DNA from: a virus
Lineage: Duplodnaviria; Heunggongvirae; Uroviricota; Caudoviricetes
DNA: 60,152 nucleotides
Strand: one strand, 5' to 3'
IMG/VR virus record: IMGVR_UViG_3300034355_001008
In this document: positions 1 through 60,152 of the stretch, in pieces
How the letters are laid out: every line of letters starts with the position of its first letter
Position numbering within the stretch: position 1 is the first letter of the stretch
Translations under genes and position numbers: made by a program
Notes under the pieces: generated by a model
Databases searched by the model: none
Told to the model about the DNA's origin: nothing
The model's input: the letters and a program-made list of their open reading frames with translations, nothing else

Positions 1-859
1 AAATAGAAACATATGCCAATTTAAAATTATCGGCAATCGCTTCTCTTCCTGCATAACCGCGAGGATTGGCTAAAATTTTTGTTTGTCCAATAATATAATC
101 TTGCGGGTGATGAATGTGACCAGAAAACCATGCAATAATATTTGGTCTATCAATAATAAATTGTTCTAAATCTGATGCATAAGCTCCATTAAGTAATTCA
201 TCATGAACGTAACTTGGATGAATTGATTTAAATGATGGCGCGTGATGCGTTACAACTACTACTTTATCTGTTTTCTTAACTATATCAATCCATTCAACAG
301 TTGCATTAAATTGTACAACAGCATCTAACGGAGTCCATCTAGCTCTAGCATCTGTTGGATCCCATGAATCAAAAGCTGTTGATAGTCTATTTTCGTCGTT
401 AGAATTGTCAGAATTGTAAATAATTCTAAAGTCATTCATTGCATAACTAACGCGCTCGATAGTTTCATCATGGCCATTATTCATATCAGTCCATAATGTT
501 GCTCCTAAAAAGGTTACACCGTCAATTACTACGCTTTCTTTTTCTAGGATATGTAAATTTTTAATGTATCCTAAATGTTTTTTTAAATCTTTTAAAGAAT
601 CTTTAATGTTATATCGATAGTGTTCATGGTTACCAAGAACATAAACAATATGTTTAAATTCTTTAGAACAATTTATAAAAAAATCATGTATTCTACCATT
701 TCGTCCATATAATAATTCAAATGGGTCATCTGGATATGGACCAAGTTGACTCACTAAACAAATATCCCCAGCTAAAACTAGTACATCAGCGTTTTCGCTA
801 TTTTTTAGTTTAATCGTATCGAACTCTAGGTGTAGATCATCGCAGTAAGCTATTTTCAT
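1..859 (-). CDS. Calcineurin-like metallophosphoesterase (3' end runs off window)
   Basis: Not in ORF track; manual translation from ATG at 859: MKIAYCDDLHLE...LAGDI...LGNHEHY...VTHHAPS...GHIHH...NPRGY, the typical metallophosphoesterase motifs. Confidence 0.9.
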   Translation of the reverse strand, partial: MKIAYCDDLHLEFDTIKLKNSENADVLVLAGDICLVSQLGPYPDDPFELLYGRNGRIHDFFINCSKEFKHIVYVLGNHEHYRYNIKDSLKDLKKHLGYIKNLHILEKESVVIDGVTFLGATLWTDMNNGHDETIERVSYAMNDFRIIYNSDNSNDENRLSTAFDSWDPTDARARWTPLDAVVQFNATVEWIDIVKKTDKVVVVTHHAPSFKSIHPSYVHDELLNGAYASDLEQFIIDRPNIIAWFSGHIHHPQDYIIGQTKILANPRGYAGREAIADNFKLAYVSI

Positions 860-870
860 AAATCCCCTTG

Positions 871-1092
871 TTAGTCAGCTTTTCTTATTTCTTCCAATGT
901 ATATACTCTATCATGAACAATAGTCATCATACCGATCTTAGTATTTAATATTTTGTAATATGAATTTTTAGTAGAACTATAGATTACACCAGACGCTATT
1001 ATAGCTCCAATAATAATACCATAAATTGCATAAATTAAATTGGTTTTGGTTATGTTCAAATCTATTTTTATTTCGGGTAAATTTTTAATCAT
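871..1092 (-). CDS. Small membrane protein
   Basis: One hydrophobic segment; preceded by early promoter at 1128-1163. Confidence 0.6.
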   Translation of the reverse strand: MIKNLPEIKIDLNITKTNLIYAIYGIIIGAIIASGVIYSSTKNSYYKILNTKIGMMTIVHDRVYTLEEIRKAD

Positions 1093-1127
1093 AATATAAG
1101 TTCTCTCGTCAAGTTTAGTTACAGCCT

Positions 1128-1163
1128 ATTATAATATATATCCTGCAGAATGTCAAGCACTTT
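1128..1163 (-). promoter_or_regulatory. sigma70-type early promoter
   Basis: Minus strand AAAGTGCTTGACA-N17-TATAAT; same motif recurs roughly 40 times in the window by eye. Confidence 0.85.
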
Positions 1164-1183
1164 TTCTAAAAAAGTTTTCCAGC

Positions 1184-1190
1184 CTAAATA
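1184..1190 (+). promoter_or_regulatory. Putative T4-type late promoter (CTAAATA)
   Basis: TAAATA core 36 nt upstream of endolysin ATG. Confidence 0.5.
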
Positions 1191-1226
1191 TAGGTAATGT
1201 TAATCAAATAAATATGGAGTTTAAGT

Positions 1227-2264
1227 ATGTTTAGCGGAATAAAAAACTGGATTGAAGTTGCAAAAACAGTTTCCGAAGTTATAACGGAAAAAAAATTATT
1301 AGAAAAAGAAGGAATAACTTCTACAATGGATGACCTTAAATCTATTGCAGTAGCAAAAGTTAATCCTGCTCCGGTTGAACAACCACAACCTGTTATCGAA
1401 GAAGTTAAGCCAGAACTAGTTGTGGTTAAAACTTCAAAAGTTGAACAAAAACCTACTGGACCTGTTATGGCAGCTAAAGGCGATCCAAAAGTATTTGAAT
1501 TACAAAAACAATTAATCGCTAAAGGTGCAAAAATTACTGCTGATGGTCTTATGGGACCTGCTACTAGAAAAGCTCAACAACAATTTGCTGAAAAACCTGC
1601 TACTCCTGATGCAGCTCCCGCTGCTTGTCATACAGCATCTGCAGGTGATTGCGTTACTGCTGATTTATTGAAAAAATTATTTCCCTCAAATAAAAACTGC
1701 GATGCTCTTTGTACGGCTTTATGTACTATCCTACCAAAATACGAAATTAACACACCAAATAGAATTGCCGCTTTCCTTGCTCAATGCGGTCATGAATCAG
1801 GTGGATTTACAGTTCTACAAGAAAACTTAAATTATTCAGCTGAGGGATTAAGAAAAATCTTTCCTTCTAGATTTGCAACAGTGGCTGCTGCTCAACCATA
1901 CCATAGACAACCAGAAAAAATTGCCAATAAAATTTATTGCGATAGAATGGGTAATGGTCCAGAATCTTCAGGCGAAGGATATAAATTTCGTGGACGCGGA
2001 GCTATTCAGTTAACAGGCAAAGAAAATTATAGTAATTTTGCAAAATCAATTGGTAAATCTCTTGATGAAACAGTTGCTTATTGCGAAACATTAGAGGGAG
2101 CTATCTGTTCAGCAGCATGGTTCTGGACAACTCGTAAACTTAATGTGTGCGCTGATTGTGGTGATATTCTTTCTATGACTAAAAAAATAAATGGCGGGAC
2201 TATTGGAATCGAAGACCGCAAGAAACATTACGAACACGCGTTATATGAAATTAAAAAGAGTTAA
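1227..2264 (+). CDS. GH19 endolysin with peptidoglycan-binding domain
   Basis: HESGGF...ENLNYS, GRGAIQLTGKENY and INGG GH19 motifs; LQKQL...ADGLMGPATRKA resembles PG_binding_1. Confidence 0.92.
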   Translation: MFSGIKNWIEVAKTVSEVITEKKLLEKEGITSTMDDLKSIAVAKVNPAPVEQPQPVIEEVKPELVVVKTSKVEQKPTGPVMAAKGDPKVFELQKQLIAKGAKITADGLMGPATRKAQQQFAEKPATPDAAPAACHTASAGDCVTADLLKKLFPSNKNCDALCTALCTILPKYEINTPNRIAAFLAQCGHESGGFTVLQENLNYSAEGLRKIFPSRFATVAAAQPYHRQPEKIANKIYCDRMGNGPESSGEGYKFRGRGAIQLTGKENYSNFAKSIGKSLDETVAYCETLEGAICSAAWFWTTRKLNVCADCGDILSMTKKINGGTIGIEDRKKHYEHALYEIKKS

Positions 2265-2266
2265 TT

Positions 2267-2560
2267 ATGGACGTTCAAATTCCAGCAAATTTTGATTATT
2301 TTGGTTTAATAGAAGAGGTTGGTTTTCCAATCACTCTTGCTATGGTTTGCGGTTGGTTTATTATGCAGGCTATGGAATTGGTATTAGGCAGTGTTGTTAA
2401 ATCAATTAAAAAATTAACAGGTTTAATTCGTTCAATGGATGGAAGAGTTCGTCAAATGAATACTGATGTATTAGAATTGGATGGATTAGTTTCTGGTTCG
2501 TTAATGGTTGACCCATTACCTGAAAATAGTTATTATACAATTAATCAGGAGGATAAATGA
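2267..2560 (+). CDS. Small membrane/coiled-coil protein
   Basis: GFPI-led TM helix plus coiled coil; resembles next two ORFs. Confidence 0.7.
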   Translation: MDVQIPANFDYFGLIEEVGFPITLAMVCGWFIMQAMELVLGSVVKSIKKLTGLIRSMDGRVRQMNTDVLELDGLVSGSLMVDPLPENSYYTINQEDK

Positions 2561-2841
2561 ATCCGGAATATGTAAAATTTTTTACAGATGTATTGGCTCC
2601 GACATTAGCGAGTTGTGTTGCAGGAAGTTTTATTTTTACTGCATTAAAATTTGTATTAAAAGATGTTATTGCAGCAGTTAATATTTTAGCGATTAGCGTT
2701 AAAGCATTAGAAAATAGGGTTAGATCTAGTTCACACGAATTAATTAAAATAGATGTAACAATTTCTTCAGTTTTAGGTTTACGTCCAGATTTAGAACGTA
2801 TTTCCAGAGCTGATGGAAAAAATGACGCAAGAAAAGATTAA
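2557..2841 (+). CDS. Small membrane/coiled-coil protein
   Basis: N-terminal TM plus coiled coil; 4-nt overlap with previous ORF. Confidence 0.7.
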   Translation: MNPEYVKFFTDVLAPTLASCVAGSFIFTALKFVLKDVIAAVNILAISVKALENRVRSSSHELIKIDVTISSVLGLRPDLERISRADGKNDARKD

Positions 2842-2853
2842 AAGGAAAAAATT

Positions 2854-3126
2854 ATGGGTGAAATAGGAGATTTAATATCTAAATACGGATTTCCAATTGT
2901 AGCAGCAGGTTACATGTTAAAGATGGTAAAATATGTTTGGTCATATACCATCGATGAAATTAATCCAGTATTAGGGGAAGCAAGTAAAGAGTTGATTGCT
3001 CTTATCGATCGTATTAGATTATTAGATAATGATTTACTACGTTTAACTGCTAAATTAAACACAGTTCTTCAAATGCGAGAACAGCAACAAGATCCAGTAG
3101 CAAAAAGAAATAATAGACAGAGATAA
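2854..3126 (+). CDS. Small membrane/coiled-coil protein
   Basis: YGFPIVAA TM followed by IDRIRLLDNDLLRL coiled coil. Confidence 0.7.
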   Translation: MGEIGDLISKYGFPIVAAGYMLKMVKYVWSYTIDEINPVLGEASKELIALIDRIRLLDNDLLRLTAKLNTVLQMREQQQDPVAKRNNRQR

Positions 3127-3129
3127 TAT

Positions 3130-3573
3130 ATGAAAAAATATTTACAATTATTTTTCATTATGTGTTTTTCAGTAGGAGTTAATGCAACACCATTGACGTT
3201 TGAATTTAAAGATCCATCATTTTCAGGAAATGGTTGGTCGGCTCAGGTTATAACTTTAGAACAAATTGAAGCGCAACGTAAACAAAAAATTAAAGACGAT
3301 CAATCGGCAGCAATTGCTAAAGCCGAAGTTGCTGCAAATAATAGCAATTTATCTAAATTTTTAGTTAATGTTGAATCTAGAATTTATGCTCAATTATCAA
3401 AACAATTAACTGATCAACTGTTTTCTGATACAGGAGCAACATCAGGGACAATGGATTTTCAAGGAACATCAATTAATTGGATTAAAACAGCTAATGATGT
3501 TACATTAACAATTATGGAAACAAACGGTAATACAACAGATATTACTGTGCCAATAGGACAATTCGGATTCTAA
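3130..3573 (+). CDS. csgF: Curli assembly protein CsgF-like
   Basis: Signal peptide, LTFEFKDPSFSGNG N-terminal motif, ESRIYAQLS; directly upstream of csgG-like gene. Confidence 0.82.
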   Translation: MKKYLQLFFIMCFSVGVNATPLTFEFKDPSFSGNGWSAQVITLEQIEAQRKQKIKDDQSAAIAKAEVAANNSNLSKFLVNVESRIYAQLSKQLTDQLFSDTGATSGTMDFQGTSINWIKTANDVTLTIMETNGNTTDITVPIGQFGF

Positions 3574-3574
3574 T

Positions 3575-4369
3575 ATGAAATATATTATTTTATCATTATT
3601 TTTATTACTTTCTGGTTGTTCACAACTTGCTCTAGAATTAGCAGCAGAAGAACCAGTTTCTGTTAAACCAAGAGCAAATCTATCAGAAAAACTTCCTTTT
3701 CTTGAAGGGGATTCAATTCCTATTTCTGTGTACGAATTTACCGATAAAACTGGGCAACGTAAACCGTCTGATAAATTAGCTCAATTATCAACAGCTGTTC
3801 CACAAGGCGCAGAATCTTTTGTTATTAAAGCTCTACAAGATTCAAAAAATTGGTTTAAAGTTGTTGAACGCGTCGGTTTAGATAGTTTAGTTAAAGAACG
3901 TCAATTAATTAGAAATCAAAGAGAAGTTTACGAAAAAACTGAAGCAAAACCATTAACTCCATTGATGGTTAGCGGATTAATAGTAACAGGAAGTATATCT
4001 GGTTACGATTCTGACATAAGATCTGGCGGTATTGGTTTACGATTATTTAAATTAGGTTTTACTGATGAATATCGTGTAGATAAAATTACTATTTCAATGA
4101 GAGTTATCTCAGTTGCAACTGGAGAAGTTTTGTTATCGGTAATAACAACAAAAACAATTTATAGTTTTGCCTCAGGTGGCGGAGCTATGATGTTTATTGG
4201 AACTGGTAATGTAACTGCTCTTGAAGCGGAAGTTGGTGATGCTGTTAATGAACCAATCACCGAAGGAGTTAGAGTAGCTATTGAAGATAGTGTTTATTCC
4301 ATGATACTTGAAGGTGAAAAGAAAGGTCTCTGGAAATTTAAAAAAGAAATGCAACCATTCCGCATATAA
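3575..4369 (+). CDS. csgG: Curli secretion channel CsgG-like lipoprotein
   Basis: Lipobox LLSGC; SVYEFTDKTGQRKP, STAVPQGA, WFKVVERVGLDSLVKERQLIR. Confidence 0.93.
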   Translation: MKYIILSLFLLLSGCSQLALELAAEEPVSVKPRANLSEKLPFLEGDSIPISVYEFTDKTGQRKPSDKLAQLSTAVPQGAESFVIKALQDSKNWFKVVERVGLDSLVKERQLIRNQREVYEKTEAKPLTPLMVSGLIVTGSISGYDSDIRSGGIGLRLFKLGFTDEYRVDKITISMRVISVATGEVLLSVITTKTIYSFASGGGAMMFIGTGNVTALEAEVGDAVNEPITEGVRVAIEDSVYSMILEGEKKGLWKFKKEMQPFRI

Positions 4370-4380
4370 AGGAAAAATAA

Positions 4381-5016
4381 ATGAAAAAAATACAAATATA
4401 TTTAATTATGTTTGTTATGCTTTTTGCTAAATCTGTATTAGCTAGTGACGTTTTTATTGAACAAATTGGAAGTTCTTCTGAAATTAAAGTAACTCAACAA
4501 GGAACTTCAAATAGAATAGGTAGTTCTTTAACTCCTTCGTTTTTTGGTGGAGATAGTAGTAAATTTACAATTGAACAAGTTGGCGCTGTTAATGAATTGG
4601 ATTTATTAATTAATGGTAACAATACAAATGTAACATTAGAAACATATGGTGCTGGTAATATCGAAAGTATTATTTGCGGAAGTAAAACTACACCAAATTC
4701 TTGCGATAATTCTACAATCGATTATACAATATCAGGTAATAATAATAAAATTACTACAAATTTAGGAGCTGCTGATAAATCTGCTACAAGTAAAATGAAT
4801 ATTTCCGGTAATAATAATATTGTTACTCATACAGGGACTCATACAAGTACTCTTGGTAGTAAAATATCGGCAGATTTAACTCTTATCGGAAATTCAAATA
4901 AAATTGATATGACTCAATCAGGAAGTTTGGATGAAAACATTAAAGTCACCAGCACAGGTAACAACAATAACATTAGCATTACTCAGTCTTCTGTTATTAC
5001 TTTACTCGCCCCGTAG
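4381..5016 (+). CDS. Curlin-like secreted repeat protein
   Basis: Signal peptide then repeated Q/I-x-G-x-x-N units (IEQIGSSS, TQQGTSN, IEQVGAVN, ISGNNN); follows csgF/csgG. Confidence 0.7.
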   Translation: MKKIQIYLIMFVMLFAKSVLASDVFIEQIGSSSEIKVTQQGTSNRIGSSLTPSFFGGDSSKFTIEQVGAVNELDLLINGNNTNVTLETYGAGNIESIICGSKTTPNSCDNSTIDYTISGNNNKITTNLGAADKSATSKMNISGNNNIVTHTGTHTSTLGSKISADLTLIGNSNKIDMTQSGSLDENIKVTSTGNNNNISITQSSVITLLAP

Positions 5017-6010
5017 TTTTGGAGCAATTGGTAAAGTTTCTGAACAAACTGGAGTAGCTGAAATACAGCGAAATAAACAATCGCTACCAAGTGCTGTTAA
5101 TACAGAAATTGAATCTATGGATGTCGTGGTTACTGCAAAAGGTAAACTCGACATTACTTTTAATGATAATACCAAAGTTTCCGTTGGCGAACAAAGTAAA
5201 CTTGTAATTGACGATTTTGTTTATGACGCTAAAAAATCCACAGGAAAACTTGGATTAAAAATTGCATTAGGAACTGTTCGTTATGCCTCTGGACAAATAG
5301 CAAAACATAATCCACAAAATGTTGGAATACAAACTCCAACGGCTACCGTTGCTGTTCGTGGTACAGATTTTTCTACAACAGTAGATGAATTAGGTCAAAG
5401 TACATTTATTCTGTTACCAAGTTGCGATTTATCTGGTTGCGTAACAGGAGCTATTGAAGTTTCTACAGATGCAGGTTTTGTTTTATTAAACCAAGCATTT
5501 CAATCAACTACTGTTTCTGATAAAACAAATTCTCCATCAAAACCAACTATAATTAATATTGATCCATTAAATATTAACAATAGCTTAATTGTATCTTCTC
5601 CAGTAAAAGCCGCTGACACAACAGTAACAGTTCAACAAATAAAAACTGGATTAGATGTTAATTTTCTTGATCAAGATTTTTTAACGTACAAACAATTAAG
5701 TATCAATTTATTAGATGTAAAAACTGATTTAGATAAAAATAAATTAGATGAAAAATTATTAACAAATGCATTAGACGAACCGATTGATGATATTAGTGAT
5801 ACGCTACCTGGATATGATGAAAAAACAAATTTAAAATATAATACAAATGGAAAAGCATTAGTTCTTGATAAAGAAGCAACCAAAAATAAATTTCAATTAA
5901 AAGTAGATAAAAATGCAGATGCAACTTTAAAATTAAATCAAGAAGGAACTGTTTTAACTCAAAATATTAACATGGGTACAACCACGAAAATAGATATTAC
6001 ACAAAAATAA
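4931..6010 (+). CDS. FecR-domain periplasmic protein
   Basis: Signal peptide; ITFNDNTKVSVGEQSKLVIDDFVYD, GTVRYASG, TPTATVAVRGTDF. Confidence 0.88.
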   Translation: MKTLKSPAQVTTITLALLSLLLLLYSPRSFGAIGKVSEQTGVAEIQRNKQSLPSAVNTEIESMDVVVTAKGKLDITFNDNTKVSVGEQSKLVIDDFVYDAKKSTGKLGLKIALGTVRYASGQIAKHNPQNVGIQTPTATVAVRGTDFSTTVDELGQSTFILLPSCDLSGCVTGAIEVSTDAGFVLLNQAFQSTTVSDKTNSPSKPTIINIDPLNINNSLIVSSPVKAADTTVTVQQIKTGLDVNFLDQDFLTYKQLSINLLDVKTDLDKNKLDEKLLTNALDEPIDDISDTLPGYDEKTNLKYNTNGKALVLDKEATKNKFQLKVDKNADATLKLNQEGTVLTQNINMGTTTKIDITQK

Positions 6011-6013
6011 TAT

Positions 6014-6763
6014 ATGGATAAAAAATACCAAAGCATTTTTATTAGCGATATACATTTAGGAACAAAAGATTCTAAAGCAATTGAATTAATTGATTTTTTA
6101 AAAAATAATACTTGCAATAAATTGTATCTTGTTGGAGATATAATTGATGGATGGAAAATACAACAAAATAAACTTAAATGGAAACCTAGTCATACAAAAT
6201 TAATTCATAAATTTTTATCTTTATCGAGGAAAGGAACTGAGGTAATATACATAACAGGGAATCATGATGAATTTATTAGACCAATGGTTAATCTTAACGT
6301 CACCTTTGGTAAAATTTCAATTCATAATCAATATGAACATAATGGAATTGATGGTAAACGCTATTTGGTAACTCATGGAGATTTATTTGATGGAATTACT
6401 AGACTTGCTCCATGGTTAAGTTTTCTTGGAGATAAAGGCTATGATTTAATTTTATCATTAAATAATAAATTTAATTGGGTAAGACATAAATTGGGATTTG
6501 GTTATTGGAGCCTAAGTAAATATTTAAAACATAAAGTTAAAAAAGCTGTCGATTTTATGTTCCAGTTCGAAATAAATTTAACAGACTATTGCAAAAAACG
6601 TGGATATGACGGCGTTATCTGCGGACACATTCATCACGCGGAAATAAAAAAAATTAATGGTGTAACATATATGAATGATGGAGATTGGGTAGAATCATTA
6701 ACGGCTTTAGTCGAACATCATGATGGTAGATGGGAAATTATAACATATAGTAAGGAGGAATAA
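6014..6763 (+). CDS. plcP: PlcP-like phospholipase C (LpxH2-type metallophosphoesterase)
   Basis: FISDIHLG, LVGDIIDGW, GNHDE, HGDLFD, YWSLSKYLKHKVKKAV, VICGHIHHAE, NDGDWVES match the PlcP subfamily; adjacent GT4 gene. Confidence 0.8.
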   Translation: MDKKYQSIFISDIHLGTKDSKAIELIDFLKNNTCNKLYLVGDIIDGWKIQQNKLKWKPSHTKLIHKFLSLSRKGTEVIYITGNHDEFIRPMVNLNVTFGKISIHNQYEHNGIDGKRYLVTHGDLFDGITRLAPWLSFLGDKGYDLILSLNNKFNWVRHKLGFGYWSLSKYLKHKVKKAVDFMFQFEINLTDYCKKRGYDGVICGHIHHAEIKKINGVTYMNDGDWVESLTALVEHHDGRWEIITYSKEE

Positions 6764-6930
6764 TGTATATTTTAGTGGCATTACAAGCAGTAGCAGCATT
6801 AGGAACTAGTCTTTTTTGGCAACCAATTGGCGATTTTAGTTCGTATGAATCTTGTAAAATGGCAATGGAACAATTACATAAATCAAAAGAGCATAGAGAA
6901 GGTGAAATGTATGTTTGCCTAAAAAAATAA
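6763..6930 (+). CDS. 55-aa hypothetical protein
   Basis: Not in track; AGGAGG RBS, MYILVALQAV...YESCKMA...VCLKK, fills the gap exactly. Confidence 0.65.
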   Translation: MYILVALQAVAALGTSLFWQPIGDFSSYESCKMAMEQLHKSKEHREGEMYVCLKK

Positions 6931-6931
6931 T

Positions 6932-7933
6932 ATGAAAAAAACTATCTTAATAATAACAGACAATTTACCGAACCAAATTAATGGCGTGGTAACTACATTT
7001 AATAATTTAAAACTTGTTGGCGAACAAGAGGAGTTTACTTTTGAATTTATAACTCCTCTAGATTTTAAACATATTAATATGCCAAAATATCCAGAAGTTA
7101 AATTAAGTTTTCCTTTTGGATTAACTAAGAAAATTAAAAAAATAAATCCAGATTTTATTCATATAGCAACAGAAGGTACTATTGGAATTGCAGCTAAATT
7201 GGCGTGTAAGAAAAATAAATGGAAATATAACACGAGTTATCACACGAATTTCCCAGAATTCGCTAAAAAGATTTACGGAATGCCAGAAAAAATTACATAC
7301 AAATTTTTACGTTGGTTTCATAATCGTTCTTATAAAGTTTTAACAACAACCAATACTATGGTTCAAGAATTAAAATCTAATGGATTTAAATGTGATGTTA
7401 TTTCATGGACTAGAGGTATTAATAGAGAAGAATTAACTCCAACTAAACCAAAAGAAAATAGAGAACAAATTATATTGTTATCTGTTGGTAGGGTTTCTAA
7501 AGAAAAAAATTTAGATGTATTATGTCAATTATCAACTAATCCGCAATATCACATTCAAATTGTCGGAGATGGTCCATATAGAAAAAAACTTGAAAAAAAA
7601 TACCCATTGGTAGAATTTGTTGGTTATAAATCTGGATCAGAATTAGCCGATTATTATGTTAATGCTGATGTATTTTGCTTTCCAAGTAAAACCGATACAT
7701 TTGGAATTGTAATGATTGAAGCAATGTCATTGGGATGCCCTGTAGCTGGATATCCAGTTGCTGGTCCAATTGATGTTATTGAATCTGATGTTAATGGTTA
7801 CATGGATGAAAATTTTGAAAACGCTATATTAAAATGTTTATCTCTTGATAGACATAAAGTTTATGTTAGCTCATTCAAATGGACTTGGGAAAATTGCTGG
7901 AAAATATTTAAAGAAAATCTTGTTCATAAATAA
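6932..7933 (+). CDS. GT4 glycosyltransferase (Agt-like glycolipid synthase)
   Basis: QINGVVTT, IHIATEG, YHTNFPEF, VGRVSKEKN, GDGP, FPSKTDTFGIVMIEAMSLG. Confidence 0.88.
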   Translation: MKKTILIITDNLPNQINGVVTTFNNLKLVGEQEEFTFEFITPLDFKHINMPKYPEVKLSFPFGLTKKIKKINPDFIHIATEGTIGIAAKLACKKNKWKYNTSYHTNFPEFAKKIYGMPEKITYKFLRWFHNRSYKVLTTTNTMVQELKSNGFKCDVISWTRGINREELTPTKPKENREQIILLSVGRVSKEKNLDVLCQLSTNPQYHIQIVGDGPYRKKLEKKYPLVEFVGYKSGSELADYYVNADVFCFPSKTDTFGIVMIEAMSLGCPVAGYPVAGPIDVIESDVNGYMDENFENAILKCLSLDRHKVYVSSFKWTWENCWKIFKENLVHK

Positions 7934-7958
7934 TGTTTTAATCTAACTTAAGGTAATC

Positions 7959-8717
7959 ATGAAAAAAATTGTTTTAGCTTTATGTCTTTTATTTTCTACA
8001 GCTGTTTTTGCAAATCCAATCGATGACAAATGTTCTCATTTTGCAACTTGGGGTGCTCCGCAAATTAAAACTGAAGGCGATAATCAATATATCTGCAAAA
8101 CCGGATATGCTGTTAACCTAAACTATAAAACCAAAGTTCCGTATTTTGTTATTGAACATATCACAGCTGACCACCTAAAAAAATCAGTTGGTAGAAAAGA
8201 TGATTTTCGCGAAGATGCTGAAGTTCCTGCTGAATACCGTGTAACATTAAAAGATTATGTTGGTTCTAACTTAGATCGTGGACACATGGCACCCGCAGCA
8301 GATTTCGTTTATGATGCTAAAGTAATGAGCGAATCATTTTTCCTTGATAACATGATGCCTCAAAGTCAACCATTAAATCGCGGAGCATGGAAATTACTTG
8401 AAGAAAAAACCCGCGACCTAGTTGCTCATGGCGATGTTTATGCTATTACCGGAACAATTTATGAGGGCGAATACAAAACTATTGGAAATAAAGTTGGAGT
8501 TCCTACTCATATTTACAAAGTAATTATTCAACCAAGCAAAGAACGAATGGTTGCATTTTTATTCCCTAATGAAAAAGTCGACCCAAAACAATTGGCAAAA
8601 TATATTGTTCCTGTTGCTGATTTAGAAGTTAAAGTTGGTGTTGATTTTTCTCCGGCAATTCCAGAAAATTTAAAAGCATTAGAAGCAGTGGCAGCGAAAT
8701 ATGAAGATTGGTTCTAA
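7959..8717 (+). CDS. Secreted DNA/RNA non-specific endonuclease (NucA-like)
   Basis: Signal peptide; DRGHMAPAAD, NMMPQ...LNRGAWKLLE. Confidence 0.93.
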   Translation: MKKIVLALCLLFSTAVFANPIDDKCSHFATWGAPQIKTEGDNQYICKTGYAVNLNYKTKVPYFVIEHITADHLKKSVGRKDDFREDAEVPAEYRVTLKDYVGSNLDRGHMAPAADFVYDAKVMSESFFLDNMMPQSQPLNRGAWKLLEEKTRDLVAHGDVYAITGTIYEGEYKTIGNKVGVPTHIYKVIIQPSKERMVAFLFPNEKVDPKQLAKYIVPVADLEVKVGVDFSPAIPENLKALEAVAAKYEDWF

Positions 8718-10716
8718 ATTAAAAGCATTATTAAGTCCTTATTGGGCATTGGTAACTCTACTGCTAGTTTTAGCAGTAAGGGTTGCCGATCCATCATTTG
8801 TTGAATCGATTCGTCTTCGCTATTTCGACACATTAATTACATCTAAAGCTCCAACAGAAAATAATGTTTATACAGTTAACATTGATGAAGCAGCATTAGA
8901 TAAGTATGGTCAATGGCCATTTAAACGCGATTTTTATGCAGATACAATTGAAACATTATATTTACATAATGCAGGATTAGTTGTATTTAATGTTTTAATG
9001 AGCGAAACTGACCGTTTAGGCGGAGATGATAAATTAGAACAAACTTTAAAAGTATTACCTGTTATTTTACCTAGTGTTCCTGCTGGTAAAACTAAAAATA
9101 CTCCAAAGAATCCTGGATCGGTAATTTTAAATCCAGAATATCAAGATAAAATAGTTAGCTATCCTGGAATTATTTCCAATATTTCTGCATTAGAAAATAG
9201 TTCTGCTGGTGTTGGAACTGTTAATACGCTACCGGAAATTGATGGAGTTAATCGCAGAGTTCCATTACTAACATCAGTTAACAATGTATTGTATCCATCA
9301 TTAAGTCTAGAAACGTTAAGAGTTCTTGCACAGGATACAACATTTCAAGTAAAACTAAATGAATTGGGTGTAGAAAAACTGCGCATTCCACAATTTGGTC
9401 CAGTTACAACAGATAGTCTAGGTAGAATCTGGATTGATTGGAGTCAAAAAAATCAAGCAGTAAGCATTACTGATATTCCTGCTGATTTTGGTGGAGCTGT
9501 GGTTATTGTTGGAACAACTGCTGCTGGTATTGTAAATCCATTATCAACACCAATTGGAGCAGTTTATCCGCAAGATGTTCAGGCGGCTGTTATTTCTACT
9601 ATGATTAATGGCGTAGTTATAGAACGTCCTGATTGGACAGATATGGCTGAAGCATTGGCTATATTCTTAGGAGGAGCCTTAGTTGTCGTTGGATCGCGCT
9701 GGACGTATGCATTTGTTCCGGTAATACTAACGTTAGGTGCAAGTCATTTCGCAGCTGCATGGGTCTTTAAGAGCTATAATATGCTCATTGACATTACAGC
9801 TTTTGTAATTGGAATTGCATTAGTTTACGGGCATGCATATACCGTTAAATTTCTTTCTGAATATTTACAAAAAGAGCAAATTAAAAAACAATTTGGCGGA
9901 TACGTTTCCCCTGTAATGGTTGAAAGATTACAAAAAAATCCAGATTTAATTAAATTAGGCGGAGAAAGAAAATTAATCTCCTCTGTTATGACGGATCTTC
10001 GCGGATTTACTACTTTAGGCGAATCATATGGTGATGATGTTGAGGGTTTAACTCAAATCATGAACGATTATATGACTGCTATTTCTGAACCTGTATTAAA
10101 AAATGATGGATGTATTATTAAATTTATTGGCGATGCAAGTTTACACATTCATGGTGCTCCATTAGATGATGAAAATCATGCGAAAGTTGCTGTTCAAACT
10201 GGATTAGAAATGGTTGAGGCTGTTACTCAATTTAATAAACAGTTAATTTCTCTGGGTAAACCTCCAGTTGGTATGGGTGTTGGTGTAAATTCTGGACCAA
10301 TTTTAATAGGTAACATTGGATCGAAATATAGATTCGGTTATGATGTACTAGGAGATACTGTATCATTAACTTCTAGATTAGAAGGGCAAACAAAAGGATA
10401 TGGCGTGTTACTAATCCTTGGGGAAACAACAGCTGAATTAGTTAAAGATGATTTTAAATTAGCAGAATTGGATTGCATTGCAGTTAAGGGTAAACATATT
10501 GGTGTAAAAATGTTTACAGTAGCCGAAACTTTACCTGCGCATCAACAATATTTGAATGCATATTATGCAGGAGATTGGGGATCTGCTAGAGTTATATGTA
10601 AACATTTAGCTGAACAACCTGGACCTCTACAACATTATTATGAATTAATGCTAGAAAGAATCTCAGGCGAATGTCCAGCTAACTGGGATGGCGTGTATCA
10701 TGCAACTTCCAAGTAA
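8701..10716 (+). CDS. CHASE2-domain class III adenylate/guanylate cyclase
   Basis: GQWPFKR CHASE2 region, three TM helices, TDLRGFT, IKFIGDA, GVNSG, GNIGS...YDVLGDTVSLTSRLE. Confidence 0.93.
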   Translation: MKIGSKLKALLSPYWALVTLLLVLAVRVADPSFVESIRLRYFDTLITSKAPTENNVYTVNIDEAALDKYGQWPFKRDFYADTIETLYLHNAGLVVFNVLMSETDRLGGDDKLEQTLKVLPVILPSVPAGKTKNTPKNPGSVILNPEYQDKIVSYPGIISNISALENSSAGVGTVNTLPEIDGVNRRVPLLTSVNNVLYPSLSLETLRVLAQDTTFQVKLNELGVEKLRIPQFGPVTTDSLGRIWIDWSQKNQAVSITDIPADFGGAVVIVGTTAAGIVNPLSTPIGAVYPQDVQAAVISTMINGVVIERPDWTDMAEALAIFLGGALVVVGSRWTYAFVPVILTLGASHFAAAWVFKSYNMLIDITAFVIGIALVYGHAYTVKFLSEYLQKEQIKKQFGGYVSPVMVERLQKNPDLIKLGGERKLISSVMTDLRGFTTLGESYGDDVEGLTQIMNDYMTAISEPVLKNDGCIIKFIGDASLHIHGAPLDDENHAKVAVQTGLEMVEAVTQFNKQLISLGKPPVGMGVGVNSGPILIGNIGSKYRFGYDVLGDTVSLTSRLEGQTKGYGVLLILGETTAELVKDDFKLAELDCIAVKGKHIGVKMFTVAETLPAHQQYLNAYYAGDWGSARVICKHLAEQPGPLQHYYELMLERISGECPANWDGVYHATSK

Positions 10717-11052
10717 TTAACACCCAGTATAAACGTTGTTAAACTCGACAATTGAATCATTTAATTCTTGATAAGTTTGATAAAAAATATTTGGTTTACA
10801 TGCGTAAAATTCACCCTGTATTCCTTTAATAATATAATCACCTTCTGTAGCGACATGGGCAATTTTATTTTTCCCATGTCCATCCTCTAGGGTTCCAATC
10901 TGCAACCATCCTTTGGCATCAGGATGCCTATCCTTTCCAGAGGCTATGAATTCGCTTCCAAGCCAATCTTTTAGTTCCTGAATACACTTATTGTTATATT
11001 CAAATTTAATCGCCTCAATGGTCACTGGGCGTTTCATATATTGTTTAATCAT
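10717..11052 (-). CDS. Conserved phage protein (KxPVxIEA...GDYIIKG...GEFY.CKP family), possible nucleotide-signal sponge
   Basis: KRPVTIEAI...EGDYIIKGIQGEFYACKPNIFYQTY; sponge role is recollection, unverified. Confidence 0.75.
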   Translation of the reverse strand: MIKQYMKRPVTIEAIKFEYNNKCIQELKDWLGSEFIASGKDRHPDAKGWLQIGTLEDGHGKNKIAHVATEGDYIIKGIQGEFYACKPNIFYQTYQELNDSIVEFNNVYTGC

Positions 11053-11284
11053 CTTCGAACACCGCTACGACTTCATCTTCTGAAACAACCCATAACTCTC
11101 CAGAAACATTTTTTGCTTTATTCCAATTCAAAAGAATAATGTCGCCCAATTTAAGTAATGTAACATCATGACCTAAGTTCATGACTTTTCCTTTTGTATT
11201 ATCTTCAGAGTTAACGCCATAAATTAAACCCTGATATTCCGCTTTTTGTTTTAAAACAAGAACGTTTTTTCCCAATACTTGCAT
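11045..11284 (-). CDS. groES: GroES-like co-chaperonin
   Basis: VLGKNVLV...GKVMNLG...LKLGDIIL...VVSEDEVVAVFE; 79 aa Cpn10 pattern. Confidence 0.8.
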   Translation of the reverse strand: MQVLGKNVLVLKQKAEYQGLIYGVNSEDNTKGKVMNLGHDVTLLKLGDIILLNWNKAKNVSGELWVVSEDEVVAVFEDD

Positions 11285-11304
11285 AATATTTTCCTATAGT
11301 TAAT

Positions 11305-11326
11305 AAAAGGGGATGTTTCCATCCCC
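11305..11326 (-). terminator. Intrinsic terminator after tmRNA
   Basis: GGGGATG-GAAA-CATCCCC followed by TTTT. Confidence 0.8.
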
Positions 11327-11645
11327 AAGCCGTTCTGTTTCCAAGTGGCTTAATCTCAGGCAATAGCTATCAAGCAGCTAAAGCCAGATTGTAAACGTCA
11401 TCGTTTGCATTTACTTTGTTTTATGCTGATTACGTCAGTCATCTCTCGTGTTGCCTTCTCTACTATCTCACCTGATCGAAACCATGACAGCCCCATCAAA
11501 AACATACTATTTGAGTCTTTAAACTCGATCACCATTCAGTAGATTACCGCGAATAGTCTACCTTCTGAGTCTAATATGTTTATGGTGAAGCTGGAGGGAT
11601 TCGAACCCTCGTCTCAGATGCCTTCATTTTGAAGGAGTTACAACA
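11327..11645 (-). ncRNA. ssrA: Circularly permuted (two-piece) tmRNA, tag ANDDVYNLALAA
   Basis: Acceptor piece ending GAGGGTTCGAATCCCTCCAGCTTCACCA (at 11583) precedes coding piece starting GGGGCTG (11494); tag frame 11408-11370; helix-2 pairings between pieces. Confidence 0.92.
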
Positions 11646-11959
11646 ATTCAGTTACTTTCCTGAGAAAGTTTACACAGTTTGCGCTTTAATAATAAAAGTT
11701 CAATAGTATTATCAAGCGTTTTTCTATAATTTAATATTTCTACTTTTTTCTTTAGTGAAAGATTATTAAAGTTTCTTCTTGTTACTGGCCAAATCTCACC
11801 ATTCATCTAGGTTTTCCTAGATTTAGCAGTACAACCAAAAAGAAAACAATTAATGCTAATTCAGAAATTTTAATCGCTATAGCTGGAACTGCCATTAATA
11901 ATAAAAAAAATAATACAACGCCTAATATAAATTTTTCAATTAGTTTCATAATTTAACCT

Positions 11960-12010
11960 TATAAATAGTTGTAGATCGCGGAATTGCAGTTCCCATCTAC
12001 TCTAATCATT
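11960..12010 (+). promoter_or_regulatory. Late promoter plus conserved structured leader, copy A
   Basis: TATAAATA; GTAGAT-CGC-GGAA-loop-TTCC-C-ATCTAC-TCTAATCATT. Confidence 0.8.
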
Positions 12011-12032
12011 CAACATTAATAAAGGAATTAAC

Positions 12033-12749
12033 ATGACCAGCACAAATACTTATACTGTTCAAACAGCACTTAACTTTTATATTTACGCATATATACGAGA
12101 AAAAGATTCAATAACTGCTAAAGCAGGAACTCCTTATTATATTGGAAAAGGATCAGGTAATAGAGCATATAGTAAACATCATTTTAAAATCCCATCAGAC
12201 AAATCTTTAATAGTTATAATTGAATCAAATTTAACTGAACTTGGAGCATTTGCCCTCGAAAGAAAATATATTAGATGGTTTGGTAGAAAAGATTTAAAAA
12301 CTGGAATTTTAATTAATTGCACTGATGGCGGTGATGGAATTTCCGGATTTAATCATTCGAATAAAACTAAAATGTTATTATCGGAAATAACTGCATCAAA
12401 AGAAATGCAATCAAAAATTAAAAACACCAAACGAATAAAATATAATAATGAAAATTTTAATAACATTAATAAAATACAATCTACTCTGCAAGAAAAATAT
12501 GGTGTTAATAATATTTCGCAATTAACTGAAACAAAAAATAAAAAGATAAAAAAGTCATTAGAAAAATATGGTGTTGATAATATTTCTAAATCTCCGGTAA
12601 TTAAAGAGAAAAAACGTCAAACATTATTAGAAAGAACTGGTTACGACCACCCACAAAAAATTCCATTTTTATCTGTAATAGAAAATAAAAAAACTTATAC
12701 TAAATCTATTGTAACTAGATATTATCCAGAATTTAAACAATATTATTGA
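12033..12749 (+). CDS. GIY-YIG-like homing endonuclease
   Basis: FYIYAY...[11 protein letters not shown]...ALERKYI...DGGDG; C-terminal KYGVxNIS repeats. Confidence 0.85.
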
Positions 12750-13331
12750 TTAAGAAGGGTAAAGTAACATAAGAGCGTCTAATATAACATCGTCTTGAGG
12801 GCGATGTTTAACAACCACATTTCGATCCCATGTTCCAGGATAAGTTTCTGGATTAATATCACAATAACCGCGAGTGGATTTAGTAGCAGCCAAATCAACA
12901 TATGTTCTCATATCTCGATAATTTGAATATTGCATAATTGGCTCATCGCCAGTTGCTTTACATAAACTATCTATAACAACCTGATCCAAACTGCCTCGAG
13001 TCCAGATTAACGTAGTTTTTGGGTCGCAATGAGAAGCAATATAATTTCTAATACAAGCAATTGCTTGTTTAGCTGGTAAATCTTTTTCACTTGGATAAAA
13101 ACTTTGTTTCTTAGCTAAATCACATTGTTTATTCCACCAAGTAATGGTATCTTTTTCGGTAACGCGATTGTATTGTTTAACTTGTTCTTTTACATTAAAT
13201 TTAACAAACAAGGTATTTGCATATAACGATTCCCATGTATTTTTTTCAGCGGGATTTAAATAAACAATAGCAGCAGATAAAATAACTGAATTAGATTCAG
13301 CTCCAAGCGTTTCTACATCATAGACCAACAT
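12750..13331 (-). CDS. dexA: DexA-like 3'-5' exonuclease
   Basis: YDVETLG, WW..Q, WTRGSLD, RDMRT, H...DDVILD (DEDDh). Confidence 0.8.
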   Translation of the reverse strand: MLVYDVETLGAESNSVILSAAIVYLNPAEKNTWESLYANTLFVKFNVKEQVKQYNRVTEKDTITWWNKQCDLAKKQSFYPSEKDLPAKQAIACIRNYIASHCDPKTTLIWTRGSLDQVVIDSLCKATGDEPIMQYSNYRDMRTYVDLAATKSTRGYCDINPETYPGTWDRNVVVKHRPQDDVILDALMLLYPS

Positions 13332-13345
13332 AATAACTCCAGAAA

Positions 13346-13813
13346 TTAAACACTATTATTTTTTTGTAATCTCGCTAAATCTCCATCCATCATAGAAAGT
13401 TTTTTAGTTCGTTGCGTATCTTTAATTAATTCGTTAATTAACAGAGAAGATAATTTAATCAATTCTTTTGTTTGAGGCTCATCTAATTGATTATTGTTAA
13501 ACCCATTAAGAAGTTTTCCATATTTTGCTAATGGCGTTTTTAATTTTGGGTTTGTATAATTTATTTTCATTTCTTTTTCTATTAATCTAAGGTGATAATA
13601 TTCCGGAGCATCTTTGATTTTAAGCGGAAATCCATTAGCATTCCATATAATTGGATAACGATAATTTCCAAACAAAACTACTCCTAAGATTTTATCATTA
13701 AGAGTATCGCTAATTTCAAATTTATGTCCAGCCGCAACCACTATAGTTTTATTTATAGTATCTGGAGTAATTAAATCGATAATTCTTTTAGAGGTGTTCA
13801 ATTTTAACTCCAT
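13346..13813 (-). CDS. Hypothetical protein
   Basis: 155-aa ORF coupled to neighbours. Confidence 0.65.
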   Translation of the reverse strand: MELKLNTSKRIIDLITPDTINKTIVVAAGHKFEISDTLNDKILGVVLFGNYRYPIIWNANGFPLKIKDAPEYYHLRLIEKEMKINYTNPKLKTPLAKYGKLLNGFNNNQLDEPQTKELIKLSSLLINELIKDTQRTKKLSMMDGDLARLQKNNSV

Positions 13814-14174
13814 CGTTATCCAAAAATGCTTTAAATAGATATTTTCTATCTTCTTTTTTAACTAAATTTAATTTAATAGCAATTTGAGTTGCAAACTGCC
13901 ATTTAATAAAGTAATCCGGTTTAGCAGTAATTAAAATATTAAACTCACCAATTCTAAACGCTACCATGTCGTCATCTGAATATGTTACATCAGCTCCGCA
14001 TTTAGAATCAACTGTATGCTCTGCTTCCCACTTTTCAATATTATCGACCAATATCATAATATCGATATCATTATACGGTTCTGTTGGACAAATATATTTA
14101 GAGCCTGTGTATAATACTTCTTTTGCTTCGGCAATTATTTGTTTAATATATTCTGGAAGATCTTCTTGAATCAT
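13788..14174 (-). CDS. Putative minimal nucleotidyltransferase-fold protein
   Basis: TGS...NDIDIMIL resembles the Pol-beta GS/DxD motif. Confidence 0.5.
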   Translation of the reverse strand: MIQEDLPEYIKQIIAEAKEVLYTGSKYICPTEPYNDIDIMILVDNIEKWEAEHTVDSKCGADVTYSDDDMVAFRIGEFNILITAKPDYFIKWQFATQIAIKLNLVKKEDRKYLFKAFLDNDGVKIEHL

Positions 14175-15472
14175 AATAAATCCTCTAATGAATTAGCTGT
14201 AGTTTTATCGTCTCTAATTCCATCAAAAATTGGTAAGAATAATGACTTTTTATCAGAGCCTTTGCTTGAAATAATACAGTTATATTTTACCTGAATGATT
14301 TTACCAACATATGATTCTGGATTATCGCGTTCGCCTTGTTTATGTTTAAATCCGCTACCAACATTCACTTCTAATTGACCGCATGAAGTTTGACAAAGCA
14401 ACGATCCAAGCATACCATCGAATTGAGTTCCAGGAGTTCCTAAAGTAAACCCAATCACTAACAAATCTACAGGATCTTCCGCTTTGAGCTTTAATTGATA
14501 CTTGGAGCGTTTTGCTTCCCAGATACCATTAATTGATTTGAGGATGCAACCTTCTTCGCCGCGATCTAAATTGCGTTGATATTTCTCCATTACTTCTTCA
14601 CGAGAATTAACAATTTCAGTTTCAACTAATTGTAATTTGTTATCAAAACTTGTTGATAATTCTTGTAAAGTAGCAAGTCTTTGGTTATATGGAATTTTAC
14701 TAACTTCTTTTAAAAAATCTTCATATGGAATGTAATCCCAAACAACAACATACAAACCTAATTCTTCTTCAGAAGTAATAGTTCCACGAACAGCTTTTGT
14801 TACATAACCATTTGATACTTTTCTTTCTGCTACTGTACCGTTTTGATGTAACCACATTAATTCACCATCAAGAATAAAACGATCTTTATTTGGTAGCGTT
14901 AAATTATCGAAACAAGAAATAGATAAAACGCTACCATTACGAGTTGTTGCTGATACAAATTTACCATCAGCAAATTCAAGGTTGATTCTTGATGAATCCA
15001 TTTTACACTGTAAGATCGCAGGATATTGGATATTTTTTTCAGTTTTTTCGTTGAATTTACCGCATAATAAAACAGGGTATTCTGGAATTAAATCTTTCCA
15101 AACTTTGTTAATTAGTTTAACGTTAACACCACATTTTAAATCGCGTTCAATAACTCGATATAAAACTTCTTGATCAAATTTCGTTAAATTATTTAATAGG
15201 CTACTAACGAATTCAATTGCAGCATTACCTGTTAATTTTCTATTCGCTATATTTTCAACCAATTCATTTAATGCTTTAGTTAAATCGCCTTTATGATATA
15301 CAGTAGAAAAGTAAGATGATTCTGAACGTTTTTTAATCCAAAATTTAATTCTAGGGTTATATGCTAATTCAAATACTAATCGTTTATCAGTATCATTTTT
15401 TGCTGATTCTAGGATAGCAAGTTTATCATTAGTGCTTGCAGTTTCAGCTAATAAGTTTAAAAAGTTTAACAT
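14171..15472 (-). CDS. gp30: ATP-dependent DNA ligase (T4 gp30-like)
   Basis: QCKMDSSR (variant of KxDGxR), ILDGEL, WDYIP, EEGCILK, KLK, OB-fold end SLFLPIFDGIRDDK. Confidence 0.93.
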   Translation of the reverse strand: MLNFLNLLAETASTNDKLAILESAKNDTDKRLVFELAYNPRIKFWIKKRSESSYFSTVYHKGDLTKALNELVENIANRKLTGNAAIEFVSSLLNNLTKFDQEVLYRVIERDLKCGVNVKLINKVWKDLIPEYPVLLCGKFNEKTEKNIQYPAILQCKMDSSRINLEFADGKFVSATTRNGSVLSISCFDNLTLPNKDRFILDGELMWLHQNGTVAERKVSNGYVTKAVRGTITSEEELGLYVVVWDYIPYEDFLKEVSKIPYNQRLATLQELSTSFDNKLQLVETEIVNSREEVMEKYQRNLDRGEEGCILKSINGIWEAKRSKYQLKLKAEDPVDLLVIGFTLGTPGTQFDGMLGSLLCQTSCGQLEVNVGSGFKHKQGERDNPESYVGKIIQVKYNCIISSKGSDKKSLFLPIFDGIRDDKTTANSLEDLL

Positions 15473-15528
15473 TTAATTATCCTCAAAATATTCATTATAG
15501 TTTATTATACTCTAAGAGTAATTTAATG

Positions 15529-16089
15529 TCAAGCACTTTCTTCATACCACGATGGAGTATTTCTACCATTTATTTTACCTTTCCAGCTAGCAATATGTCG
15601 TTTTTCTGTATTGTAATAGTTTCTATAGGATGCAATTGAATCCCCTGGAACAATACAATGAACTGGCATCGCAGGAGTCGGTTCAGTAAAAAGTTTTGTT
15701 GAAATATTAAATGGAGCATACTGTAATTTATCAACTAAACCAATTTGCTCGCATTTGTGTATTTTACCATAACGATAAGTGTATTCTTTACATAATTCCA
15801 CAAGTAAAGAATGAAGCCATTGATAATTTTCAAATCCATGGCGAACCCAAATAGCCGATGGGTGATTTATATGAGTTGCTGAATATAAAATATCGTCGTA
15901 AGAATTGTTAAGTTTCCATACTGTTTTTTTACGACCTGATGCAGAAAAACCTGCAGTTTCTACGCCATCTAGAACTCGATGAGCAGTAGAAAGCAACTGA
16001 CAATATTCTAAAATCATTTTAACAGCATGTTTGTCGACATGTTGCTGAGCGCATAATTTTTGATCATTATTAATGTAAAAAATATTCAT
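15529..16089 (-). CDS. Pyrimidine-dimer DNA glycosylase-like protein
   Basis: Likely start MNIFY at 16089; HVDKHAVKMILEYCQLLSTAH, THINHPSAIW, IASYRNYY. Confidence 0.75.
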   Translation of the reverse strand: MNIFYINNDQKLCAQQHVDKHAVKMILEYCQLLSTAHRVLDGVETAGFSASGRKKTVWKLNNSYDDILYSATHINHPSAIWVRHGFENYQWLHSLLVELCKEYTYRYGKIHKCEQIGLVDKLQYAPFNISTKLFTEPTPAMPVHCIVPGDSIASYRNYYNTEKRHIASWKGKINGRNTPSWYEESA

Positions 16090-16105
16090 AACAAACTCCA
16101 ATAAA

Positions 16106-16139
16106 AAAGGGCATACAGTTATTATACCGTATGCCCTTT
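16106..16139 (-). terminator. Terminator hairpin enclosing an early -10 box
   Basis: AAAGGGCATAC/GTATGCCCTTT 11-bp stem then T-run; TATAAT in the loop. Confidence 0.65.
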
Positions 16140-16155
16140 CTAATGTCAAGCACTT

Positions 16156-16428
16156 TTATTTAACGAATTCTCTTAACTGTACTGCAGTTAATAATCCGAC
16201 TTTTCTATTAATTTCTTCGCCATTTTCCACAACAATTAATGTAGGAACTCCACGAACTTTGTATTTAGCCGCTAATTCATAATCTTCATCAATGTCAATC
16301 TCTATGAGAGGAATCGCTGGTGGATTATTTTCAATAATTGATGTTAACACTTTACAAGGTGAGCACCAACTACTTTTAAAAACAATTAAAACTTTTTTAC
16401 TGTCTGTAATAACAAAATCTTTTGGCAT
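16156..16428 (-). CDS. Thioredoxin
   Basis: WCSPC active site, IDIDE, VRGVPTLI. Confidence 0.93.
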   Translation of the reverse strand: MPKDFVITDSKKVLIVFKSSWCSPCKVLTSIIENNPPAIPLIEIDIDEDYELAAKYKVRGVPTLIVVENGEEINRKVGLLTAVQLREFVK

Positions 16429-16441
16429 AAATTTTCCAAAT

Positions 16442-16498
16442 TATAAATAGTAAAAATGCTAGTCGCGGAACGCCACATTCCCACTAGCTCTAAACATT
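16442..16498 (+). promoter_or_regulatory. Late promoter plus conserved structured leader, copy C
   Basis: TATAAATA; GCTAGT-CGC-GGAA-loop-TTCC-C-ACTAGC-TCTAAACATT. Confidence 0.8.
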
Positions 16499-16524
16499 TC
16501 TAATATAATCTGAAGGAGACCATA

Positions 16525-17475
16525 ATGTCTAGCAATAATATTTATATCAATACTATTACAGAACTTTCTATTCAATCTCGCGGCGCAAATAAATATTTAA
16601 AATGGTATCTATCAATAATCGAAAGGGCACAAAATAGAAATTTAATCGATTATTTTGAACGTCATCATATAGTTCCCAGTTGTTTCTATATTAACAATAA
16701 AAGAAATACGAAAAACGGGTTTTTAACCAATAATCCAGAAAATATAAACAATTATATAGAATTAACTGCCGAAGAACATAAAGTAGTTCATTTGTTACTA
16801 ATAAAAATGTTTTCCCCTAAATTTATATTACACAAATCGTTAATATATTCAGCAATTAGAATGTCAAGCGATGCTCATGGTAATAGGATTAATAATAAAA
16901 CTTACGCTTGGTTACGAAAATTGCACTCTATTTCTATGTCAGGTAAAAATAACCCTTGTTATAATAGAATTTGGATAAATAACGGAATATCGCAGAAATA
17001 TATTTTATCCACAGAACCAATTTTAGATGGGTGGAATAAAGGTCAACTACTTAAAAATTTATCTAAAGAAAATAATCCAAACTATAAAAAGAAATGGATA
17101 AATAACGGAATTATAGAAAAATATGTAGAAGAAACTCATCAAATACCTAATGATTGGTATAAAGGTCGATTAAAATCTAAAATTCCTCCCTCCAGAACAG
17201 GAATGTCAAATTCTACAGAAACTCGTAAAAAGTTATCTTTAGCTATGACAGGGAAGAAAATGTCTAAAGAATTTTCTTCAATTTGTTCTGATAACCAATC
17301 AGAAGAATGGATTGTTATAGACCCATCCGGCAACTTTTTTAAAATTAAAAAATTAAATAATTTTTGTAAAAATAATAATTTAATTTATAGCACAGCTACG
17401 CAATCATATAGAAAAAATGAAATAACAACAACTGGAAAAAATGCTGGATGGAAATTTATTAAAATGAACTGTTAA
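16525..17475 (+). CDS. HNH-type homing endonuclease with WINNG and NUMOD3-like motifs
   Basis: ERHHIVP...LTAEEHKVVHLLL; two WINNG repeats; SxETRKKLS. Confidence 0.8.
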   Translation: MSSNNIYINTITELSIQSRGANKYLKWYLSIIERAQNRNLIDYFERHHIVPSCFYINNKRNTKNGFLTNNPENINNYIELTAEEHKVVHLLLIKMFSPKFILHKSLIYSAIRMSSDAHGNRINNKTYAWLRKLHSISMSGKNNPCYNRIWINNGISQKYILSTEPILDGWNKGQLLKNLSKENNPNYKKKWINNGIIEKYVEETHQIPNDWYKGRLKSKIPPSRTGMSNSTETRKKLSLAMTGKKMSKEFSSICSDNQSEEWIVIDPSGNFFKIKKLNNFCKNNNLIYSTATQSYRKNEITTTGKNAGWKFIKMNC

Positions 17476-17584
17476 AGTTTATTTGTATATTATATTACAA
17501 AATTAAATTATTAGCCATGTGTTTCCTTTAATTTAGTTAATAATGCATCAATATTATTTTCAATTAAAAAATTCATTTTTATCC

Positions 17585-17821
17585 TTAGTTAATTAAAATT
17601 GCATTAATTGGCATTTCTTCATCTTCTATATGATGTTCTGAAATAAACTCTCTAGCGCGTTTATCAAAATGACCTGCGCTTGGATTCCAATTAACAACAC
17701 CATAATCATTCCCTTCATCATCAATTGAATAGACAACTTCAGCATCAATTAATTCTGGTTGGTCACGTACTAATTCTTGTAAATTTTCTAAATATTCGCC
17801 TAATTTCATAATGTCTCTCAA
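17585..17821 (-). CDS. Hypothetical protein
   Basis: 78-aa ORF overlapping upstream stop. Confidence 0.6.
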   Translation of the reverse strand: MRDIMKLGEYLENLQELVRDQPELIDAEVVYSIDDEGNDYGVVNWNPSAGHFDKRAREFISEHHIEDEEMPINAILIN

Positions 17822-19080
17822 TTTAAAGTATTTTCAGCCCAAGCACGAACAAATTCTAAACGTTCTTGCTCTGGAGTTTCTAAGAAAGATTCTTTAGTGT
17901 AATTTTTTTGTATATGTTCACACAAAGAATAATATTCTTCATCAAAGTTTTGTTTATAATTACCACTAAAAATCAATTCTAATCTTTTAGTTCTAGCAAT
18001 AAACTTTGATGTTAAATAATATGGGGTTTTAAGTTTTAAAACAGTATCACTATCCAAATCATAAACAACATAGCCTTCTCGTTTGTAAGTTTTAACTTGT
18101 TCTAATATGTCATAAAACGAACCAGTAACAATATCTGGGCGCATTACACTCCATTTTTTAGCAATTCCATTTAATAGTTTTTGATTAACTTGTTTAGAAC
18201 CTTTAACTTTTTCGCGGCAACCAATTAAATATGCGCCAAAATTTTCTTTAATAATATGTGGATCATTTACATGTACAATTTCAAAACAAAATGTGTAGTC
18301 TTTATATAATTTAAGAATCTTTGACATTTTAGCTAATGGCAACATTTCTTTAGCCATTTCAATAAAATCGCTAGACAATGAACCAGTAGTAGAAACTAAA
18401 GGTTCATCATTGTACCAAGTAACAGCAGCCATAAAGCCATTAATTTTATCAATAGCCATAATTTTATGATCAAGTGGAATAGTTGTACCATTTTCTTTGT
18501 AATTAAAAATTTTAGTAAATGGATATTGTATGACGTTATCATCTTTGTCAGTAACTAAACCACGAGCATCAACTAAATCTGGATGCATGTTCCATAAATT
18601 ATCATAAAATACTTTGCGTTTGTATTTGTGTACAATTAAACCATTTTGTTCTTTTTTAGCTACAAAATCTTCGTAACGAATATCAGGTGCCAATTTAATT
18701 TCAAATCGATCAGTCATTTTTTTAATTGTTTCTGGAGAAACGCCATGGATATTTTCATTGCCGTGGCGATTTTCTACTATTAAACACGTTACTTGATAAT
18801 CATGTTCTTTGGCCATGTTAAAATATGGTTGCATTTCCCACTCTTGTGTGAACGTATTGTGGACAGCAATGTTATCAATAAATGGAGATTGTAGTGCGCG
18901 GTTAACTTCTGCTTGACACCACGCGTGACCAGCTTTAGATTTTTCTGGAGTCCAGTTATAATTACCATCTGCATCTGTGTGAAAATCATCAGCGGAAACA
19001 GCAAGGTTAACGTTTAATGATTTAATTAACGTAGATTTACCTGCGCCTGGAACGCCACGAATTAAAAATAACATTTTCAT
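17818..19080 (-). CDS. Polynucleotide kinase (AAA_33) fused to Rnl1-like RNA ligase
   Basis: Start MKMLF at 19080; GVPGAGKS P-loop; YPFTKIFNY, KINGF, FEIV, REGYV ligase motifs. Confidence 0.82.
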   Translation of the reverse strand: MKMLFLIRGVPGAGKSTLIKSLNVNLAVSADDFHTDADGNYNWTPEKSKAGHAWCQAEVNRALQSPFIDNIAVHNTFTQEWEMQPYFNMAKEHDYQVTCLIVENRHGNENIHGVSPETIKKMTDRFEIKLAPDIRYEDFVAKKEQNGLIVHKYKRKVFYDNLWNMHPDLVDARGLVTDKDDNVIQYPFTKIFNYKENGTTIPLDHKIMAIDKINGFMAAVTWYNDEPLVSTTGSLSSDFIEMAKEMLPLAKMSKILKLYKDYTFCFEIVHVNDPHIIKENFGAYLIGCREKVKGSKQVNQKLLNGIAKKWSVMRPDIVTGSFYDILEQVKTYKREGYVVYDLDSDTVLKLKTPYYLTSKFIARTKRLELIFSGNYKQNFDEEYYSLCEHIQKNYTKESFLETPEQERLEFVRAWAENTLN

Positions 19081-19093
19081 AATATAATTTCTC

Positions 19094-19728
19094 TTAACAA
19101 TTATTTGTATCAATACCTAAATAATTTTGATACCGTGTTTCTTTACCGCTTTCGCTATATTCTTTTTTTACCCAAAACCCAGCATAATCTTCGGTAAATA
19201 TACAATTTCCCTTATCGTCATATTCTTTACGCCACCAAAAACCTCTATCCATAGCTGCATAGAAAATAACATTCCCATATTTATCGCACTCAGTAATTAC
19301 TTCATTCATTTTAACTCCTTAAAAGTTCTACCTTTCGTAAAAAATTTTAATGGTTTTTTAAAGGTAATAACTTCAGTGGTTCCATTTTTAATATAACCAA
19401 TCATTTTAAATTTATCATTTGTTAGAAAATACGTGTGTAAAATATGCTCAGGAAAAGACTTGGTTGTTTCTAATACAGTAATCATAATATCCTCCAATTA
19501 GTATAAGTTATTATACTATACCAGAAATTTAATGTCAAGCATTTTTTATTTAAAATCTGCAGATACAATTAAAGATCTCCGATTATCATATTCAACAACA
19601 GCAATCGTTTTATTATTATCAGATAGATAAGTAACGGTATTCATATATCCGAAATATTTACCTTTCCAACCTCTATCTGTTAATTTTTTTTGCAAATCAA
19701 AATCAGAAAATTTAGTAGATTTTAACAT
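19094..19728 (-). CDS. Three small hypothetical ORFs (19094-19309, 19306-19497, 19546-19728)
   Basis: ORF track; co-oriented and closely packed. Confidence 0.55.
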
Positions 19729-20114
19729 TACGACTCCATTAAAATGACATAGACGATAACAAGATATGTTAAATAATGTAAATACTGATCACACCCTAAT
19801 TGAACCCAAAACTTTTTATCTGATACATCTGATAAACCGTAATGCGCTTTAAAATAATCAATAATATAATGAACGTTAATTTCAATGTATACAATTATGA
19901 ATAAAAGAATTGGATCTACAAATGGAAGTAATACTACGCCTGTCGCAAGACCTTGTTTGATACTATGTTTTGCTCCAGTAAAATTTCCAAATATACCTTT
20001 ACATTTTACTTCTTCGTATGTTTGATTGATAAAATCTATATAGAAATGTTTAGTAAACAAGAGAAAAAAACATATAAAAATTATATTATATTGATGCATT
20101 ATAAACTTTCCCAA
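19728..20114 (-). CDS. DUF3307-like membrane protein
   Basis: KHFYIDF...HYIIDYFK...FWVQLGCDQYLH. Confidence 0.7.
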   Translation of the reverse strand: MGKFIMHQYNIIFICFFLLFTKHFYIDFINQTYEEVKCKGIFGNFTGAKHSIKQGLATGVVLLPFVDPILLFIIVYIEINVHYIIDYFKAHYGLSDVSDKKFWVQLGCDQYLHYLTYLVIVYVILMES

Positions 20115-20323
20115 TCAACCCATTTTGTTAATTCAATATTAACTGCTTCGTGCGTAATATTACCATTATTATCATAACTTTCTGGAATATACACTGTAAT
20201 CCCATTTACTGCTGCACCAAAATCATACATTTCAACAGAAACATCAAGTTCTGCTGAATAACGTTTAAGCAGCTTTTTTAAATCTTGTTTAAATAGTTTT
20301 TCAATTATTTCAGTTTTTTCCAT
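20099..20323 (-). CDS. Hypothetical protein
   Basis: ORF track; GGAG-like RBS absent, AGGT present. Confidence 0.5.
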   Translation of the reverse strand: MEKTEIIEKLFKQDLKKLLKRYSAELDVSVEMYDFGAAVNGITVYIPESYDNNGNITHEAVNIELTKWVDWESL

Positions 20324-20342
20324 AGTACAACCTAAATTTAAT

Positions 20343-20393
20343 TATAAATAGTTGTAGATCGCGGGTTCCGACGCCCCATCTACTCTAAACATT
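20343..20393 (+). promoter_or_regulatory. Late promoter plus conserved structured leader, copy B
   Basis: TATAAATA; GTAGAT-CGC-GGGT-loop-GCCC-C-ATCTAC-TCTAAACATT. Confidence 0.8.
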
Positions 20394-20419
20394 TCGTACA
20401 ATATTCATGGAGAACATTA

Positions 20420-21253
20420 ATGTCCAGCACAAATACTTATATAAAACAAAAATCTTTTTACGTTTACGCTTATCTTAGATCAAAAGATTCAAAAACAGCT
20501 AAAGCAGGAACTCCGTATTACATCGGAAAAGGATCCGGTAATAGAGCATACGCAAAGCACGAAAAAATAAACTTACCAAAAGATAAATCTTTAATTTTTA
20601 TACTAGAATCAAATCTTACTGAAACTGGAGCTTTTGCTATTGAACGAAGATTAATTCGCTGGCATGGCAGAAAAGATTTAGGAACTGGAATTCTTTTAAA
20701 TCGAACAGATGGCGGCGAAGGAACTTCTGGAAAAAAAATGACAAATTTAAATAAAATAAAATTAAAACAAGGTTTGTTATTAGCTAAAAATAACCCAACA
20801 TCAAATTATAATAGCATTAAATCTAGAAAAAAACGATCAGAAGCAGCCAAAAAAATATGGAAAAACCCGCAATATAAACTAACAAAATCAAATAAAACTA
20901 AAAAACAATGGACAAATATTGAATATCGCAATTTTATGATAAAAAGTCAAACAGAATATTGGGGAAAACAAGATTCTAGAATTCTACAATCAAATAGAAT
21001 TAAAAAACAATGGGAAGACACAAATTTTAAAATTTTACAATCAAATAAAACTAAAAAACAATGGAAAGACCCAAATTTTAAAAATAAAGTAGAAAAACGT
21101 TTTATTATAATCGAACCTTCCGGAACAACATATTGCATACAAAATTTATGCTCTTTCTGTCAAGAAAATAATTTACGATATACATGCATGTCTAACGTCG
21201 CGCACAAAAGAGCTGCTCACCACAAAAAATGGAGATGTGAATTAATTCCATAA
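20420..21253 (+). CDS. GIY-YIG-like homing endonuclease
   Basis: N-terminus strongly resembles 12033..12749 ([26 protein letters not shown]); KKQW repeats. Confidence 0.85.
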
Positions 21254-21308
21254 GCCACCAAAAAATAAAAGGTGCCATAAAATAAGGCAACTAAAATAAA
21301 TTGCAATT

Positions 21309-21644
21309 TTAAAAAATAAAAGTTGCATCTTCCATGAAATACGCTTTTTCTTTAACATCATCGCTAACGTCGCTAAGATATAATCCCGAATATTTATTCC
21401 CTGAAATTAACTCTTTAAGATTATCTTTTAAAAATTTAGATGCAAATTGTGGATAATCTAATTCTTCTTTTTTGTCAATTTTATACATATATTCAACACA
21501 ACGCTCAATTCTTGATGCTTCTGATTGAATACTATCGTTGTTAAAAGGTTTATCTAATTTTTTTAATCTACCGAATGCAACTACAGTAAATGCTTGTTCT
21601 AATCCATCAACTGATGGTCTTTTAATTTCTGCTGTTTTTTTCAT
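21309..21644 (-). CDS. Hypothetical protein
   Basis: 111-aa ORF with AGGA RBS. Confidence 0.6.
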   Translation of the reverse strand: MKKTAEIKRPSVDGLEQAFTVVAFGRLKKLDKPFNNDSIQSEASRIERCVEYMYKIDKKEELDYPQFASKFLKDNLKELISGNKYSGLYLSDVSDDVKEKAYFMEDATFIF

Positions 21645-21755
21645 GATATATTCCTAGGCTTTATTGATTTTGTGTTTAAAATGATAGACTGTCAACCAAA
21701 CTGTTGATGCTATTAAAATACCAGATATGATTGCTATTAAAATCATATAATCACC

Positions 21756-22298
21756 TTATCGTTTACCAGCTGAAGATAACCGACTCATATTCATACTAGA
21801 ACTAGGTCTGCTAATAGGAGCTGATGGTTTGTATGAATTGGTAGAATTAAATTTACTTGTATCCATGTAATTTGTTTTGGGGGCAGCGGCTACTGAAGCA
21901 GGAGCAACTTGATTAATTGTAACATTTTTAGTAACATTAGTTACAGTTCGCGAACTAGAACCGTAATCGTGATTATAACTAGGAGCTGAATTATTAGAAG
22001 AATTTCCTGAGCTACCAATAGCATGACCAATTAATCCACCAACTAACATATTAGTCATAGTATTATCATGTTGTTGCTGTACTACTACTGGTTGTTGTGC
22101 AGCAGGTTGTTGAATAACCACCGGAGCTTGCGCTTGAACAGGTTGTTGCGCTTGTTGTTGAATTTGCTGCTGTTGATTTTGTAAGATTTGTTGTTGTTGC
22201 GCAAGAATTTGTTGGGTTTGTTTTTTAGCCTTTTCTTCTTCGCTTTCGCCACAAGCAACAAGACTTAAAATAGCTAATGCTAAAATCATTTTTTTCAT
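21756..22298 (-). CDS. Q-rich low-complexity lipoprotein
   Basis: Lipobox LVAC; poly-Q tract; LVGGLIGHAIG glycine zipper. Confidence 0.75.
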   Translation of the reverse strand: MKKMILALAILSLVACGESEEEKAKKQTQQILAQQQQILQNQQQQIQQQAQQPVQAQAPVVIQQPAAQQPVVVQQQHDNTMTNMLVGGLIGHAIGSSGNSSNNSAPSYNHDYGSSSRTVTNVTKNVTINQVAPASVAAAPKTNYMDTSKFNSTNSYKPSAPISRPSSSMNMSRLSSAGKR

Positions 22299-22549
22299 TA
22301 TATAATTCCTCAATAAGTTTAAAGTTACGGTACAGTTATATTATACTAGATTAGACATATTATGTCAAGCACTTTTTAAATATTTATTTTTTGTGCATAT
22401 GAAATTAAGTGGAGAATTCCCGCTGCAGCGAATAAACCACAAATAGAAACGATAGCAAAACTAAAAATTAATCCCACGATATAATACACAACATATAACA
22501 TTGTTTGAGATGATTCTTTCATAAAAATTCCATAAATTTTATGTACAAA

Positions 22550-22571
22550 AAAAGCCTGCGAACAGGCTTTT
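22550..22571. terminator. Intrinsic terminator
   Basis: AAAAGCCTG-CGAA-CAGGCTTTT with flanking A/T runs. Confidence 0.8.
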
Positions 22572-22587
22572 CTTAATTATCCCAAAA

Positions 22588-23604
22588 TTAAATTTCAGGG
22601 AAAGTTCTATCGTCTACAGCATCAGTTGTAATTGAACCAATAGCAACTAATGTTTCGTATTGAACGCGACCTGAACGACCACCAGTTCCTACAGTTTTCT
22701 TAACCCAGCCAGCGTGAGCACCTTGTGATTCTGCTGATGTACCAATACCTAAGATCGCTGTAGCAGTAGCTGCTTCGGCAGTTGTTAATGTTAATTTATG
22801 TGCAGCACCAACACCAACACCAGTAATATCAAGTTGAGTACCTAAAGTTGCATTAGATGCACTTGTAGCAAGAGCAATTGTATTAGCTGAAGAATTAATA
22901 ATATAATATGTATTTCCGCTAGTCAAACCAACAACAGATGTTCCACCGCCATCAGAATAAACAGCTGCGTCACCAGTAACAAATAAATGACCTGGAGCAT
23001 AAGTAACAGTATTTGCAGCAGCACTTACGTTTGCGCTTGCGAAAGTAATATATGGCGAACCAATAGTAATTGCTGGAGCAGAAGCATAAGCTCCTCCAGT
23101 AGTAGTAATTGTTACACCAGAAACAGCTCCATTAGAAATAGTCGCATTAGCAGCAAGAGTACCGCTTGCAACAGAAACAGTTGGAACTTCTTTATATTTT
23201 GTTCCAGCAGTTCCAACAGAAATAGATGTTACATTAGCTCCACCGCTTGCGATTTCTGTAGTGTCAACGCCATAAGTGTTCTGCATTGCTGTATAACCAG
23301 TTTCACCATTAGTTCCACCATTTCGGTAAACATATTTTGGTTGTTCGTTAAGTTTAACTAAAGAAATCGGTAAAGTTGTATTAGAAGTTCCACCAAAAAC
23401 ATCTGATAATGTTAAATATGTGTTATTTGCAATAGCTGCAACGCGGTTTTTTGTATACAAATCTGAATGAATACCGATAATATCACCGATTTCCAAATTT
23501 GCTGTAAATAATGTTCCAGTTCCAACAACTTGTGTTGAACCATTTGTTACGTTGATGCTTGTTCCGTAAACGGTTTTAGCATCATAATTTCCCCATTCTG
23601 ACAT
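22588..23604 (-). CDS. Virion structural/fibre-like protein
   Basis: G/T/A-rich beta repeats; C-terminal HAGWVKKTVGTGGRSGRVQYETLVA seen in T4-like virion proteins; late promoter at 23640-23647. Confidence 0.7.
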   Translation of the reverse strand: MSEWGNYDAKTVYGTSINVTNGSTQVVGTGTLFTANLEIGDIIGIHSDLYTKNRVAAIANNTYLTLSDVFGGTSNTTLPISLVKLNEQPKYVYRNGGTNGETGYTAMQNTYGVDTTEIASGGANVTSISVGTAGTKYKEVPTVSVASGTLAANATISNGAVSGVTITTTGGAYASAPAITIGSPYITFASANVSAAANTVTYAPGHLFVTGDAAVYSDGGGTSVVGLTSGNTYYIINSSANTIALATSASNATLGTQLDITGVGVGAAHKLTLTTAEAATATAILGIGTSAESQGAHAGWVKKTVGTGGRSGRVQYETLVAIGSITTDAVDDRTFPEI

Positions 23605-23611
23605 TTGAATC

Positions 23612-23650
23612 TCCTATATAAAGTCTGAATTTTATTAACTATTTATAGGA
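23612..23650 (-). promoter_or_regulatory. Late promoter TATAAATA with RBS-sequestering hairpin
   Basis: TCCTATA (23650-23644) pairs with TATAGGA (23618-23612), covering most of the AGGAG RBS. Confidence 0.65.
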
Positions 23651-23663
23651 ATACAGAACTAGA

Positions 23664-23999
23664 TTATTCGGGGCAAAAATTAGCAATCCAACCATTATTT
23701 TTACTAAAAAATCTTAATACTTTTAATGGATAAACTCCATCGTATTCAAATGAGTGTTGAACTCCAGGAGCTATTTCTATATAACTTCCTGGAGCGCATT
23801 TACAAACTTTTCCATCAACAGTAAAAACTGCGCTACCTTCTAAAAATAATCGTGCTTCATAATCGTCATGTGTATGAACAGGAACATTTATAGCTGTATT
23901 TGCAGTAAATGTATCTTTATATGAAAATTTTTTAGAGAGATTCTCTATGAATTTACACAATTCAAGATTATCTCTCATATCTAAAGTTTTATGTTTCAT
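23664..23999 (-). CDS. Cupin (acireductone dioxygenase-like)
   Basis: HTHDDYEARLFLEG...PGVQHSF...RFFSKNNGW. Confidence 0.72.
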   Translation of the reverse strand: MKHKTLDMRDNLELCKFIENLSKKFSYKDTFTANTAINVPVHTHDDYEARLFLEGSAVFTVDGKVCKCAPGSYIEIAPGVQHSFEYDGVYPLKVLRFFSKNNGWIANFCPE

Positions 24000-25213
24000 T
24001 AACTTATAGAAATTTTTGGAAAATATCGAATAAATACATCATTTTCATTGTATCTAACACGTTGAATATTTGATTTAATTTCAGTAAAGAAATTCCATGC
24101 AAGTGGAACAAATGCTATTTTTTCATTTTTAAATTGTTCTAAATGATCAATACTAACAACAGGAATATGAGTTCCAGGAGTATATAAACCTTGTTTTAAA
24201 GGATTATCATCAATAATAAAATCTAATTGAATTTGACCAAAATTTAATAATGTATTACCTTTAGCAGCTGCACCATAACCAACTAATTTATATCCAGCAT
24301 TTTTACGTTTTAACAATTCAGCATTAAGATCTACAACAACTTGTTTTGCTTTTTCTGCATAAATTGTATAAGTTTCTAGGTTTTGTAATCCAAATTGTTT
24401 TTCTTGGGTTAGCATTAAATCAACTGACATTCTAGATCTAGAATGTTTATTAAATACAAACACATAACTATTGCCATGAATAGGCGTTTTAATAACTTCA
24501 ACTAATTTTAATCCAGCACGATTAGCCAATGCTCGCATACTTGTTGTATTAAAGAAACTTAAATGCTCGTGATAAATTGTATCGAATTCATTATTTACAA
24601 CCATATCAGCTTGACTTGTTTGAATAAACAAATAGCTATCGTCGTGCATAATATCTTTACAGATTTCTAAAAACTCTAACGGATAACTATTATGTGCAAA
24701 TACATTTTGAGCATTAATAATATCAATTTTAGATTTCTTTAATTGCGCAACATGCTCACGTTTTAAATAATCGCAGATAACGGTATGTTCTTTGCTGTTT
24801 AATTCATATAAATTTTCAGCTGGATCTACGCCATAAGTGGTTAAACCTAATTTCTTGAATGAATTTAATTGGCTACCATCATTACATGCAATATCTAATA
24901 CTGATTTAGCGTTTTTGCTCCAAAAAGATAATGCAAAATTAGCAAACCAATCAAAATAATCTCTTAATGTTTTAGTTGTACCGCTAACATACAAATAATT
25001 TTTAAATAATAAATCTGGATTAACTGCGTGACTTAACTGTAAATGCGTACAATCTTCGCATACATTTAATTTTAATGGAAATGTTTTTTCTGGTGCATTA
25101 ACATCAGAAACAAATTCATTTGCCATTGGTTGTTCGTTTAAATCTAAGATAAGTTTTAAATGACTTCCGCCGCAAGCCAAACATTCTGTAAGTTGTTTTA
25201 CATCTTCACTCAT
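23999..25213 (-). CDS. NDP-hexose C-methyltransferase-like
   Basis: CLACG Zn motif, DIACNDG, NVFAH, DTIYHEH, YGAAAKGNT, DDNPLKQG. Confidence 0.9.
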   Translation of the reverse strand: MSEDVKQLTECLACGGSHLKLILDLNEQPMANEFVSDVNAPEKTFPLKLNVCEDCTHLQLSHAVNPDLLFKNYLYVSGTTKTLRDYFDWFANFALSFWSKNAKSVLDIACNDGSQLNSFKKLGLTTYGVDPAENLYELNSKEHTVICDYLKREHVAQLKKSKIDIINAQNVFAHNSYPLEFLEICKDIMHDDSYLFIQTSQADMVVNNEFDTIYHEHLSFFNTTSMRALANRAGLKLVEVIKTPIHGNSYVFVFNKHSRSRMSVDLMLTQEKQFGLQNLETYTIYAEKAKQVVVDLNAELLKRKNAGYKLVGYGAAAKGNTLLNFGQIQLDFIIDDNPLKQGLYTPGTHIPVVSIDHLEQFKNEKIAFVPLAWNFFTEIKSNIQRVRYNENDVFIRYFPKISIS

Positions 25214-26133
25214 AATATTTTCTCTTTGTTGTAAATAATGGGTTTATCTCTACGACCAAAATATGATCCAGTATATTTTTCTAGCAAATTATCTAATATA
25301 GTTTCAGGCGTTTGTTTAAATTTAAAATCAAATGTATTACAAAAATATGAATTATCTAAATTAAAATCATAAACTCCCGCAGTATTTCCATTGTCAATAA
25401 TAGGAACATTTAATTTTTTAGAAACCACGTTAGCTATTTCTTCAACTGAAGAATTAAAACTAGATAAATTATATATTCCTGCTCTTGGCGAATTTATACA
25501 AACTTTAATTGCCTCGCATAAATCTTCAATACCTAAAATTGCGCGATTAATATGTTTATTTGAAACTTCAACAATAGATTTAGTCATAGCAGATCTAAAC
25601 ATACTGTTAATCATTAAATCTGTTCGTAAATTTGGAGACCAACCGTTAACAGTTCCAAATCGCAATCCAATAACTGTTTTACCGTTATCTATAGCTAATT
25701 GCGCTAATAAATCTAAAGAATATTTTGTTATATCATAATTATTTACTGGTAAGAAATTTACAGTAGATTCTTTATGCATTTCTCCAGGTTTACTATTACC
25801 ATAGATACTTGCTGAACTAGCATAAATTACCAATTGAGTGGTAACTTTTCGTAACAATTCATCAAAATTTGTTACGTTATTTAACCAAGAATTTTTAATA
25901 TCTCCATCGCAAGATTTAACGCTACTATGCCCAGCTAATACAATAATGGTTTTATAATTAGATAAAAATTCTGAAGTTAGGTCTGCATAATCTTTGCGTA
26001 TTACCGATGGATTTAAACAACCATGATGCCAACAATCATCAACAATATCGACGGTAAATTGTTCTCGCAATACTTGTTGTAATCGAGAACCAATATATCC
26101 TTCACCACCTAATATCAATACATTCATAAGCAT
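25210..26133 (-). CDS. NAD-dependent epimerase/dehydratase
   Basis: GGEGYIG, ASSASIYG, YDITK, LRFGTVNG. Confidence 0.9.
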   Translation of the reverse strand: MLMNVLILGGEGYIGSRLQQVLREQFTVDIVDDCWHHGCLNPSVIRKDYADLTSEFLSNYKTIIVLAGHSSVKSCDGDIKNSWLNNVTNFDELLRKVTTQLVIYASSASIYGNSKPGEMHKESTVNFLPVNNYDITKYSLDLLAQLAIDNGKTVIGLRFGTVNGWSPNLRTDLMINSMFRSAMTKSIVEVSNKHINRAILGIEDLCEAIKVCINSPRAGIYNLSSFNSSVEEIANVVSKKLNVPIIDNGNTAGVYDFNLDNSYFCNTFDFKFKQTPETILDNLLEKYTGSYFGRRDKPIIYNKEKIL

Positions 26134-26146
26134 CCTTTAAATAAAT

Positions 26147-26233
26147 TGGCGGAAGGTATAGGGTTCGAACCTATACGCCCATTTCTGGACGACGGATTAG
26201 CAATCCGCTCTATTACCATTCTAGCAACCTTCC
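26147..26233 (-). tRNA. tRNA-Ser(GCT)
   Basis: Cloverleaf, loop TTGCTAA, long variable arm, GGTTCGAAC, encoded CCA. Confidence 0.93.
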
Positions 26234-26238
26234 ATAAT

Positions 26239-26315
26239 TGGTGCCCTCGGCATGATTCAAACATGCAACCCCAAATTTAGAAGATTTGTGCTCTGTTCAG
26301 TTGAGCTACGAGGGC
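26239..26315 (-). tRNA. tRNA-Arg(TCT)
   Basis: Cloverleaf, loop CTTCTAA, encoded CCA; T-loop reads TTTGAAT. Confidence 0.9.
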
Positions 26316-26370
26316 GATAATATAGGCGTTTTCTGTTTTTTACATGGGGCACGCCTACCACCATAACATA

Positions 26371-26754
26371 CTAATCCCAATATTCTCTTTTGGGTTTTCG
26401 TAATAATTCAACGTCTATATCATTATCTATATAGCGTTTTATTTGACGTTTTGCATCTCTGCGATACGGTCTTTGCGAATATAAATTATGAAACCATCCA
26501 GGACCTCGATGATTCCAATAATACCGTTTTCTATCTGAATGAAATTTGGCTAATCGTTTTTTTCCTTCTTTGCTATTAGCATTAAATACTAATTCATGGC
26601 AATTTGCCATACCATAACAATTAGATTCTCTAATGTAATAATCTTCTGAATTATATAAATTTACACATAAATCCAAACGATGCGTCCATTCAGTTAAAAC
26701 ACGACTAGTTTTAATTTTCCAATTAGAATGTCTAAATCTATAAGTTTTACTCAT
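26371..26754 (-). CDS. Basic hypothetical protein
   Basis: 127-aa ORF with GGAGG RBS. Confidence 0.65.
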   Translation of the reverse strand: MSKTYRFRHSNWKIKTSRVLTEWTHRLDLCVNLYNSEDYYIRESNCYGMANCHELVFNANSKEGKKRLAKFHSDRKRYYWNHRGPGWFHNLYSQRPYRRDAKRQIKRYIDNDIDVELLRKPKREYWD

Positions 26755-26822
26755 TTTTCCTCCGTTAAGTTAAAATACTTACCGGAAGATCACCTGTTCG
26801 TTAATTTTCATAAATATCTCCT

Positions 26823-27233
26823 TTAATTTTTAGGTTGAGGATAAAATATAACTTTATTTTTGCCCATTTTTTTCGCGTAATCATGGGTATATTTAGTTCC
26901 GCTTTTTCTTTGAAACGTATCTTCTTTAGGAACAACTATTAACATATCAACAGAATCTACGATACGTCTATCTCTGGTTAAATAATTATCAGATTTTAAT
27001 ACAATATCGCTATCATGAAAAGCGCGAAGATCTTCTTTAATAGGTGGATGGCTTACAACTTTAATACCAAGATTTCTCGCCATATTCGCTACTTGCATAT
27101 CTACGCCAATACAATCCCCATGATGCAATTCAAGCTCATTATGTTTCCTTTTAAGGTGCGTAAGACCTTTTCTGATATTATTATATTGATACTCGGTCAT
27201 TCCATTGCGAGTTCCGGTAACACCTATTTTCAT
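26823..27233 (-). CDS. SLOG-superfamily (DprA/YspA-like) protein
   Basis: IGVTGTR, HHGDCIGVD, RDRRIVD, SGTKYT. Confidence 0.7.
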   Translation of the reverse strand: MKIGVTGTRNGMTEYQYNNIRKGLTHLKRKHNELELHHGDCIGVDMQVANMARNLGIKVVSHPPIKEDLRAFHDSDIVLKSDNYLTRDRRIVDSVDMLIVVPKEDTFQRKSGTKYTHDYAKKMGKNKVIFYPQPKN

Positions 27234-27248
27234 TTCTTCTCCGTAGTT

Positions 27249-27830
27249 TTATATATTTCCAATTTTACAATCTGGAAATTCTGTTAATATATCTAATAAC
27301 AATTGCTCATCCATAACTGCTATCCCTAAACCCGCGCTGTGCACAAAAAAGGCTTTAGGTGTACCAATTTGATTAAAAAATGCACCTAATTCCGGAAAAC
27401 TTATTACATCGTGCATAATAATGACTCCAGTAGGTTTAACAAATTTACTCCAATTTGTCCAATCTTCAGTTATAGCGGTATATGTATGTAATCCATCAAT
27501 ATGTAAAATATCAATTGGTTTATCCCATGTTTCTGCTACTTCTGCGAACCAACCTTTAATAACTTTTACATTATGAAAATTATGTTTCTCTTTAAAATCC
27601 ATAACAACATCATAGTTATTTACATGATGCCCAGCATGAACATCAGCCTCAAACGAATCAATACCATAAACGGTTCCAATTTTAGGTAATGCTAATGCAA
27701 ATAAACTAAAACCATAATCAACACCCAAATCAACTGTAACTTCAGGCTGAATTTTGTTAACTAACCATTCTGCAAACTTTTCGTGACCAATCCAAGCTGA
27801 TTGTAAATTGTATAATTCAGGTAAACTCAT
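27249..27830 (-). CDS. Class I SAM-dependent methyltransferase (Methyltransf_24-like)
   Basis: Likely start MSLPE at 27830; VDLGVDYGFS, IDILHIDGLHTY, IMHD. Confidence 0.85.
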   Translation of the reverse strand: MSLPELYNLQSAWIGHEKFAEWLVNKIQPEVTVDLGVDYGFSLFALALPKIGTVYGIDSFEADVHAGHHVNNYDVVMDFKEKHNFHNVKVIKGWFAEVAETWDKPIDILHIDGLHTYTAITEDWTNWSKFVKPTGVIIMHDVISFPELGAFFNQIGTPKAFFVHSAGLGIAVMDEQLLLDILTEFPDCKIGNI

Positions 27831-27841
27831 TTTATTCCTTA

Positions 27842-28018
27842 TTAGTAATCGTAATCTTCTGGATGCTTTCCAGGTTCTCCTCGATAATGAGGATTTTTCT
27901 CCCAAGTATCAAATGGACTTAAAATCCATTCAGACTCTACATCTTCTTCGCCATAAACATATGCATATTGACGCACAGCTTGTGTTAAATAATTACCGCC
28001 ATATTCATCACCAAACAT
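27842..28018 (-). CDS. 58-aa hypothetical phage protein
   Basis: Not in track; manual translation ...WILSPFDTWEKNPHYRGEPGKHPE; GAGG RBS. Confidence 0.6.
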   Translation of the reverse strand: MFGDEYGGNYLTQAVRQYAYVYGEEDVESEWILSPFDTWEKNPHYRGEPGKHPEDYDY

Positions 28019-28027
28019 ATCAATTCC

Positions 28028-28546
28028 TCACTCAACTTCAATAAATTCTGTAAAAGGTAAATTATGTAATTGTCCATGTAAAAAATAAAATTCTACATCT
28101 TCAACTAATACTTCAGACAATGGATATTCAGTTCGTTGCTCTTCAGTAATAAACTCATTTACATAAGCAATAAACTCAGGCGAATAGCCTTCAACATGAA
28201 TCAATTTAACAGATGGATTAGCGTGTTTATCTCCAACTGGAAATATTGTAGTCGCTACCAAATGTTTACGTTTATCTTTACGGTCATTTGTATTGTGTTG
28301 ATGACTAAACGCTACTGCTTGATTATGTTTTCTTGAATAAACCAAAAATTTAGATTGATCGCCATAATCATTGCTTTTTAAATGATCAACAGTTTTACGA
28401 AAAATATCTTTAACTGCATGTTTAACTGAATCATCATTATGGTGACGTGTATCTAATCTATCATAATAATGATTAGTTGTGATCAATTTTTTACCGCCAT
28501 AATTGTCAGCGACCAACTCGCTAATAAAATCTTTAAATTTTTTCAA
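28028..28546 (-). CDS. Hypothetical protein
   Basis: 172-aa ORF, TTG start with GGAG RBS. Confidence 0.6.
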   Translation of the reverse strand: MKKFKDFISELVADNYGGKKLITTNHYYDRLDTRHHNDDSVKHAVKDIFRKTVDHLKSNDYGDQSKFLVYSRKHNQAVAFSHQHNTNDRKDKRKHLVATTIFPVGDKHANPSVKLIHVEGYSPEFIAYVNEFITEEQRTEYPLSEVLVEDVEFYFLHGQLHNLPFTEFIEVE

Positions 28547-28608
28547 AACATTTCTCCAATAGTTTTATATATTATAATACTATTATTTATGAAAGTCAAG
28601 CACTTTAT

Positions 28609-28911
28609 TTATCTAATTCCCCAATTCTCTTCAAATGCTCCATCATCAGTCCAGTTATCTTCAATCTCACGAAGATGAATAAACTTGGGATTATACCAAA
28701 GCGCATCAATTGACTGTTTAGTTATCTCTTCAGTATCTTCAATAACTTTATAACTGGTATCCGGATAACGTTCCTGTAAATGATTAGCAACTGCGATTGC
28801 TGTTTCCACGTCAGGAAAATCTAACTGTAAATCTCCAATTGAACCCTTTCCTGTACAATAAAACCGATCATCAACAAAATTATCATCTGAACCAATAACT
28901 CTAATACTCAT
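28609..28911 (-). CDS. Hypothetical protein
   Basis: 100-aa ORF, GAGG RBS. Confidence 0.6.
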   Translation of the reverse strand: MSIRVIGSDDNFVDDRFYCTGKGSIGDLQLDFPDVETAIAVANHLQERYPDTSYKVIEDTEEITKQSIDALWYNPKFIHLREIEDNWTDDGAFEENWGIR

Positions 28912-28956
28912 ATATTCCTCTTTATCAATTGTTCGTTAACTTATAATTGAAGGCGA

Positions 28957-30048
28957 TTAATCGCCTCCTTTTAACAAGAATTTGTTAGAAATGCATTTAA
29001 AGTGAATTTGGGGGTTTGAAACGCATTTTAACACAACCCCCTCTCTTTCAACAATAGGATTAACTACAGATTTACCTTCAGCCATAGCCAATAATCCATC
29101 AATAGTTTGATCTCGCAAATTCATATAACCCAAAACAGGAACATGTTCTAATTCTAATTCTTTACACAATTCAATTCTATCGTTAGAATTTAAGTATTCG
29201 CCTTTGTTAATATCATAAATGCTGAAAACCCAAAATCTGTGTTCAGTTGAGCGATAATGATTTCCATTAATTCCAGTTCCGAATAATTCTCCTTGAATAG
29301 CAATATTTCTACCAAGTTTAGCTAATTTATTTCTAAGATCTAAAGAATTTGCCATAGCCCAAAACGAATTACCTTCAGTTTCTTTTAATTCTAAATTTCT
29401 AGAACACACACCAAATTTTTGAAGATAAGCTCCTTGTTCATCAGTAGAATCTTTAGCGTAGACGGTCATAGAAGAACCATCAATTTTTTCTGAAATTTCT
29501 ACTTCGTAATCATCAGAACCCGCCCATTTGTACAAAGATCTTGATAAATTTTGTACACGTTCTTCGTCAGTTTTTGGGATAAAGCTAGGGAAATTTCCTT
29601 TAGCCATGCCAGCTAACTGAGTTGACATTGGTGGTTCATATTTGTGAATGTTTAATAAATCTGAAACATCCATATCTTCCTCAATGATTACAGGAATAGT
29701 TTCTAAACGAATTCCTAACCCAGCAAGTACAGATTCAACACCATCATAAACTACATTAATTGGTAACAATAAACCTTGTGAAATTTGTTTACGCAAGCGA
29801 ACAGTTCTTAATCGTTCACCTTTAATATCATTGTATTCTCGTGGTTCTTTGCCTTCTTTGGTAAGGAATGGAGCAAGCTCAGTTGGGATAAACGAATCGA
29901 TCTCAAAGTAAACTGCTAATTGTCCGACAGAGAACTCTCCTTTTTTAACTACTACTTTCCAGCCACCGATAGTAGCAGTTTCAATTAAATCCGCGCCATC
30001 AATAGGTTCTAATGCATCAATTTTTCTAACAGTTGCTAATTTTCTCAT
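28957..30048 (-). CDS. RNA ligase, DRB0094/Rnl2-like family
   Basis: MRKLATVR start, FPSFIPKTDEERVQN, EKIDGSS, QGELFG, REGVV, FKCISNKFL. Confidence 0.9.
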   Translation of the reverse strand: MRKLATVRKIDALEPIDGADLIETATIGGWKVVVKKGEFSVGQLAVYFEIDSFIPTELAPFLTKEGKEPREYNDIKGERLRTVRLRKQISQGLLLPINVVYDGVESVLAGLGIRLETIPVIIEEDMDVSDLLNIHKYEPPMSTQLAGMAKGNFPSFIPKTDEERVQNLSRSLYKWAGSDDYEVEISEKIDGSSMTVYAKDSTDEQGAYLQKFGVCSRNLELKETEGNSFWAMANSLDLRNKLAKLGRNIAIQGELFGTGINGNHYRSTEHRFWVFSIYDINKGEYLNSNDRIELCKELELEHVPVLGYMNLRDQTIDGLLAMAEGKSVVNPIVEREGVVLKCVSNPQIHFKCISNKFLLKGGD

Positions 30049-30059
30049 AATATAATCTC

Positions 30060-30392
30060 CTAATCCATTCTCGAACGCCAAGTAATATTTAAATCGCTAC
30101 CAAGCATTGTTTTTATTGTTGCAGCAAATGCTTTGGCTGCTGCTTCATGTACTGACATGCTTTGAGTTGGTTGGTTTCCAGGCATCCAGATACTATATCC
30201 GCCACCATATTCGCTACCACCAATACCCATTTTTTTAAGGTATGAAACCAGTGGTCCACGCGCAGGTCTAATTAACACCCACCCAAAACCACAACAATCT
30301 CGCTCACCAACACGAGCATACTGTTCTCGACCAGCTGTCTCTGCTGCCGCAAAAGCAGCAGTAACAGCATTAGCAATTAAATCTTTATCCAT
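30060..30392 (-). CDS. Conserved phage protein
   Basis: CCGFGWVLIRPARG...QSMSVHEAAAKAFA; own early promoter. Confidence 0.65.
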   Translation of the reverse strand: MDKDLIANAVTAAFAAAETAGREQYARVGERDCCGFGWVLIRPARGPLVSYLKKMGIGGSEYGGGYSIWMPGNQPTQSMSVHEAAAKAFAATIKTMLGSDLNITWRSRMD

Positions 30393-30684
30393 AATCATCT
30401 CCAAATTTCAAGTATAACTTATTATACTAGACTCACTACACTATGTCAAGCACTTTATTTTAAATAATTTAAAATTTCTTCGCCATATTTTAAATAAAAA
30501 TTATATCCACCAAACGCAGAAAACGACAACAACGCTGTCCAGAATAAAAAATCTCCATATGCCCAAAAAAATCTACGAAATTTATAATGTATCACGTGAC
30601 ATATATATCCAACAGATACAGCAATAGAAATTATTACAACACTAGCAAAAAAGCACATTGAAAAATCTGCTATAAATTTCATAA

Positions 30685-30990
30685 TCAACCTTTGTATATT
30701 CGTGTAAAATCAAATCTTCGTTTTGCTGGACTTATTAATTTAAATCCGCGTTTTTTGCGCTTAATGTTAAATTTTCGTAATGGGATCGTGTTATAGTAAT
30801 GATAGAAATTAGGATCGAAATCCCCGCGCATATTATAAATCCGTTCCCAAATCTGATGACCTAACCACCAACGTCTACCAATTAAATCTTCAATTTTTCT
30901 GATTTTACCAGAATTTTGCTTTCTTAAATGCATTTCCAATTTCCTTCCCGACATGATTTGCGGCATCTTGTGCTGCTTGAGCTGCTTCAT
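30685..30990 (-). CDS. Basic hypothetical protein
   Basis: ORF track; overlaps 3' end of 30905..31858, true start probably internal. Confidence 0.45.
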   Translation of the reverse strand: MKQLKQHKMPQIMSGRKLEMHLRKQNSGKIRKIEDLIGRRWWLGHQIWERIYNMRGDFDPNFYHYYNTIPLRKFNIKRKKRGFKLISPAKRRFDFTRIYKG

Positions 30991-31858
30991 TAGCTAATCT
31001 TTGTGCATCTACAGCAGCACGTTGCGTTTCTTGAGCAACGCGATTTGCTTCATCTTGTGTACGTCTTGCTGCATCTTCAGCTGCTTGAGCTGCTTCATTA
31101 GCTAATCTCTGAGTTTCTTGGGCAGTTTCTTCTGCGATACGTTGCGTTTCCTCAGCAGCTGTTCTCGCTGCATCTTCAGCTGCTTGAGCTTGTTCTTTTG
31201 CTAATCTTTCTGTTTCTGCAGCTACATTATTTGCTACGTCAATAACAGGAGTAACATCAACAGAAACGCTACCGCTCAAATCAACACCGACTAATAAATC
31301 TAATTCGCCTTCTACTCCCAACGTAATGGTGTTATCATTAAACGTTGCTCCGCCACCAATTTCTGCCCCAGCTTGAAGACCAATACTAACTCCAGCAGTT
31401 CCTTCAGCAGAAACTCCATGGCTAGAAACTTCTGCTCCCACTTCAACTCCAGTGCTTGCTCCGACCGATGCTTCAGCATGCCCCTCAGCTCCATGCAAAC
31501 CAACAGAACCATCCACCTCTACTCCAGCATGTGCCTCAGCATATACGTCTACGCTAACTTCTGCATTAACATCATCATTACCAACAGATGCGCTTGCTCC
31601 TGCTTCAACTTCTACTGCAACACCTGCTTCTGCGCTACCAACTACATCAGTTCCAGTCCAACCAATTTCTACTCCTGCGCTTGCATCAATAGTAACAGAT
31701 GCATGAGATTCTTCCGATAAATCAACACCATCAATAGTAATTGATTCTGATTGATTTGCTTCTGCGCCAATTTCAACCGTTACTTCTGCGCTTGCTGATG
31801 AATCAGTTACTTCTGTTTCTGCTGTAGTATCTACAGTTGTTTTTGCATTTTTTGCCAT
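30905..31858 (-). CDS. Ala/Gly/Val-rich protein with C-terminal coiled coil
   Basis: Acidic GAEAGV-type repeats then AAQAAEDAAR repeats. Confidence 0.75.
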   Translation of the reverse strand: MAKNAKTTVDTTAETEVTDSSASAEVTVEIGAEANQSESITIDGVDLSEESHASVTIDASAGVEIGWTGTDVVGSAEAGVAVEVEAGASASVGNDDVNAEVSVDVYAEAHAGVEVDGSVGLHGAEGHAEASVGASTGVEVGAEVSSHGVSAEGTAGVSIGLQAGAEIGGGATFNDNTITLGVEGELDLLVGVDLSGSVSVDVTPVIDVANNVAAETERLAKEQAQAAEDAARTAAEETQRIAEETAQETQRLANEAAQAAEDAARRTQDEANRVAQETQRAAVDAQRLANEAAQAAQDAANHVGKEIGNAFKKAKFW

Positions 31859-31876
31859 TCCATGACTCCTAATATT

Positions 31877-32191
31877 TTATTTTCCTGACTGTTTGTCTAA
31901 GCACGGTTTTATTCGCAAATAAATTTTACGGTGCTCCTCGTATATAGCTAATGCCAATGCTGTCTTTGTAGGATCCAATGTATATTCTATTGGAACCGTT
32001 TTATGTGCTGTTAAATATTCTTTTTCTTTAGGAGTAGTACATGCATCCATTCTTGTTTGCCATATTTGCGACCACGATTTAGGTTTTAGCGTTTGAACGC
32101 ATGTTTTTTCTGGATGTTTAACTGGAACAGGAGGTTTTTCTTTAGCTAAAACTAATCCAGGAATTAACAATAACAATAATAATTTTTTCAT
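31877..32191 (-). CDS. Secreted hypothetical protein
   Basis: MKKLLLLLL signal peptide; three cysteines. Confidence 0.65.
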   Translation of the reverse strand: MKKLLLLLLIPGLVLAKEKPPVPVKHPEKTCVQTLKPKSWSQIWQTRMDACTTPKEKEYLTAHKTVPIEYTLDPTKTALALAIYEEHRKIYLRIKPCLDKQSGK

Positions 32192-32193
32192 AT

Positions 32194-32757
32194 TTATCCT
32201 TTTGCATATTCAGTCATTACTCTATCAACATAAACAATAGTTTCAGGATAAGGCGGAATAGAATTATTGTGTCGTTGCACTGCATGTTCGCCTGCATTAT
32301 ATCCAGCAACTGCCAATTTTTTATCTTTAAATGTATCCATTAAAAATCTAAGGAATCTAACTCCACCTTCAATATTTTGTTTGGCATTTTTTCTATCTTC
32401 AACGCCAAATCTTTCTGCAGTAGCTGGCATTAATTGCATTAAACCAACTGCGCCTTTATTGCTAACTGCTTCAGTTCTATATGTACTTTCGGCTTTAATA
32501 ATCGCATGAACTAATTTTTCGTCAACGCTATATTTAATACAAGCATTATGAACCCAACGATTAATGTCTTGTTTAGTAGGTTCTTTTGGTATTTGATTAA
32601 TCGCTATAGTAACAATCGGTTGATTATTAACCAATGCAACTTTTTTTTCTACTTGAACTTTATGTCGAGTAAAATGTGTATGTCCTTGCGCATCTGTAGA
32701 TATTTGTACAAACGCAGGAGTAATAAACAGCGATGATACTATTAACGTTTTAATCAT
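32194..32757 (-). CDS. Lytic transglycosylase (SLT/GH23)
   Basis: AIIKAES, GAVGLMQLMPATA, NIEGG, AGYNAG. Confidence 0.92.
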   Translation of the reverse strand: MIKTLIVSSLFITPAFVQISTDAQGHTHFTRHKVQVEKKVALVNNQPIVTIAINQIPKEPTKQDINRWVHNACIKYSVDEKLVHAIIKAESTYRTEAVSNKGAVGLMQLMPATAERFGVEDRKNAKQNIEGGVRFLRFLMDTFKDKKLAVAGYNAGEHAVQRHNNSIPPYPETIVYVDRVMTEYAKG

Positions 32758-32964
32758 AATAAATTATCCAAAAATATTTTTAACAATAGTCCAATCGAAA
32801 ACTGGTTGATTAATTGCATCTAATTGATTTGCAGATACAAATTGCGCACTTAAAATAATTTCCATAATAATCTCCTCAAAGTTTTAACGTATAATTTATT
32901 ATAATCTATCTGAATAAATAAAGCAAGCACTTTTTTAATAAATATTCGTAAACAGGGAGAAATA

Positions 32965-33291
32965 ATGGAAACGCCAAAAAACGCTTTAATTGAAAAACTA
33001 ACATTTGCTATATTACCATTTTTATTCAGCGGGCTGGTTTATTTAATGAGCGCATTAACCGATGTTAGAGAAAATATCAACACGCTAGAAAATAAAATAT
33101 CAGTTGTTGTTACTCCTGAAAATGCACCTAGACTTAATGCAGTATCAGAACTCGCAAGAGAAAAGTTGCGGCAAGATTTTATGGAAGAACATAATGAAAG
33201 TGAAATTAAACGCACGGAATTGGTTGGTTCTATTGAATTATTAAAATGGCGAATACAACATTTGGAGGAAAAAAATGGCAGGAACAAGTAG
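32965..33291 (+). CDS. Membrane-anchored coiled-coil protein
   Basis: N-terminal TM plus coiled coil; overlaps holin-like gene. Confidence 0.65.
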   Translation: METPKNALIEKLTFAILPFLFSGLVYLMSALTDVRENINTLENKISVVVTPENAPRLNAVSELAREKLRQDFMEEHNESEIKRTELVGSIELLKWRIQHLEEKNGRNK

Positions 33292-33541
33292 TACAGGATT
33301 AAATACTGGTTGGAGAACGTGGTTAGCATATTCATATGTTATAATATGTATGTTTGATTTTTGCGTTGGACCAATTATATTTAATTTTTTACAATATTAT
33401 AATCCAGGGCAGGATGTTACTGCTTGGACAGCAGTAACATTGCAGGGCGGTGGATTGTATCACCTTAGTATGGGTGCAATTTTAGGTATTTCTGCTCATG
33501 GTAAAACTCAAGAGCGAATATCTACGAATAAAACTGACTAA
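33275..33541 (+). CDS. Holin-like membrane protein
   Basis: WR.WLAYSYVIICMFDF...TLQGGGLYHLSMGAILG...RI pattern of a family usually annotated as 3-TM holin. Confidence 0.65.
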   Translation: MAGTSSTGLNTGWRTWLAYSYVIICMFDFCVGPIIFNFLQYYNPGQDVTAWTAVTLQGGGLYHLSMGAILGISAHGKTQERISTNKTD

Positions 33542-33546
33542 AAAAT

Positions 33547-33567
33547 AAAGGCTCGGTAAGAGCCTTT
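33547..33567. terminator. Bidirectional terminator
   Basis: AAAGGCTC-GGTAA-GAGCCTTT between convergent genes. Confidence 0.8.
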
Positions 33568-33570
33568 TTA

Positions 33571-34305
33571 TTAATCCAATTTCTCCAAATTTTTAATATA
33601 ATTTCCAATTTCATGATTGACGAAAAAGTTAATTTTTCCTTTTTTAATACCAGTCCAAAATCCTTTTACTCTATCTTTTGTAGTTTGCCACCAATTTAAA
33701 ACCGATAAATTACCATTATGATCAAAATAATGTAATTGTCCATGATGTGTGTATCTACCTATCGGATTTCGTGTAACGATATCTTCGTTATTTACCCAAC
33801 GATAATGTTGAATATCTAATCCTTGCATAAACCCAACATATTCTCCATTACCAACTTTCGGACTTCCGAATGTAAATAATACTGGATTTTTAATTCCTTC
33901 AGTTCTACAACAACGAGTAGTAATTAATGTTGCCATTGCTGCACCAAGGCTATGACCAGTACACCAAACTCTACGGTTGGATCCATATTTTTTAATTAAT
34001 TTAGCGAGGTCATCCCAAATAAGATCTACGCTGTGTTTAAATCCTCTATGCACCAATCCAACTTTACAGCTAGAAGGTACTAAAGCAAATTTAACATCAG
34101 CGGCTATATCAGAAAATTGCGTTGGTTGTGTTCCACGGCATACAATAATAATATCATCTTTATCATAAAGGAAATAAACCTGCGTTCCTTCTTTATCTAA
34201 GAATTTACTATCGTATCCATCAAATGATACGTTATCTGTATATGCAAGGCTACTTAATTTCGCCATTAATAATGACTGTTTGTTGATAGTTAAATCTGAA
34301 ATCAT
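33571..34305 (-). CDS. Lipase class 3
   Basis: VCRGT, VHRGF, TGHSLGAAMA nucleophile elbow, TFGSPKVG, NEDIV. Confidence 0.92.
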   Translation of the reverse strand: MISDLTINKQSLLMAKLSSLAYTDNVSFDGYDSKFLDKEGTQVYFLYDKDDIIIVCRGTQPTQFSDIAADVKFALVPSSCKVGLVHRGFKHSVDLIWDDLAKLIKKYGSNRRVWCTGHSLGAAMATLITTRCCRTEGIKNPVLFTFGSPKVGNGEYVGFMQGLDIQHYRWVNNEDIVTRNPIGRYTHHGQLHYFDHNGNLSVLNWWQTTKDRVKGFWTGIKKGKINFFVNHEIGNYIKNLEKLD

Positions 34306-34309
34306 TGTA

Positions 34310-34349
34310 TACTCCTATTTACAAGTGGGTTAAACCGTATTTAGGAGTA
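34310..34349 (-). promoter_or_regulatory. RBS-sequestering hairpin overlapping late promoter CTAAATA
   Basis: TACTCCTA (34349-34342) pairs with TAGGAGTA (34317-34310); CTAAATA at 34344-34338. Confidence 0.65.
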
Positions 34350-34361
34350 AATACTATTTTG

Positions 34362-34697
34362 TTAATCTACTACTTTTTGATATACATTTTCAATTGTTGC
34401 AGAAACAATATCTCTAATACAATGATCGCTATAATCGCACATTCCTTTTGGCCAATCGTCTATTTTAAAATCATAAGTAAATTTAACTTCTTTATCGTCA
34501 AACATTAATTTGAACGCATCAATAGGCAATACATTATTAATTAATGCTAATCTAAATTCTTGTAAAATTAATTCTTGACCGAAAATTAACTTAATATCTT
34601 TAGTTTTATTTAAACGAATAAATTCTGTCACAAATGGCTTTACCATTCCTTCAGGTAAAGCCATACCATTTAGCGCATCATATTCAAGAGTAATCAT
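34362..34697 (-). CDS. Hypothetical protein
   Basis: 111-aa ORF, coupled. Confidence 0.6.
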   Translation of the reverse strand: MITLEYDALNGMALPEGMVKPFVTEFIRLNKTKDIKLIFGQELILQEFRLALINNVLPIDAFKLMFDDKEVKFTYDFKIDDWPKGMCDYSDHCIRDIVSATIENVYQKVVD

Positions 34698-34897
34698 TCT
34701 GCATCTTCTGCGTCAATAAGTTCTTCCATTACATCTTCAATACGCCTAACCATAGCCTGCGCGAAAATAGTTCCAGCAGGACCAATAGCGACAGAAATCC
34801 CACCATATAACACCCAACCTTCTTCGCACCAACTATTAACTCGTTCAATAATTTCAGTTTCCCAACGACCTGTTACTACTTTATATGTTTCTACCAT
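34694..34897 (-). CDS. DUF1737-like protein
   Basis: YKVV...VN...EGWVLYGG...FAQAMV. Confidence 0.65.
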   Translation of the reverse strand: MVETYKVVTGRWETEIIERVNSWCEEGWVLYGGISVAIGPAGTIFAQAMVRRIEDVMEELIDAEDAE

Positions 34898-34898
34898 T

Positions 34899-35900
34899 TT
34901 ATATTCCTAAATTTTCCGCGTTAATACTATTTTTATAACCTAAAGCGAAAACTATTTCGCCCGTTTTTGCATTTTCGTTAATTTTTTTGGTTAAATAATT
35001 AACTCCAGAAAAATCCGCATATTCTTGTAAAGTTCTTATTTTGCCAATACCATATATACCTAAATCTTCTCCAGTTACAATAGAAGTTAATCTTTTTTTA
35101 GATTCAACATCATGTTCCCACCATTTAACGGAACGAACGTTTTCTAATTCAGTATCACCCCAAAGCGTCAATCTATGATCTTCTGCTGTATTATATAAAT
35201 GATAAATTGGAATATCGGTATGAAAAATATTATACCCATTAGTCCATAACCTTAATGCCCAAGAATGTTCTTCTCCACAGAAAAATAAAAAAGGATCGTA
35301 AGGAACTTCTTCAATTATTTTCCCTGAAGAAAATAAAAAATGCCCGCTTACCATAAACCCATGTATAAAATTTCCTTTATCATTAATTACATGACATCGC
35401 ACCCCAACATACATATCCGAATCAGATGAAAATGCATTTTTTTCATCAACAACCAATCCCAAACATCCATCAATATCATGCTTAATAATAGATGTTGTAT
35501 TATCAGTTTTTTCTATAGAATAACGAAGTAAATACATAGTAATTATAGGTTTTTCGTGATATTTTTTCAATTCATTATATTTTTCAATAAGAATTGTATC
35601 CCAATCTCCCCCAAATTTCATATGCGAATCTATTTGTAAATAATATTCTTCCCCTTTCCATAAAGATTGAGCTATATATCTTGGCCAACATGGTCCTCTT
35701 GCATAAACAGGATCGATGCGAATATATCTAATTTGATTTTTAAATTCTATTAAATCAATATTAATGGCATTTTCTACAGTTTCCTGTTCAACAATACCAA
35801 AAATTAAATTTTCTTTATTATGCGCATTTTCATAAGCACTGTTTATTGTATCAAGTAATAATGGATCTCTATATGATGCAATATTAATAAAAATTTTCAT
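34899..35900 (-). CDS. GT-A glycosyltransferase (GT60 / GlcNAc-transferase-like)
   Basis: IFINIASYRD, ARGPCWPR, YYLQIDSHMKF, EVPYDP.LFF.GEE, RLWTNGY. Confidence 0.85.
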   Translation of the reverse strand: MKIFINIASYRDPLLLDTINSAYENAHNKENLIFGIVEQETVENAINIDLIEFKNQIRYIRIDPVYARGPCWPRYIAQSLWKGEEYYLQIDSHMKFGGDWDTILIEKYNELKKYHEKPIITMYLLRYSIEKTDNTTSIIKHDIDGCLGLVVDEKNAFSSDSDMYVGVRCHVINDKGNFIHGFMVSGHFLFSSGKIIEEVPYDPFLFFCGEEHSWALRLWTNGYNIFHTDIPIYHLYNTAEDHRLTLWGDTELENVRSVKWWEHDVESKKRLTSIVTGEDLGIYGIGKIRTLQEYADFSGVNYLTKKINENAKTGEIVFALGYKNSINAENLGI

Positions 35901-35923
35901 GCTATTCCTATTTTTTGTGTGTG

Positions 35924-36292
35924 TTAAACTAACTCCCAATGGTCGCTATGTTGTTTGGATTTAAGGTAATCCGGAATCAACGGTGTATCTTTAAAATCCC
36001 ACCATTCGCTACCATCATATTCTGATCGTTCTAACCAACAATTATCTTGTAACCAAACATATCCAAATACTTGTTGACGACCATAACCATTATTATAATC
36101 AAAATCTAATTTATCTAAAAATTTAGCTAACTGTTCTCCGGTATAACCAATCGGCAATCTAAAATGAACTTCTGATCCATAATCGGGTTCATATGTAATA
36201 TCAGCACATAGGATAATAGAATTAAAATTATCTTTTAAATCTTTAATTAATTCTTTTTTTGCATTTTTCATAATATAACCCCTAAACAACAA
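35924..36292 (-). CDS. Conserved phage protein
   Basis: GYGRQQVFG...WLERSEYDGSEWW. Confidence 0.65.
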   Translation of the reverse strand: MLFRGYIMKNAKKELIKDLKDNFNSIILCADITYEPDYGSEVHFRLPIGYTGEQLAKFLDKLDFDYNNGYGRQQVFGYVWLQDNCWLERSEYDGSEWWDFKDTPLIPDYLKSKQHSDHWELV

Positions 36293-36548
36293 TCAAGTAA
36301 AGTAGCACAGATTGAGATAAAAATCCAATGCTATTTGAAATAATATACAACATATCTTTTTGAATAATCGCGCGAATTAAAAACAAAAATAATCCGCTCC
36401 AAATTAACAATACCATACTTAATGGAGGCATCGCTACGGTTGGATCAAAAATTTTATTAATGATTGTAGGTAAAGTAGCTGATTGAATCAACACCATACC
36501 AATCCAACCAGAAATATCTCCTAACCGTTTAATCGGTTTTTTAGTCAT
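36282..36548 (-). CDS. PQ-loop/SemiSWEET-like membrane protein
   Basis: Three TM helices, GWIG...LP motif. Confidence 0.5.
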   Translation of the reverse strand: MTKKPIKRLGDISGWIGMVLIQSATLPTIINKIFDPTVAMPPLSMVLLIWSGLFLFLIRAIIQKDMLYIISNSIGFLSQSVLLYLIVV

Positions 36549-36622
36549 AGTTTTCCTTATTAGTTAGTATATAACCATTATACCGGATTCTGATAAGGAA
36601 AACAAGCACTTTTAAATTTATT

Positions 36623-37090
36623 TTACCAACTAGATTGATAAGTGAAACGCCAGCGTTTCCATAAAGATTCATCAGATTCGGTAATTAATGGTTCTAATTT
36701 TTCTATAGTTTGCTCAAGAATCTCAAAATACCAATCATCGTATTCAGTTGTTCCAAAAAAGAATCCACCCGCTGTAGGAAGTAAATCCTCTGCAGAGGAT
36801 CGATCCGCTAATACCTCTTTACAAGTATCATATAACTGTTTTAATTTCCTTTTGTCAATCTCATACTCTTTACAATCATCAATACCATCCTGAACATATT
36901 GTACGAACCAGTTGTGAATTGCATTGGCTTTTCGCCAATAGGCTGCTTCAACTTGGATTTTTTGAATTCTTACGCCTTGTGGAAGTAAACGTTTAACTGC
37001 ATCGCTGTTGATATTTTTATCGAATTCTTGGTCAACTTCGCTATATTCAGAAATATAACGGTTACCACTCAAATAACAATCAAGACCCAT
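36623..37090 (-). CDS. Conserved phage protein
   Basis: MGLD...YWRKANAIHNWF...GFFFG...YQSSW. Confidence 0.75.
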   Translation of the reverse strand: MGLDCYLSGNRYISEYSEVDQEFDKNINSDAVKRLLPQGVRIQKIQVEAAYWRKANAIHNWFVQYVQDGIDDCKEYEIDKRKLKQLYDTCKEVLADRSSAEDLLPTAGGFFFGTTEYDDWYFEILEQTIEKLEPLITESDESLWKRWRFTYQSSW

Positions 37091-37122
37091 TTTCTCACTC
37101 CTAATTATAATAAAAAAATAAA

Positions 37123-37264
37123 GATAGTTGTCGGTACTGAATTCCGACTTTCCTTTGTGATCCAGTTGAGCTACACTGCGACTACTGTTATGAAGTGCTC
37201 ACTTCACCCTAATCAACACACAAAGACTTATAGGTTCAGCGTATCAGCCTACGCATTAACTATC
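37123..37264 (-). ncRNA. tRNA-like structured ncRNA with expanded central domain
   Basis: 7-bp GATAGTT/AACTATC closing stem, GCGTA/TACGC arm, stacked GTCGG/CCGAC arm, internal CTTTGTG/CACAAAG and TGAAGT/ACTTCA stems. Confidence 0.65.
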
Positions 37265-37411
37265 AATGATTGATTGATACTGGCGGTTGGGTTAAGCTCC
37301 ACTCATCATGGCTGTGACAGTTCGGCGCAAATCAACCAATCATTCATAGTGCTTGTCTTTCCAAGCTGTCAGTACGGTAAACTGCAAAAACCCCCGTGAC
37401 TTGGAGCCGTG
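37265..37411 (-). ncRNA. Structured RNA: C4-antisense-like hairpin plus 14-bp-stem domain
   Basis: CTGACAG-GCTTG/CAAGC with GAAAGA loop; 14-bp stem 37344-37331/37278-37265 with one G-U on minus strand. Confidence 0.5.
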
Positions 37412-40288
37412 TTAAAACTCGTAAAATTCGTCTATTATTTCACCGGATATAGTTTCTGCTGTGCCACGATAAAAACTCATAGCAGTTTCGCCCAATTTAA
37501 CTGTATGTCCTGCTTTTAATTCAAATCGATAAATGCGCCAATGTGCACCGCCATAGCTAACCTCTATTCGTAACCCATCAGGTCCAGGATCGGTATAACC
37601 AACATATTTAAACGCATATTTATAATAACTATCAAATGTTACTTCAACTTCAGCGTACTTTTCTAGAAATTCATCTCCACTTAATTCCATTATTTTCTCC
37701 ACATATCAACAATCCAAAAAACGGTTCTATTAAACCACTTTTTAAATCCATTAATACCGTCATATTCAGTCATACAAGCATAAAACATACCTATTGCAAA
37801 ATAAATCCCTATAATCAGTAATGTCATAAATTCCATGCTATTTCTCGTTTGCCAGAGTTAATGTACCAACATATGGTACCCAATCGTGCATCCACTGTTT
37901 TGTATTAGTTCCAATAGGCAAGGATGTAAATTCTCCCTGTTTAAGTAATGTTCCCTCAGATATACTGGTAAACAAAACAATTTGTTCGTTTGGAAAAATA
38001 CCTAAACATGGATAAGATATGCCATTTTCTGTTTTATGTTCAGTTGATTGTACTATAATTGCCATTTTATTGTCCGTTAGTTAATGTTACTTTGCTATCA
38101 AATTTTTCCCAAGTATTAATCCAATAATCTTTATGAGTTCCCATTTTGTGGCTTGAATGACCTTGATGAATTACCGTTCCTGTGTGTTGGTCAGTAAACA
38201 AAACAAGCATATTATCGGGATATCTACCGATACAAGGATATTCAGGCGATATTTCATTTTTGATTAATTTTGATTTAATTGCCATTACTTCATCTTTTTT
38301 ATGTTTATAAATTCAACAACATTAACATCAAAGCCATTCATACTTGCCTCAAGGATAGCAGCAAAACGCGCACCATCAGAAGTTCTAGCTTTTTTATAAA
38401 CTGTTAATCTGGGTTCGTTTTTAAATTTCATTTCAACTTCAAATTCGTTCATATTAATTCTCTAATAAATCCCATGATTTTTGCGTATTATCTTTCATAC
38501 CTAATATAGCAAGGATACGATTAATTTCTGATTTACATTCCGCTATAGTATTCTCAGCGAAAAACCGTTTTCCACCCTCAATAGGATCGAGGATTTCATA
38601 GTATTCAATGTCTGAGGATTTAACTCGTTTCGATACTACAGATCCATGTTTATCTAAACGCCAATCAGCGCAAGCTGAATAAACAGGATCTATAATAAAA
38701 CCTTTATATCGCATAATTCTCTCCTAGCCTTTAATAAGGAAAACAGTTGTTAAAGTATAATTTATTATACTCTATTGCAATAGATTAGTCAAGCACTTTT
38801 TGTGCTTCATCACGAGATTTATAATAATAAAATAATTTTACATAATGCGCGAATTGTATCGGCTCTTGACGATGATTGGGTAAAGTCCCAAACATCTCTA
38901 TCATCTCGTCATAAATTGCTTGCATTTGAACGTCACTCATTTTAAATCTTCGTCAGCGAATATGGTAGCTACGGAGGTATACAACCCCCAAAGGACGATT
39001 GCAACTCCAAAAAATGGCCAAAAGAAAATTTCCAATAATCTCAACGGTTTTGAGTGATGCAGAATTCTACCAATATGCCCGCTCCAAATTCCCATACAAG
39101 CATACACAACTCCGACAATAATATAATCAACAATATCGTGCATTATAAATCCCCTAAAGTTTTTCCGTGGCAATCTAATTTGTCTTGTGGAATATAATCT
39201 AATTGCATTATGCTAATCGCATATTCATATTTTCCAGCACGCCATGTTTTCTCTGCTTCACCTGCCAAAGCCGCTAAAGTCTGCGAAGAATAAACTCCAA
39301 TAACATAACTGTGATTTTCTCGATCACCCCATCGCAACATTTCCACTACAAATAAAACACCATCATTTTCCATTTTAATCTCCGAATATTTCTTTTTCGC
39401 TATTTTTTTCTAACGCAATCATATCAGTTTTCATGGTTATAAGCATACCAACATTATCTTCTAATGCACGAGCAATTCGCATTTTTTCAGCATCACCAGT
39501 TTCATTATATTTTTCGATAAGTTTCATTCTACGATCAATAGTTTCTTCCAAATTGTCCAAAACTAATTTCATATTTGCTTTTGTTTTCTGACCAACTTTT
39601 TTTATTTTGCTCATTATTTTCTCACACAATAACCATTGATCATAACATTCTTATCCATTTTTACTCGTAAATCATTAACGATAAGTTGTCTTGCAGTTTC
39701 ACAATTTTCCGCTGATCCAAATATCTGAGGATCTGGACCTGGCTCTAAATTTGATCCCGCGAATGAAATAAAAAAATATAAAATGTAATTCATATCAATC
39801 CTTTTTATCCAATACGATGACCTGATTTATTTAAAATATCAGAATCTTCTGTTAATTTTGCTACACCGATATAATTGCCATTTATATCCCGTAGAGTAAA
39901 TTCTTCTTCTGTTATATCAGATAACGTATGATGAATTTTGTCGGCTAAACGAACAAGGGTATTCGCTATCATACCATTCATGTTATCAACAAATTCATCG
40001 TTTTCACATTCAAATTGTAATTTAAATTTTAGCATCGTTGACCTGAATTAACATTTGTTTTTGTTTAAGGGTATGCTGAACAGGATACCAAATTTCATCA
40101 ATTTTTACGCCAACAATATCATGAGCGTAAATTTCGCCAGTTTCGTGCCATGTACCAAATACCTCGGCATAACGATAATTTCCGCGTTTGTTATCGCGCA
40201 TAATTGCTTCCCAACCGTTGCGCAATTTAACTCTAACGCCTTCTTTTAAGTCATTAGTATAGATTCGTTTTTCAAGTAATTCGGTCAT
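37412..40288 (-). CDS. Cluster of about 12 small hypothetical ORFs
   Basis: 37412-37702, 37838-38065, 38067-38285, 38285-38452 (manual), 38454-38714, 38937-39173, 39143-39373, 39375-39629, 39805-40035, 40022-40288; co-oriented, tightly packed. Confidence 0.6.
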
Positions 40289-40305
40289 TATTTAATTCCT
40301 AATAA

Positions 40306-41328
40306 TTATTTTTCGTAAATAGCTGATACACAGTTGCGACAAATAGTATCATATGAATTTTGAATCATTTGTTGATGTTCTAGCTTTCCCCAAAAATCTG
40401 CTAATTCATGAGTAGATAAATCTCCAGCAATATTTTCCATATCATAATCATTACAACACAAAAATACTTTACCTATAGAATTAATATGTAACCATCCTAC
40501 TGGTCTACCGCCAATTTCTGGTTCATAATTACAGCCAATAACTCGTTTTTCTGCATTATTATTTTTTAAACGGGTATCAATTACATGTTTATTTGTAATT
40601 ACTTCCGATAAATTTCCAGCTCTATCAATTAAAAAAGAAAATGGATATATTTGTGTATTAGGAAACATTTTTTTAGCAATTTCTAATTGAGTAGCAAGTT
40701 CTCCACTATCAACATCTAAATCCATGTCTACCGGAAAATCTGGTCCTTTATCTAACCAACCACCAAGACCGCTGAATGAATTATTGTTTGCTCCATTAAG
40801 CCGTATTAATAATTTATTAGAAAACTCTTTTGTTGCATATTCAAGGTTTGAAATTAACTTATCAAATAATTTTGGATTCATTCCGCTACGTTTACTCCAA
40901 ACATCTCGCTCAAATGCAGGAATGTTTAAGTGTATACCATTAACTGCATTGCCGTATTTTTTAATTAAATCCACTTTGTCTGGAGTTAAAGGAGTTCCAT
41001 TAGATAACAACATAAAAGATATCTCATATTGCTCACATAATTGCAATAATCTTTCTAAATGAGGATATAATAAAATTTCATTATAATGCGAAGTATAAAA
41101 CCACCGAAAATCTTTACTTACTAATCCATCTTGTTTATCTCTTTCAGAAATAATATTTTTAATTATTTTTTCAAGTAACTCTGGACTCATTACTGCTCGA
41201 CCTTCTGCAGGATTTCCTTGATACTTAACAGGACAAAACCAACATCTAGCGTTACATACGCCATATGGATCTAATTGTAAATTTTTGATTTTATGTTTGT
41301 TAAATTCTTCCGCTATATTGGCAATCAC
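40306..41328 (-). CDS. Radical SAM protein with SPASM/twitch-like C-terminus
   Basis: CNARCWFC motif; SNGTPL; GC...GKVFLCCND...CRNC. Confidence 0.9.
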   Translation of the reverse strand: MIANIAEEFNKHKIKNLQLDPYGVCNARCWFCPVKYQGNPAEGRAVMSPELLEKIIKNIISERDKQDGLVSKDFRWFYTSHYNEILLYPHLERLLQLCEQYEISFMLLSNGTPLTPDKVDLIKKYGNAVNGIHLNIPAFERDVWSKRSGMNPKLFDKLISNLEYATKEFSNKLLIRLNGANNNSFSGLGGWLDKGPDFPVDMDLDVDSGELATQLEIAKKMFPNTQIYPFSFLIDRAGNLSEVITNKHVIDTRLKNNNAEKRVIGCNYEPEIGGRPVGWLHINSIGKVFLCCNDYDMENIAGDLSTHELADFWGKLEHQQMIQNSYDTICRNCVSAIYEK

Positions 41329-41548
41329 GTGTATTCCTTGAAATTAATTGTATAACTTATTATACTCTACATAGTAAAATTTGTCAAGCACTTTTTAAAT
41401 CTTTTTTTGCTCGTTCTAAAGCCGCATCCATAATGCCCATTGTATTAGGTAAATCCAAATCATTTGCCACCATCATATCTTTGGCTAATTGCAGTGCAGC
41501 TACCAATTCTTCTACTAAGGTTTTCTCGTTTGACATTATTTCCTCCGA

Positions 41549-42228
41549 TTACCAACTATTTTCAGTTATTTCTCTATGACATTCCGCGATAATTAACCTA
41601 GCAAACTGCTCTAAATCGTTTAATGTCAAATATCCGCGTTCTTGATAAGAGGGATGTATCCAGTTATCATCCCCAGTTTCTACCCATCCAGCTTGTTCAG
41701 CTAATTCTTTAATTTTCTGATTCATCTTGTAAAAACGTCCTCCATATTGCTTCTTGATAGTCGCCAGTTCCCTGTATTAGATTGCCATTATCAATTGCTT
41801 GGTAAATACTCATACAACGCCTAACGATATCTTCACCGAATTTTAACATTTCTTTTTCGGTATATAAATCTAATGGATTATCTTTATATTGATAATCTAC
41901 CGCAAAAGGATTTGGTAAATAATTTTTAATTTTCTGATTCATCAAGCAAACCATAATGTTTTTTAACTTCTTGTTCGATAGTTCTAGCAACACTTGTTCC
42001 TGCTTCATATCGCACTTCGTCTAAAACAAAACACAAAACATCTTCGATAACCAGCTTAACCAAAGAACTTAATTCGTCATCAAAATCTGCATCATCAGTT
42101 AATGATGTATCCCATACTTCAATCAATTCTAATATTTTTTTATTCATTTGATATAACTCCAACTTAACGGTTGGCGAATTAACCGCTATTTTCATTCGTT
42201 CTAAATCGTAATTAAATGTTTCTGTCAT
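41549..42228 (-). CDS. Three tandem related small ORFs (41549-41725 manual, 41709-41942, 41926-42228)
   Basis: MNQKIKELAE / MNQKIKNY / MNKKILEL segments; two end DESEN overlapping next ATG. Confidence 0.65.
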
Positions 42229-42551
42229 AATAATTTTTCAACGTGACCAACTTCATAAATTTCAATACTTTCTATTGTATGAAAACCATATTCGGTTACA
42301 GGAAGAAAATCCCAAAATATATCAAGAACTTCTTCGTCGTGATCAACCGTTTCCTTGTCTACATATACATCATATGCATGTTCACCATCATCACAATTTT
42401 CGTTATAATTGAAATTATGATAGCTTGAATTAGATTTAATCTTTTGAATTAAAGGCATTATAATCGCTAATGTTTCGTCGGTGATTGCAGTTAAATTACT
42501 TGCATAATCACCATCATTCATGTCTACTTTTACTAACATATAATTTGCCAT
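42225..42551 (-). CDS. Acidic hypothetical protein
   Basis: 108-aa ORF. Confidence 0.6.
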   Translation of the reverse strand: MANYMLVKVDMNDGDYASNLTAITDETLAIIMPLIQKIKSNSSYHNFNYNENCDDGEHAYDVYVDKETVDHDEEVLDIFWDFLPVTEYGFHTIESIEIYEVGHVEKLL

Positions 42552-42563
42552 TTCTCGATCCTA

Positions 42564-43289
42564 TTAGTACGTTAATCCCAATGCTTTTCTACCAGGAGTT
42601 AAATAATCTTTTTCTTTTAAAGTTTTATAAGTGTGACAACATCCACATAAAGTTTGTAAATTTTCCCCTGCATTATTTGAAGGATTTCCATCTATATGAT
42701 CAACTTCTAATTGACTAGATAACATAATAGTGGTAGTGCAACGAAAACCCAATCTACTATCAACATTTTCGCAATATGTTTTTAATGCCCAACGGTATGG
42801 ATGTAATGCATTTCTACGTTCCAGAGCATTAGCGTATCCTTCATTAACGGCTAACTCTTCTTTTTTAAATGTGGCATATTCAGCATAATTTTGAAAACCA
42901 TTTTCAATTGCTAATTGTTCGTTTAAAACTGTGCGATATTCAGCATAATTTTGAAAACCATTTTCAATTGCTAATTGTTCGTTTAATGCATTTCTGCGAT
43001 CTGCTGCTGATTTAAATCCGGTTTTCACGGCTAATTCTTCTTTTTTAAATGCAGCATATTCAGCATAATTTTCAAAACCAGCCTCAATGGCTAATTGTTC
43101 GTTTAAAACTGCGCGATATTCAGCATAATTTTCAAAACCAGCCTCAATGGCATTTTCTTCTCGTTGCCGTTCCGCTATTTTATTATGATGAGATTTACAA
43201 AAGTTACGATAGATTGTGTTACCATTTCGCTGTTTACCAGCTGTTGCTCTATGATTTTCACAACCTTCTATTGTACATAATTTAGTCAT
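42564..43289 (-). CDS. HNH endonuclease with six 20-aa repeats
   Basis: LEVDHIDGNPSNN...NLQTLCGCCHTYKT; N-terminal Cys/His motif; repeats at residues 43-162. Confidence 0.85.
   Translation of the reverse strand: MTKLCTIEGCENHRATAGKQRNGNTIYRNFCKSHHNKIAERQREENAIEAGFENYAEYRAVLNEQLAIEAGFENYAEYAAFKKEELAVKTGFKSAADRRNALNEQLAIENGFQNYAEYRTVLNEQLAIENGFQNYAEYATFKKEELAVNEGYANALERRNALHPYRWALKTYCENVDSRLGFRCTTTIMLSSQLEVDHIDGNPSNNAGENLQTLCGCCHTYKTLKEKDYLTPGRKALGLTY
42804..43163 (-). repeat. 60-nt tandem repeats in a 180-nt higher-order unit
   Basis: ATATTCAGCATAATTTT(G/C)AAAACCA recurs four times on the + strand. Confidence 0.85.
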
Positions 43290-43298
43290 TTTTCTCTC

Positions 43299-46200
43299 CT
43301 AGTTTACTGAACATTTTGCTGAATAACCTAATAAACCGTCCTGTAACTCACGCTCAATAGCAGGCTTATTTTTTTCTATGTAAAACTCACATTCCGCATA
43401 GGTATCGAACTGCATAATGGTTACTTCTGGAGTTCCGTTCGCTATTTGCGCGGAAGTAAAATACATCATTAATGTTAACACTGCACCCATTTTTATCTCT
43501 CCTAGTTAATTAGTATAACTTATTATACTCGACTGCATGCAGTATGTCAAGCACTTTGTTAAATTTTATTCATTTGGTATCGCAATTAAATGACAATGTT
43601 GCGTTCTAGGTAAATTTTTTTCGCATTCATTAATTAATGTATCGCGTTGATATACTAAATGCCAAAACCCATAAATCATCAACAAAATTAGTAATGCCAA
43701 GGCATATAAAGCATTATTATTTTTCATTCGTCTATCTCAATAATTCTAACTTTGCGGTCTTTTGCCGCCTTTCTTGCTTTGTGTGCATTAATTGTTTCTC
43801 TAGCTCTATTTTCAAACCATGACGAAGCATGACCGTTTTCATTGTCTAAGCCTACCCAAAACAAACCCCACAATTTATATTGCGGAAAATATTCTACAGA
43901 AAGTTCGCCGGAATAAATGTATTCCGGTTTTTCTAAAATTCTATATCTACTCACCTAAGTACGCCCAAAAGTTGTTATGAATAGACATTAAAGCATCGCT
44001 ATTTAAATACATTGTACTTTCTTGATTTCTTGGATCGCTATGTAAACTTACTATTTGATTTGATACAGTTCTAATATCTAGGACATAAAATTTAATCCCA
44101 CCATCAGCAGTTAGTGGTTGTAAAATCATCGATGTTATTTTATCCGCTGCTAATATAATATCAGCGTCCTTGCATGGAATTCGTATTCTATTTTGACTCA
44201 TAGCCTTTTTTCTCCAATAATTCTAGGAATGTTTTTTTCTCGCAGCCGCCTAAACCGTCCATATCCTGACCAACTTGCCAAACGTTTACGTTTTTCCATA
44301 GGGCGATAACTAAGTTAAAATCATTTTGGTCTAATTCATATAATAACTTTTGGGCTTTCTTGATTACTCGGTCAGTTCGATTAAAAGAACCGCTCTTCCA
44401 GTCGCGTGTTTTGACCTTCATAGTCAAATTAATGGCATTAACTTGACACACGCTCAGGGCGATTACAGGACCGAAATCTTGGTAAAGTTCATTGTATATT
44501 CGTTGATGATTCATTTATATCTCCGGTTAATTAAGTATAAGTTATTATACTTTACGCAGTAAAGTTTGTCAAGCACTTTCGCGTAAGTTATTATTCACCA
44601 ACCACCCTCAAAATTTGGTGGAGGGTCAAATTCATTAGTAATGAATTCTCTCATAGTACGGCTTTTAATCATCAGTTTTTCACCATCAGCGTTGTAGGCA
44701 ATCCAGTCTTTACCATATATTATTTTTCGACCTCTTACAGTATCAATCACCCAGTCTAACTCAAGTATTTTCCTTGGGTCACCTAATCCATTTGAAATAA
44801 CACCATCTGGTATTTTATCTTCATCAGGGAGAAATTGCTCTATTTTAATTGCTTTAAATTGACTCATTACTTTATCGCCCTCATTACAATTTTCTTTTTT
44901 AAGTTTGTATATTTGGCATTCCAGCTGTTTAACATAAACATATATTGAATGCGGCACTTTAAAATGCTCTGATAATTTAGTTTCTAAATTTGTGCAGGAT
45001 ATAAAATATGAGGATGCCATTATTTTCTCCAATTTTTATACGCGTCTATACAACTATCAAACTCGACTCCATAGATCTCATATTGAGCCTGACAGAACGA
45101 TTGAATATGAATAGGTAACTTAGTATCCTGTTTTGCAGTTAACTCGATAAACCGAAATGCAAGCGAAATTATCAAACAAAAATAAACAAAGGTTAACGCT
45201 ATATATGCAATTCTCATGTTATTGTATCATGTATAAATTGGTTTCCATATTTTCCGGTTCGTTATTATTTAAACATAAGTAATGCAATGTGTGTAAAGTT
45301 CCAACAATTTTTTGTTACTAAAACTGCGCAGGTTAATTAAATCGCCTAGTTCGCCACAATCTTCTAATTGTATATACAAATCAGAACTTAATATTGCATC
45401 GATAATTAAATCTCTCATTTTCCCCTCCGCTATTTTGGAAACGCTTTCAGGACGGCACTGGGTTTTCACCAGTAACTGTGGTCAGCAGTATGGTATCCCG
45501 ATTAGTCCAGACCATAGGAACCACCCTACTCGCCAAACTATCGTTAAGCTGGAATCGTTTACCAGCAAAGCCGTCCTGAAAGCGTTTCGTTTAATTTAAT
45601 TATGATTCATTATACCTTATCCGCTATAACAAAGCAAGCACTTTTTACTTAATTTTCTCGTAAATGTGATAACAATACACGACCTCGATTTCTGGTTCAT
45701 CATAAATGTATTCAGTGGTAGGCGTTTGTGTACCTATATAATCACCCCATTTATGCCATCTCCAACCTTCATATCTAGGTTGACCAGATTTAGTGATTTT
45801 ATGCAATAACACTACGAATTCGCGCTCTGTGGACGTTAATTCAGGGATGACTTCAAGTAAATTTTCAATTCCATCACAAACACCGTAATACCACGCAGCA
45901 TCATTTGTTAGGAATTCGGGATCTTTAATATATGAGTTAGAACGCTCAAGCGCATATAACTGAAATGAATAATAACTTAGATAAACACCCTCTTGTAATT
46001 CAAGTTCTTGGATAATCGGGTTACTTTTTAACATTTTTCCTCCAAATTTATTCCGGCTCGAATCATTCTTTTTTGAGCCCATGAAAGGATTGCACATTTT
46101 TCCCAATACTGCGCTCCAGCGTCGTCTAACATTTTGTTAAACCTATTGAACGCTATTTTCTTTCCTTTCTTTGTATAGGCTGAAATAAACATACGGATAA

Positions 46201-46967
46201 CATATTCAACATTATCGCCTAACCATTCTTGACTTCTATCGCGTTTATTCATGTTTATTTAACGTGTCCGCAACGTTTCCAATCTGCATAAGTAGAATAA
46301 TCATTAAATACAACATAATCACCAGCATTTGCGTTTACATAATGATTTAATATTTTTCTAACGATACCGTTAGGAAACGCCTGTTTTGCCGCATATCTAG
46401 TGTTAAAATAATTCATTTTTCATCTCTCCGGTTTCAATTAAGTATGATTCATTATACTTTACTGCGTAAAGAATGTCAAGCACTTTCTACTAAAGTTAAA
46501 TCACTTTCCCAAAAAATAAGCAACACCCACTCCAAAAGGATTGTTATCTAATACCAATCCCAATCGTCCGCTTGGGCGTTCAACAATTGACGAGATAGCA
46601 CCGTATGGTAATGTTTCTATTGCCGCTACCACGCCCACATACGTTCCTTTATGTAATCCAGTCAAGGTTACGCTAACTCTATCGCCAATTTTAAACATAA
46701 TCAAACCTCCGCGCTGTTTAACATTTCATACATAAAACGGCAATCAGCAGGACCAAAGCAACCAGTAACATAAGATACATATAGGCTTTGCCAATCGGAA
46801 TTTAACTCGCTTTTGCAGTCTAACATCCCCGCGATATGATAACTAAACGGTTGGTCGTCATTTTCGTAATACGCAATCACCTCGGCGATTAAGGATAAAT
46901 CATTCATTTGTTTCTCCTCTATTAAGTATGATTCATTATACCTTATCCGCTCGAACAAAGCAAGCAC
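43299..46967 (-). CDS. Run of small hypothetical early ORFs
   Basis: 43299-43490, 43724-43954, 43947-44201, 44188-44514, 44595-45032, 45020-45217, 45269-45469, 45645-46106, 46028-46252, 46501-46704, 46701-46905; interspersed early promoters. Confidence 0.55.
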
Positions 46968-46978
46968 TTTATTAAATT

Positions 46979-47048
46979 TATAAATACTTTTTTTCTTCCA
47001 TAAAAAAAGCTAGTCGCGGACTCTGACATCCCACTAGCACTAATCATT
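46979..47048 (+). promoter_or_regulatory. Late promoter plus conserved structured leader, copy D
   Basis: TATAAATA; GCTAGT-CGC-GGA-loop-TCC-C-ACTAGC-ACTAATCATT. Confidence 0.8.
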
Positions 47049-47065
47049 CTTTCTAGGAGTTACCT

Positions 47066-47866
47066 ATGACCAGCACAAGTATATATTCAATCTACAAATT
47101 CACAAATAAAATAAATTCAAAATCGTATATCGGAAAAACAATCGATATTCCTACGCGATATTCTAAACATAAAAAAATTGCTGAATCTGGTTTAGGTTTT
47201 GCTATTCATAATGCAATAAGAAAATATGGTATCGATAATTTTACGTTTGAAATTATTTTTCAGGCAAACAATACCTTGATAACTGAAAAAACATTTACTG
47301 ATATTTTTGAGAATTATTTTATAAAAGAATGTCGTTCACATGTTACCGAGCATGGTTATAACTTAACATGGGGTGGTGAAGGTTTTGATAAAGAGTCACA
47401 AAAATTCTACGCTGATAAACGAACTGCAGAGGGCAAGAATCCATTTTCAGGCGGAATGATACAATCTAAAAAACAACAAGAATTAGTTATGTTAGGCGAA
47501 CATAATTTTCAGGGCAGTAAAATGAATGAATATATGTTATTAAATAATATTCATCCATCACAGAATTCTGAGAATTGTGAACGTATTTCTATTAGAGAAA
47601 AACAAAAGATTGCTAATGGAACACACGTATTTCAGTCAGAAAAATTTAAAAAGAATCAAAGTAAAATACAACACGAATTAGTCGCGTCTGGTAAACACCA
47701 TTTGTTAAGTGGCGAAATACAATCTAAAAGCAATAAAACTAGATTAGAAAAAGGAGAACACCCATCGCAATTTAGGGTTTGTTGTTTATATTGTCAAAAA
47801 GAAACTGACTTACCAAATCATAAAAGATGGCACGGTTCAAACTGCAAAAAAGCAGGCGGGAGTTAA
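47066..47866 (+). CDS. GIY-YIG homing endonuclease
   Basis: SIYKFTNKINSKSYIGKT, HNAIRKYG.DNF.FEII, ENYFI, GYNLTWGGEG; G.H.FQ-like repeats. Confidence 0.88.
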   Translation: MTSTSIYSIYKFTNKINSKSYIGKTIDIPTRYSKHKKIAESGLGFAIHNAIRKYGIDNFTFEIIFQANNTLITEKTFTDIFENYFIKECRSHVTEHGYNLTWGGEGFDKESQKFYADKRTAEGKNPFSGGMIQSKKQQELVMLGEHNFQGSKMNEYMLLNNIHPSQNSENCERISIREKQKIANGTHVFQSEKFKKNQSKIQHELVASGKHHLLSGEIQSKSNKTRLEKGEHPSQFRVCCLYCQKETDLPNHKRWHGSNCKKAGGS

Positions 47867-47872
47867 CCCGCC
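47855..47872 (-). terminator. Intrinsic terminator
   Basis: GGCGGG/CCCGCC stem followed by TGCTTTTTT on minus strand. Confidence 0.65.
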
Positions 47873-47880
47873 CACCAATC

Positions 47881-48858
47881 TTATTTTAACATAACAGTTC
47901 GTGCCATTGGCTTCCAATCAGATTTATCCATTAGAAATAACGCGGCTAATTTTTCCATAGATCGTAGGCTAATTTCTTTCATTTTATCTAAATGTTCTTC
48001 CATAAATGTTAACAATTCTTGTTCTTCAGATTCAGTTAAACCTTTAGAACGTAACATACCATCACGAACAGTTAACTTAATTTTTGCCATTACTTCACGT
48101 TTGGTTTTAATTTTTAAATCTAACACCAATGAACGCGATTCTAATGCTGATAAATGAGCTGAATTTTTGTTATTACCAGCGGCTAATTCTGAGAAGTTTA
48201 AATTGGTTAGGAAAATAACATTTCCTTGGTAATCGAAATAACGAGGAATTTCTTCGCCGTCTTGATCGGTAAATTGTTTTTCTGAACCCCATGATACCAT
48301 ACGAGTGTCTTTTAATTCTAAAGCCGCTTTTAGAATATTTAATGCAGTTTCATCAGCGAAAATTGAATCAACGTCGTCTAATACAACAGTTTGTCCAGCC
48401 GCGCGATTTTCCCACAACAAACGGAACAAATGGGTAGCTTTAATGTAACCGCGATGAAACACATAACCATAATCGCCGCTGTTAATTTCAACTAGGATTC
48501 TATTCACTTCATACGATTTACCCAAACCTGGAGCGCCAGCAACGATTAAGGAGTTAACTTTATTTTCTGCTACTGCGCCAACCAATTTATCTAAAGTAAC
48601 ATAAGTCTCGCGGATACGTTTATCTAATTCGCTATCAGTTTCAGCAGGTTTAGCAGGAGCGGTCGCTACGCCAGTGATTTCTAAGTCAGCAGAGAATTTG
48701 AACACGCCACGACCAACGCTATTTGACATGTTGATAATATGGTTTGGCCATTTAGCACCAGTGGTTTGGCAAACTTCCTGAGCTTGTTTACGAGTAATGG
48801 TACCAGTTTCAGCGATTGAAGGAAAAGCAGTTACAGCAGCAGTTTCGAAATTTAACAT
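47881..48858 (-). CDS. P-loop (AAA-like) ATPase
   Basis: GAPGLGKS Walker A, VVLDDVD Walker B, FLTN, LESRS. Confidence 0.85.
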   Translation of the reverse strand: MLNFETAAVTAFPSIAETGTITRKQAQEVCQTTGAKWPNHIINMSNSVGRGVFKFSADLEITGVATAPAKPAETDSELDKRIRETYVTLDKLVGAVAENKVNSLIVAGAPGLGKSYEVNRILVEINSGDYGYVFHRGYIKATHLFRLLWENRAAGQTVVLDDVDSIFADETALNILKAALELKDTRMVSWGSEKQFTDQDGEEIPRYFDYQGNVIFLTNLNFSELAAGNNKNSAHLSALESRSLVLDLKIKTKREVMAKIKLTVRDGMLRSKGLTESEEQELLTFMEEHLDKMKEISLRSMEKLAALFLMDKSDWKPMARTVMLK

Positions 48859-48938
48859 TTTTTATATTCTCCGAGTAATTAGTATGATTCATTATAACTT
48901 ATTGATCCGAACAAAGCAAGCACTTTTTTATCGGAGAT

Positions 48939-49067
48939 TTACATATTTTTGTACCAGCGAATAGATTGGTACACGTCTTCAACGTCTAAGTCAAATTCTT
49001 TAGCGATTTTGTCTAAAGTCCAACCGCTTAGGAACAATTCATACATATCTTGTTGTAATTCTTTCAT
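48939..49067 (-). CDS. 42-aa HTH-like protein (paralogue 1)
   Basis: Manual: MKELQQDMYELFLSGWTLDKIAKEFDLDVEDVYQSIRWYKNM. Confidence 0.65.
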   Translation of the reverse strand: MKELQQDMYELFLSGWTLDKIAKEFDLDVEDVYQSIRWYKNM

Positions 49068-49161
49068 TTTTCTCTCCAGTAGGCGTTTCGCCGTTTTTTA
49101 TTAAGTATGAGTTATTATAACCGATTGTTCCGAGGAAAGCAAGCACTTTTTTATCGGAGAT

Positions 49162-49293
49162 TTACTTATTCATCAATTCACGGATTGATTCATACACTTC
49201 AGTTACACTTAATCCGAAATAAACCGCGATTTTGTCTAAAGTCCAACCGCTTAGGAACAATTCATACATATCTTGTTGTAATTTTTTCTTCAT
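49162..49293 (-). CDS. 43-aa HTH-like protein (paralogue 2)
   Basis: MKKKLQQDMYELFLSGWTLDKIAVYFGLSVTEVYESIRELMNK; 58 nt identical to paralogue 1. Confidence 0.65.
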   Translation of the reverse strand: MKKKLQQDMYELFLSGWTLDKIAVYFGLSVTEVYESIRELMNK

Positions 49294-49360
49294 TTCATCT
49301 CTCCGTTTCATTAAGTATGATTCATTATACCTTATTGTTCCGAACAAAGCAAGCACTTTA

Positions 49361-50685
49361 TTATGCTAACACAACACTTTCATCAATCATATCTACGATA
49401 GATAGGTTCGCGCCCACCCACATATCAATATCAGCGTCAATGGTTTTGTTATAACCACCAATGTATTTGAATTCATGGTTAACATTAACAGTGGCATAAT
49501 ATGGATCGCAAGGCACATTAGCCACGAACTGGATTAAGCCCATTGCTTCGGCTTTGGCGATTAGGTTTTCAGCTTTCATTTCGTTCCCCTTTATTAAGTA
49601 TGATTCATTATACCGCATTGTTCCGAGGAAAGCAAGCACTTTTTTACCAAGGCAAAGACCAGCTGGTATCACCTACCACATAAAAACTACTTGGATCGTA
49701 CATATTTGATTCCGACATTTCATTACCTACAGCATCACGACCATAGGCAACCTGATAAGCACCCATTGAGTCGTCGTATTTGTCCTCTACGCGATCGATA
49801 ACAACCATTGGTCCAATGGTAGACTCACCGATTGAACCGATGCTTTGGTCATCGATTACAAACTGAGTTTTGGTAACAAAAGTGAGTTTGAAGCCAGCAT
49901 TGATAAAACGTTTGGCATCAGATGCTTTGCGGTAGACTTTGTTGATGTCTACTGAGTTAACCACAGGATATACACGAGCAAGCGCCAGCTCCTCTGGGGT
50001 TGCGATTGCCGCGAAAGCAGCAGAAGGAATGAAAGTATAGATAGTTTGAGTTTGGAATTTAGACATTTTTTTCTCTCCGGTTTTTATTAAGTATGAGTTA
50101 TTATAATCGATTCGTGGGAATTAAGCAAGCACTTTTTTATTTTTATTTCCCACTAATTTTTGAATTGCTCTGAGGTTTTTGAGCAGGTAGGCGTTTCTTT
50201 GGATTTTAGCTTGGTTAGACATTTTTCTCTCCTTTCATTAAGTATGATTCATTATACTAAATCGGGAGAGAAAACGCAAGCACTTTCGGAATTTATTTTT
50301 AAATTTATTTCGGAGGATACAACGGGGAATTTATTCAGCGGTTTGCGTGATGACTCGGTTAACCTGTTTAGAGGACACCGTTTCGTATACGATACCACCT
50401 GTGCCTTTTAACATCAACATAACTTCATTGCCTTCCTTCCACCGCTCCAGGATCAAACGCGGAGCGGTTTTGCCGGCAAGTACAACTCTGTTACCAACGC
50501 GCAATTCATTTACATCAATCATGTTTATCTCCTTTATCATCAGGGTGTTTTGGCCAACCACGACCACGTTCTTCTTTCATACGGACCATTTGAGCCACTG
50601 TATCAGGGTGGTGCAGTAATTTTTCAAACTCAACCATGGGATCGTACATTTCACCAGTAACACGGTCTTGAACTAAGTTAATCAT
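49361..50685 (-). CDS. Small early ORFs (49361-49580, 49644-50066, 50331-50522, 50515-50685)
   Basis: Cassette promoters and GGAG RBS; track starts that extend into promoters were trimmed. Confidence 0.55.
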
Positions 50686-50759
50686 TTCTCTCTCCTTATT
50701 AAGTATGATTCATTATAACCTATAGGAGAGAGATTGTCAAGCATTTTCCGAAATATATT

Positions 50760-51434
50760 TTATGCGAATACAACAAAGCCTGATTTATCCTTTTTCGCAG
50801 GTCCTTTGGCTTTCAAACCTACCACAACTCCGCGAGGATCGTTAATGCGGATATCAGTATCGTCCCCAGACACCACTGGAAGACCAAGGTAAGTCTCTGG
50901 CAACTTATCGAATACAACTGCCACGTTCAAACCATTACGGATCGCTGCGGACACGTCACGATCGTTTGATTCCTTTCTTGAGAAAGTTAGGTGATAGTTC
51001 TCGGGCACAGTACGACCAGCGATAGCAGTATAATCATAGAATTGAACATCAGGAAACATTTCAAATAGGTTACGATAGTCGCCTATGCGAATTTTCTCCC
51101 AGGCGATATCGCTGGTACCATTAAGCCGTACAAGTAATTTTAAACCATTTTTAATGGCTGACTTCTTAGCAGATTTTATCTCTTTAGCTAACTGAGCCAT
51201 GAAGTTGGTTCTATCCTGAAAGAATAGTTTGGTACGGTTGATTCGCGCTTGTTGAGTGGTCGAGTAAGCACCCATGCCAGCTTTGTTAAGGCATGCCGCA
51301 GCACAGCCAGCAGATGCTTTGGGGCAGGTTTGAAAGCCTGAGATTAGGCTTGGGGCAAGGTGCAGGATATAGGTTTTGTAACCATATTTTTCACCTTTCA
51401 TGGTTTTGGTATTAGCAGTAGATAATAAAGCCAT
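50760..51434 (-). CDS. GP88-family phage protein
   Basis: CPKASAGCAAACL, RLNGTSD, FYDYT, YHLTFS, GLKAKG. Confidence 0.75.
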   Translation of the reverse strand: MALLSTANTKTMKGEKYGYKTYILHLAPSLISGFQTCPKASAGCAAACLNKAGMGAYSTTQQARINRTKLFFQDRTNFMAQLAKEIKSAKKSAIKNGLKLLVRLNGTSDIAWEKIRIGDYRNLFEMFPDVQFYDYTAIAGRTVPENYHLTFSRKESNDRDVSAAIRNGLNVAVVFDKLPETYLGLPVVSGDDTDIRINDPRGVVVGLKAKGPAKKDKSGFVVFA

Positions 51435-51502
51435 TTTCGTCTCTCCGATTTATTAAGTATGAGTTATTATAATTGATTTGTTATAGGTTGTCAAGCACTT
51501 TT

Positions 51503-52714
51503 TTATTCACCAGACCAAATCACCGCTGTAATACCGATAACAAAAAATCCGAGTATAGTTGCGGCGATTGTAATTTGAGCTTTATTGCTCAAAGGTTCAC
51601 CGACATTTGCTTGAGCGGTTTGGTGGCTAGAAACATGGGCTGGAATATGACTAGCAACGGTTGCATGAGCGATACCAGCAGAACCTTTTGCTTCAGCCAC
51701 GCCAGCGATTACAGTTAACATCAAAGCAATCATTAATTTTTTCATTTTCATCTCCGGTTTCAATTAAGTATGATTCATTATACTTTATTGTTCCGAAAGT
51801 GTCAAGCACTTTTTAATGAATATTCAGCAATTTTATCATCAATTTGTTTGTACGCCTGGAGTAAAATGTATTCAATTTCTTCAATCATTTCTTGTTGGTT
51901 TGGTTCATCCCATATCACAGGCAAACAATCAACGCAACCCAGAACAGTTGAATTCATACGTTTCATACGATCGATTAAATAATCTCTTTGCATATTATTC
52001 CCCTTCTACCACAACGCCATAGTCGCCTTCGTCTTCAGTTTTCCATGAGGTACCATTATATCTCACGAATTTATCACCACACTCTGCGGCGAACTCACAT
52101 GCCTCATACGCAGTTTCAAATACAAATTCTTGATTTTTCATTTTTATCTCCGGTTTCAATTAAGTATGAGTTATTATAATTGATTGGTGCGAATTAATCA
52201 AGCACTTTTTTTAACAACAGGAACTGTCATCCAACCCATAGGTTTTCCGCTGAACGTTTCGCCTACAAATATTTGTCCTACTCTTAAACCGTCTGAATCT
52301 AGCAATTCCCAGCAAGGACCAGCTTTGCGTAATCTTAGAACCAATTCGTGGTTTTCGCCAGCAGCCATCCATTTGTCTAGATTTGTAAATTGTTTTAATT
52401 TATACATTTTCATCTCTCCGGTTTGTTTCTTTTTTATTAAGTATGATTCATTATACTTTATTGTTCCGAAAGTGTCAAGCACTTTCTAATTGTTTTTCTA
52501 ATTTTTTTCTAGCAGCTTTGGTGATAGTTGAATACCACACAGGTCTTTCATAACGACCATCGTTGCTACGATACACAGAAATCAAGTAGAAATCCTCTGT
52601 TACGAAACGAGCAGTTTCACCGTAGGATAGGTTCAAGCCTAATGGCCATTTATCGTTTAAGTCTTCAGCATCAAGAGCCGCATGTAAAGTTTCAAACCAA
52701 TTTTGTTTAGACAT
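51503..52714 (-). CDS. Small early ORFs (51503-51745, 51802-51993, 52198-52408, 52475-52714)
   Basis: Cassette-driven; three end in the TGA of the next promoter. Confidence 0.55.
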
Positions 52715-52793
52715 TTTCTTCTCTCCTTATTAAGTATGATTCATTATACCGTATCGGGAGAGAGAAAGCAAGCACTTTATCAGAAAAAAAGAT

Positions 52794-52826
52794 AAAAAAA
52801 AACCCCAACCATTTCTAGTTGGGGTT
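52794..52826 (-). terminator. Intrinsic terminator of tRNA/hairpin transcript
   Basis: AACCCCAAC/GTTGGGGTT 9-bp stem followed by long T-run. Confidence 0.85.
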
Positions 52827-52829
52827 CAG

Positions 52830-52982
52830 AATACCTTCCGGAGAGAAGTGTATTAGGGTGGTAGGTAACCAAGGGAGAGAGTCTCAGTTACCTACCAATT
52901 GTCCGGAGAGACAATGTTAAAGGAGTAAGCGATTAAACCGGAGAGAGGTGATTTAATCGCTTACAAGACACCGGAGAGCGTC
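52830..52982 (-). ncRNA. Five-hairpin RNA with UCUC(U)CC(G) loops
   Basis: Hairpins 52830-54, 52859-97, 52898-915, 52925-64, 52967-82; G-U pairs favour minus strand. Confidence 0.75.
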
Positions 52983-52992
52983 AATTAATTGT

Positions 52993-53067
52993 TGGACTCA
53001 ATGACCGGATTTGAACCGACACCTCAAGGTTTTGCAGACCTGTGCACTACCATTATACGACATTGAG
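52993..53067 (-). tRNA. tRNA-Cys(GCA)
   Basis: Loop CTGCAAA, GGTTCAAATCC, U73, CCA; several G-U pairs. Confidence 0.82.
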
Positions 53068-53075
53068 TTAATATT

Positions 53076-53159
53076 TGGTGGAGATCCTAGGATTCGAACC
53101 TAGTGCCCAGAGGGCAAGGATTTACAGTCCTCTGCAGTCGCCAATGCCGCTCGACCTCC
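53076..53159 (-). tRNA. tRNA-Tyr(GTA)
   Basis: Loop CTGTAAA, long variable arm, GGTTCGAATCC, ACCA. Confidence 0.92.
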
Positions 53160-53177
53160 AAATTTTTAATATAACTT

Positions 53178-53210
53178 ATTATAATCTATTGAACATAATA
53201 AGTCAAGCAC
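53178..53210 (-). promoter_or_regulatory. Early promoter of tRNA operon
   Basis: GTGCTTGACT-N17-TATAAT. Confidence 0.85.
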
Positions 53211-53216
53211 TAGATT

Positions 53217-53330
53217 AGCACTTTGTTAAAATATATATTCCGCTATCTCTTATACAGCCGTTTCGAACCGACTTTGTACAGGTGTAGCCTATAGGGTGCA
53301 CGCCCAGAATATATATTTTAACAAAGTGCT
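53217..53330. repeat. Perfect 24-bp inverted repeat around a 66-bp core
   Basis: AGCACTTTGTTAAAATATATATTC (53217-53240) / GAATATATATTTTAACAAAGTGCT (53307-53330). Confidence 0.9.
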
Positions 53331-53358
53331 CACATTAAAGCAAGCACTTTTATATAGG

Positions 53359-53754
53359 TTAGAACGAAATAGAACGCGCGATGCTTAATCGATAATCGCA
53401 ACCATCATCACCTTCTTCATATTCTTCCTGAAGATCTTCTACTTCCTCACCGATACGTACACGCTCGGCTGCTAAGCCTAATTCCGTTGCTTTGTCGAAT
53501 ACACCGTTGAATAAATCAACAACGGGATAACCATCATACCATTTAACGTGACTAGCATAGAAGAAAAACTCACCAGTTTCATCATCCCAGATATTTCGGA
53601 CACTATCATTAACACTAGCATCAACCAAATACTGTAAATTATCAAGCGCCATGGCGCTAAAATTAGCAACTTCAGCATCGTAGTAGGTTTTCAACTCAAC
53701 CAATTTTTCTTTGTCGCCATAAGCAGTAATTGCAACATCAGATCTGTAACCCAT
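53359..53754 (-). CDS. Conserved acidic phage protein
   Basis: MGYRSDV...VKWYDGY...RIGEE.ED. Confidence 0.7.
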   Translation of the reverse strand: MGYRSDVAITAYGDKEKLVELKTYYDAEVANFSAMALDNLQYLVDASVNDSVRNIWDDETGEFFFYASHVKWYDGYPVVDLFNGVFDKATELGLAAERVRIGEEVEDLQEEYEEGDDGCDYRLSIARSISF

Positions 53755-53819
53755 TTTTATCTCTCCAGTAATTTAGTATGATTCATTATAACTTATTGTT
53801 AATTATTTGTCAAGCACTT

Positions 53820-55364
53820 TTAATTCTTTTTGTAATAAAGTTTTTAACCAAGAACGAACGCTGGATCCATCTTCTTTAGTGTATTTTGAGTTATTAAAAT
53901 GGAAATCATTTTTTCTGCGATATAATGCTTTTTTCATTTCTATCTCCGGTTTATTAAGTATGATTCATTATAACTTATTAACAACATTTAGTCAAGCACT
54001 TTATTTTTGTGTTATCAAACATTGTACAATTTCATTTACATTAAAACCGTTCATGCTTGCTTCTAGGATAACAGCGAATTTGGCGCCACGCGCATTTTTA
54101 GCATTAACATAGGAGGTGAATAACGGCTCACCACGGAATTGAATCATCACTTCGTATTTGTTCATCATGCACCTAACCACCAACCAGCAAACACCACGCT
54201 CATACCCAAACCCAACACAACAATTTGTAACCATTCAACCAATTTCATTTCATCTCTCCGTTTCAGTCACTTCATTTAATTATGATTCATTATAACTTAA
54301 TACAACTCAATTGTCAAACACTTTTTCCATTAATTTTAACATATCTTGATATTCATTTTCAATTTCCGGATCGTCGCGGAAAGTATATCCATGCTCTGCG
54401 GTATAACGCAAAGCAGAGAGGATTAGGTCTAACTCTTCACCGGTGAATTCCATAATCTTACCCCAATTGTTCAGAGAGCCAAGCGAGGATTTGTGCTTCA
54501 GTTGGAGCGTTTTCTTCACCCTCAACAAAATCCATAAAATCATTTTCGTACCAACGCTCAAAGCTACCGGACATTAACATGCTTAACACTTTTACAGCTA
54601 CTTCTTCATTCATTTTCATCTCTCCTTATTAATTATGATTCATTATACCTTAACTGTTAGAACAAAGCAAGCACTTTATTTAGCTGTGTTAAGAATAATA
54701 TCTAACAACCATACCATAGGAAGTCCTAAGCAAAACCCTGCTACCATAGACTCAAACAACACACCAACACATTCTTTATAAGTCATCACCGTCTCCTAAT
54801 AAGAAAAACTTGCCATACCAAAAAATACCATAGCCACAAAGGGTGACGCGCATAGGACGGTGTAAGTAACCAACTCCGCGAATAATTCTAAATCTTTCAT
54901 TTCTCTCTCCGTTTTATTAAGTATAACCTATTATACTCGAGTGGCTGACCCAAGTCAAGCACTTCGTTGCATTATTTTCAAATAATACTAAAGCAACCAT
55001 TCCAGCTGGTATAATTGCCTGATATCGCTAACATCACCCACTGATCGTACTCGCTCACTTGACGCAATACACAAATTGTTCCTTTTGGTAAATTATAAAC
55101 ATTCATTTTTCATCTCCGTTTGGGAGGGGGATTTACTCCCCCTTATTAAGTATGATTCATTATACCTTAGTGCTTACATTAAAGCAAGCACTTTTTTAAA
55201 TTTATTCTTCTAATTTGATTACAAGTTAAAGTGCGAACTAAATCTAAAAGTATTTCGTATTCTTCGGAAACTCCTTTAGAATCATTAACTTGCTCAATAA
55301 TTGCTAACGCGTCTTCAAGTTTAGCAATTGCAGATTTAATACGGTTTTCGTCATAGTTTGTCAT
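53820..55364 (-). CDS. Small early ORFs (including 54001-54168 and 55179-55364)
   Basis: Each behind a cassette promoter/RBS. Confidence 0.5.
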
Positions 55365-55531
55365 TTTTCTCTCCGTTTCATTAAGTATGATTCATTATAC
55401 CTTAGTCGGAACATTAAAGCAAGCACTTTTAGAAATAAATTTAAATTATTTTTTCGAACAAAGTGCTTGACTTCTTCGGAAAAAAAGAGTAAGCTGGTAT
55501 CAGTTTTATTACTTTGAAATGTTACAGTTTG

Positions 55532-55676
55532 TATGTTATTGATTTACAAAGAGTTAAATGCTAACAATTTTTAAGTGGTTATCGCGCCACAAATTGCTAA
55601 GTTATTGATTTATAAAGAGTTTGTAAGTCATTGATTTATGAGGTTTGGAGAGAGTTACCTACAAATCAATGACTTA
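55532..55676. promoter_or_regulatory. Cluster of four IHF-consensus-like sites
   Basis: WATCAANNNNTTR matches at 55598, 55624, 55664 (inverted); near match at 55532. Confidence 0.65.
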
Positions 55677-55904
55677 GACTCTATTTAAATATAGCGATTA
55701 CAAATAGCGATTTAATTGCTGTAATCAGCCATCTCGTCGTCGGTGATATATTCAATTTCAACATGGGATAAGGCTTTGTTGGCTAAATCCTCAGCGACAG
55801 GCTCGATATAACTCCAGGCGATAGAATTTTCCCATATCATCTCACCGTCACAATAGAGCTGAACCCAATTATCGGACTCCAGAGAGTTGGTAACGAATAC
55901 ATAT

Positions 55905-56123
55905 TTAAGCATTAGACGCTCCAGAATTATCACCTTGGAAATACAATGAAGAGATGTTAAATTTAGGTGCATCGCCACCGCCAGTATTAGCAGACTTCAT
56001 GCGACCAGAGCAAGTCACGCGAACTTTGACTTTTTTAGGGGGAATTACATTAATTTTACCACCATTCATTAGGAACAATTCAGTGGCAGCTTGGATTTGC
56101 GCGTTTTTTTCAGATTTAGTCAT
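55905..56123 (-). CDS. Hypothetical early protein
   Basis: CCGGAG RBS, cassette promoter. Confidence 0.6.
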   Translation of the reverse strand: MTKSEKNAQIQAATELFLMNGGKINVIPPKKVKVRVTCSGRMKSANTGGGDAPKFNISSLYFQGDNSGASNA

Positions 56124-56380
56124 TTTATATCTCCGGTTTCATTCACTTCGTTTAATTATGATTCATTATACCTTAACTGTTATAACAAAGCAAGCACTTT
56201 TATATTGTATTACCGAAAAATAATTTATTTTCCATAGAGGAAAAATAGATAGTTTCTCCGTTCCGTTCGTCAACATCTTTTAAATCTAAATATTCCCAGC
56301 AACCATCGACTACAACTTCAACCACAGCATCAGAAGGTAGGCGTTGTAGATAAACCATTAAATCACCAACAGTAACCATT

Positions 56381-56833
56381 TTATTCTCCTTCTAACTCAT
56401 CGTCATAATCGTCGTACTCATCGTCCTCTGAGTCTTCGTATGCGGTATCAATTACAACGTCACCGAAATCGAACAAACCAGCATGGGCGATAATGTTAAA
56501 CGCATTATCAAAGGTATGAACCGCACCGGAATCGATATTTTCTAAATCAGTAGGCGCGATATCTTTAACAGCGATGATACCAATCGTTCCTGAGTCAACG
56601 GGATAATAATTTTCCTTGTTATCATTATAAGTTCCGTCGCCATATGCAGTAGAGGCAAGGAATACTCTACGACCATCGGTAAGGCTTAAATCACCCTCAA
56701 CCATATCATTACCTGGAGCGGCGAACATAAGGTCGCAGAGCTCACCCCATTCAGCATGCATTACATAGCAGAGGTCACCGATGTAATATTCGCCAGCAGG
56801 AAATTGGGCGGTGTATTCAGTATTTCTAGACAT
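56381..56833 (-). CDS. Conserved phage protein
   Basis: GEYYIGDLCYV, TAYGDG, VDSGTIG; acidic tail. Confidence 0.72.
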   Translation of the reverse strand: MSRNTEYTAQFPAGEYYIGDLCYVMHAEWGELCDLMFAAPGNDMVEGDLSLTDGRRVFLASTAYGDGTYNDNKENYYPVDSGTIGIIAVKDIAPTDLENIDSGAVHTFDNAFNIIAHAGLFDFGDVVIDTAYEDSEDDEYDDYDDELEGE

Positions 56834-56910
56834 TTTTCTCTCCGTTTCATTCACTTCGTTTTAAGTATGATTCATTATACCTTATCTGTTATAGATAAGC
56901 AAGCACTTTT

Positions 56911-57977
56911 TTAATCAGCACGAGAATAATATTCAGGCGAATAACCGTTTGACGCGCTGTTATTTTTGGCGTTGTTTAGATTAGTGATTAACGACGCCAA
57001 GGTTTTTGGGTTACGATTAATTTTCTTTCTACCTTTCTCATGTCCCCATGAGGCGCCACAATCCAGTGTGTATTTGAAGATTCGGTTTAACTCGGGCAAC
57101 GTTCCCTCAAACAACGATACGCGACCACGACGTTCACATTGGACTCTATATGTTTTCATTTTTTCTTCTCCGGTTTATTAAGTATAGGTTATTATAATTG
57201 GTTTGTTATAGGTTGTCAAGCACTTTTTTAAATAAAACCTAGACTAGAAATTAGATCACCATTAGACTTATAAGCAAAAAACACATTAACAGGCTGTTTA
57301 TCGTTACCAAAGTTTACAAAATACGCAGCAGCATATTTATCCGGATCACAGTTAATTAAGTTTATAGACTCAATTTCGTCGCACAGCCATCCTTCGGCTT
57401 TATAAATAAATGTTTCAATATCAGATTTGGTTAAATTTTTAACATCAATCATTTTTTTCTCCGGTTTCAATTAAGTATGATTCATTATACCTTAACTGTT
57501 ATCAGATGTCAATCACTTTTTCTGTAATTTCTGATAAACTTTTCAACCACTGACCGCGTTTCATGTTAAACATATTCGCGGGGACAAGCATGGTTCTATT
57601 GCCAGTTTTAGTGTCCATCCAACATCCTTCCTGACGAATAGGATCCGGACGGTTCCAATAAGCATAAATCGCTCCGTCACGGTCCGCAGCAGCATACACG
57701 CAACCTAAGCTAGAAATTACCGCTAACTCCATGCCACATACTTCAACACTTCTAAATACACTCATAAATCCCCCTATAGGACGCGTTGTGAAAGGATTTT
57801 CAATTGTCTTTGGTTTAAGTTTAAGTCCTCTAGCAGGATCCGTATGTCCGACTGAGTATAACCCAAAGCAAAGGCATGATTTTCGTAACCCAAGGACTCA
57901 GCACTGCGAGCCAAACCAATTTCCACTACACTGTCAGCATATTGGCCAGCAAGCACTTCAGCATTTAATTTAGTCAT
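56911..57977 (-). CDS. Small early ORFs (56911-57159, 57228-57451, 57502-57765, 57774-57977)
   Basis: Cassette promoters and RBS. Confidence 0.55.
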
Positions 57978-58057
57978 TTCTCTCTCCGTTTCATTAAGTA
58001 TGATTCATTATACCGTATCAGGAGAGAGAAAGCAAGCACTTTTATCGCAGATTGCTA

Positions 58058-58636
58058 TCAAAAACCTAATATTTTTTCTAAATCGGCAACCATACCTTCA
58101 ATGATTTTTGCTTCAACAAATCCATCGTGGTCGCGCATCGCATCAGCACGGTTTTTGTAGAATTCAATAAAGTCTATAAGGTTTGTTGGTTTTCCTTCTG
58201 AGGCGTTCACAGTTTCGTCCAGGTCTTGTAGGAACTCACGTAGGTCCAGGAATCCTTTTCTTTGTGAAAGGAGATACCAGTGCTGTTCTGATTCGACGTA
58301 GAGATAGTTGTATTCTTCCCACTGTCCGTTTAATCTGAACCAGATCATATCCTCAAATTTACGGAATGAGGTATCAGGCTCGCCACGGTCACGACCATAA
58401 TACACACACGTGTCTTTTTCTGGGGTATCAAAGGCATGGTGGTCATTAATTGGATCAACGCGAATACCCAAGGACGACAGGTCACCAAGGCGAATTAACC
58501 GTTTAACCTCGGCAGGCGTTTTGTAATATGTTTTAAGTATGGCGCCATTGTGGTCCAGGTACCCATCCCAGTGGCAGTAGATTTGTTCAACAGAGCCATC
58601 AGTTTTTTGTATCGCGATTGTAGATCTTGTACCCAT
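58058..58636 (-). CDS. Conserved phage protein (MGTRS...IYCHWDGY family)
   Basis: MGTRSTIA...IYCHWDGY...G..L...Y...YYGRDRGE...EEYNYLY. Confidence 0.75.
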   Translation of the reverse strand: MGTRSTIAIQKTDGSVEQIYCHWDGYLDHNGAILKTYYKTPAEVKRLIRLGDLSSLGIRVDPINDHHAFDTPEKDTCVYYGRDRGEPDTSFRKFEDMIWFRLNGQWEEYNYLYVESEQHWYLLSQRKGFLDLREFLQDLDETVNASEGKPTNLIDFIEFYKNRADAMRDHDGFVEAKIIEGMVADLEKILGF

Positions 58637-58708
58637 TTTATTTCTCCGGTTTTCAATTAAGTATGATTCATTATAATCGATTGCTAGCATTAAAGCAAGC
58701 ACTTTTTG

Positions 58709-59238
58709 TTAATATTTTATAACAATTTCGCCTAATTCAGAATCGAATTCATTAGCAGTTAACTGGATTAGCACTTCTCCGCCCAATTCAAACTCACAAG
58801 CACCATATATTTCAATTTGTTTGATTGCTTCGCGCAACGCCACTAGCAATTGTTCGGCAGGTAAGCTCACATTTTCCAAAGTCACTTCAGTCATTTTCTT
58901 CTCTCCTTATTAAGTATGATTCATTATAACGTATCTGTTATAGGAAAGCAAGCACTTTTTTAATACATTTCAAATTCCGCGTCTGTTTTTACGAAATTTA
59001 TGAAATCTTCTAAGCCTAATTTTTCTAATCCTAGAGCGACCATTTTAGCCGAGAAGTACGAATATGTCGCCGATTTATACCATCCTAACATATTTTTATG
59101 AGAAACTTCAATTCCGTTCTTATCAACAATTATAACGTATTCTTCCGTGTAAGCGATAAATGGCGCGATTTCACCCCAGCCTTCTGCGCCCATGAAACTA
59201 TAATCATATTTTTGTTCAAATTTAATTTCGTTAGACAT
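58709..59238 (-). CDS. Two small early ORFs (58709-58894, 58960-59238)
   Basis: Cassette promoters and RBS. Confidence 0.6.
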
Positions 59239-59490
59239 TTTTCTCTCTCCTTATTAAGTATGATTCATTATACCTTAACCAATAGACGTTGTCAATCACT
59301 TTTTTCGCGAAAATAAATTTATTTTTTTATTATAAAGTGCTTGCTTTGTTCGGACGATTCTATTATAATAGGTTATACTTTGAAAAACTGAAGGCTGATA
59401 AGGCTGGTCCCTCTATATAACTGGCGAGATCGTCTAGACAAAAGATGTCTAATTAAGGAAAAAAATGTCCGAAATTCGGATTTTTTCGAA

Positions 59491-59527
59491 CAAAGTGCTT
59501 GACATTTTAACGCAGATCGGGTACAAT
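59491..59527 (+). promoter_or_regulatory. Rightward early promoter
   Basis: AAAGTGCTTGACA-N17-TACAAT; a second rightward promoter lies near 59334-59370. Confidence 0.75.
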
Positions 59528-59590
59528 TGAGGTGTATGCTTGAATTCTCAGAGGGTTCGGGTCGCTGCAGCCTTTTAACTGCGCGGTCTG

Positions 59591-59709
59591 CAACTTATTG
59601 ATTTATAAGGAGAATGTATGTCATTGATTCCTAAGGAATTCTTATGTCATTGATTTTTAAGAGGTTTTGTAAGTTATTGATTTATAACGAGAATCGTATG
59701 TCATTGATT
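59591..59709. repeat. Five IHF-like sites at 26-27 bp period
   Basis: T(C/T)ATTGATT units starting 59591, 59617, 59643, 59670, 59697. Confidence 0.8.
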
Positions 59710-59769
59710 TTCAAGGAGATGCTGCATTCGTTACTGGAGCGGCTTAAACGGCTCATCACGCGCTCCAAT

Positions 59770-59833
59770 TATAGCGAAACGAATATAGCGAAACGAATAT
59801 AGCGAAACGAATATAGCGAAACGAATATAGCGA
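59770..59833 (+). repeat. 14-bp tandem repeat (TATAGCGAAACGAA) x4.5
   Basis: Perfect copies at 59770, 59784, 59798, 59812 plus a partial. Confidence 0.95.
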
Positions 59834-59867
59834 TTAAGCCTTGTCCGAATATAGCGAATTAACAATA

Positions 59868-59930
59868 GCGATTAGGCATTCTGCGATTAGGCATTCTGCC
59901 ATCAGGCATTCTGCCATCAGGCATTCTGCC
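59868..59930 (+). repeat. 15-bp tandem repeat x4
   Basis: GCGATTAGGCATTCT x2 then GCCATCAGGCATTCT x2. Confidence 0.95.
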
Positions 59931-60152
59931 AAATAGCGAATTCCTTTAATTCTTCACGGACTCGGATGCCCGTAGCCACACTCTCACACGCCACGTACAA
60001 TTCACATGGCGGTTCTTGTGGGTCAGGGTTCGGTAAATCAACAGCCGCGAATACCAAATCTTCCTGATTGAAATTAGACGGAAATATAGCGAATTTGTGT
60101 AATGGGTTCATAGCGGTTTCTGACGTGTTATAGCGATTGTTGGATTACATCT

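What the first reader, a model, noticed from the sequence alone, without database searches (positions are those of the whole stretch)
3130..6010. Phage-encoded curli-type export system with candidate amyloid substrate
Seen: csgF-like, csgG-like lipoprotein, a curlin-like repeat protein and a FecR-like protein, contiguous and co-oriented with the endolysin behind a putative late promoter; no csgE/csgC/csgD recognisable. Established: CsgG/CsgF form the curli outer-membrane channel, and csgF/csgG have been reported in some aquatic T4-like phages (pelagimyophages), function unresolved. Inference: the cassette exports an amyloid fibre late in infection (aggregation, receptor masking, superinfection exclusion) or the pore assists lysis.
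Basis: partly seen in the sequence, partly recalled or inferred. Interest (0 to 1): 0.75.

Follow-up and report, generated by a model that had tools for sequence, protein, structure and literature searches.

The report
Known phage curli module, freshwater member

Summary
Window 3130-6010 encodes CsgF, a CsgG lipoprotein, a curlin-repeat protein and a FecR-domain protein, all Sec-exported, in a tightly packed 13-gene + strand block that starts with a GH19 endolysin.

It folds as a beta-solenoid (pLDDT 84) and matches solved CsgA structures by profile and by fold.

The finding is not new. HTVC008M and Melnitz carry the same cluster. PMC7029224, PMC9004378 and especially PMC9599517 already describe CsgF, CsgG, CsgA/B-like, FecR, an adenylate cyclase and small "HK" proteins as one conserved pelagiphage T8SS module. 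In 60 IMG/VR loci the core genes are present wherever the contig reaches.

What this work adds:
- This lineage is from lakes, where the operon was reported absent.
- The endolysin link holds in only some lineages.
- No T4 late box precedes the block.
- The "HK" proteins are about 90-aa membrane proteins with no kinase domain.
- The "FecR" is a periplasmic PupR-like domain without an anti-sigma part, and it ends in one curlin-type repeat.
- True Rhodobacteraceae curli loci lack FecR and the cyclase.

The most likely function is surface fibre export coupled to envelope sensing. This is unproven.

The parts
1106..1135 (+). Best + strand promoter candidate upstream of the block. It is sigma-70-like (TCGTCA-18-TATAAT), not a T4 late box.
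   Evidence: 10 of 12 positions match. One search finds no TATAAATA in 1-11959. This is a consensus match only.
1227..2264 (+). Endolysin: GH19 catalytic domain with a weak peptidoglycan-binding motif. No signal peptide or TM is seen by eye in the translation.
   Evidence: PF00182, 6.7e-8. (phrog_181 endolysin, 1.4e-77). Adjacent to the module in only some lineages.
2267..2560 (+). Small membrane protein tmA (97 aa): N-terminal hydrophobic helix followed by an amphipathic helix. Type-1 subfamily of phrog_18771.
   Evidence: No kinase domain.
2557..2841 (+). Small membrane protein tmB (94 aa), a paralog of tmA. Its C-terminal ...DARKD tail (DARRD in most relatives) is conserved.
   Evidence: phrog_18771, 2.7e-20..
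2854..3126 (+). Small membrane protein tmC (90 aa), type-2 subfamily. Its N-terminus resembles a PHROG holin family and, faintly, YvrJ.
   Evidence: phrog_18771, 2.1e-22; phrog_4898 holin, 7e-8 over residues 1-42. (virus-only clusters).
3130..3573 (+). CsgF-like protein with a signal peptide. The N-terminal motif F-x-x-P-x-F-x-G-x-G is invariant across relatives.
   Evidence: PF10614, 1.7e-18. (invariant F26, P29, F31, G33, G35).
3575..4369 (+). CsgG-like outer-membrane lipoprotein (lipobox LLSGC). The constriction-loop positions read S/Q/L where, by my recollection of the E. coli structure, E. coli has Y51/N55/F56.
   Evidence: E 1.9e-45 to the E. coli CsgG structures 3x2r and 6l7a.
4381..5016 (+). 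Curlin-repeat protein: a signal peptide, then about 7 strand-turn-strand units. It has an invariant Q/G/N ladder and two invariant cysteines. It is the only such gene in the 60-kb window.
   Evidence: pLDDT 84, pTM 0.78; 8c50, 1.5e-8; Z 15.4 to 8c50, 12.9 to 8enq.
4931..6010 (+). FecR-domain periplasmic protein: signal peptide, a PupR-CCSSD-like beta domain (about residues 30-215), a low-confidence acidic linker and a C-terminal curlin-type repeat. Its start overlaps the curlin gene by 86 nt.
   Evidence: Z 15.4 to 6ovm; hhalign score 26.0 against shuffles 10.8 +/- 2.2; 0 of 200 shuffles reach it.
6014..7933 (+). Variable cargo inserted in the module: an LpxH/PlcP-like metallophosphoesterase, a 55-aa ORF and a GT4 glycosyltransferase.
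Evidence: Present in only 4-5 of 25 well-covered loci and at differing positions.
7959..8717 (+). DNA/RNA non-specific endonuclease with a signal-peptide-like N-terminus. A frequent accessory of the module.
   Evidence: PF01223, 1e-51. Present in 8 of 25 well-covered loci.
8701..10716 (+). CHASE2 receptor with a class III nucleotidyl cyclase domain. It is the conserved last gene of the module.
   Evidence: PF05226, 1.7e-40; PF00211, 1.6e-19. Present in 31 of 31 loci that reach far enough.

Best explanation
This is a freshwater member of the phage T8SS (curli) module already described in pelagimyophages, OM43 myophages and HTVC023P-type podophages.

Most likely mechanism:
1. During infection the Sec-exported products are delivered to the host envelope.
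2. The CsgG lipoprotein forms an outer-membrane channel, and CsgF plugs into it through its conserved N-terminal motif.
3. The single curlin-repeat protein passes through unfolded.
4. Outside the cell it stacks into a beta-solenoid fibre anchored at CsgF.

The FecR-domain protein has no anti-sigma part. It ends in one curlin-type repeat. Together with the CHASE2 cyclase it forms a periplasmic sensing branch, as FecR/CHASE2 pairs appear to do in bacteria. The two or three small membrane proteins belong to the module; their role is unknown, and a holin-like role is possible.

What is shown: gene content, export signals, the predicted folds and conserved linkage in about 60 phage contigs. What is inferred: secretion, fibre formation, the coupling to sensing and any benefit to the phage (aggregation, receptor masking).
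For: The curlin-like protein:
- It folds with confidence as a solenoid of 7-8-residue strands.
- It is related to solved CsgA by profile (8c50, 1.5e-8) and by fold (Z 15.4 and 12.9).
- Its Q/G/N ladder is invariant across homologs that are only 28-89% identical. This argues for selection on the amyloid-type core, which a mere pore would not need.

Linkage across IMG/VR loci, counted only where the contig reaches far enough:
- csgF 57 of 57
- curlin 52 of 52
- FecR 48 of 48
- cyclase 31 of 31
- small TM genes 22 of 25, even where they have moved to the other strand

The same order occurs in HTVC008M and Melnitz.

Published descriptions:
- PMC7029224
- PMC9004378
- PMC9599517, which also reports metatranscriptome hits

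In HTVC008M the second curlin gene carries an N-terminal PA14 adhesin-type domain, which fits a surface fibre.

The FecR-like protein:
- Its fold matches the PupR periplasmic signalling domain (Z 15.4).
- Its C-terminus is curlin-like.
- FecR/CHASE2 pairing in bacteria is reported in PMC5192318 and PMC9239204.
Against: There is no experiment. Buchholz et al. saw no clumping of Melnitz-infected cells (PMC9004378).

The system lacks several curli accessories:
- No CsgE gate.
- No CsgC or CsgH inhibitor.
- In this window, no second (CsgB-like) curlin gene.

Other points against:
- The CsgG constriction residues differ from those of E. coli.
- Pfam Curlin_rpt only just passes its cut-off.
- The two invariant cysteines are atypical for CsgA (E. 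coli CsgA has none, by my recollection).
- In this lineage the block starts with an endolysin and holin-like genes, which also fits a role in lysis.
- The curlin-type repeat of FecR rests on a profile-profile score only. Pfam and a plain HMMER search do not see it.
Confidence: 0.55

Rival explanations
1. Lysis device. The CsgG/CsgF channel, ungated because CsgE is missing, together with the small membrane proteins acting as holins, controls or completes host lysis. It would do so by depolarising the envelope or weakening the outer membrane. FecR and the cyclase would set the timing. The curlin-like protein would be secondary.
For: In this lineage the order is endolysin, tmA, tmB, tmC, csgF, csgG with gaps of 1-12 nt. 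The endolysin shows no signal peptide or TM by eye, so it needs a holin, and tmC matches a PHROG holin family over its N-terminus (7e-8). An endolysin also lies next to the module in two other arrangements, L064 and L073. This hypothesis is published for Melnitz (PMC9004378).
Against: The endolysin is nearby in only 5 of 25 well-covered loci. Curlin is present in 52 of 52 loci that reach it, its Q/G/N ladder is invariant, and the whole of CsgF is conserved. A pore would not need either. By published structures cited in PMC7029224, the CsgG pore is far too small to release virions. The holin match covers only about 40 residues.
Confidence: 0.17
2. Permeability or uptake pore. The phage installs an open CsgG channel to let larger nutrients or cofactors into a host with few porins. 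The other genes would be accessory.
For: No CsgE gate is found. This hypothesis is raised in PMC7029224 and PMC9599517.
Against: It explains neither the conserved CsgF, curlin and FecR genes nor the cyclase. An outer-membrane pore alone does not bring solutes across the inner membrane.
Confidence: 0.08
3. Chance neighbourhood. The genes are unrelated cargo in a hypervariable island and do not work together.
For: The region is hypervariable. Unrelated inserts occur inside it: the PlcP/GT4 pair, a nuclease, and a 681-aa outer-membrane-like protein between csgF and csgG in 8 loci.
Against: The core genes stay together in every locus that covers them. This holds at 28-60% protein identity, through rearrangements, and across myophage and podophage families (PMC9599517).
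Confidence: 0.03

Closest known systems
Pelagiphage T8SS/curli module (Pelagibacter phage HTVC008M, Methylophilales phage Melnitz, HTVC023P-type podophages; PMC7029224, PMC9004378, PMC9599517)
   Same: The genes and their order match: small membrane proteins (called 'HK' in PMC9599517), CsgF, CsgG, a curlin-repeat protein, a FecR-domain protein and a CHASE2 cyclase. Protein identity to HTVC008M is 30-46%. CsgE, CsgC and CsgD are absent in both.
   Different: This member comes from lake-water metagenomes, whereas PMC7029224 reported the operon missing from freshwater pelagimyophages. It has only one curlin gene. A GH19 endolysin lies directly upstream. A PlcP-like/GT4 pair and a secreted nuclease are inserted between FecR and the cyclase.
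Alphaproteobacterial curli operon (for example Cognatishimia sp. MH4019, locus L071)
   Same: CsgG is 39% identical. Curlin-repeat genes lie upstream of csgG, with an unassigned 129-aa ORF at the csgF position. There is no CsgE.
   Different: The bacterial locus has CsgH, two curlin genes and a LuxR-type regulator. It has no FecR-domain protein, no CHASE2 cyclase and no small membrane proteins.
E. coli CsgG-CsgF secretion channel with CsgA/CsgB (PDB 6l7a, 6si7, 8enq)
   Same: CsgG aligns over its full length (E 1.9e-45). CsgF keeps the N-terminal F-x-x-P-x-F-x-G-x-G plug motif. The substrate is a Q/N/G-ladder beta-solenoid.
   Different: The constriction residues are S/Q/L rather than Y/N/F, the latter by my recollection of the E. 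coli structure. There is no CsgE, CsgC or CsgD and no separate nucleator. The substrate is longer and has two conserved cysteines. The CsgF match to the E. coli chain itself is not significant (E 0.5).
Bacterial FecR-domain / CHASE2 sensor pairs (Burkholderia BiofilmReg operon, PMC5192318; Campylobacterota CHASE2 adenylate cyclase clusters, PMC9239204)
   Same: An exported FecR-domain protein is encoded with a CHASE2-domain membrane sensor.
   Different: Here the pair sits inside a T8SS module. The FecR-domain protein carries a long acidic linker and a C-terminal curlin-type repeat. No binding between the pair has been shown anywhere.
Fec/Pup-type anti-sigma factors (PupR, PDB 6ovm)
   Same: The periplasmic domain has the same fold (Z 15.4, rmsd 2.7 over 134 residues).
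   Different: There is no cytoplasmic anti-sigma domain and no TM anchor, and no ECF sigma factor or TonB-dependent transducer lies in the block. Calling it an iron regulator is therefore unfounded.

Membership tests
Type VIII (curli) secretion system | CsgG-family outer-membrane lipoprotein channel | tested here: met
   PF03783 scores 151.9 bits against a cut-off of 20.8. The lipobox is invariant (L12, G14, C15). The protein aligns over its full length to E. coli CsgG structures at E 1.9e-45.
Type VIII (curli) secretion system | CsgG constriction residues as in E. coli (Y51, N55, F56) | tested here: not met
   The aligned positions read S, Q and L, with one extra residue in the loop. Relatives mostly have L/F at the last two. 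The residue types are similar but not identical. The E. coli residue numbers are from my own knowledge.
Type VIII (curli) secretion system | CsgF with the N-terminal CsgG-binding motif | tested here: met
   PF10614 scores 67.5 bits against 25.8 over the whole length. F26, P29, F31, G33 and G35 are invariant in 18 homologs. The direct match to the E. coli CsgF chain is weak (E 0.5).
Type VIII (curli) secretion system | Secreted curlin-repeat subunit with a beta-solenoid fold | tested here: met
   PF07012 scores 21.2 against 20.7 bits. The CsgA NCBIfam model gives 6.8e-7. A profile hits 8c50 at 1.5e-8. The AF2 model has pLDDT 84. Fold comparison gives Z 15.4 (rmsd 8.7 over 171 residues) to 8c50 and Z 12.9 (rmsd 8.6 over 109) to 8enq, although generic beta-helices such as SufD score as high.
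Type VIII (curli) secretion system | Separate nucleator subunit (CsgB-like second curlin gene) | tested here: not met
   Only one ORF in the 60-kb window matches the family profile. HTVC008M, Melnitz and L067 have a second copy.
Type VIII (curli) secretion system | Accessory factors CsgE, CsgC/CsgH and CsgD | tested here: not met
   None is found in the 13-gene block. CsgE and CsgH are absent above cut-off in five related phage records. CsgC and CsgD were checked only within the 13-gene block. These factors are not universal in T8SS outside the Gammaproteobacteria (PMC9599517).
Type VIII (curli) secretion system | Actual secretion and amyloid formation | not testable with these tools
   This needs expression, Congo red or ThT assays and EM.
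Published pelagiphage T8SS module (PMC9599517) | Gene set and order: small 'HK' genes, csgF, csgG, curlin, FecR, (second curlin), cyclase | tested here: met
   Only the optional second curlin gene is missing.
Histidine kinase (the label given to the small upstream genes in PMC9599517) | HisKA and HATPase_c domains | tested here: not met
   The three proteins are 90-97 aa long. Neither Pfam nor NCBIfam finds a kinase domain. They fall in virus-only clusters. Each has one N-terminal hydrophobic helix followed by an amphipathic helix.
FecR-type anti-sigma factor (cell-surface signalling) | Periplasmic FecR/CCSSD domain | tested here: met
   PF04773 gives 3.4e-11. The fold matches PupR CCSSD (6ovm) at Z 15.4 (rmsd 2.7 over 134 residues) and 4m0h at Z 13.6 (rmsd 3.1 over 140).
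FecR-type anti-sigma factor (cell-surface signalling) | N-terminal cytoplasmic anti-sigma domain, a TM anchor, and FecI/FecA partners | tested here: not met
   The protein starts with a cleavable-looking signal peptide, followed directly by the beta domain. No sigma-70 or TonB-receptor family is present in the block.
Phage lysis cassette | Holin next to the endolysin | tested here: inconclusive
   The endolysin is adjacent here. tmC matches the holin family phrog_4898 only over residues 1-42 (7e-8). The tm genes follow the curli module, not the endolysin, in most lineages.

The most novel reading that the evidence does not exclude
The FecR-domain protein may be a fibre-coupled sensor. Its C-terminal curlin-type repeat would dock on the curlin fibre, or nucleate or cap it, while its PupR-like domain reports to the CHASE2 cyclase. 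Assembly or disturbance of an extracellular amyloid on the infected cell would then be converted into a cyclic-nucleotide signal that tunes the infection, for example lysis timing through the linked holin-like proteins. That would be an amyloid-to-cNMP signalling path with no described counterpart. It would also give a first ligand logic for the widespread bacterial FecR/CHASE2 pairs.
Probability: 0.15. Interest if true: 0.65.

Novelty: new member of a known kind. Interest (0 to 1): 0.3.

Why it matters
[quoted passage not shown] It gives infected hosts that have no curli genes a new surface capability, yet its function has never been tested.

This window shows that the module also circulates in lake phages, and that it travels with other envelope-directed cargo: an endolysin, a secreted nuclease and lipid-remodelling genes.

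The refinements made here narrow what should be tested:
- The 'HK' genes are not kinases.
- The 'FecR' is not an iron regulator but a periplasmic PupR-like domain ending in a curlin-type repeat.
- The FecR/CHASE2 pair is a known type of bacterial sensor pair.

None of this changes the main point, which is that the finding itself is already in the literature.

Tried and rejected
- **Read laying:** I tried to lay the freshwater metatranscriptome runs X16-X19 on 1100-10800. I therefore have no per-gene RNA evidence. I know only that two RNA runs hold 21-25% of the stretch's sampled words, and that could also be carried-over DNA.
- **Complex prediction:** The job paired the mature curlin-like protein with the C-terminal 75 residues of the FecR-like protein. 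It returned no answer (score 0.02). This counts neither for nor against binding.
- **Foldseek against PDB:** The curlin model gave no match at E <= 0.001. VIA-align was needed to find the CsgA structures.
- **First genome-contig scan:** The single CsgG sequence found nothing. The alignment-based scan found 13 loci. Six of these are low-GC contigs carrying the whole phage module inside MAG bins with inconsistent labels (Polynucleobacter, Luteolibacter, Pirellulales, Legionellales, Rhodobacteraceae). I take them to be mis-binned phage contigs and draw no host from them.
- **Pfam Curlin_rpt in the FecR family:** It was not detected in any of 30 FecR-family members. A plain hmmsearch with the curlin profile does not hit the FecR ORF either. 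The C-terminal repeat rests on hhalign plus a column-shuffle control only.
- **Sub-threshold CsgH hit in G004:** This hit falls inside that phage's own curlin-like ORF. I rejected it.
- **T4 late promoter:** Rejected.
- **cAMP phosphodiesterase reading of 6014-6763:** I considered this by analogy with the Campylobacterota clusters. I set it aside because the gene travels with the GT4 gene, occurs in only a few lineages, and scores best against LpxH-type models.
Full report
**What is there.** Window 1227-10716 is one tightly packed + strand block of 13 ORFs. In order, it encodes:
- a GH19 endolysin, 1227-2264 (PF00182; phrog_181 at 1.4e-77)
- three paralogous 90-97-aa proteins, 2267-3126 (phrog_18771)
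- CsgF, 3130-3573 (PF10614, 1.7e-18)
- CsgG, 3575-4369 (PF03783, 2e-44; lipobox LLSGC)
- a curlin-repeat protein, 4381-5016 (PF07012, 21.2 bits against a cut-off of 20.7; NCBIfam CsgA, 6.8e-7)
- a FecR-domain protein, 4931-6010 (PF04773, 3.4e-11)
- an LpxH/PlcP-like phosphoesterase, a 55-aa ORF and a GT4 glycosyltransferase, 6014-7933
- a DNA/RNA non-specific endonuclease with a signal-peptide-like N-terminus, 7959-8717 (PF01223, 1e-51)
- a CHASE2 class III cyclase, 8701-10716

CsgF, CsgG, the curlin-like protein and the FecR-like protein all begin with Sec-type signal sequences. The exception is the 'late promoter'. TATAAATA does not occur before 11960. The best + strand candidate upstream of the endolysin is sigma-70-like, at 1106-1135 (10 of 12 positions).

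I aligned 25 homologs of the curlin-like protein taken from related phage contigs (A1). The alignment shows an invariant periodic Q/G/N ladder, two invariant cysteines and a common C-terminal ...ITQS end.

AlphaFold2 on this alignment gives a confident model (pLDDT 84, pTM 0.78). After the signal peptide it shows about 14 strands, mostly 6-9 residues long, separated by short turns, which is the pattern of a solenoid. A profile of the family hits the solved Pontibacter CsgA (8c50) at 1.5e-8, and E. coli CsgA (8enq) weakly at 0.025. Structural alignment gives Z 15.4 to 8c50 (rmsd 8.7 over 171 residues) and Z 12.9 to the E. coli CsgA fibril (rmsd 8.6 over 109). Generic beta-helices such as SufD score equally high, at lower rmsd. 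Foldseek alone found nothing significant. The 'not a beta-solenoid' refutation therefore fails, and the protein is a real curlin-type candidate substrate.

**CsgG and CsgF.** CsgG aligns over its full length to E. coli CsgG structures (E 1.9e-45). At the constriction-loop positions it reads S/Q/L where, by my recollection, E. coli has Y51/N55/F56. CsgF keeps an invariant F-x-x-P-x-F-x-G-x-G motif at the mature N-terminus. By my recollection this is the segment that inserts into the CsgG barrel in E. coli.

**It is already known.** The region matches Pelagibacter phage HTVC008M and Methylophilales phage Melnitz. Their GenBank records already annotate CsgF, CsgG and a 'curlin-associated protein' or 'curlin associated repeat protein'. 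Both also annotate an adenylate/guanylate cyclase, and the Melnitz record annotates a 'FecR domain protein', in the same order.
- Zaragoza-Solas et al. 2020 (PMC7029224) described the cluster in pelagimyophages and proposed 'sibling capture'.
- Buchholz et al. 2022 (PMC9004378) proposed a gated pore or pinholin role in lysis, and saw no clumping.
- The 2022 mSystems paper PMC9599517 identified CsgF, CsgG, CsgA/B-like fibre genes, FecR, an adenylate cyclase and preceding 'histidine kinase' genes as one conserved module in podophages and myophages. It found the module at all 65 GOV2.0 stations and in metatranscriptomes, and discussed aggregation, superinfection exclusion and uptake.

**Conservation, checked independently.** A scan of IMG/VR with CsgG returned 60 loci. 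I mapped the window's proteins on them and counted only loci where the contig reaches far enough:
- csgF is present in 57 of 57.
- The curlin gene is present in 52 of 52.
- FecR is present in 48 of 48.
- The cyclase is present in 31 of 31.
- The small membrane genes are present in 22 of 25. They lie either upstream on the same strand or downstream of the cyclase on the opposite strand.
- The endolysin is nearby in only 5 of 25, all from the window's own clade and the closely related clade whose CsgG is about 83% identical.

The endolysin also lies nearby in two differently arranged contigs, L064 and L073. The PlcP-like/GT4 pair (4-5 of 25) and the nuclease (8 of 25) are variable cargo.

**Bacterial comparison.** The bacterial-genome scan found true curli loci in Rhodobacteraceae. 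In Cognatishimia sp. MH4019 the order is a LuxR regulator, curlin, CsgH, curlin, an unassigned 129-aa ORF at the csgF position, CsgG and IalB. There is no FecR, no cyclase and no small membrane proteins. This agrees with PMC9599517 that these parts are phage-side additions. CsgE and CsgH are absent above cut-off from five related phage records, one of them 96% complete.

**What this work adds.**

1. *Habitat.* The stretch is held by lake-water and freshwater metagenomes. Fifteen DNA runs hold at least three quarters of its sampled words, and the 20 runs that hold any of it come from 17 studies. Two freshwater metatranscriptome runs hold 21-25% of the words. PMC7029224 stated that freshwater pelagimyophages lack the curli operon. 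I found no paper in the held library reporting it from lakes.

2. *The 'HK' genes.* They encode 90-97-aa proteins with one N-terminal hydrophobic helix and an amphipathic C-terminal helix. They form two conserved subfamilies. They have no kinase domain in Pfam or NCBIfam and have only viral relatives. tmC matches a PHROG holin family over its first 42 residues.

3. *The 'FecR' protein.* It is not an anti-sigma factor. A signal peptide leads directly into a beta domain that superposes on the periplasmic signalling domain of PupR (6ovm, Z 15.4, rmsd 2.7 over 134 residues). A low-confidence acidic linker follows, then three short strands at the C-terminus.

   That C-terminus is conserved as L-x-L-x-Q-x-G...Q-x-x-N-x-G...I-x-I-x-Q-K, including in HTVC008M and Melnitz. 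hhalign places it end to end on the last repeat of the curlin family (P 4e-4, probability 34%). The score of 26.0 exceeds all 200 column-shuffled controls (10.8 +/- 2.2, maximum 17). Pfam and plain HMMER do not detect it, so this remains a lead.

4. *FecR/CHASE2 pairing.* FecR-domain proteins paired with CHASE2 sensors are a recurrent bacterial arrangement (PMC5192318, PMC9239204). The FecR/cyclase half of the module therefore looks like an imported envelope sensor rather than an iron regulator.

5. *PA14 fusion in HTVC008M.* The second curlin gene of HTVC008M carries an N-terminal PA14 domain. This favours a surface or adhesive role for the fibres.

**Mechanism.** I favour fibre export, at about 0.55. 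In this reading CsgG and CsgF form the channel, and the curlin-like protein is secreted and stacks outside the cell. The FecR-like protein and the CHASE2 cyclase sense the envelope, possibly through the curlin-type repeat.

The main argument is selection. The amyloid-type ladder of the substrate and the whole of CsgF are conserved across lineages that share only 28-60% identity. A bare pore would not need either.

The lysis reading (about 0.17) gains real but lineage-limited support from the order endolysin, tmA-C, csgF seen here. The uptake pore (about 0.08) explains only CsgG. A chance neighbourhood is excluded by the linkage.

Nothing here shows secretion, polymerisation or any benefit to the phage.

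**Verdict.** However, the system is already described, and this is a new freshwater member with a somewhat different neighbourhood. Interest is modest. The only potentially new idea is the fibre-coupled FecR/CHASE2 sensor, and it rests on a profile-profile similarity.

Noticed in passing
window 1128-1156 (- strand): A perfect sigma-70 consensus promoter (TTGACA-17-TATAAT, 12 of 12) points leftward towards the 73-aa ORF (871-1092) and the metallophosphoesterase (2-859). It diverges from the endolysin/curli block.
   Followed up: no
window 7959-8717: A DNA/RNA non-specific endonuclease has an N-terminus that looks like a signal peptide, so it would act in the periplasm or outside the cell. It recurs inside or beside the curli module in several lineages: 8 of 25 well-covered loci, plus L073. 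It could degrade incoming DNA or extracellular DNA.
   Followed up: partly
window 6014-7933: An LpxH/PlcP-like phosphoesterase and a GT4 glycosyltransferase travel as a pair. They sit at different places relative to the module in L030, L031 and L046. They are cargo, not part of the T8SS.
   Followed up: partly
L020, L021, L033, L034, L039, L040, L059, L062 (for example L040:7956-10001): In eight related phage contigs a gene of about 2 kb is inserted between csgF and csgG. It encodes a 681-aa signal-peptide protein with no Pfam match. Its C-terminus ends in ...KVRMNF, like an outer-membrane beta-barrel or autotransporter.
   Followed up: partly
L022-L027, L030, L031, L043, L046, L048-L051, L054 (for example L054:9287-10534): Many related CsgG proteins carry a C-terminal extension of 110-160 aa. 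It ends in a bacterial SH3-like domain (SH3_3 at 4.2e-5, just under the Pfam cut-off). The window's CsgG lacks it.
   Followed up: partly
L001:9420-10745 (HTVC008M): The second curlin-repeat gene of HTVC008M is a fusion of an N-terminal PA14 domain (2.7e-6) with curlin repeats (5.2e-8). This suggests an adhesin displayed on a curlin base. The GenBank record calls it hypothetical.
   Followed up: no
L073 (contig in a MAG labelled Luteolibacter; GC 0.32): The locus is a mosaic. tmA-C are 67-84% identical to the window, and the nuclease and endolysin about 66%. CsgF and CsgG are only 42-44% identical, and tblastn detects no curlin gene. The cyclase, nuclease and endolysin lie on the opposite strand. 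This suggests exchange of sub-modules.
   Followed up: no
window 4931-5016: The FecR-like ORF starts 86 nt inside the curlin ORF, so its signal peptide is encoded in another frame of the last curlin repeat. Overlaps of 23-70 nt occur in several other lineages. The window's clade also has an 8-aa extension after the usual ...ITQS end of the curlin protein.
   Followed up: partly
L064-L067, L073, L075: Six low-GC contigs carrying the whole phage module are filed in MAGs with unrelated labels: Rhodobacteraceae, Polynucleobacter, Pirellulales, Luteolibacter and Legionellales. They are probably phage contigs that were mis-binned.
   Followed up: no

What the first reader, a model, noticed from the sequence alone, without database searches (positions are those of the whole stretch)
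11305..11645. Circularly permuted two-piece tmRNA in a phage
Seen (minus strand): T-arm/acceptor 3' piece ending CAGCTTC-ACCA (11583) comes first, then an 88-nt self-complementary spacer (AAACATATT...AGTATGTTT), then the GGGGCTG 5' piece (11494). Inter-piece helix 2 pairs (CAGGTG/CATCTG, GAAGG/CCTTC, CAAC/GTTG), the G3-U70 alanine determinant is present, the tag is ANDDVYNLALAA-stop, and a terminator follows. Established: permuted tmRNAs occur in alphaproteobacteria, some cyanobacteria and some betaproteobacteria; one-piece tmRNAs occur in phages. Inference: ribosome rescue independent of host ssrA, with a possibly distinct degron; also a host or ancestry clue. No smpB in this window.
Basis: partly seen in the sequence, partly recalled or inferred. 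Interest (0 to 1): 0.8.

Follow-up and report, generated by a model that had tools for sequence, protein, structure and literature searches.

The report
Phage two-piece tmRNA, swappable tag
This aquatic T4-like phage carries a real, rearranged ("two-piece") gene for tmRNA, the RNA that frees stalled ribosomes; such phage genes are already described, so the find is ordinary, but relatives show that its spacer and its tag-coding stretch are exchanged like cassettes.

Summary
On the minus strand, 11686-11300, lies a circularly permuted tmRNA gene: Rfam tmRNA_permuted 135 bits (cut-off 47) and beta_tmRNA 133 bits (cut-off 84). Covariation backs the acceptor stem, T-arm, inter-piece helix 2 and pseudoknot 1. 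G3.U70 is invariant, the tag reads ANDDVYNLALAA-stop, and a terminator follows. No smpB is in the window, nor in a complete 372-kb relative.

It is not new as a kind. Buchholz et al. 2022 (PMC9004378) list permuted tmRNAs in Pelagibacter, Synechococcus, Caulobacter and other phages. This scan has also met phage two-piece tmRNAs many times on other DNA.

The degron is canonical (ends ALAA). The Rfam subtype is a poor host clue: beta-scoring genes sit unannotated in phages of Stenotrophomonas and Synechococcus elongatus.

Three details go beyond the finding:
- Near-identical relatives carry a second tag, AANDANYGDYALAA. Over 670 bases, 25 of 27 differences fall in 48 bases.
- Spacers and tRNA-like halves are also reshuffled between gene backbones.
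- The window's G2.U71 wobble is the middle step between G-C and A-U, and it is why ARAGORN misses the gene.

Verdict: new member of a known kind, modest interest.

The parts
11689..11715 (-). Candidate promoter: TTGATA (11715-11710), 15 nt, TATTAT (11694-11689). Inference only.
   Evidence: Read. The region aligns with the strong TTGACA-16-TATAAT of the jumbo-phage homologues. The consensus scan did not call it because the spacing is 15 nt.
11583..11647 (-). Acceptor piece, transcribed first. It holds the helix-2 5' strands (11645-11641, 11635-11631, 11620-11614), the T-arm (11610-11594), the acceptor 3' strand (11593-11587) and an encoded ACCA (11586-11583). Its true 5' end is unknown.
   Evidence: Rfam alignment, covariation, cofold of the two pieces.
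11588..11588 (-). U71: a C-to-U change that gives a G2.U71 wobble next to G3.U70.
   Evidence: Relatives have C here. L196 shares the U, and L215 has the completed A2-U71 pair. ARAGORN finds the gene in G2-C71 relatives but not in the two G2.U71 sequences.
11495..11582 (-). 88-nt intervening spacer, removed on maturation (inferred). A 10-bp closing helix stacks on the acceptor stem, and there are two inner hairpins. It contains no complete ORF.
   Evidence: It is 100% identical in group-1 relatives but replaced wholesale in L196, L215 and L216.
11426..11494 (-). 5' part of the coding piece: acceptor 5' strand GGGGCUG (11494-11488), helix-2 3' strands (11475-11469, 11458-11449) and pseudoknot 1 (11448-11426).
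   Evidence: Both PK1 stems show compensatory changes.
11370..11408 (-). Tag reading frame: GCA resume codon to TGA, reading ANDDVYNLALAA*.
   Evidence: Within this allele there are only synonymous changes (AAT/AAC, CTG/TTG) and stop-to-stop changes.
11362..11409 (-). Swappable tag cassette. This is the only divergent block between the window and otherwise identical relatives that carry AANDANYGDYALAA.
   Evidence: of 27 differences over 11940-11271, 25 lie here.
11327..11351 (-). 3' hairpin of the coding piece, with the conserved loop ACUUGGAAACAGAAC.
   Evidence: beta_tmRNA alignment. Compensatory stems AGCC/GGCU, AACC/GGUU and GACC/GGUC appear in relatives and bacteria.
11305..11326 (-). 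Intrinsic terminator: GGGGAUGGAAACAUCCCC followed by UUUU.

Best explanation
This is a functional phage-encoded two-piece tmRNA gene. Shown: the gene is laid out as acceptor piece, 88-nt spacer, then coding piece. Its helices are kept by compensatory changes, the alanine determinant G3.U70 is invariant, and the tag frame changes only synonymously within an allele. Inferred: one precursor is transcribed and folds so that the spacer helix stacks on the acceptor stem. Host RNase P cuts 5' of G11494, and host 3' trimming leaves the encoded CCA at 11583. The two RNAs stay together through about 20 intermolecular base pairs. Host AlaRS charges the RNA. Host SmpB and EF-Tu deliver it to ribosomes stalled on broken or stop-less mRNAs, which are expected in quantity when a T4-like phage shuts down and degrades host transcripts. 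Translation then switches to the tag frame and adds ANDDVYNLALAA, a canonical ClpXP-type degron. The ribosome is released and the peptide is degraded. The phage thereby keeps ribosome rescue running, and amino acids recycled, without relying on host ssrA transcription.
For: - Rfam scores are far above the cut-offs.
- Covariation: 97.8% of cells paired and 20 of 35 pairs changed on both sides, against 0 of 500 shuffles.
- G1-C72 and G3.U70 are invariant in 53 genes, and pair 2-71 runs G-C, G.U, A-U.
- The cofold predicts 23 intermolecular pairs.
- The terminator is present.
- The gene is 99-100% conserved where the neighbouring protein genes differ by 20-40% (L011).
- Tag allele A shows only synonymous or stop-preserving changes.
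- A phage setting is established by DNA ligase, RNA ligases, endolysin, homing endonucleases and tRNAs, and by relatives in Melnitz and HTVC008M.
- The same kind of gene is accepted as tmRNA in related phages (PMC9004378).
Against: No clear promoter was found. The G2.U71 wobble beside G3.U70 could weaken alanylation (my knowledge of tRNA-Ala identity elements, not tested). No phage smpB exists, so function rests on compatibility with an unknown host's SmpB. The near-perfect identity among relatives includes the discarded spacer. It could therefore partly reflect recent exchange rather than selection.
Confidence: 0.85

Rival explanations
1. The RNA is a working tmRNA, but its main use is not general ribosome rescue. 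Instead it directs tagging and proteolysis, for example to recycle host proteins or to tune which adaptor or protease sees tagged products. Alternative tag cassettes would then be kept by selection.
For: Two tag alleles occur in otherwise identical genes, and a third (ASNDDIYDLALAA) occurs in a related lineage. The alleles differ in the N-terminal and middle part and keep ALAA. Buchholz et al. raise selective degradation as one idea.
Against: Tagging and rescue are the same reaction, so this is a matter of emphasis. Cassette exchange could be a neutral by-product of recombination in a mosaic region next to a homing endonuclease. No adaptor is known for the host.
Confidence: 0.1
2. It is a decoy that inhibits host trans-translation by titrating SmpB or AlaRS, as proposed for the tRNA-like-domain-only RNA of mycobacteriophage DS6A.
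For: Phage tRNA-like-domain-only molecules exist and a similar molecule inhibits tmRNA (PMC4131195). The window variant has a weakened 2-71 pair.
Against: The gene keeps a complete mRNA-like domain: PK1 with covariation, an alanine resume codon, a constrained tag frame and a stop codon. A decoy would not need these.
Confidence: 0.03
3. It is a non-functional passenger: a captured host ssrA remnant, or an attachment-site copy of the tmRNA gene end.
For: Prophages often carry ssrA fragments because they integrate there (PMC9004378).
Against: Both halves are complete, and the gene is under structural and coding constraint. It is shared by many lytic-type large phages. It has no close bacterial counterpart among 401 sampled Burkholderiales genomes.
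Confidence: 0.02

Closest known systems
ssrA of Methylophilales phage Melnitz (MZ577097.1, 45984-46436) and of the pelagimyophages HTVC008M and Mosig (Buchholz et al. 2022, PMC9004378)
   Same: It is a two-piece permuted tmRNA in an aquatic T4-like (Kyanoviridae-type) myophage without smpB. The phages share a curli csgF/csgG block and a 671-aa cyclase-domain protein (40% identity). Both have a long spacer (142 nt in Melnitz).
   Different: The Melnitz gene scores as alpha_tmRNA (106.7 bits) and is followed by a glutamine riboswitch (RF01739, 52.8 bits). For the window gene, beta_tmRNA is the only subtype model reported, at 133 bits. In near-identical relatives (G001, G005) the alpha model scores 43 bits, below its cut-off of 50. 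No riboswitch was found at E<=1. The flanking genes are not homologous.
Unannotated permuted tmRNA genes of Stenotrophomonas phage vB_SmaS-DLP_6 (KU682439.2, about 102792-103065) and Synechococcus phage BUCT-ZZ01 (ON615601.1, about 116891-117291, complement)
   Same: They are the nearest genes in cultured phages. The coding-piece 5' half is 72-73% identical. Both pass beta_tmRNA (103.7 and 94.5 bits) and tmRNA_permuted. PK1 shows compensatory changes, and the tags are ANDDSFAPMAIAA and ANDETFSMALAA.
   Different: The spacers differ (about 30 nt in DLP6, about 130 nt in BUCT-ZZ01), as do the tags and the hosts (a gammaproteobacterium and a freshwater cyanobacterium).
Betaproteobacterial two-piece tmRNA (Rfam RF01850; Sharkady and Williams 2004, cited in PMC9004378)
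   Same: The overall architecture is shared, including the 3' hairpin with the CUUGGNAACAGAA loop. Tag style is the same, for example ANDENFALAA in Basilea and Taylorella.
   Different: Bacterial spacers are 24-35 nt against 88 nt here. The bacterial genes score 155-296 bits against 133 bits. The phage PK1 21-mer was not found, at up to 2 mismatches, in 401 sampled Burkholderiales genomes.
Caulobacter two-piece tmRNA (Keiler, Shapiro and Williams 2000, cited in PMC9004378)
   Same: It is the experimentally shown precedent: one precursor is cut into two RNAs held together by base pairing, and the product is active in tagging.
   Different: It is an alpha-type bacterial gene. Nothing has been shown experimentally for the phage gene here.
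One-piece tmRNAs of mycobacteriophages (Bxz1 group) and Bacillus phage G (PMC4131195)
   Same: They are phage-borne tmRNA genes without a phage smpB.
   Different: They have the standard gene order, not the permuted one.

Membership tests
Permuted (two-piece) tmRNA, Rfam RF04321 | Covariance-model score at or above the curated cut-off (47 bits) | tested here: met
   135.2 bits, E 2.3e-26, full model 1-213.
Permuted (two-piece) tmRNA, Rfam RF04321 | Gene order: T-arm and acceptor 3' strand with CCA come first, then an intervening segment, then the acceptor 5' strand and the mRNA-like domain | tested here: met
   ACCA ends at 11583, the spacer is 11582-11495, and GGGGCUG starts at 11494.
Permuted (two-piece) tmRNA, Rfam RF04321 | 7-bp acceptor stem with the G3.U70 alanine determinant | tested here: met
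   G3.U70 occurs in 12 of 12 aligned sequences and in all 53 genes tabulated. The window also has G2.U71.
Permuted (two-piece) tmRNA, Rfam RF04321 | Inter-piece helix 2 and pseudoknot 1, kept by compensatory change | tested here: met
   Helices 1-3 and the two PK1 stems are 88-100% paired. 20 of 35 pairs change on both sides.
Permuted (two-piece) tmRNA, Rfam RF04321 | Tag reading frame that starts at an alanine resume codon and ends in a hydrophobic degron plus a stop | tested here: met
   GCA...ANDDVYNLALAA-TGA. Only synonymous variation occurs within the allele.
Permuted (two-piece) tmRNA, Rfam RF04321 | Precursor cut into two RNAs; alanylation; SmpB-dependent tagging | not testable with these tools
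There is no biochemical test here.
beta_tmRNA subtype, Rfam RF01850 | Score at or above 84 bits and higher than the alpha and cyano subtype models | tested here: met
   The window scores 133.3 bits. In near-identical relatives the scores are beta 123, alpha 43 (below 50) and cyano 39.8 (below 70).
beta_tmRNA subtype, Rfam RF01850 | Descent from, or residence in, the betaproteobacterial lineage that defines the family | tested here: inconclusive
   No close bacterial relative was found in 151 + 101 + 401 sampled genomes. Beta-scoring genes occur in phages of Stenotrophomonas and Synechococcus elongatus. Some phage genes that share the PK1 core have alpha-like T-loops, or score as alpha (L186, L179).
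Melnitz-type phage ssrA (alpha-type tmRNA with glutamine riboswitch) | alpha_tmRNA model above cut-off, and a glutamine riboswitch in the 3' region | tested here: not met
   The alpha model scores 43-48 bits, below 50, in relatives. No RF01739 match was found at E<=1 in 11100-11900. Melnitz itself gives 106.7 and 52.8 bits.

The most novel reading that the evidence does not exclude
The phage tmRNA gene is a modular, recombining unit. The acceptor piece, the spacer, the tRNA-like 5' half with an almost invariant PK1 core, and the tag cassette are exchanged independently between co-occurring phages. One phage population keeps at least two alternative degradation tags, ANDDVYNLALAA and AANDANYGDYALAA, in an otherwise identical gene. 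In this reading selection acts on which host adaptor or protease recognises rescued proteins, so the polymorphism is not neutral mosaicism.
Probability: 0.25. Interest if true: 0.55.

Novelty: new member of a known kind. Interest (0 to 1): 0.3.

Why it matters
As a phage two-piece tmRNA it adds one more case to a known list, so it changes little.

Three practical points follow:
- A single wobble at pair 2-71 hides the gene from ARAGORN. Surveys based on that program, such as the 2022 census, undercount these genes. At least two cultured phage genomes in GenBank carry unannotated ones.
- The Rfam alpha/beta/cyano subtype of a phage tmRNA should not be used to infer the host or host switches. 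Beta-scoring genes occur in phages of a gammaproteobacterium and of a cyanobacterium, and the modules of these genes are reshuffled.
- The tag-cassette dimorphism in a near-clonal background is a natural experiment. It could show whether phages tune the fate of rescued proteins, and it is testable with simple degradation assays.

Tried and rejected
- **Same locus as in Melnitz: rejected.** The 79-aa ORF downstream (11284-11045) has no similarity to Melnitz's late-transcription coactivator. The exonuclease upstream is not similar to Melnitz's PDDEXK nuclease.
- **Glutamine riboswitch as in Melnitz: none found**.
- **Host or donor search led nowhere.**
  - A specific 28-nt pattern found nothing in the GTDB species genomes.
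  - The 19-mer at the 5' end hits mostly one-piece tmRNAs of Erysipelotrichales.
  - The sampled Burkholderiales that have beta-type genes are high-GC genomes, or Basilea and Taylorella. None is close.
  - BLAST of the whole gene against 401 genomes found only T-arm-sized matches.
  - Two 1.3-Mb genomes have no permuted tmRNA.
  - PK1 21-mer matches with 3 mismatches occur at the rate of the reversed-pattern control.
- **Protein gene inside the spacer** (a lead from earlier notes of this scan): not present here. The only ORF starting in the spacer (11535-11398, 45 aa) runs through the tRNA-like domain and is absent from L196.
- **Phage collection searches.** Whole-gene blastn against the phage collection gave nothing at E 1e-5. 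A shorter query at E 10 found DLP6 and BUCT-ZZ01.
- **Not attempted or not possible.**
  - A tree of phage against bacterial tmRNAs was not built. The phage set was gathered through shared exact words, so the clustering would be biased.
  - Complex prediction and structure tools were not used, because no protein claim is made.

Full report
**Observation**

- An acceptor-side piece ends in CAGCTTC-ACCA at 11583.
- An 88-nt spacer follows (11582-11495).
- GGGGCTG begins at 11494.
- The frame GCA AAC GAT GAC GTT TAC AAT CTG GCT TTA GCT GCT TGA (11408-11370) reads ANDDVYNLALAA-stop.
- A GC-rich hairpin with a T-run lies at 11326-11305.

Rfam gives tmRNA_permuted 135.2 bits (cut-off 47) over 11645-11370. 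It gives beta_tmRNA 133.3 bits (cut-off 84) over 11686-11300. ARAGORN reports only four tRNAs in the window and no tmRNA.

**Is it more than chance?**

I collected homologues in three ways:
- from IMG/VR with the 5' 19-mer (20 contigs);
- from metagenomes with the PK1 21-mer (27 contigs);
- from sampled Burkholderiales genomes with RF01850.

I then made a 12-sequence alignment: six near relatives, two jumbo-phage genes, one GC-rich viral contig and three bacteria. The structure tested was the acceptor stem, the T-arm, three helix-2 segments and the two PK1 stems.
- 97.8% of cells pair, and 20 of 35 pairs change on both sides.
- No shuffle out of 500 reaches this.
- Sliding the partners by 1-3 columns gives 39-51% paired.

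G3.U70 is invariant in the alignment and in all 53 genes I tabulated. The precursor folds to this structure at z = -3.8. The two mature pieces are predicted to hold together by 23 intermolecular pairs.

CCUUC (11635-11631) can pair either with GAAGG of the coding piece or with GAAGG within the acceptor piece. The energy model prefers the local hairpin, and the jumbo-phage genes have a mismatch in the inter-piece version.

**Context**

The window is phage DNA. It encodes DNA ligase, two RNA ligases, an exonuclease, an endolysin, several homing endonucleases and four tRNAs. G+C is about 32%.

The 671-aa protein next to the gene matches only Melnitz (40% identity), HTVC008M (37%) and three weak partial hits. 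In Melnitz that gene follows the same curli csgF/csgG block.

The window's own assembly is not held. The nearest record, G001, shares 30% of sampled words and has the same tmRNA.

No SmpB gene is in the window (tblastn with three bacterial SmpB proteins). None is in five related viral records, including a complete 372-kb genome with terminal repeats.

**What is already known**

Buchholz et al. 2022 (PMC9004378) describe a two-piece tmRNA in the OM43 myophage Melnitz. They report 53 two-piece calls among 18,146 phage genomes, 50 of them aquatic. They also found permuted tmRNAs in 17 of 47 Melnitz-like contigs. Their Table S1 names HTVC008M, Mosig, five Synechococcus phages, the phiCbK-like Caulobacter phages and others.

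The 2025 tmRNA database paper counts 79 phage sequences (PMC11915505). Earlier notes of this scan record many phage two-piece tmRNAs on other DNA, some with a protein gene in the spacer.

**Subtype and the host clue**

- In near-identical relatives the beta model scores 123 bits, the alpha model 43 (below 50) and the cyano model 39.8 (below 70).
- Melnitz's gene is the opposite: alpha 106.7 bits, plus a glutamine riboswitch at 52.8 bits. The window has no riboswitch match at E<=1.
- I found no close bacterial counterpart.
  - Only 3 of 151 genomes sampled at order level, and 7 of 101 at family level, have beta-type genes.
  - Two of them could be named, Basilea and Taylorella; these are animal-associated bacteria (from my own knowledge).
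  - BLAST and pattern searches over 401 genomes gave only T-arm-sized or chance-level matches.
- Two cultured phages carry beta-scoring permuted tmRNAs that their GenBank records do not annotate. They are Stenotrophomonas phage DLP6 (103.7 bits) and Synechococcus elongatus phage BUCT-ZZ01 (94.5 bits).
- Contigs that share the exact PK1 21-mer include genes with alpha-like T-loops, and one that scores as alpha.

The subtype label therefore says little about the host.

**Degron**

The tag has the ordinary proteobacterial layout: AND(D/E), an aromatic residue, then ALAA. Compare ANDENFALAA, ANDERFALAA and ANDESYALAA in the bacteria I sampled. Nothing marks it as a distinct degron.

**What the relatives add**

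1. *A second tag allele.*
   - Eleven contigs of the same phage group carry AANDANYGDYALAA instead.
   - Six sequences carry the window's tag.
   - Against L005, the 670 bases 11940-11271 differ at 27 sites: 11588, 11419 and 25 sites within 11409-11362.
   - Within the window's allele the only changes are AAT/AAC, CTG/TTG and TGA/TAG. That pattern fits a translated frame.
2. *Modules recombine.*
   - L215 has the window's acceptor piece (99%) and coding 5' half (98%). Its spacer, however, is 91% identical to that of L179, an unrelated backbone.
   - L216 has the window's tag and 3' end (98%), but a different acceptor piece (81%) and spacer.
   - L011 shares the gene at about 100% identity, while the neighbouring genes downstream are only about 60-87% identical.
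3. *Pair 2-71.* It is G-C in most genes, G.U in the window and L196, and A-U in L215. The window holds the intermediate of a compensatory change. ARAGORN 1.2.41 finds the gene in the G-C relatives L003 and L011 but not in the two G.U sequences. This most likely explains the miss.
4. *Spacer length.* Phage spacers are 54-142 nt, apart from about 30 nt in DLP6; bacterial ones are 24-35 nt. Most begin and end with a 9-14-bp helix of varying sequence that stacks on the acceptor stem. The window's spacer contains no complete ORF.

**Mechanism**

*Shown:* the anatomy, the structural constraint, the coding constraint on the tag, and the absence of phage smpB.

*Inferred from the Caulobacter precedent and general tmRNA biology:*
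- the gene is transcribed as one precursor;
- RNase P cuts at G11494, and trimming leaves the CCA at 11583;
- host AlaRS adds alanine;
- host SmpB and EF-Tu deliver the RNA to ribosomes stalled on stop-less mRNAs during infection;
- the nascent peptide is tagged and degraded by Clp-type proteases.

I put 0.85 on a functional rescue tmRNA. Rivals are a tagging-centred role (0.10), a decoy (0.03) and a dead passenger (0.02).

**Limits**

- The promoter is unresolved. TATTAT at 11694-11689 has a TTGATA only 15 nt upstream, and the scan does not call it.
- The host is unknown.
- The phage homologues were gathered through shared exact words, so I made no clade claim.

**Verdict**

The thing is a new member of a known kind, and interest is modest (0.3). 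The part most worth a follow-up is the tag and spacer cassette exchange.

Noticed in passing
window 11954-12748 (ORF 12033-12749, + strand): This homing-endonuclease-like gene is an insertion found only in the window. All 14 related contigs join 11953 directly to about 12749 or 12805. It sits about 300 bp upstream of the tmRNA gene, in a region where flanking haplotypes are mosaic.
   Followed up: partly
window 11561-11539 (minus strand), compared with 11971-12000 and 20354-20383 (+ strand): A hairpin inside the tmRNA spacer (GTAGA-CTATTCGCGGTAA-TCTAC) shares GTAGA, CGCGG and ATCTAC with the leader hairpins upstream of two homing endonuclease genes. This may be chance or a shared element. The pattern has 1 match in the window against 0 expected.
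   Followed up: no
KU682439.2 about 102792-103065 (L213:1367-1640); ON615601.1 about 116891-117291, complement (L214:1285-1685): Two cultured phages carry complete permuted tmRNA genes that are not annotated in their GenBank records: Stenotrophomonas phage DLP6 and Synechococcus phage BUCT-ZZ01. Their tags are ANDDSFAPMAIAA and ANDETFSMALAA.
   Followed up: partly
L182, L183, L184, L189, L193, L197, L201-L203 (spacers of their tmRNA genes): In this other phage tmRNA lineage the 76-124-nt spacers differ mostly at third codon positions of a frame reading PRNLFYTEREW... They therefore look protein-coding, as earlier notes of this scan reported for related genes.
   Followed up: partly
L008 (188-kb contig), L012 (372-kb complete genome with terminal repeats), L021, L190: Jumbo-phage relatives of the gene have unusually long tags of 21-30 residues: ANDSNFEFYTLDNIDLDVMAA, AKASKFEYMTVDFSLEAADMVA, and a 30-residue tag ending FAV. 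They also have a consensus TTGACA-16-TATAAT promoter.
   Followed up: no
L183:3502-3546, L203:2239-2283, L182:4517-4561: A COG2908 RNA motif (RF02939, 64-70 bits) lies 0.4-2 kb from the tmRNA gene in three phage-like metagenome contigs.
   Followed up: no
window 3130-10716: The curli-type csgF/csgG block plus a 671-aa cyclase-domain protein lies in the same order as in Melnitz (MZ577097.1, 50731-56876). This ties the phage to the Melnitz and pelagimyophage group.
   Followed up: partly
window 13790-14170: Contigs L004 and L018 lack this stretch (ORF 13788-14174, 128 aa). It is a second presence/absence polymorphism near the tmRNA gene.
   Followed up: no
window 11284-11045: A 79-aa ORF directly after the tmRNA terminator gives only a weak PHROG match to co-chaperonin GroES (E 2e-5) and no Pfam match. 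It is not the gp33-like coactivator that follows ssrA in Melnitz.
   Followed up: partly

Follow-up and report, generated by a model that had tools for sequence, protein, structure and literature searches.

A homing endonuclease needs enough expression to spread, yet not so much that it harms the phage carrying it. The established controls known to us comprise only promoter choice, hairpins that mask the ribosome binding site (RBS), and autorepression by I-TevI, and CfrI is to our knowledge the sole antisense RNA that has been observed at such a gene in a phage. Genes that are toxic or belong to mobile elements can be under cis-antisense control, as in IS10 RNA-OUT/RNA-IN, SymR/symE, and Sok/hok.

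CfrI is an antisense RNA detected in cyanophage S-PM2 (Millard et al. 2010, cited via PMC2984593 and PMC5931967). According to PMC2984593, its 5' end is 57 nt into F-CphI, a homing endonuclease gene, and it runs over the start codon and 5' UTR; it is annotated at NC_006820 136544-136741 on the minus strand. Masks that place a late promoter within a hairpin are described for the T-even genes I-TevI, I-TevII, I-TevIII, segB, and Aeh1 mobE, and a very stable hairpin that leaves the RBS uncovered is predicted just 5' of the seg-type gene seg43(25) of Aeromonas phage 25 (reviewed in PMC2988022). A study of GOS 'fractured genes' (Dassa et al. 2009, PMC2677866) reports hairpins in 15 of 16 5' UTRs of free-standing endonucleases, ten of them with TATAAATA, as well as two conserved motifs that are complementary to each other.

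Results

The window analyzed here, a 60,152-nucleotide stretch of DNA from a lake T4-like phage, contains four plus-strand endonuclease genes that begin with the same portable start cassette of ~95 bases.

12033..12749, plus strand: HEG1, Seg-like YxYAY GIY-YIG-type nuclease with DUF7487
16525..17475, plus strand: HEG2, HNH-type homing endonuclease
20420..21253, plus strand: HEG3, Seg-like YxYAY GIY-YIG-type nuclease
47066..47866, plus strand: HEG4, classical GIY-YIG (PF01541)

A preliminary description of this DNA had named two YAY-type, one HNH, and one classical GIY-YIG nuclease, which agrees with the domain matches: P0004 is GIY-YIG (PF01541), P0002 matches an HNH-type homing-endonuclease PHROG, and P0001 and P0003 have a Seg-like YxYAY...GTPYYIGKG domain in common. 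At all four genes the cassette combines TATAAATA, a covarying hairpin (HP1), the motif CTAAWCATT, and a protein start of the form M-x-S-x-x-(I/T)-Y.

11960..11967, plus strand: copy 1 forward late-promoter-like TATAAATA, 3 nt 5' of HP1
16442..16449, plus strand: copy 2 forward TATAAATA, 8 nt 5' of HP1
20343..20350, plus strand: copy 3 forward TATAAATA, 3 nt 5' of HP1
46979..46986, plus strand: copy 4 forward TATAAATA, 22 nt 5' of HP1
11971..12000, either strand with equal fold: copy 1 HP1, comprising P1 (6 bp), bulged C, G:C, bulged C, P2, and loop
16458..16488, no strand assigned: copy 2 HP1
20354..20383, no strand assigned: copy 3 HP1
47009..47038, no strand assigned: copy 4 HP1

These promoters represent four of the five plus-strand occurrences of TATAAATA in the window, and the octamer itself is not enriched (9 observed vs 14.8 expected). 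P1 is GTAGAT/ATCTAC in copies 1 (11971-11976/11995-12000) and 3 (20354-20359/20378-20383), and GCTAGT/ACTAGC in copies 2 (16458-16463/16483-16488) and 4 (47009-47014/47033-47038). CTAA(T/A)CATT follows at 12002, 16490, 20385, and 47040. Every feature that had been placed ahead of the four genes, namely TATAAATA, P1, P2, and CTAA(T/A)CATT, was confirmed at its position.

We found ~118 unique copies of the cassette in uncultured phage contigs, where the downstream ORFs are GIY-YIG-like, HNH, and other nucleases, and one copy among 185,579 prokaryote genomes. By chance, the full pattern of combined parts would be expected never to occur. Most of the ~118 copies have NATAAATA or CTAAATA ahead of them, usually 3-5 nt 5' of P1. 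The 51 unique copies in IMG/VR precede 38 GIY-YIG-like ORFs of several subtypes, 10 HNH ORFs, and 3 others, bearing out the suggestion of a portable module captured by unrelated nuclease domains. No Rfam 15 family matched the four window sites at gathering scores or, with permissive filters, the leaders of L003, L029, and L013 at E ≤ 1.

Two of the window's cassettes could be compared with empty sites in relatives.

20324..21247, plus strand: HEG3 cassette as gained or lost, missing in L094, L096, L098, and L106, with TTCCATA at either junction
16429..17584, plus strand: HEG2 cassette as gained or lost, edges to about ±20 nt, missing in L093-L096, L098, L101, and L102

The syntenic relatives lacking HEG2 and HEG3 have flanks that are 84-99% identical, and they carry other nuclease-like insertions at other sites. 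Because promoter, leader, and ORF are missing together from the empty-site relatives, they move as a single unit, with the cassette as its 5' edge.

To describe the structure of the module, we compared two forms of the cassette, the long form found in the window and a shorter, ancestral form. RNAalifold and pair counts placed 97% of HP1 cells in pairs across the 51 unique long-form IMG/VR copies, with the proviso that many copies are akin, so that cell counts here and below overstate independent events. Compensatory changes occurred at 7 of 11 pairs with no one-sided changes, and 0 of 500 shuffles gave covariation as high as that observed, which upholds the proposed selection on structure. The 39 short-form copies, gathered via the protein and not via the motif, had compensatory changes at 10 of 11 pairs. 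What had been described as a CGC/C internal loop does contain bulged Cs; its true form is two single-C bulges around a G:C pair, and in relatives this pair changes to A:U by covariation. The sense and antisense strands form HP1 equally well.

In every copy, both bulged Cs and the G:C pair next to them are unchanged, whereas covariation occurs in the pair between the bulges and in both stems, and the loop varies freely; such a pattern is typical of sequence-specific recognition set in a structural frame. HP1 might thus be recognized by an RNA-binding protein, of phage or host origin, that co-regulates all leader-bearing nuclease mRNAs, in keeping with the protein-binding riboregulator raised in the preliminary description. 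We consider this explanation very improbable: no candidate protein is known, autoregulation via a shared domain is unlikely because the nuclease families are unrelated, and a need on the antisense strand, such as bulged Gs within a terminator, could account for the invariance just as well. Protein binding at HP1 would be compatible with any of the other readings discussed below.

A second helix, HP2, begins 1 nt past HP1. In the long form CTAAWCATT pairs with ATGWCCAG, which puts the start codon inside the helix; in the shorter, ancestral form, the helix spans the 3' half of the Shine-Dalgarno (SD).

12002..12040: copy 1 HP2, CTAATCATT with ATGACCAG, SD and ATG inside; sense 0.0 kcal/mol (no fold), antisense -6.9
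16490..16532: copy 2 HP2, CTAAACATT with ATGTCTAG
20385..20427: copy 3 HP2, CTAAACATT with ATGTCCAG; sense -3.1 kcal/mol, antisense -10.2
47040..47073: copy 4 HP2, CTAATCATT with ATGACCAG; sense -3.0 kcal/mol, antisense -6.7

The preliminary description had envisaged a simple mRNA leader hairpin that spares the RBS. This is true of HP1 itself, but not of the leader, in which the second helix, made in the long form by pairing of the CTAAWCATT tail with the start-codon region, lies over the start codon or, in the short form, over the SD. Among the 51 long-form copies, the W:W pair of HP2 is U:A in 22, A:U in 26, and A·C in 3, with no U·U or A·A, and its mutual information falls just under that of the P1 pairs; a targeted scan recovered one extra copy with G:C at this pair. 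Short-form HP2 has 4 or 5 covarying pairs (e.g., CACU/AGUG, UGCU/AGCA, and CAUU/AAUG).

The mismatches in these helices are informative about strand. Nearly all non-Watson-Crick cells are A·C on the gene strand, which corresponds to G·U on the opposite strand (gene-strand A·C vs G·U: 10 vs 0 in P1, 29 vs 0 in P3, and 93 vs 0 in P4). Cells paired on the sense versus antisense strand amounted to 76% vs 98% for short-form HP2 and 73% vs 94% for long-form P4. The mean RNAfold energy of the CTAA..CAGC segment was -2.3 kcal/mol for sense and -7.4 for antisense, and the antisense fold was more stable in 93 of 101 copies (p = 4e-17). This wobble asymmetry and these folding energies show that the cassette helices favor the strand opposite the nuclease gene.

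On that strand, HP1 is followed by a U-rich tail averaging 5.4 U per 9 nt against a background of 2.9. Among copies without an abutting forward promoter, 11 of 32 have 8/9 U, a clear U7-U8 tract, and copy 4 in the window is among those with such a tract.

47002..47008, minus strand: copy 4 A7 run abutting P1, equivalent to an antisense U7 straight after HP1, terminator-like

The tail of promoter-adjacent copies is interrupted and begins 3-5 nt past the stem, and it would therefore make a poor intrinsic terminator. A simple terminator scan did not call antisense HP1 with its U-rich tail.

Past HP2, the module extends into the ORF with TATTTAT, the reverse complement of the late-promoter core.

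12047..12054, minus strand: copy 1 TACTTATA, codons 5-8, minus-strand reading TATAAGTA; candidate reverse late promoter or 3' arm of a closing helix
16539..16546, minus strand: copy 2, exact TATAAATA within HEG2 codons 5-8
20434..20441, minus strand: copy 3 TACTTATA, minus-strand reading TATAAGTA
47080..47087, minus strand: copy 4 TATATATT, codons 5-8, minus-strand reading AATATATA

TAYWTAY lies 5 nt 3' of CAGC in 76 of 107 copies, with an antisense reading of ATAAATA in 58. The reverse element is off consensus in ~45% of copies (ATAAGTA 23, ATATATA 16, GTAAATA 10). The proteins begin MTSTNTY, MSSNNIY, MSSTNTY, and MTSTSIY in gene order, such that the common start M(T/S)S(T/N)(N/S)(T/I)Y noted earlier is present in all four. 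This N-terminal peptide is a by-product of nucleic-acid constraint: its codons contain the HP2 stem, the CAGC base, the 5-nt spacer, and TATTTAT. The element is retained in a different reading frame in L257, L240, and L190, and TATTTAT is absent from leaderless homologues in cultured cyanophages.

We asked what arrangement could account for these parts together. The reading we prefer, in our judgment an even call, is that face-to-face late promoters produce the nuclease mRNA and a predicted ~75-95-nt cis-antisense RNA that restrains the nuclease. The nuclease gene would then be cargo and the first ~95 bp a two-strand control module. Its gene-strand layout is a T4-type late promoter (NATAAATA), ~3-5 nt, HP1, 1 nt, HP2, 5 nt, and TATTTAT, the last of which would act as a second late promoter opposing the first. 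The base of HP2 is CUAA with YCAG, and in its upper part the leader pairs with the SD (short form) or the start codon (long form).

20343..20428, minus strand: predicted cis-antisense RNA of copy 3, with its 5' end opposite the C of CAGC, running through HP2' and HP1' to the U-rich tail
About 11960-12041, 16450-16533, and 47002-47074, minus strand: predicted equivalents in the other copies

The antisense RNA would start at the base of HP2', carry an anti-SD CUCC within or beside the HP2' loop, and end at HP1' and the U-rich tail. It could pair with the nuclease mRNA over the SD and AUG, and convergent transcription may contribute interference; pairing and interference would together keep a potentially toxic nuclease low in late infection. 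In the mRNA, HP1 would lie at or near the 5' end and may stabilize the message. Two properties of an antisense RNA regulator, a stable stem-loop and selection on the antisense strand, are present in the cassette. The antisense model is weakened by the off-consensus reverse elements and by the interrupted U-rich tail, as well as because the bulged Cs of HP1 are unexplained by a terminator role and because HP1 folds equally on both strands.

A closing helix is an alternative reading of the inverted repeat that the promoter forms with TATTTAT. These elements are exact reverse complements with symmetric ~5-nt linkers, and the flanking position covaries (64% paired vs 44% in shuffles, with 0 of 500 shuffles reaching the observed value); one copy pairs TATAAGTA with TACTTAT. 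This would fit a T4-type translational mask acting only in the sense RNA, wherein read-through NAUAAAUA and UAUUUAU close a three-way junction (P0, HP1, HP2) over the SD and AUG, while transcripts initiated at the late promoter of the cassette itself would be missing the 5' arm and would be translated, with HP1 as a 5'-terminal stabilizer. The same logic is established for I-TevI, segB, and mobE (PMC2988022), hairpins including TATAAATA were reported upstream of metagenomic homing endonucleases by Dassa et al. (PMC2677866), and for 5 of 19 promoter-adjacent copies the minimum-energy structure from RNAfold contains P0, counted when at least 5 promoter bases pair. However, sense HP2 was no more stable than shuffled sequence (mean z = -0.08), and the promoter-bearing extension added only 0.6-0.9 kcal/mol to the opening of the translation initiation region, which was not significant relative to a shuffled extension (short form). 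The A·C mismatches, in place of G·U, are the wrong way around for a sense RNA, and TATTTAT is retained where the forward promoter is 8-22 nt away or missing. Furthermore, there is no obvious source of sense read-through because the window's nuclease genes are antisense to their neighbors. Hence, we consider a sense-only mask fairly unlikely.

The strand evidence that favors an antisense RNA would equally suit a structure serving neighboring genes, either as an outward-facing late promoter that gives the gene displaced by the insertion a structured 5' leader or as a terminator, insulator, or processing domain in antisense read-through. Either version would lower the cost of insertion and thereby favor retention of the cassette. 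In the window, the start codon of the divergent neighbor is 11-19 nt past the forward promoter and its RBS comes from the cassette edge, and promoters for neighboring genes are known from within the seg and mob genes of T4 (PMC2988022). By an ORF-based call, which is a crude heuristic, the upstream neighbor is divergent in 61 of 92 copies, but co-oriented in 30 of 92. Moreover, the U-rich tract past HP1' would halt a transcript short of the neighbor, a late promoter would not restore early or middle expression, and many neighbors have their own perfect sigma-70-type promoters. Service to neighbors also leaves unexplained the complementarity of the hairpin, in both forms, to the nuclease's own SD and AUG, and we judge it improbable.

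Discussion

A conserved multi-copy module with covariation of this strength is new to Rfam, and it offers a case of RNA/DNA constraints imposing a common N-terminal peptide on unrelated proteins. Returning to the antisense model, its broadest statement is that lake and ocean T4-like phages harbor a large, previously undescribed family of portable control cassettes, in which facing late promoters ~70-95 bp apart yield an mRNA for the nuclease together with a structured cis-antisense RNA. Such a cassette would act like a type I antitoxin, as a brake that moves along with its homing endonuclease, has recombined onto unrelated nucleases, and has had the start codon migrate into its antisense target helix; we place this account slightly short of an even chance. 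If the antisense RNA is real, RNA-based antisense restraint would join the known controls, CfrI could be placed in a functional context, and a sequence signature would become available for finding free-standing endonuclease genes in viral metagenomes.

CfrI is a precedent that counts for the antisense model. Like the predicted antisense RNA, it belongs to a T4-like phage and has its 5' end within the opening codons of a homing endonuclease gene that is free-standing, and its locus has TATAAATA ahead of that gene. It differs in being ~200 nt long, in reaching into psbA, and in occupying a single locus as opposed to a portable multi-copy cassette. We considered the CfrI locus as a cassette homologue and rejected it, as a psbA terminator is followed there by TATAAATA without HP1 or HP2; model R1, run with filters off, scored 11.9 bits (E = 0.08) at the F-CphI start.

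RNA-OUT, SymR, and Sok are likewise short, stably folded antisense RNAs, each encoded across from the 5' UTR and start codon of its target, a gene with a DNA- or cell-damaging product; they have face-to-face promoters and a loop that is complementary to the region where translation of the target initiates. In contrast, both cassette promoters would be of the same phage late class, its antisense RNA is a prediction, it is common to unrelated nuclease families, and it has no sequence similarity to these systems.

The T-even masks resemble the cassette in having a late promoter directly upstream and an RNA helix touching the SD or AUG, in occurring on GIY-YIG and HNH genes, and in late, low nuclease expression, which for the cassette is predicted. 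Their single, very stable sense hairpin over the RBS contrasts with the cassette's weak sense helix and antisense-compatible mismatches, and the cassette has an extra conserved hairpin with invariant bulges and an inverted promoter core inside the ORF. A classical T4-type hairpin does occur on a homologue in cyanophage Sf-CH5. The seg43(25) hairpin, known as a prediction from one phage, is like HP1 in leaving the RBS free. Finally, the loci of Dassa et al. also come from T4-like phages in metagenomes and carry GIY-YIG as well as other endonucleases. Their hairpins are read in that study as sense RBS-sequestering structures, with no covariation or strand analysis therein, and the study may already have seen the module described here or one related to it.

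Four nuclease genes share a leader and an N-terminus

The window derives from a lake-water phage related to two T4-like Kyanoviridae, Methylophilales phage Melnitz and Pelagibacter phage HTVC008M. Besides a tmRNA and four tRNAs, it encodes four leader-bearing nuclease genes:

ATG at 12033, + strand: nuclease gene HEG1
ATG at 16525, + strand: nuclease gene HEG2
ATG at 20420, + strand: nuclease gene HEG3
ATG at 47066, + strand: nuclease gene HEG4

Upstream of all four are TATAAATA, a hairpin with a 6-bp stem (P1), a CGCGG...CCC motif and a (T/A)CTAA(T/A)CATT tail, and the proteins begin MTSTNTY, MSSNNIY, MSSTNTY and MTSTSIY. This confirms the preliminary description, which had reported an upstream octamer, hairpin, tail and N-terminus common to the four. 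The gene families it had proposed also held: one PF01541 GIY-YIG, one HNH-type homing endonuclease and two Seg-like proteins with YxYAY...GTPYYIGKG. The combined leader pattern is absent from shuffled sequence. By itself, TATAAATA is not enriched in the AT-rich window (9 seen versus 14.8 expected), but of the five times it occurs on the + strand, four belong to these leaders. R1, a covariance model of the leader, detected just the four copies in the window.

The tmRNA is permuted (two-piece; 11300-11686, minus strand; Rfam RF04321, 135 bits, and RF01850, 133 bits). It occupies the opposite strand, just upstream of the HEG1 cassette, whose reverse promoter-like element faces it. The minus strand also carries three perfect sigma-70 consensus promoters (TTGACA-17-TATAAT, 12/12; 19510-19538, 16121-16149 and 15504-15532), each before an individual early-region gene.

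The leader contains two covarying helices

The existence of the bulged hairpin HP1, composed of stems P1 and P2, is beyond doubt. In the alignment of the long form of the leader, to which the window copies belong, 97% of cells were paired, 7 of 11 pairs had compensatory changes and one-sided changes were absent. None of 500 shuffles reached the observed covariation, and the signal was lost when the partner column was slid. Compensatory changes affected 10 of 11 pairs in a protein-anchored alignment of the short form. Of the CGC/C internal loop described initially, the conserved Cs stand, while the loop is replaced by two single-C bulges, one on either side of a G:C pair with A:U as its covarying alternative. 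No variation was seen in the two bulged Cs, which would be explained if HP1 were a protein-binding site, as it could be.

Other readings and pairings of HP1 were set aside. We dropped a tRNA-like minihelix because the loops vary and do not resemble T-loops, the stem carries bulges, and neither ARAGORN nor Rfam calls a tRNA at this place. A riboswitch or ribozyme receives no support from Rfam, and the loop is variable. Inspection by eye found a pseudoknot between the P2 loop (UGG) and CCAGC to be inconsistent between copies, and pairing of CAGC with GCGG of HP1 shows no covariation with A11 variants.

The initial description missed a second helix, HP2, formed by the CTAA..CAGC segment, in which CUAAWCAUU pairs with AUGWCCAG. 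HP2 covers the start codon in the long form (stem P4) and the Shine-Dalgarno sequence (SD) in the short form (stem P3). At the long-form W:W pair, 22 copies have U:A, 26 have A:U and 3 have A·C, while U·U and A·A do not occur. This pair ranks directly after the P1 pairs in an unsupervised mutual-information scan, which also shows an inner helix adjoining the SD. A targeted scan for G or C at the W leader position yielded one true copy, L176, with G opposite C in ATGCCC.

Short-form leaders are ordered as promoter, about 5 nt, HP1, N-CUAA, a 4-5-nt arm, a loop containing AAGG, a second arm overlapping the 3' half of GGAG, YCAGC and AUG. The arms covary freely (CACU/AGUG, UGCU/AGCA, CGCU/AGCG, CAUU/AAUG, AAAC/GUUU). 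The base of HP2 is an invariant CUAA paired with YCAG, and its pairs are supported by L199 (C:G to U:A) and by CUAG variants (A·C to G:C). The long form is the short-form helix with two changes: the AUG of the 3' arm (AAUG) has become the start codon, and the loop has expanded to accommodate a new SD. Where the short form has its AUG, the long form reads ACA, AAU and the like.

Mismatches and folding energies favor the antisense strand

The distribution of mismatches between strands changes the reading of the module. Almost all non-Watson-Crick cells on the gene strand are A·C, equivalent to G·U on the opposite strand.

Table. Pairing and folding of the leader on the two strands (feature: sense; antisense)
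P1, wobble-compatible mismatches: 0 (G·U); 10 (A·C in sense)
Short-form P3, wobble-compatible mismatches: 0; 29
Long-form P4, wobble-compatible mismatches: 0; 93
Short HP2 with base, cells paired: 76%; 98%
Long P4, cells paired: 73%; 94%
HP1, cells paired: 96-97%; 98%
CTAA..CAGC segment, mean RNAfold energy (kcal/mol): -2.3; -7.4
HP1, mean RNAfold energy (kcal/mol): -9.7; -10.1

The antisense fold of the CTAA..CAGC segment was the stabler one in 93 of 101 copies (p = 4e-17), with window copies 1, 3 and 4 at 0.0, -3.1 and -3.0 in sense versus -6.9, -10.2 and -6.7 in antisense. A start-codon mask on the sense strand appears unlikely, as RNAfold of the sense CTAA..AGC segment was no better than for shuffles. 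The antisense hairpin places the SD complement (CUCC) in or beside its loop. After HP1, the antisense strand is U-rich, with 5.4 U in 9 nt compared with 2.9 in the background. Of the 32 copies whose hairpin has no forward promoter directly beside it, 11 reach 8 U in 9, and HEG4 is among the U-tract copies (U7, 47008 to 47002). A simple terminator scan flagged HP1 on neither strand.

Nucleotide constraints explain the shared N-terminal peptide

Every residue of the shared peptide is explained by nucleotide constraints. The M is encoded by the stem AUG, residue 2 by the covarying W plus CC, and S by the AGC of the CAGC base. After a spacer of 5 nt comes x-(I/T)-Y, encoded as NNT-AYT-TAT. In 49 of 50 copies codon 5 ends in T, even though its amino acid varies. 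TATTTA is retained in another reading frame (L257, L240 and L190), and leaderless homologues, which start MNYYTYAY, do not have the TATTTAT element; TATTTAT is therefore conserved as nucleic acid. Its sequence is that of the late-promoter core in reverse complement. In 76 of 107 copies a gap of 5 nt separates it from CAGC, a mirror image of the 3-5 nt that usually separate P1 from the forward promoter. The module thus carries symmetric promoter-like elements.

The same complementarity underlies a rival reading, a T4-type mask acting on the sense strand only and closed by P0, a candidate helix between the promoter and TATTTAT. Some covariation of this pairing was detected, but it does not continue into the inner extension of P0, the energetics of the mask are weak, P0 gating has a small thermodynamic effect, and the mismatches are of the wrong type.

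Copies with no nearby TATAAATA (L090, L061, L018, L076, L063 and L086) share GTCAAGCA or TATATGTAAAG, located about 10 nt before HP1, and the reverse element in these copies is mostly TATATATA. They may carry a second class of promoter.

The module recurs in environmental phage sequences

An exact-pattern scan of IMG/VR returned 90 loci with 51 unique copies. All but three matches had ATG-NNN-AG and an ORF starting M-x-S-x-x-(I/T)-Y 15-35 nt downstream. The ORFs behind the unique copies were 38 GIY-YIG-like (several subtypes), 10 HNH and 3 others. R1 recovered more copies, which break the "invariant" letters. Our strongest sample comprises 80 IMG/VR loci chosen by the YxYAY protein family alone, and so unbiased with respect to the RNA; R1 matched directly upstream of the gene in 60 of these.

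R1 had no match in Melnitz-3 or HTVC008M and found no leader in five cultured cyanophages with homologues, where the lone match (S-SRM01, 16.8 bits, E = 0.48) was not near the homologue. Searches of cultured phages by megablast and blastn returned no relevant match. No Rfam family matched the leader. A pattern scan of 185,579 prokaryote species genomes produced 44 matches, of which one is a true leader, on a short contig binned with an uncultured Bacteroides MAG (L306; CAZYEM010000283.1, 5143 bp) that is probably a mis-binned phage fragment.

Promoter, leader and ORF move as one unit

Comparison with empty sites, as initially suggested, showed that HEG2 and HEG3 are absent from syntenic relatives with flanks 84-99% identical. 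The missing pieces span ~16429-17584 for HEG2 and ~20324-21247 for HEG3, the latter starting right after the divergent neighbour's start codon and having TTCCATA at both junctions. Promoter, leader and ORF are one unit. The initial interpretation of the module, as a portable expression unit, a protein-binding riboregulator or the end of a mobile element, is supported in part.

The left edge of the cassette supplies the neighbour's RBS. The divergent neighbour's start codon lies 11-19 nt beyond the forward TATAAATA (16426-16449, 20321-20350 and 46965-46986). Its RBS at the empty site differs from those of cassettes (for example GGAAAA or AGGT, minus strand), and therefore the cassette edge brings a replacement RBS. 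The module could accordingly be an outward promoter, leader or terminator serving neighbouring genes, which fits the divergent neighbours (61 of 92) but not the 30 co-oriented ones.

R1 found no leader at the window's co-oriented HNH gene (42564-43289) or at a relative's nuclease-like gene co-oriented with its neighbours (L094 7005-7910). The latter locus (L094:6813-8451, also L093 and L106; empty in the window) holds a 301-aa Zn-finger, PD-(D/E)xK-like nuclease gene between two ORFs, one short and one long, that both start with the near-duplicate MNIFYIN... Elsewhere, L106 and L107 have a Pnk-Rnl fusion gene without the stretch matching window 17834-18692, and L100 has ~2.4 kb inserted near the start of that gene; the RNA-repair gene is therefore itself a rearrangement site.

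Proposed antisense control and comparison with known systems

We give an even chance to a mechanism in which face-to-face late promoters produce the nuclease mRNA and a cis-antisense RNA of ~75-95 nt. The predicted antisense RNA would consist of the antisense-strand folds HP2' and HP1' and a U-rich tail, and would mask the SD and AUG of the mRNA. Transcriptional interference might add to masking. Activity of both promoters, the RNA ends and repression are what we infer from the arrangement. IS10 RNA-OUT and SymR are functional analogies to such control.

The nearest experimentally seen counterpart is CfrI of cyanophage S-PM2, described in PMC2984593 as an antisense RNA that begins at a point 57 nt into the homing endonuclease gene F-CphI and extends across the start of that gene. 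A direct check of the CfrI locus indicated that it is not homologous to the module. T-even RBS-masking hairpins act on the sense strand (PMC2988022), whereas the strand bias of the module is antisense. A classical T4-type mask is found on the same protein family in a leaderless homologue of Synechococcus phage Sf-CH5 (L262:1070-1200), where a long hairpin, GTAGTCTGGGGA...TCCCCAGACTAC, has TATAAATA in its loop and a 3' arm adjoining the ATG. The GOS hairpins of Dassa et al. 2009 (PMC2677866), interpreted there as sense masks, are probably related to the module. New here are the derivation of the long from the short form with the start codon migrating into the helix, the G:C copy at W:W, the covarying CUAA/YCAG base, the symmetric 5-nt spacings, the U-tract statistics, the empty-site junctions and the direct check against CfrI.

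What the first reader, a model, noticed from the sequence alone, without database searches (positions are those of the whole stretch)
52794..53210. Five-hairpin RNA whose loops are antisense to the RBS shared by the early genes
Seen: an early promoter (53178-53210) drives tRNA-Tyr, tRNA-Cys, five consecutive hairpins and a terminator. Stem sequences are unrelated (5-13+ bp) but loops are conserved: UCUCCG three times, UCUCUCC, ACUCUCUCC. G-U pairs in two stems work only on the minus strand, agreeing with promoter and terminator. The loops complement the (C)GGAGA(G) RBS in front of about 30 early cassette genes here. Established analogy: C-rich loops of S. aureus RNAIII pair with SD sequences. 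Inference: a multivalent anti-SD sRNA released by tRNA processing that shuts off or tunes the early regulon or host mRNAs; alternatives are a 16S-tail mimic or protein sponge. I know of no described phage system like this.
Basis: partly seen in the sequence, partly recalled or inferred. Interest (0 to 1): 0.92.

Follow-up and report, generated by a model that had tools for sequence, protein, structure and literature searches.

The report
Phage hairpin-array RNA matching early ribosome sites
An uncultured lake phage related to T4 ends one of its tRNA operons with a string of RNA hairpins whose tips all carry CUCUCC, the exact complement of the ribosome-binding tag on about 30 of its early genes, so the RNA most likely switches off or tunes early-gene translation; no experiment has tested this.

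Summary
On the minus strand a near-consensus promoter (53178-53206) drives tRNA-Tyr, tRNA-Cys, five hairpins (52830-52982) and a terminator (52800-52827). Every hairpin tip carries CUCUCC, four of them as CUCUCCGG.

I found 12 further distinct versions of this array in lake-metagenome contigs.
- The array is always the last element of an early-promoter tRNA operon whose tRNA content varies.
- It has 4-7 hairpins. Stems are replaced, shuffled or changed in a compensating way.
- All 57 CUCUCC copies in the 13 arrays sit at a hairpin tip.
- G-U pairs and folding energies favour the minus strand in 12 of 13 arrays.

The complement, GGAGAG(A), often preceded by C or CC, is the commonest ribosome-site word of the 28 early one-gene cassettes and is nearly absent from other genes here. 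Accessibility-corrected pairing energies separate early genes from the rest (median -7.4 against -1.2 kcal/mol, p = 3e-9).

The best reading is a multivalent anti-ribosome-site small RNA. It has the build of the bacterial "cuckoo" RNAs and may do the job of T4's RegB. Expression evidence is weak (one metatranscriptome contig) and function is untested. This scan noted similar candidates in other uncultured phages. I rate it a new variant of a known kind.

The parts
53178..53206 (-). Early-type sigma-70 promoter of the tRNA/hairpin operon (TTGACT, 17 nt spacer, TATAAT), preceded by the GTGC shared with the early cassettes
   Evidence: 11 of 12 matches; same GTGCTTGA core as about 40 other promoters
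53076..53159 (-). tRNA-Tyr (gta)
52993..53067 (-). tRNA-Cys (gca), with CCA encoded. The array starts about 10 nt after it, behind an A/U-rich linker.
52967..52982 (-). Hairpin 1: 6 bp stem, apex CUCUCCGG
   Evidence: The apex is invariant in all 13 arrays, while the stem differs between lineages.
52925..52964 (-). Hairpin 2: 15 bp stem, 10-nt loop ACCUCUCUCC
   Evidence: The loop has decayed or the hairpin is replaced in some lineages.
52898..52915 (-). Hairpin 3: 7 bp stem, apex CUCUCCGG. It is the most conserved hairpin and gives the best predicted pairing with CCGGAGAGAUGAA-type ribosome sites.
52859..52897 (-). Hairpin 4: 15 bp stem, 9-nt loop ACUCUCUCC
   Evidence: Compensatory changes in homologues: 97.7% of cells paired, 3 pairs changed on both sides.
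52830..52854 (-). Hairpin 5: 10 bp stem with one bulge, apex CUCUCCGG preceded by CUU
52794..52827 (-). Intrinsic terminator: 12 bp stem, GAAA loop and a run of T
   Evidence: The stem changes in a compensating way among relatives.
52414..52421 (-). Example target: ribosome site CCGGAGAG of the early gene at 52198-52407. It is the full 8-nt complement of the apexes and has the best predicted interaction (-12.6 kcal/mol).
50073..50080 (-). Example target: ribosome site CCGGAGAG of the early gene at 49644-50066
46424..46431 (-). Example target: ribosome site CCGGAGAG of the early gene at 46255-46416
43290..59260 (-). Early hyperplastic region holding the 28 promoter-leader-ribosome-site cassettes that carry the A(C/A)CGGAGAGA-type tag, the presumed target set
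55616..55682 (-). Solo hairpin outside the array with a 12-nt loop UAACUCUCUCCA (z = -8.7), also present in relative L268. It may be a further anti-tag element.

Best explanation
The roughly 190-nt trailer of the early tRNA-Tyr/tRNA-Cys operon is a stable, structured small RNA. It is probably released when the last tRNA's 3' end is processed. It displays five copies of (U)CUCUCC(G)(G) at hairpin tips.

These tips pair with the private ribosome-site tag (C)(C)GGAGAG(A) carried by most of the phage's early one-gene cassettes. The pairing spans 6-9 or more base pairs, against the 4-5 pairs these sites can form with the 16S rRNA tail. As the RNA accumulates it should therefore outcompete 30S subunits at early messages only. 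That would shut down or limit early-gene translation and spare middle and late genes, which lack the tag. This would be an RNA counterpart of what the RegB nuclease does in T4.

Shown: the anatomy, the strand, structural conservation, fixed loops with changing stems, and the specificity of the complementarity.
Inferred: accumulation of the RNA, release by tRNA processing, pairing in vivo, and the sign of the effect (repression).
For: Anatomy and strand:
- Promoter, tRNAs, hairpins and terminator are confirmed.
- The sense strand folds better than the antisense in 12 of 13 arrays, with 6-11 G-U pairs each.
- One-sided changes to wobble pairs fit only the minus strand.

Comparative evidence:
- There are 13 distinct arrays, each the trailer of an early tRNA operon whose tRNA content varies.
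- Arrays have 4-7 hairpins; stems are replaced or compensated.
- One path runs U-A, then a G/A mismatch, then G-C in L257, L263 and L264.
- Hairpin 4 homologues are 97.7% paired against 25-61% in slid controls.
- All 57 CUCUCC copies sit at an apex.
- Across about 190 kb of sense strand the word occurs almost only in arrays (57), promoter spacers (10) and solo hairpins (3), with 6 elsewhere.

Target side:
- GGAGAGA is the top 7-mer (16 of 28) and CGGAGA the top 6-mer (18 of 28) at early ribosome sites.
- CGGAGA precedes 15 of 34 early-region genes against 3 of 92 others; CCGGAGA precedes 10 against 0.
- GGAGAG dominates early ribosome sites in every relative.

Energetics:
- Accessibility-corrected energies have a median of -7.4 against -1.2 kcal/mol (Mann-Whitney p = 3e-9).
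- 20 of 34 early genes against 4 of 92 others reach -6 or lower with the ribosome site covered.
- Hybrid energies of apexes with early sites are -12 to -21 kcal/mol, against -6.6 to -9.3 for the 16S tail. There is no such advantage on non-early sites.

Expression:
- A 190-nt contig of a lake metatranscriptome spans hairpins 1-4, part of hairpin 5 and part of tRNA-Cys. This is weak evidence.
Against: No direct evidence shows that the RNA accumulates. The one RNA-library contig has depth 2.7 and could come from DNA.

In hairpins 1, 3 and 5 the energy model leaves only CUCC unpaired, with a weak U-G and a C-G pair on top. Pairing therefore needs partial opening of the stem, and the cost was included.

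Loops and tags are both conserved in all relatives found, so loop/tag co-variation, the strongest comparative test, is unavailable. The G/GG extension does not track the frequency of C/CC before GGAG in the L257, L263 and L264 lineages.

Some hairpins in the arrays carry no motif yet are structurally conserved. Hairpin 2 loses the motif in some lineages.

An early promoter driving a repressor of early genes is plausible (RegB works that way), but the sign of regulation is a guess.
Confidence: 0.55

Rival explanations
1. The RNA pairs with the same sites but acts positively. It would bind early ribosome sites to protect early messages, for example from a RegB-like nuclease that cuts GGAG or from host RNases. 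Alternatively it would hold them in reserve rather than silence them.
For: All the complementarity evidence is shared with the best explanation. Early expression from an early-type promoter fits a helper as well as a repressor.
Against: Occupying the Shine-Dalgarno sequence blocks initiation in nearly all known cases (established knowledge of small RNAs). tblastn found no RegB homologue in this 60-kb window, although the rest of the genome was not available.
Confidence: 0.1
2. The array is a protein sponge or assembly platform. The CUCUCC apexes would be binding sites for a phage or host RNA-binding protein (S1, a KH-type protein, or a factor that recognises the 16S tail), and the complementarity to ribosome sites would be incidental or reflect mimicry of the 16S tail.
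For: A repeated loop motif on variable stems is also how CsrB/RsmZ-type sponges are built. Three apexes share one predicted cap, CU-CUCC-GG. Some lineages add a CUCCUUUA loop, and hairpin 2 reads AUCACCUC, both resembling the 16S 3' tail.
Against: In known sponges the motif is the same as the one on the target messages, not its complement. Here the sense strand carries the complement. GGA-type loops exist only on the strand that lacks a promoter and folds worse. The cap structure is not conserved: loops range from 4 to 12 nt, and single-G deletions change it while keeping the word. No RNA-binding domain was found in neighbouring genes.
Confidence: 0.15
3. The hairpins are processing or stability elements of the tRNA precursor: 3' protection, RNase entry sites or pause sites. 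They would have no function in trans.
For: The array always follows the last tRNA and precedes the terminator. T4 likewise places two stable RNAs of unknown role at the end of its tRNA cluster.
Against: This does not explain an invariant 6-mer at 57 of 57 apexes while stems turn over. It does not explain why that 6-mer is the complement of the phage's own early ribosome-site tag, or why a solo copy lies away from any tRNA. A terminator hairpin alone would protect the 3' end.
Confidence: 0.1
4. The main targets are host messages. The array would cover host ribosome sites containing GGAG(AG) as part of host shut-off.
For: Any anti-Shine-Dalgarno loop can pair with GGAG-containing sites. CUCCUUUA loops in some lineages match the canonical AAAGGAG.
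Against: The host is unknown, so this cannot be tested here. The best matches are the phage's own early leaders, which would be hit first. The 3' AG(A) extension is a phage-specific feature not needed for 16S pairing.
Confidence: 0.05

Closest known systems
Cuckoo RNA family of Alphaproteobacteria (RSs0680a-d, SmelC397/C14 and others; PMC4615179)
   Same: Both are modular small RNAs built from adjacent hairpins. Each loop carries the same pyrimidine, anti-Shine-Dalgarno-like word, stems are highly variable with many compensatory changes, and the number of hairpins varies (2-4 there, 4-7 here).
   Different: The loop word is CCUCCUCCC there and CUCUCC here. Cuckoo RNAs are chromosomal or plasmid genes of bacteria, whereas this is a virulent-type phage. 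They are stand-alone genes, not a tRNA-operon trailer. They have no known private target tag. No Rfam match was found.
c4 antisense RNA of phages P1/P7 (Rfam RF01695)
   Same: It is a phage-encoded RNA whose exposed loops pair with the ribosome-site region of a phage message and block translation. It is also matured by tRNA-type processing (my recollection of the literature).
   Different: c4 addresses one operon (icd-ant) of a temperate phage with two specific loops. Here five or more identical loops address a tag shared by about 30 genes. There is no sequence or Rfam similarity.
T4 rnaC and rnaD (species 1 and 2 stable RNAs)
   Same: They occupy the same place: small stable RNAs at the 3' end of the tRNA cluster of a T4-type phage. 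Their function has been unknown since the 1970s (PMC4933390).
   Different: The T4 RNAs fold differently. rnaC ends in a tRNA-like T-arm and acceptor, and neither carries repeated CU-rich loops. They are not homologous.
T4 RegB endoribonuclease
   Same: It has the same logical target: GGAG inside the Shine-Dalgarno sequences of early messages. It is made early and inactivates early messages (annotation; PMC3014915).
   Different: RegB is a protein nuclease aided by S1, whereas this is an RNA that would act by pairing. No RegB homologue was seen in the window.
S. aureus RNAIII and other small RNAs with C-rich loops (RsaE/RoxS)
   Same: Several hairpin loops rich in C/U pair with Shine-Dalgarno sequences of several targets (established knowledge; review PMC9266662).
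   Different: They are bacterial regulators with varied targets. Their loops are UCCC-type and are not aimed at a private tag. They are not linked to tRNA genes.
CsrB/RsmZ protein-sponge RNAs
   Same: They have many hairpins with one repeated loop word, and the copy number varies between relatives.
   Different: Their loop word GGA is what the protein also binds on messages. Here GGA-containing loops would exist only on the non-transcribed strand.

Membership tests
Cuckoo RNA family | Two to four adjacent hairpins with variable stems and the same loop word in each | tested here: met
   There are 4-7 adjacent hairpins, and 57 of 57 motif copies are apical across 13 arrays. This matches the architecture only.
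Cuckoo RNA family | Loop motif CCUCCUCCC | tested here: not met
   The loops read CUCUCC, and none reads CCUCCUCCC.
Cuckoo RNA family | Sequence or structure match to the related Rfam models | tested here: not met
   No family reached its gathering score in the trailer. The suhB/mmgR model scored 15.1 bits against a threshold of 41.
Betaproteobacteria toxic small RNA (RF02278) | Score at or above the Rfam gathering threshold of 50 bits | tested here: not met
   The score is 25.6 bits over 52795-52846, which is mostly the terminator.
P1/P7 c4 antisense RNA (RF01695) | Match to the C4 covariance model | tested here: not met
   C4 is not among the matches up to E = 10.
CsrB/RsmZ-type sponge | GGA motifs in loops of the transcribed strand | tested here: not met
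   Promoter, terminator, G-U pairs and folding energy place the RNA on the strand that reads CUCUCC.
T4 rnaC/rnaD | Position at the 3' end of a T4-type tRNA cluster | tested here: met
T4 rnaC/rnaD | Similar sequence or fold | tested here: not met
   The folds of T4 rnaC and rnaD show no repeated CU loops, and rnaC has a tRNA-like 3' part.
Trans-acting anti-Shine-Dalgarno small RNA (functional class) | Exposed pyrimidine loops complementary to the ribosome sites of a defined target set | tested here: met
Trans-acting anti-Shine-Dalgarno small RNA (functional class) | Accumulation as a discrete RNA, and loop-dependent repression of targets | not testable with these tools
   There is only one low-depth metatranscriptome contig. 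The host is uncultured and unknown.

The most novel reading that the evidence does not exclude
A virulent T4-type phage marks its whole early regulon with a private extension of the Shine-Dalgarno sequence, GGAG-AG(A). It also makes, as a by-product of tRNA maturation, a multivalent RNA that reads this tag better than the ribosome does. This would be an all-RNA, self-contained timer for early-to-middle translational switching, replacing the RegB nuclease. Together with similar untested candidates noted by this scan in unrelated uncultured phages, it would define a widespread, so far undescribed class of phage translational control.
Probability: 0.4. Interest if true: 0.85.

Novelty: new variant of a known kind. 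Interest (0 to 1): 0.78.

Why it matters
Small RNAs of virulent phages are almost unexplored. The classic examples, T4 band C and D RNAs, have had no known function for fifty years.

Here the sequence itself names both the regulator and its targets. One repeated loop word in an RNA made with the tRNAs is matched by a tag on about 30 early genes. That makes the hypothesis directly testable with reporters and compensatory mutants.

If true, three things follow.
- A phage can time its early programme by RNA alone.
- It would explain why the leaders of shuffled early cassettes (PeSL-type units) are kept so uniform.
- It would provide a compact, orthogonal pair of ribosome-site tag and anti-tag for synthetic biology.

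The family also gives a search image for similar RNAs in other phages: the trailer of a tRNA operon, several hairpins and one shared loop word.

Tried and rejected
- Cultured-phage database: no similar DNA apart from an 81-nt tRNA match.
- IMG/VR pattern scans for two or three spaced CTCTCCGG words returned mostly coding repeats such as collagen-like arrays, and none was this element.
- The exact tRNA-Cys 23-mer is absent from IMG/VR.
- The nearest IMG/VR fragments (G001-G003) share the promoters, tmRNA and tRNA-Ser/Arg but end before this locus.
- The two Melnitz tRNAs inspected (tRNA-Arg and tRNA-Leu in its early region) are not followed by such an array, and my motif scan of the first 100 kb of that genome found none.
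- My recollection that PAK_P3 sRNA2 targets many ribosome sites was wrong. The paper describes a stretch resembling a tRNA T-loop.
- T4 rnaC and rnaD are analogues by position only.
- RNAalifold on the full alignment was uninformative because hairpins are gained, lost and shuffled. I used per-hairpin analysis instead.
- A generic scan for hairpin arrays sharing a loop 6-mer was too noisy to find other motif classes.
- The G/GG extension of the loops does not co-vary with C/CC before GGAG.
- Read laying: all four runs are contigs, so no ends, strand or level could be read. Only one RNA run (X23) holds the array, and parts without cover say nothing.
- Rfam: nothing above threshold in the trailer.
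- No RegB homologue in the window.
- No Pfam domains in the neighbouring small genes except GP88.
- The conserved segment upstream of the tRNA promoter does not fold better than shuffles.
- The window's own genome is not held, so whole-genome counts were not possible.

Full report
WHAT THE WINDOW IS

The window comes from an uncultured freshwater phage. Near-identical DNA is present in more than 20 lake-water metagenome runs.

Its large proteins resemble those of the T4-like Methylophilales phage Melnitz and Pelagibacter phage HTVC008M at about 37-40% identity. It encodes a DNA ligase, two RNA ligases and a kinase-ligase fusion. It also carries a betaproteobacterial-type tmRNA and four tRNAs.

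About 40 copies of one promoter lie on the minus strand. Each reads aaaaGTGCTTG(A/C), a 17-nt spacer, TATAAT, and then a shared leader beginning gaatcatacttaat. In the region from about 43 to 59 kb almost every small gene has its own copy, followed by a ribosome site of the form A(C/A)CGGAGAGA. This is the promoter/stem-loop cassette organisation described for the hyperplastic regions of T4-type phages (PMC2839356, PMC4122927).

THE OBSERVATION

- A promoter with 11 of 12 consensus matches lies at 53206-53178, and a terminator at 52827-52800. Both are on the minus strand, and no promoter-like site is found on the plus strand.
- tRNA-Tyr and tRNA-Cys lie between them.
- The roughly 200-nt trailer folds into five hairpins plus the terminator at -77.2 kcal/mol, z = -10.3. 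The opposite strand gives -68.5 and z = -5.8.
- CTCTCCGG occurs four times in this short stretch, against 0.29 expected in the whole 60 kb. The fifth hairpin has CUCUCUCCC.
- Base-pair probabilities leave CUCC fully open in hairpins 1, 3 and 5, over a weak U-G and a C-G pair. Hairpins 2 and 4 have 9-10 nt open.

RELATIVES: THE KEY NEW EVIDENCE

I used two anchors: the exact 3' half of tRNA-Cys and homologues of the 131-residue gene just upstream (followed). These recovered 12 further distinct versions of the array from lake metagenome contigs.

The array is always the last element of a tRNA operon driven by the same early-type promoter. The tRNA content differs between contigs:
- Tyr-Cys
- Tyr-Cys-Met-Ser-Phe-Pro
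- Tyr-Glu-Arg-Cys-Met
- Pro-Cys-Met-Arg
- Tyr-Cys-Pro
- a version interrupted by homing-endonuclease genes

The arrays have 4-7 hairpins before the terminator.

Stems evolve freely.
- Hairpin 1 has three unrelated stem versions under an unchanged apex.
- Hairpin 2 is replaced by an unrelated 20-bp hairpin in L261.
- A new long hairpin with the motif replaces hairpin 4 in L261, L268 and the L257 group.
- Hairpin order differs between lineages.

Homologous stems change in a compensating way.
- In the hairpin-4 class, 97.7% of cells are paired against 25-61% when partners are slid. Three pairs change on both sides. One path runs from U-A through a G/A mismatch to G-C in L257, L263 and L264.
- Single changes give G-U pairs that would be A-C on the other strand.
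- The sense strand folds better than the antisense in 12 of 13 arrays.

Against this turnover, all 57 copies of CUCUCC in the 13 arrays lie at a hairpin apex. On about 190 kb of sense strand in these loci the word occurs 76 times: 57 in arrays, 10 in promoter spacers, 3 at the tip of solo hairpins and 6 elsewhere.

This is the signature of an RNA whose loops are the working parts.

THE TARGET SIDE

Among 28 promoter-proximal early ribosome sites, the commonest 7-mer is GGAGAGA (16 sites). The commonest 6-mers are CGGAGA (18), GGAGAG (16) and GAGAGA (16). These are the complements of UCUCUCC and UCUCCG, each present in 4 of the 5 apexes.

With crude gene calls for the whole window, the counts before early-region genes and before all others are:

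| Word | Early-region genes (of 34) | Other genes (of 92) |
|---|---|---|
| CGGAGA | 15 | 3 |
| CCGGAGA | 10 | 0 |
| GGAGAG | 12 | 3 |

The bases flanking GGAG in the tag cannot pair with the CCUCC core of 16S rRNA (established knowledge of the 16S tail), so they are not explained by ribosome binding.

GGAGAG also dominates early ribosome sites in every relative, for example 15 of 17 in L263 and 17 of 19 in L264.

Interaction energies that include the cost of opening both partners give a median of -7.4 kcal/mol for early genes and -1.2 for the rest (Mann-Whitney p = 3e-9). Twenty of 34 early genes against 4 of 92 others reach -6 or lower with the ribosome site covered.

Bare hybrid energies of the apexes with early sites are -12 to -21 kcal/mol, against -6.6 to -9.3 for the 16S tail. 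On non-early sites the apexes have no advantage.

Hairpin 3 is the only hairpin whose stem is invariant in all arrays. It is also complementary, with wobble pairs, to bases beyond the tag (CCGGAGAGAUGAA).

MECHANISM

I commit to a trans-acting, multivalent anti-ribosome-site RNA.

It is made from an early promoter together with tRNAs. It is probably freed by the cut that matures the last tRNA's 3' end, since the CCA is encoded and followed by an A/U-rich linker. This step is inferred.

The RNA is stable because it is almost entirely helical and ends in a terminator. As it accumulates it would cover the tagged Shine-Dalgarno sequences of early messages and exclude 30S subunits, while untagged middle and late messages escape.

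In T4 the same logical step, inactivating early messages at GGAG in their Shine-Dalgarno sequences, is carried out by the early protein RegB (annotation; PMC3014915). No RegB homologue is seen in this window, but the genome extends beyond it.

The sign of the effect is not shown, and neither is pairing in vivo. A protective role is a close rival.

RIVALS

A protein sponge is the main alternative.
- Against it: known sponges carry the same word as their target messages, not the complement. The cap geometry is not conserved while the word is. GGA loops exist only on the strand without a promoter.

A purely structural role in tRNA maturation or 3' protection does not explain an invariant 6-mer that mirrors the phage's own tag. 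It also does not explain a solo copy away from any tRNA.

Host messages as the main targets cannot be tested without knowing the host.

COMPARISON WITH KNOWN SYSTEMS

The closest architecture is the cuckoo family of Alphaproteobacteria. These have 2-4 adjacent hairpins, each loop carrying CCUCCUCCC, with highly variable stems (PMC4615179).

The closest phage precedent for function is the c4 RNA of P1/P7, which blocks one ribosome site.

The closest analogues by position are T4 rnaC and rnaD, at the end of the T4 tRNA cluster. Their function is still unknown (PMC4933390), and their folds are unrelated.

No Rfam family reaches its threshold. Weak matches to families of small RNAs with anti-Shine-Dalgarno loops are carried mostly by the terminator.

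The element is therefore not a member of any catalogued family, but it works like a known kind.

EXPRESSION

One lake metatranscriptome run holds 78% of the array's sampled words. It yields a 190-nt contig covering 52843-53033, which spans hairpins 1-4, part of hairpin 5 and part of tRNA-Cys. Depth is low (2.7), contigs carry no strand information, and DNA carry-over cannot be excluded. This is compatible with expression but is not proof.

EARLIER NOTES OF THIS SCAN

The scan has flagged similar untested candidates on other DNA:
- a tRNA-linked RNA with two loops against a private early tag (e1-3434443)
- three hairpins with identical anti-tag loops in a lake jumbo phage (e1-5370408)
- an RNA with an anti-Shine-Dalgarno loop at the head of a tRNA operon (e1-5420755)

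I did not check them. If they hold, the theme recurs in unrelated phages.

VERDICT

I put the claim that this is a real, selected RNA whose loops are the functional sites at about 0.9. It is a new variant of a known kind, and I set interest at 0.78.

Noticed in passing
window 58021-58026, 52757-52762, 50725-50730, 50265-50270 (minus-strand promoter spacers): Four early promoters carry (U)CUCUCC inside the spacer between the -35 and -10 elements, about 45 nt upstream of their own GGAGAG ribosome site. In read-through transcripts this could fold back and mask the site: the cassette at 52775 folds at -16.5 kcal/mol, z = -1.8. Such genes would then be translated only from their own promoter, as is known for some T4 genes. 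Ten such spacers were seen across the relatives.
   Followed up: partly
window 55616-55682 (-): A solo hairpin outside the array has a 12-nt loop containing CUCUCUCC (z = -8.7). It lies downstream of an early gene, and the same hairpin is present in relative L268.
   Followed up: partly
window 53222-53347 (-): A promoter-like cassette with no ORF lies between the 131-residue gene and the tRNA promoter. Its roughly 100-nt segment contains a T-loop-like GGUUCGAAAC and is nearly unchanged in most of the relatives whose upstream region was read. It does not fold better than shuffles (z = -0.8) and is not called as a tRNA. It may be a decayed tRNA or another small RNA.
   Followed up: partly
window 45540-45641 (-): An early promoter is followed by a long conserved leader with no nearby ORF. 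The same leader is present in G002, G003, L252 and L253. It may be another non-coding RNA or a structured leader.
   Followed up: no
window 11300-11686 (-): The phage encodes a tmRNA of the betaproteobacterial (two-piece or permuted) type. Relatives carry the tag AANDANYGDYALAA, and Melnitz also has one. This hints at a betaproteobacterial, perhaps methylotrophic, freshwater host.
   Followed up: partly
L266:4964-6370 and L267: In one relative, genes resembling homing endonucleases (weak NUMOD3 hit on a nearby similar gene) sit on the opposite strand inside the tRNA cluster and just after the array. This recalls segB inside the T4 tRNA cluster. In this relative the last motif hairpin doubles as the terminator.
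   Followed up: no
L252, L256, L261, L268, L270 arrays; variants in L254 and L271: Some lineages carry an extra 6-bp hairpin whose loop is CUCCUUUA, the complement of the canonical AAAGGAG and similar to the 16S 3' tail. It is mutated to CUUCUUUA in L271/L272 and reads CUCUCCUUU in L254.
   Followed up: partly
window 8701-10716 (+): A 671-residue protein is homologous to the proteins annotated as adenylate/guanylate cyclase in Melnitz and HTVC008M. In Melnitz the homologue sits next to curli-type genes.
   Followed up: no
window 17818-19113 (-), 28957-30081 (-), 14171-15472 (-): The window holds a kinase-RNA-ligase fusion, a second RNA ligase and a DNA ligase. This is a T4-like RNA repair set that, with the variable tRNA cluster, suggests pressure from host anticodon nucleases.
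   Followed up: no
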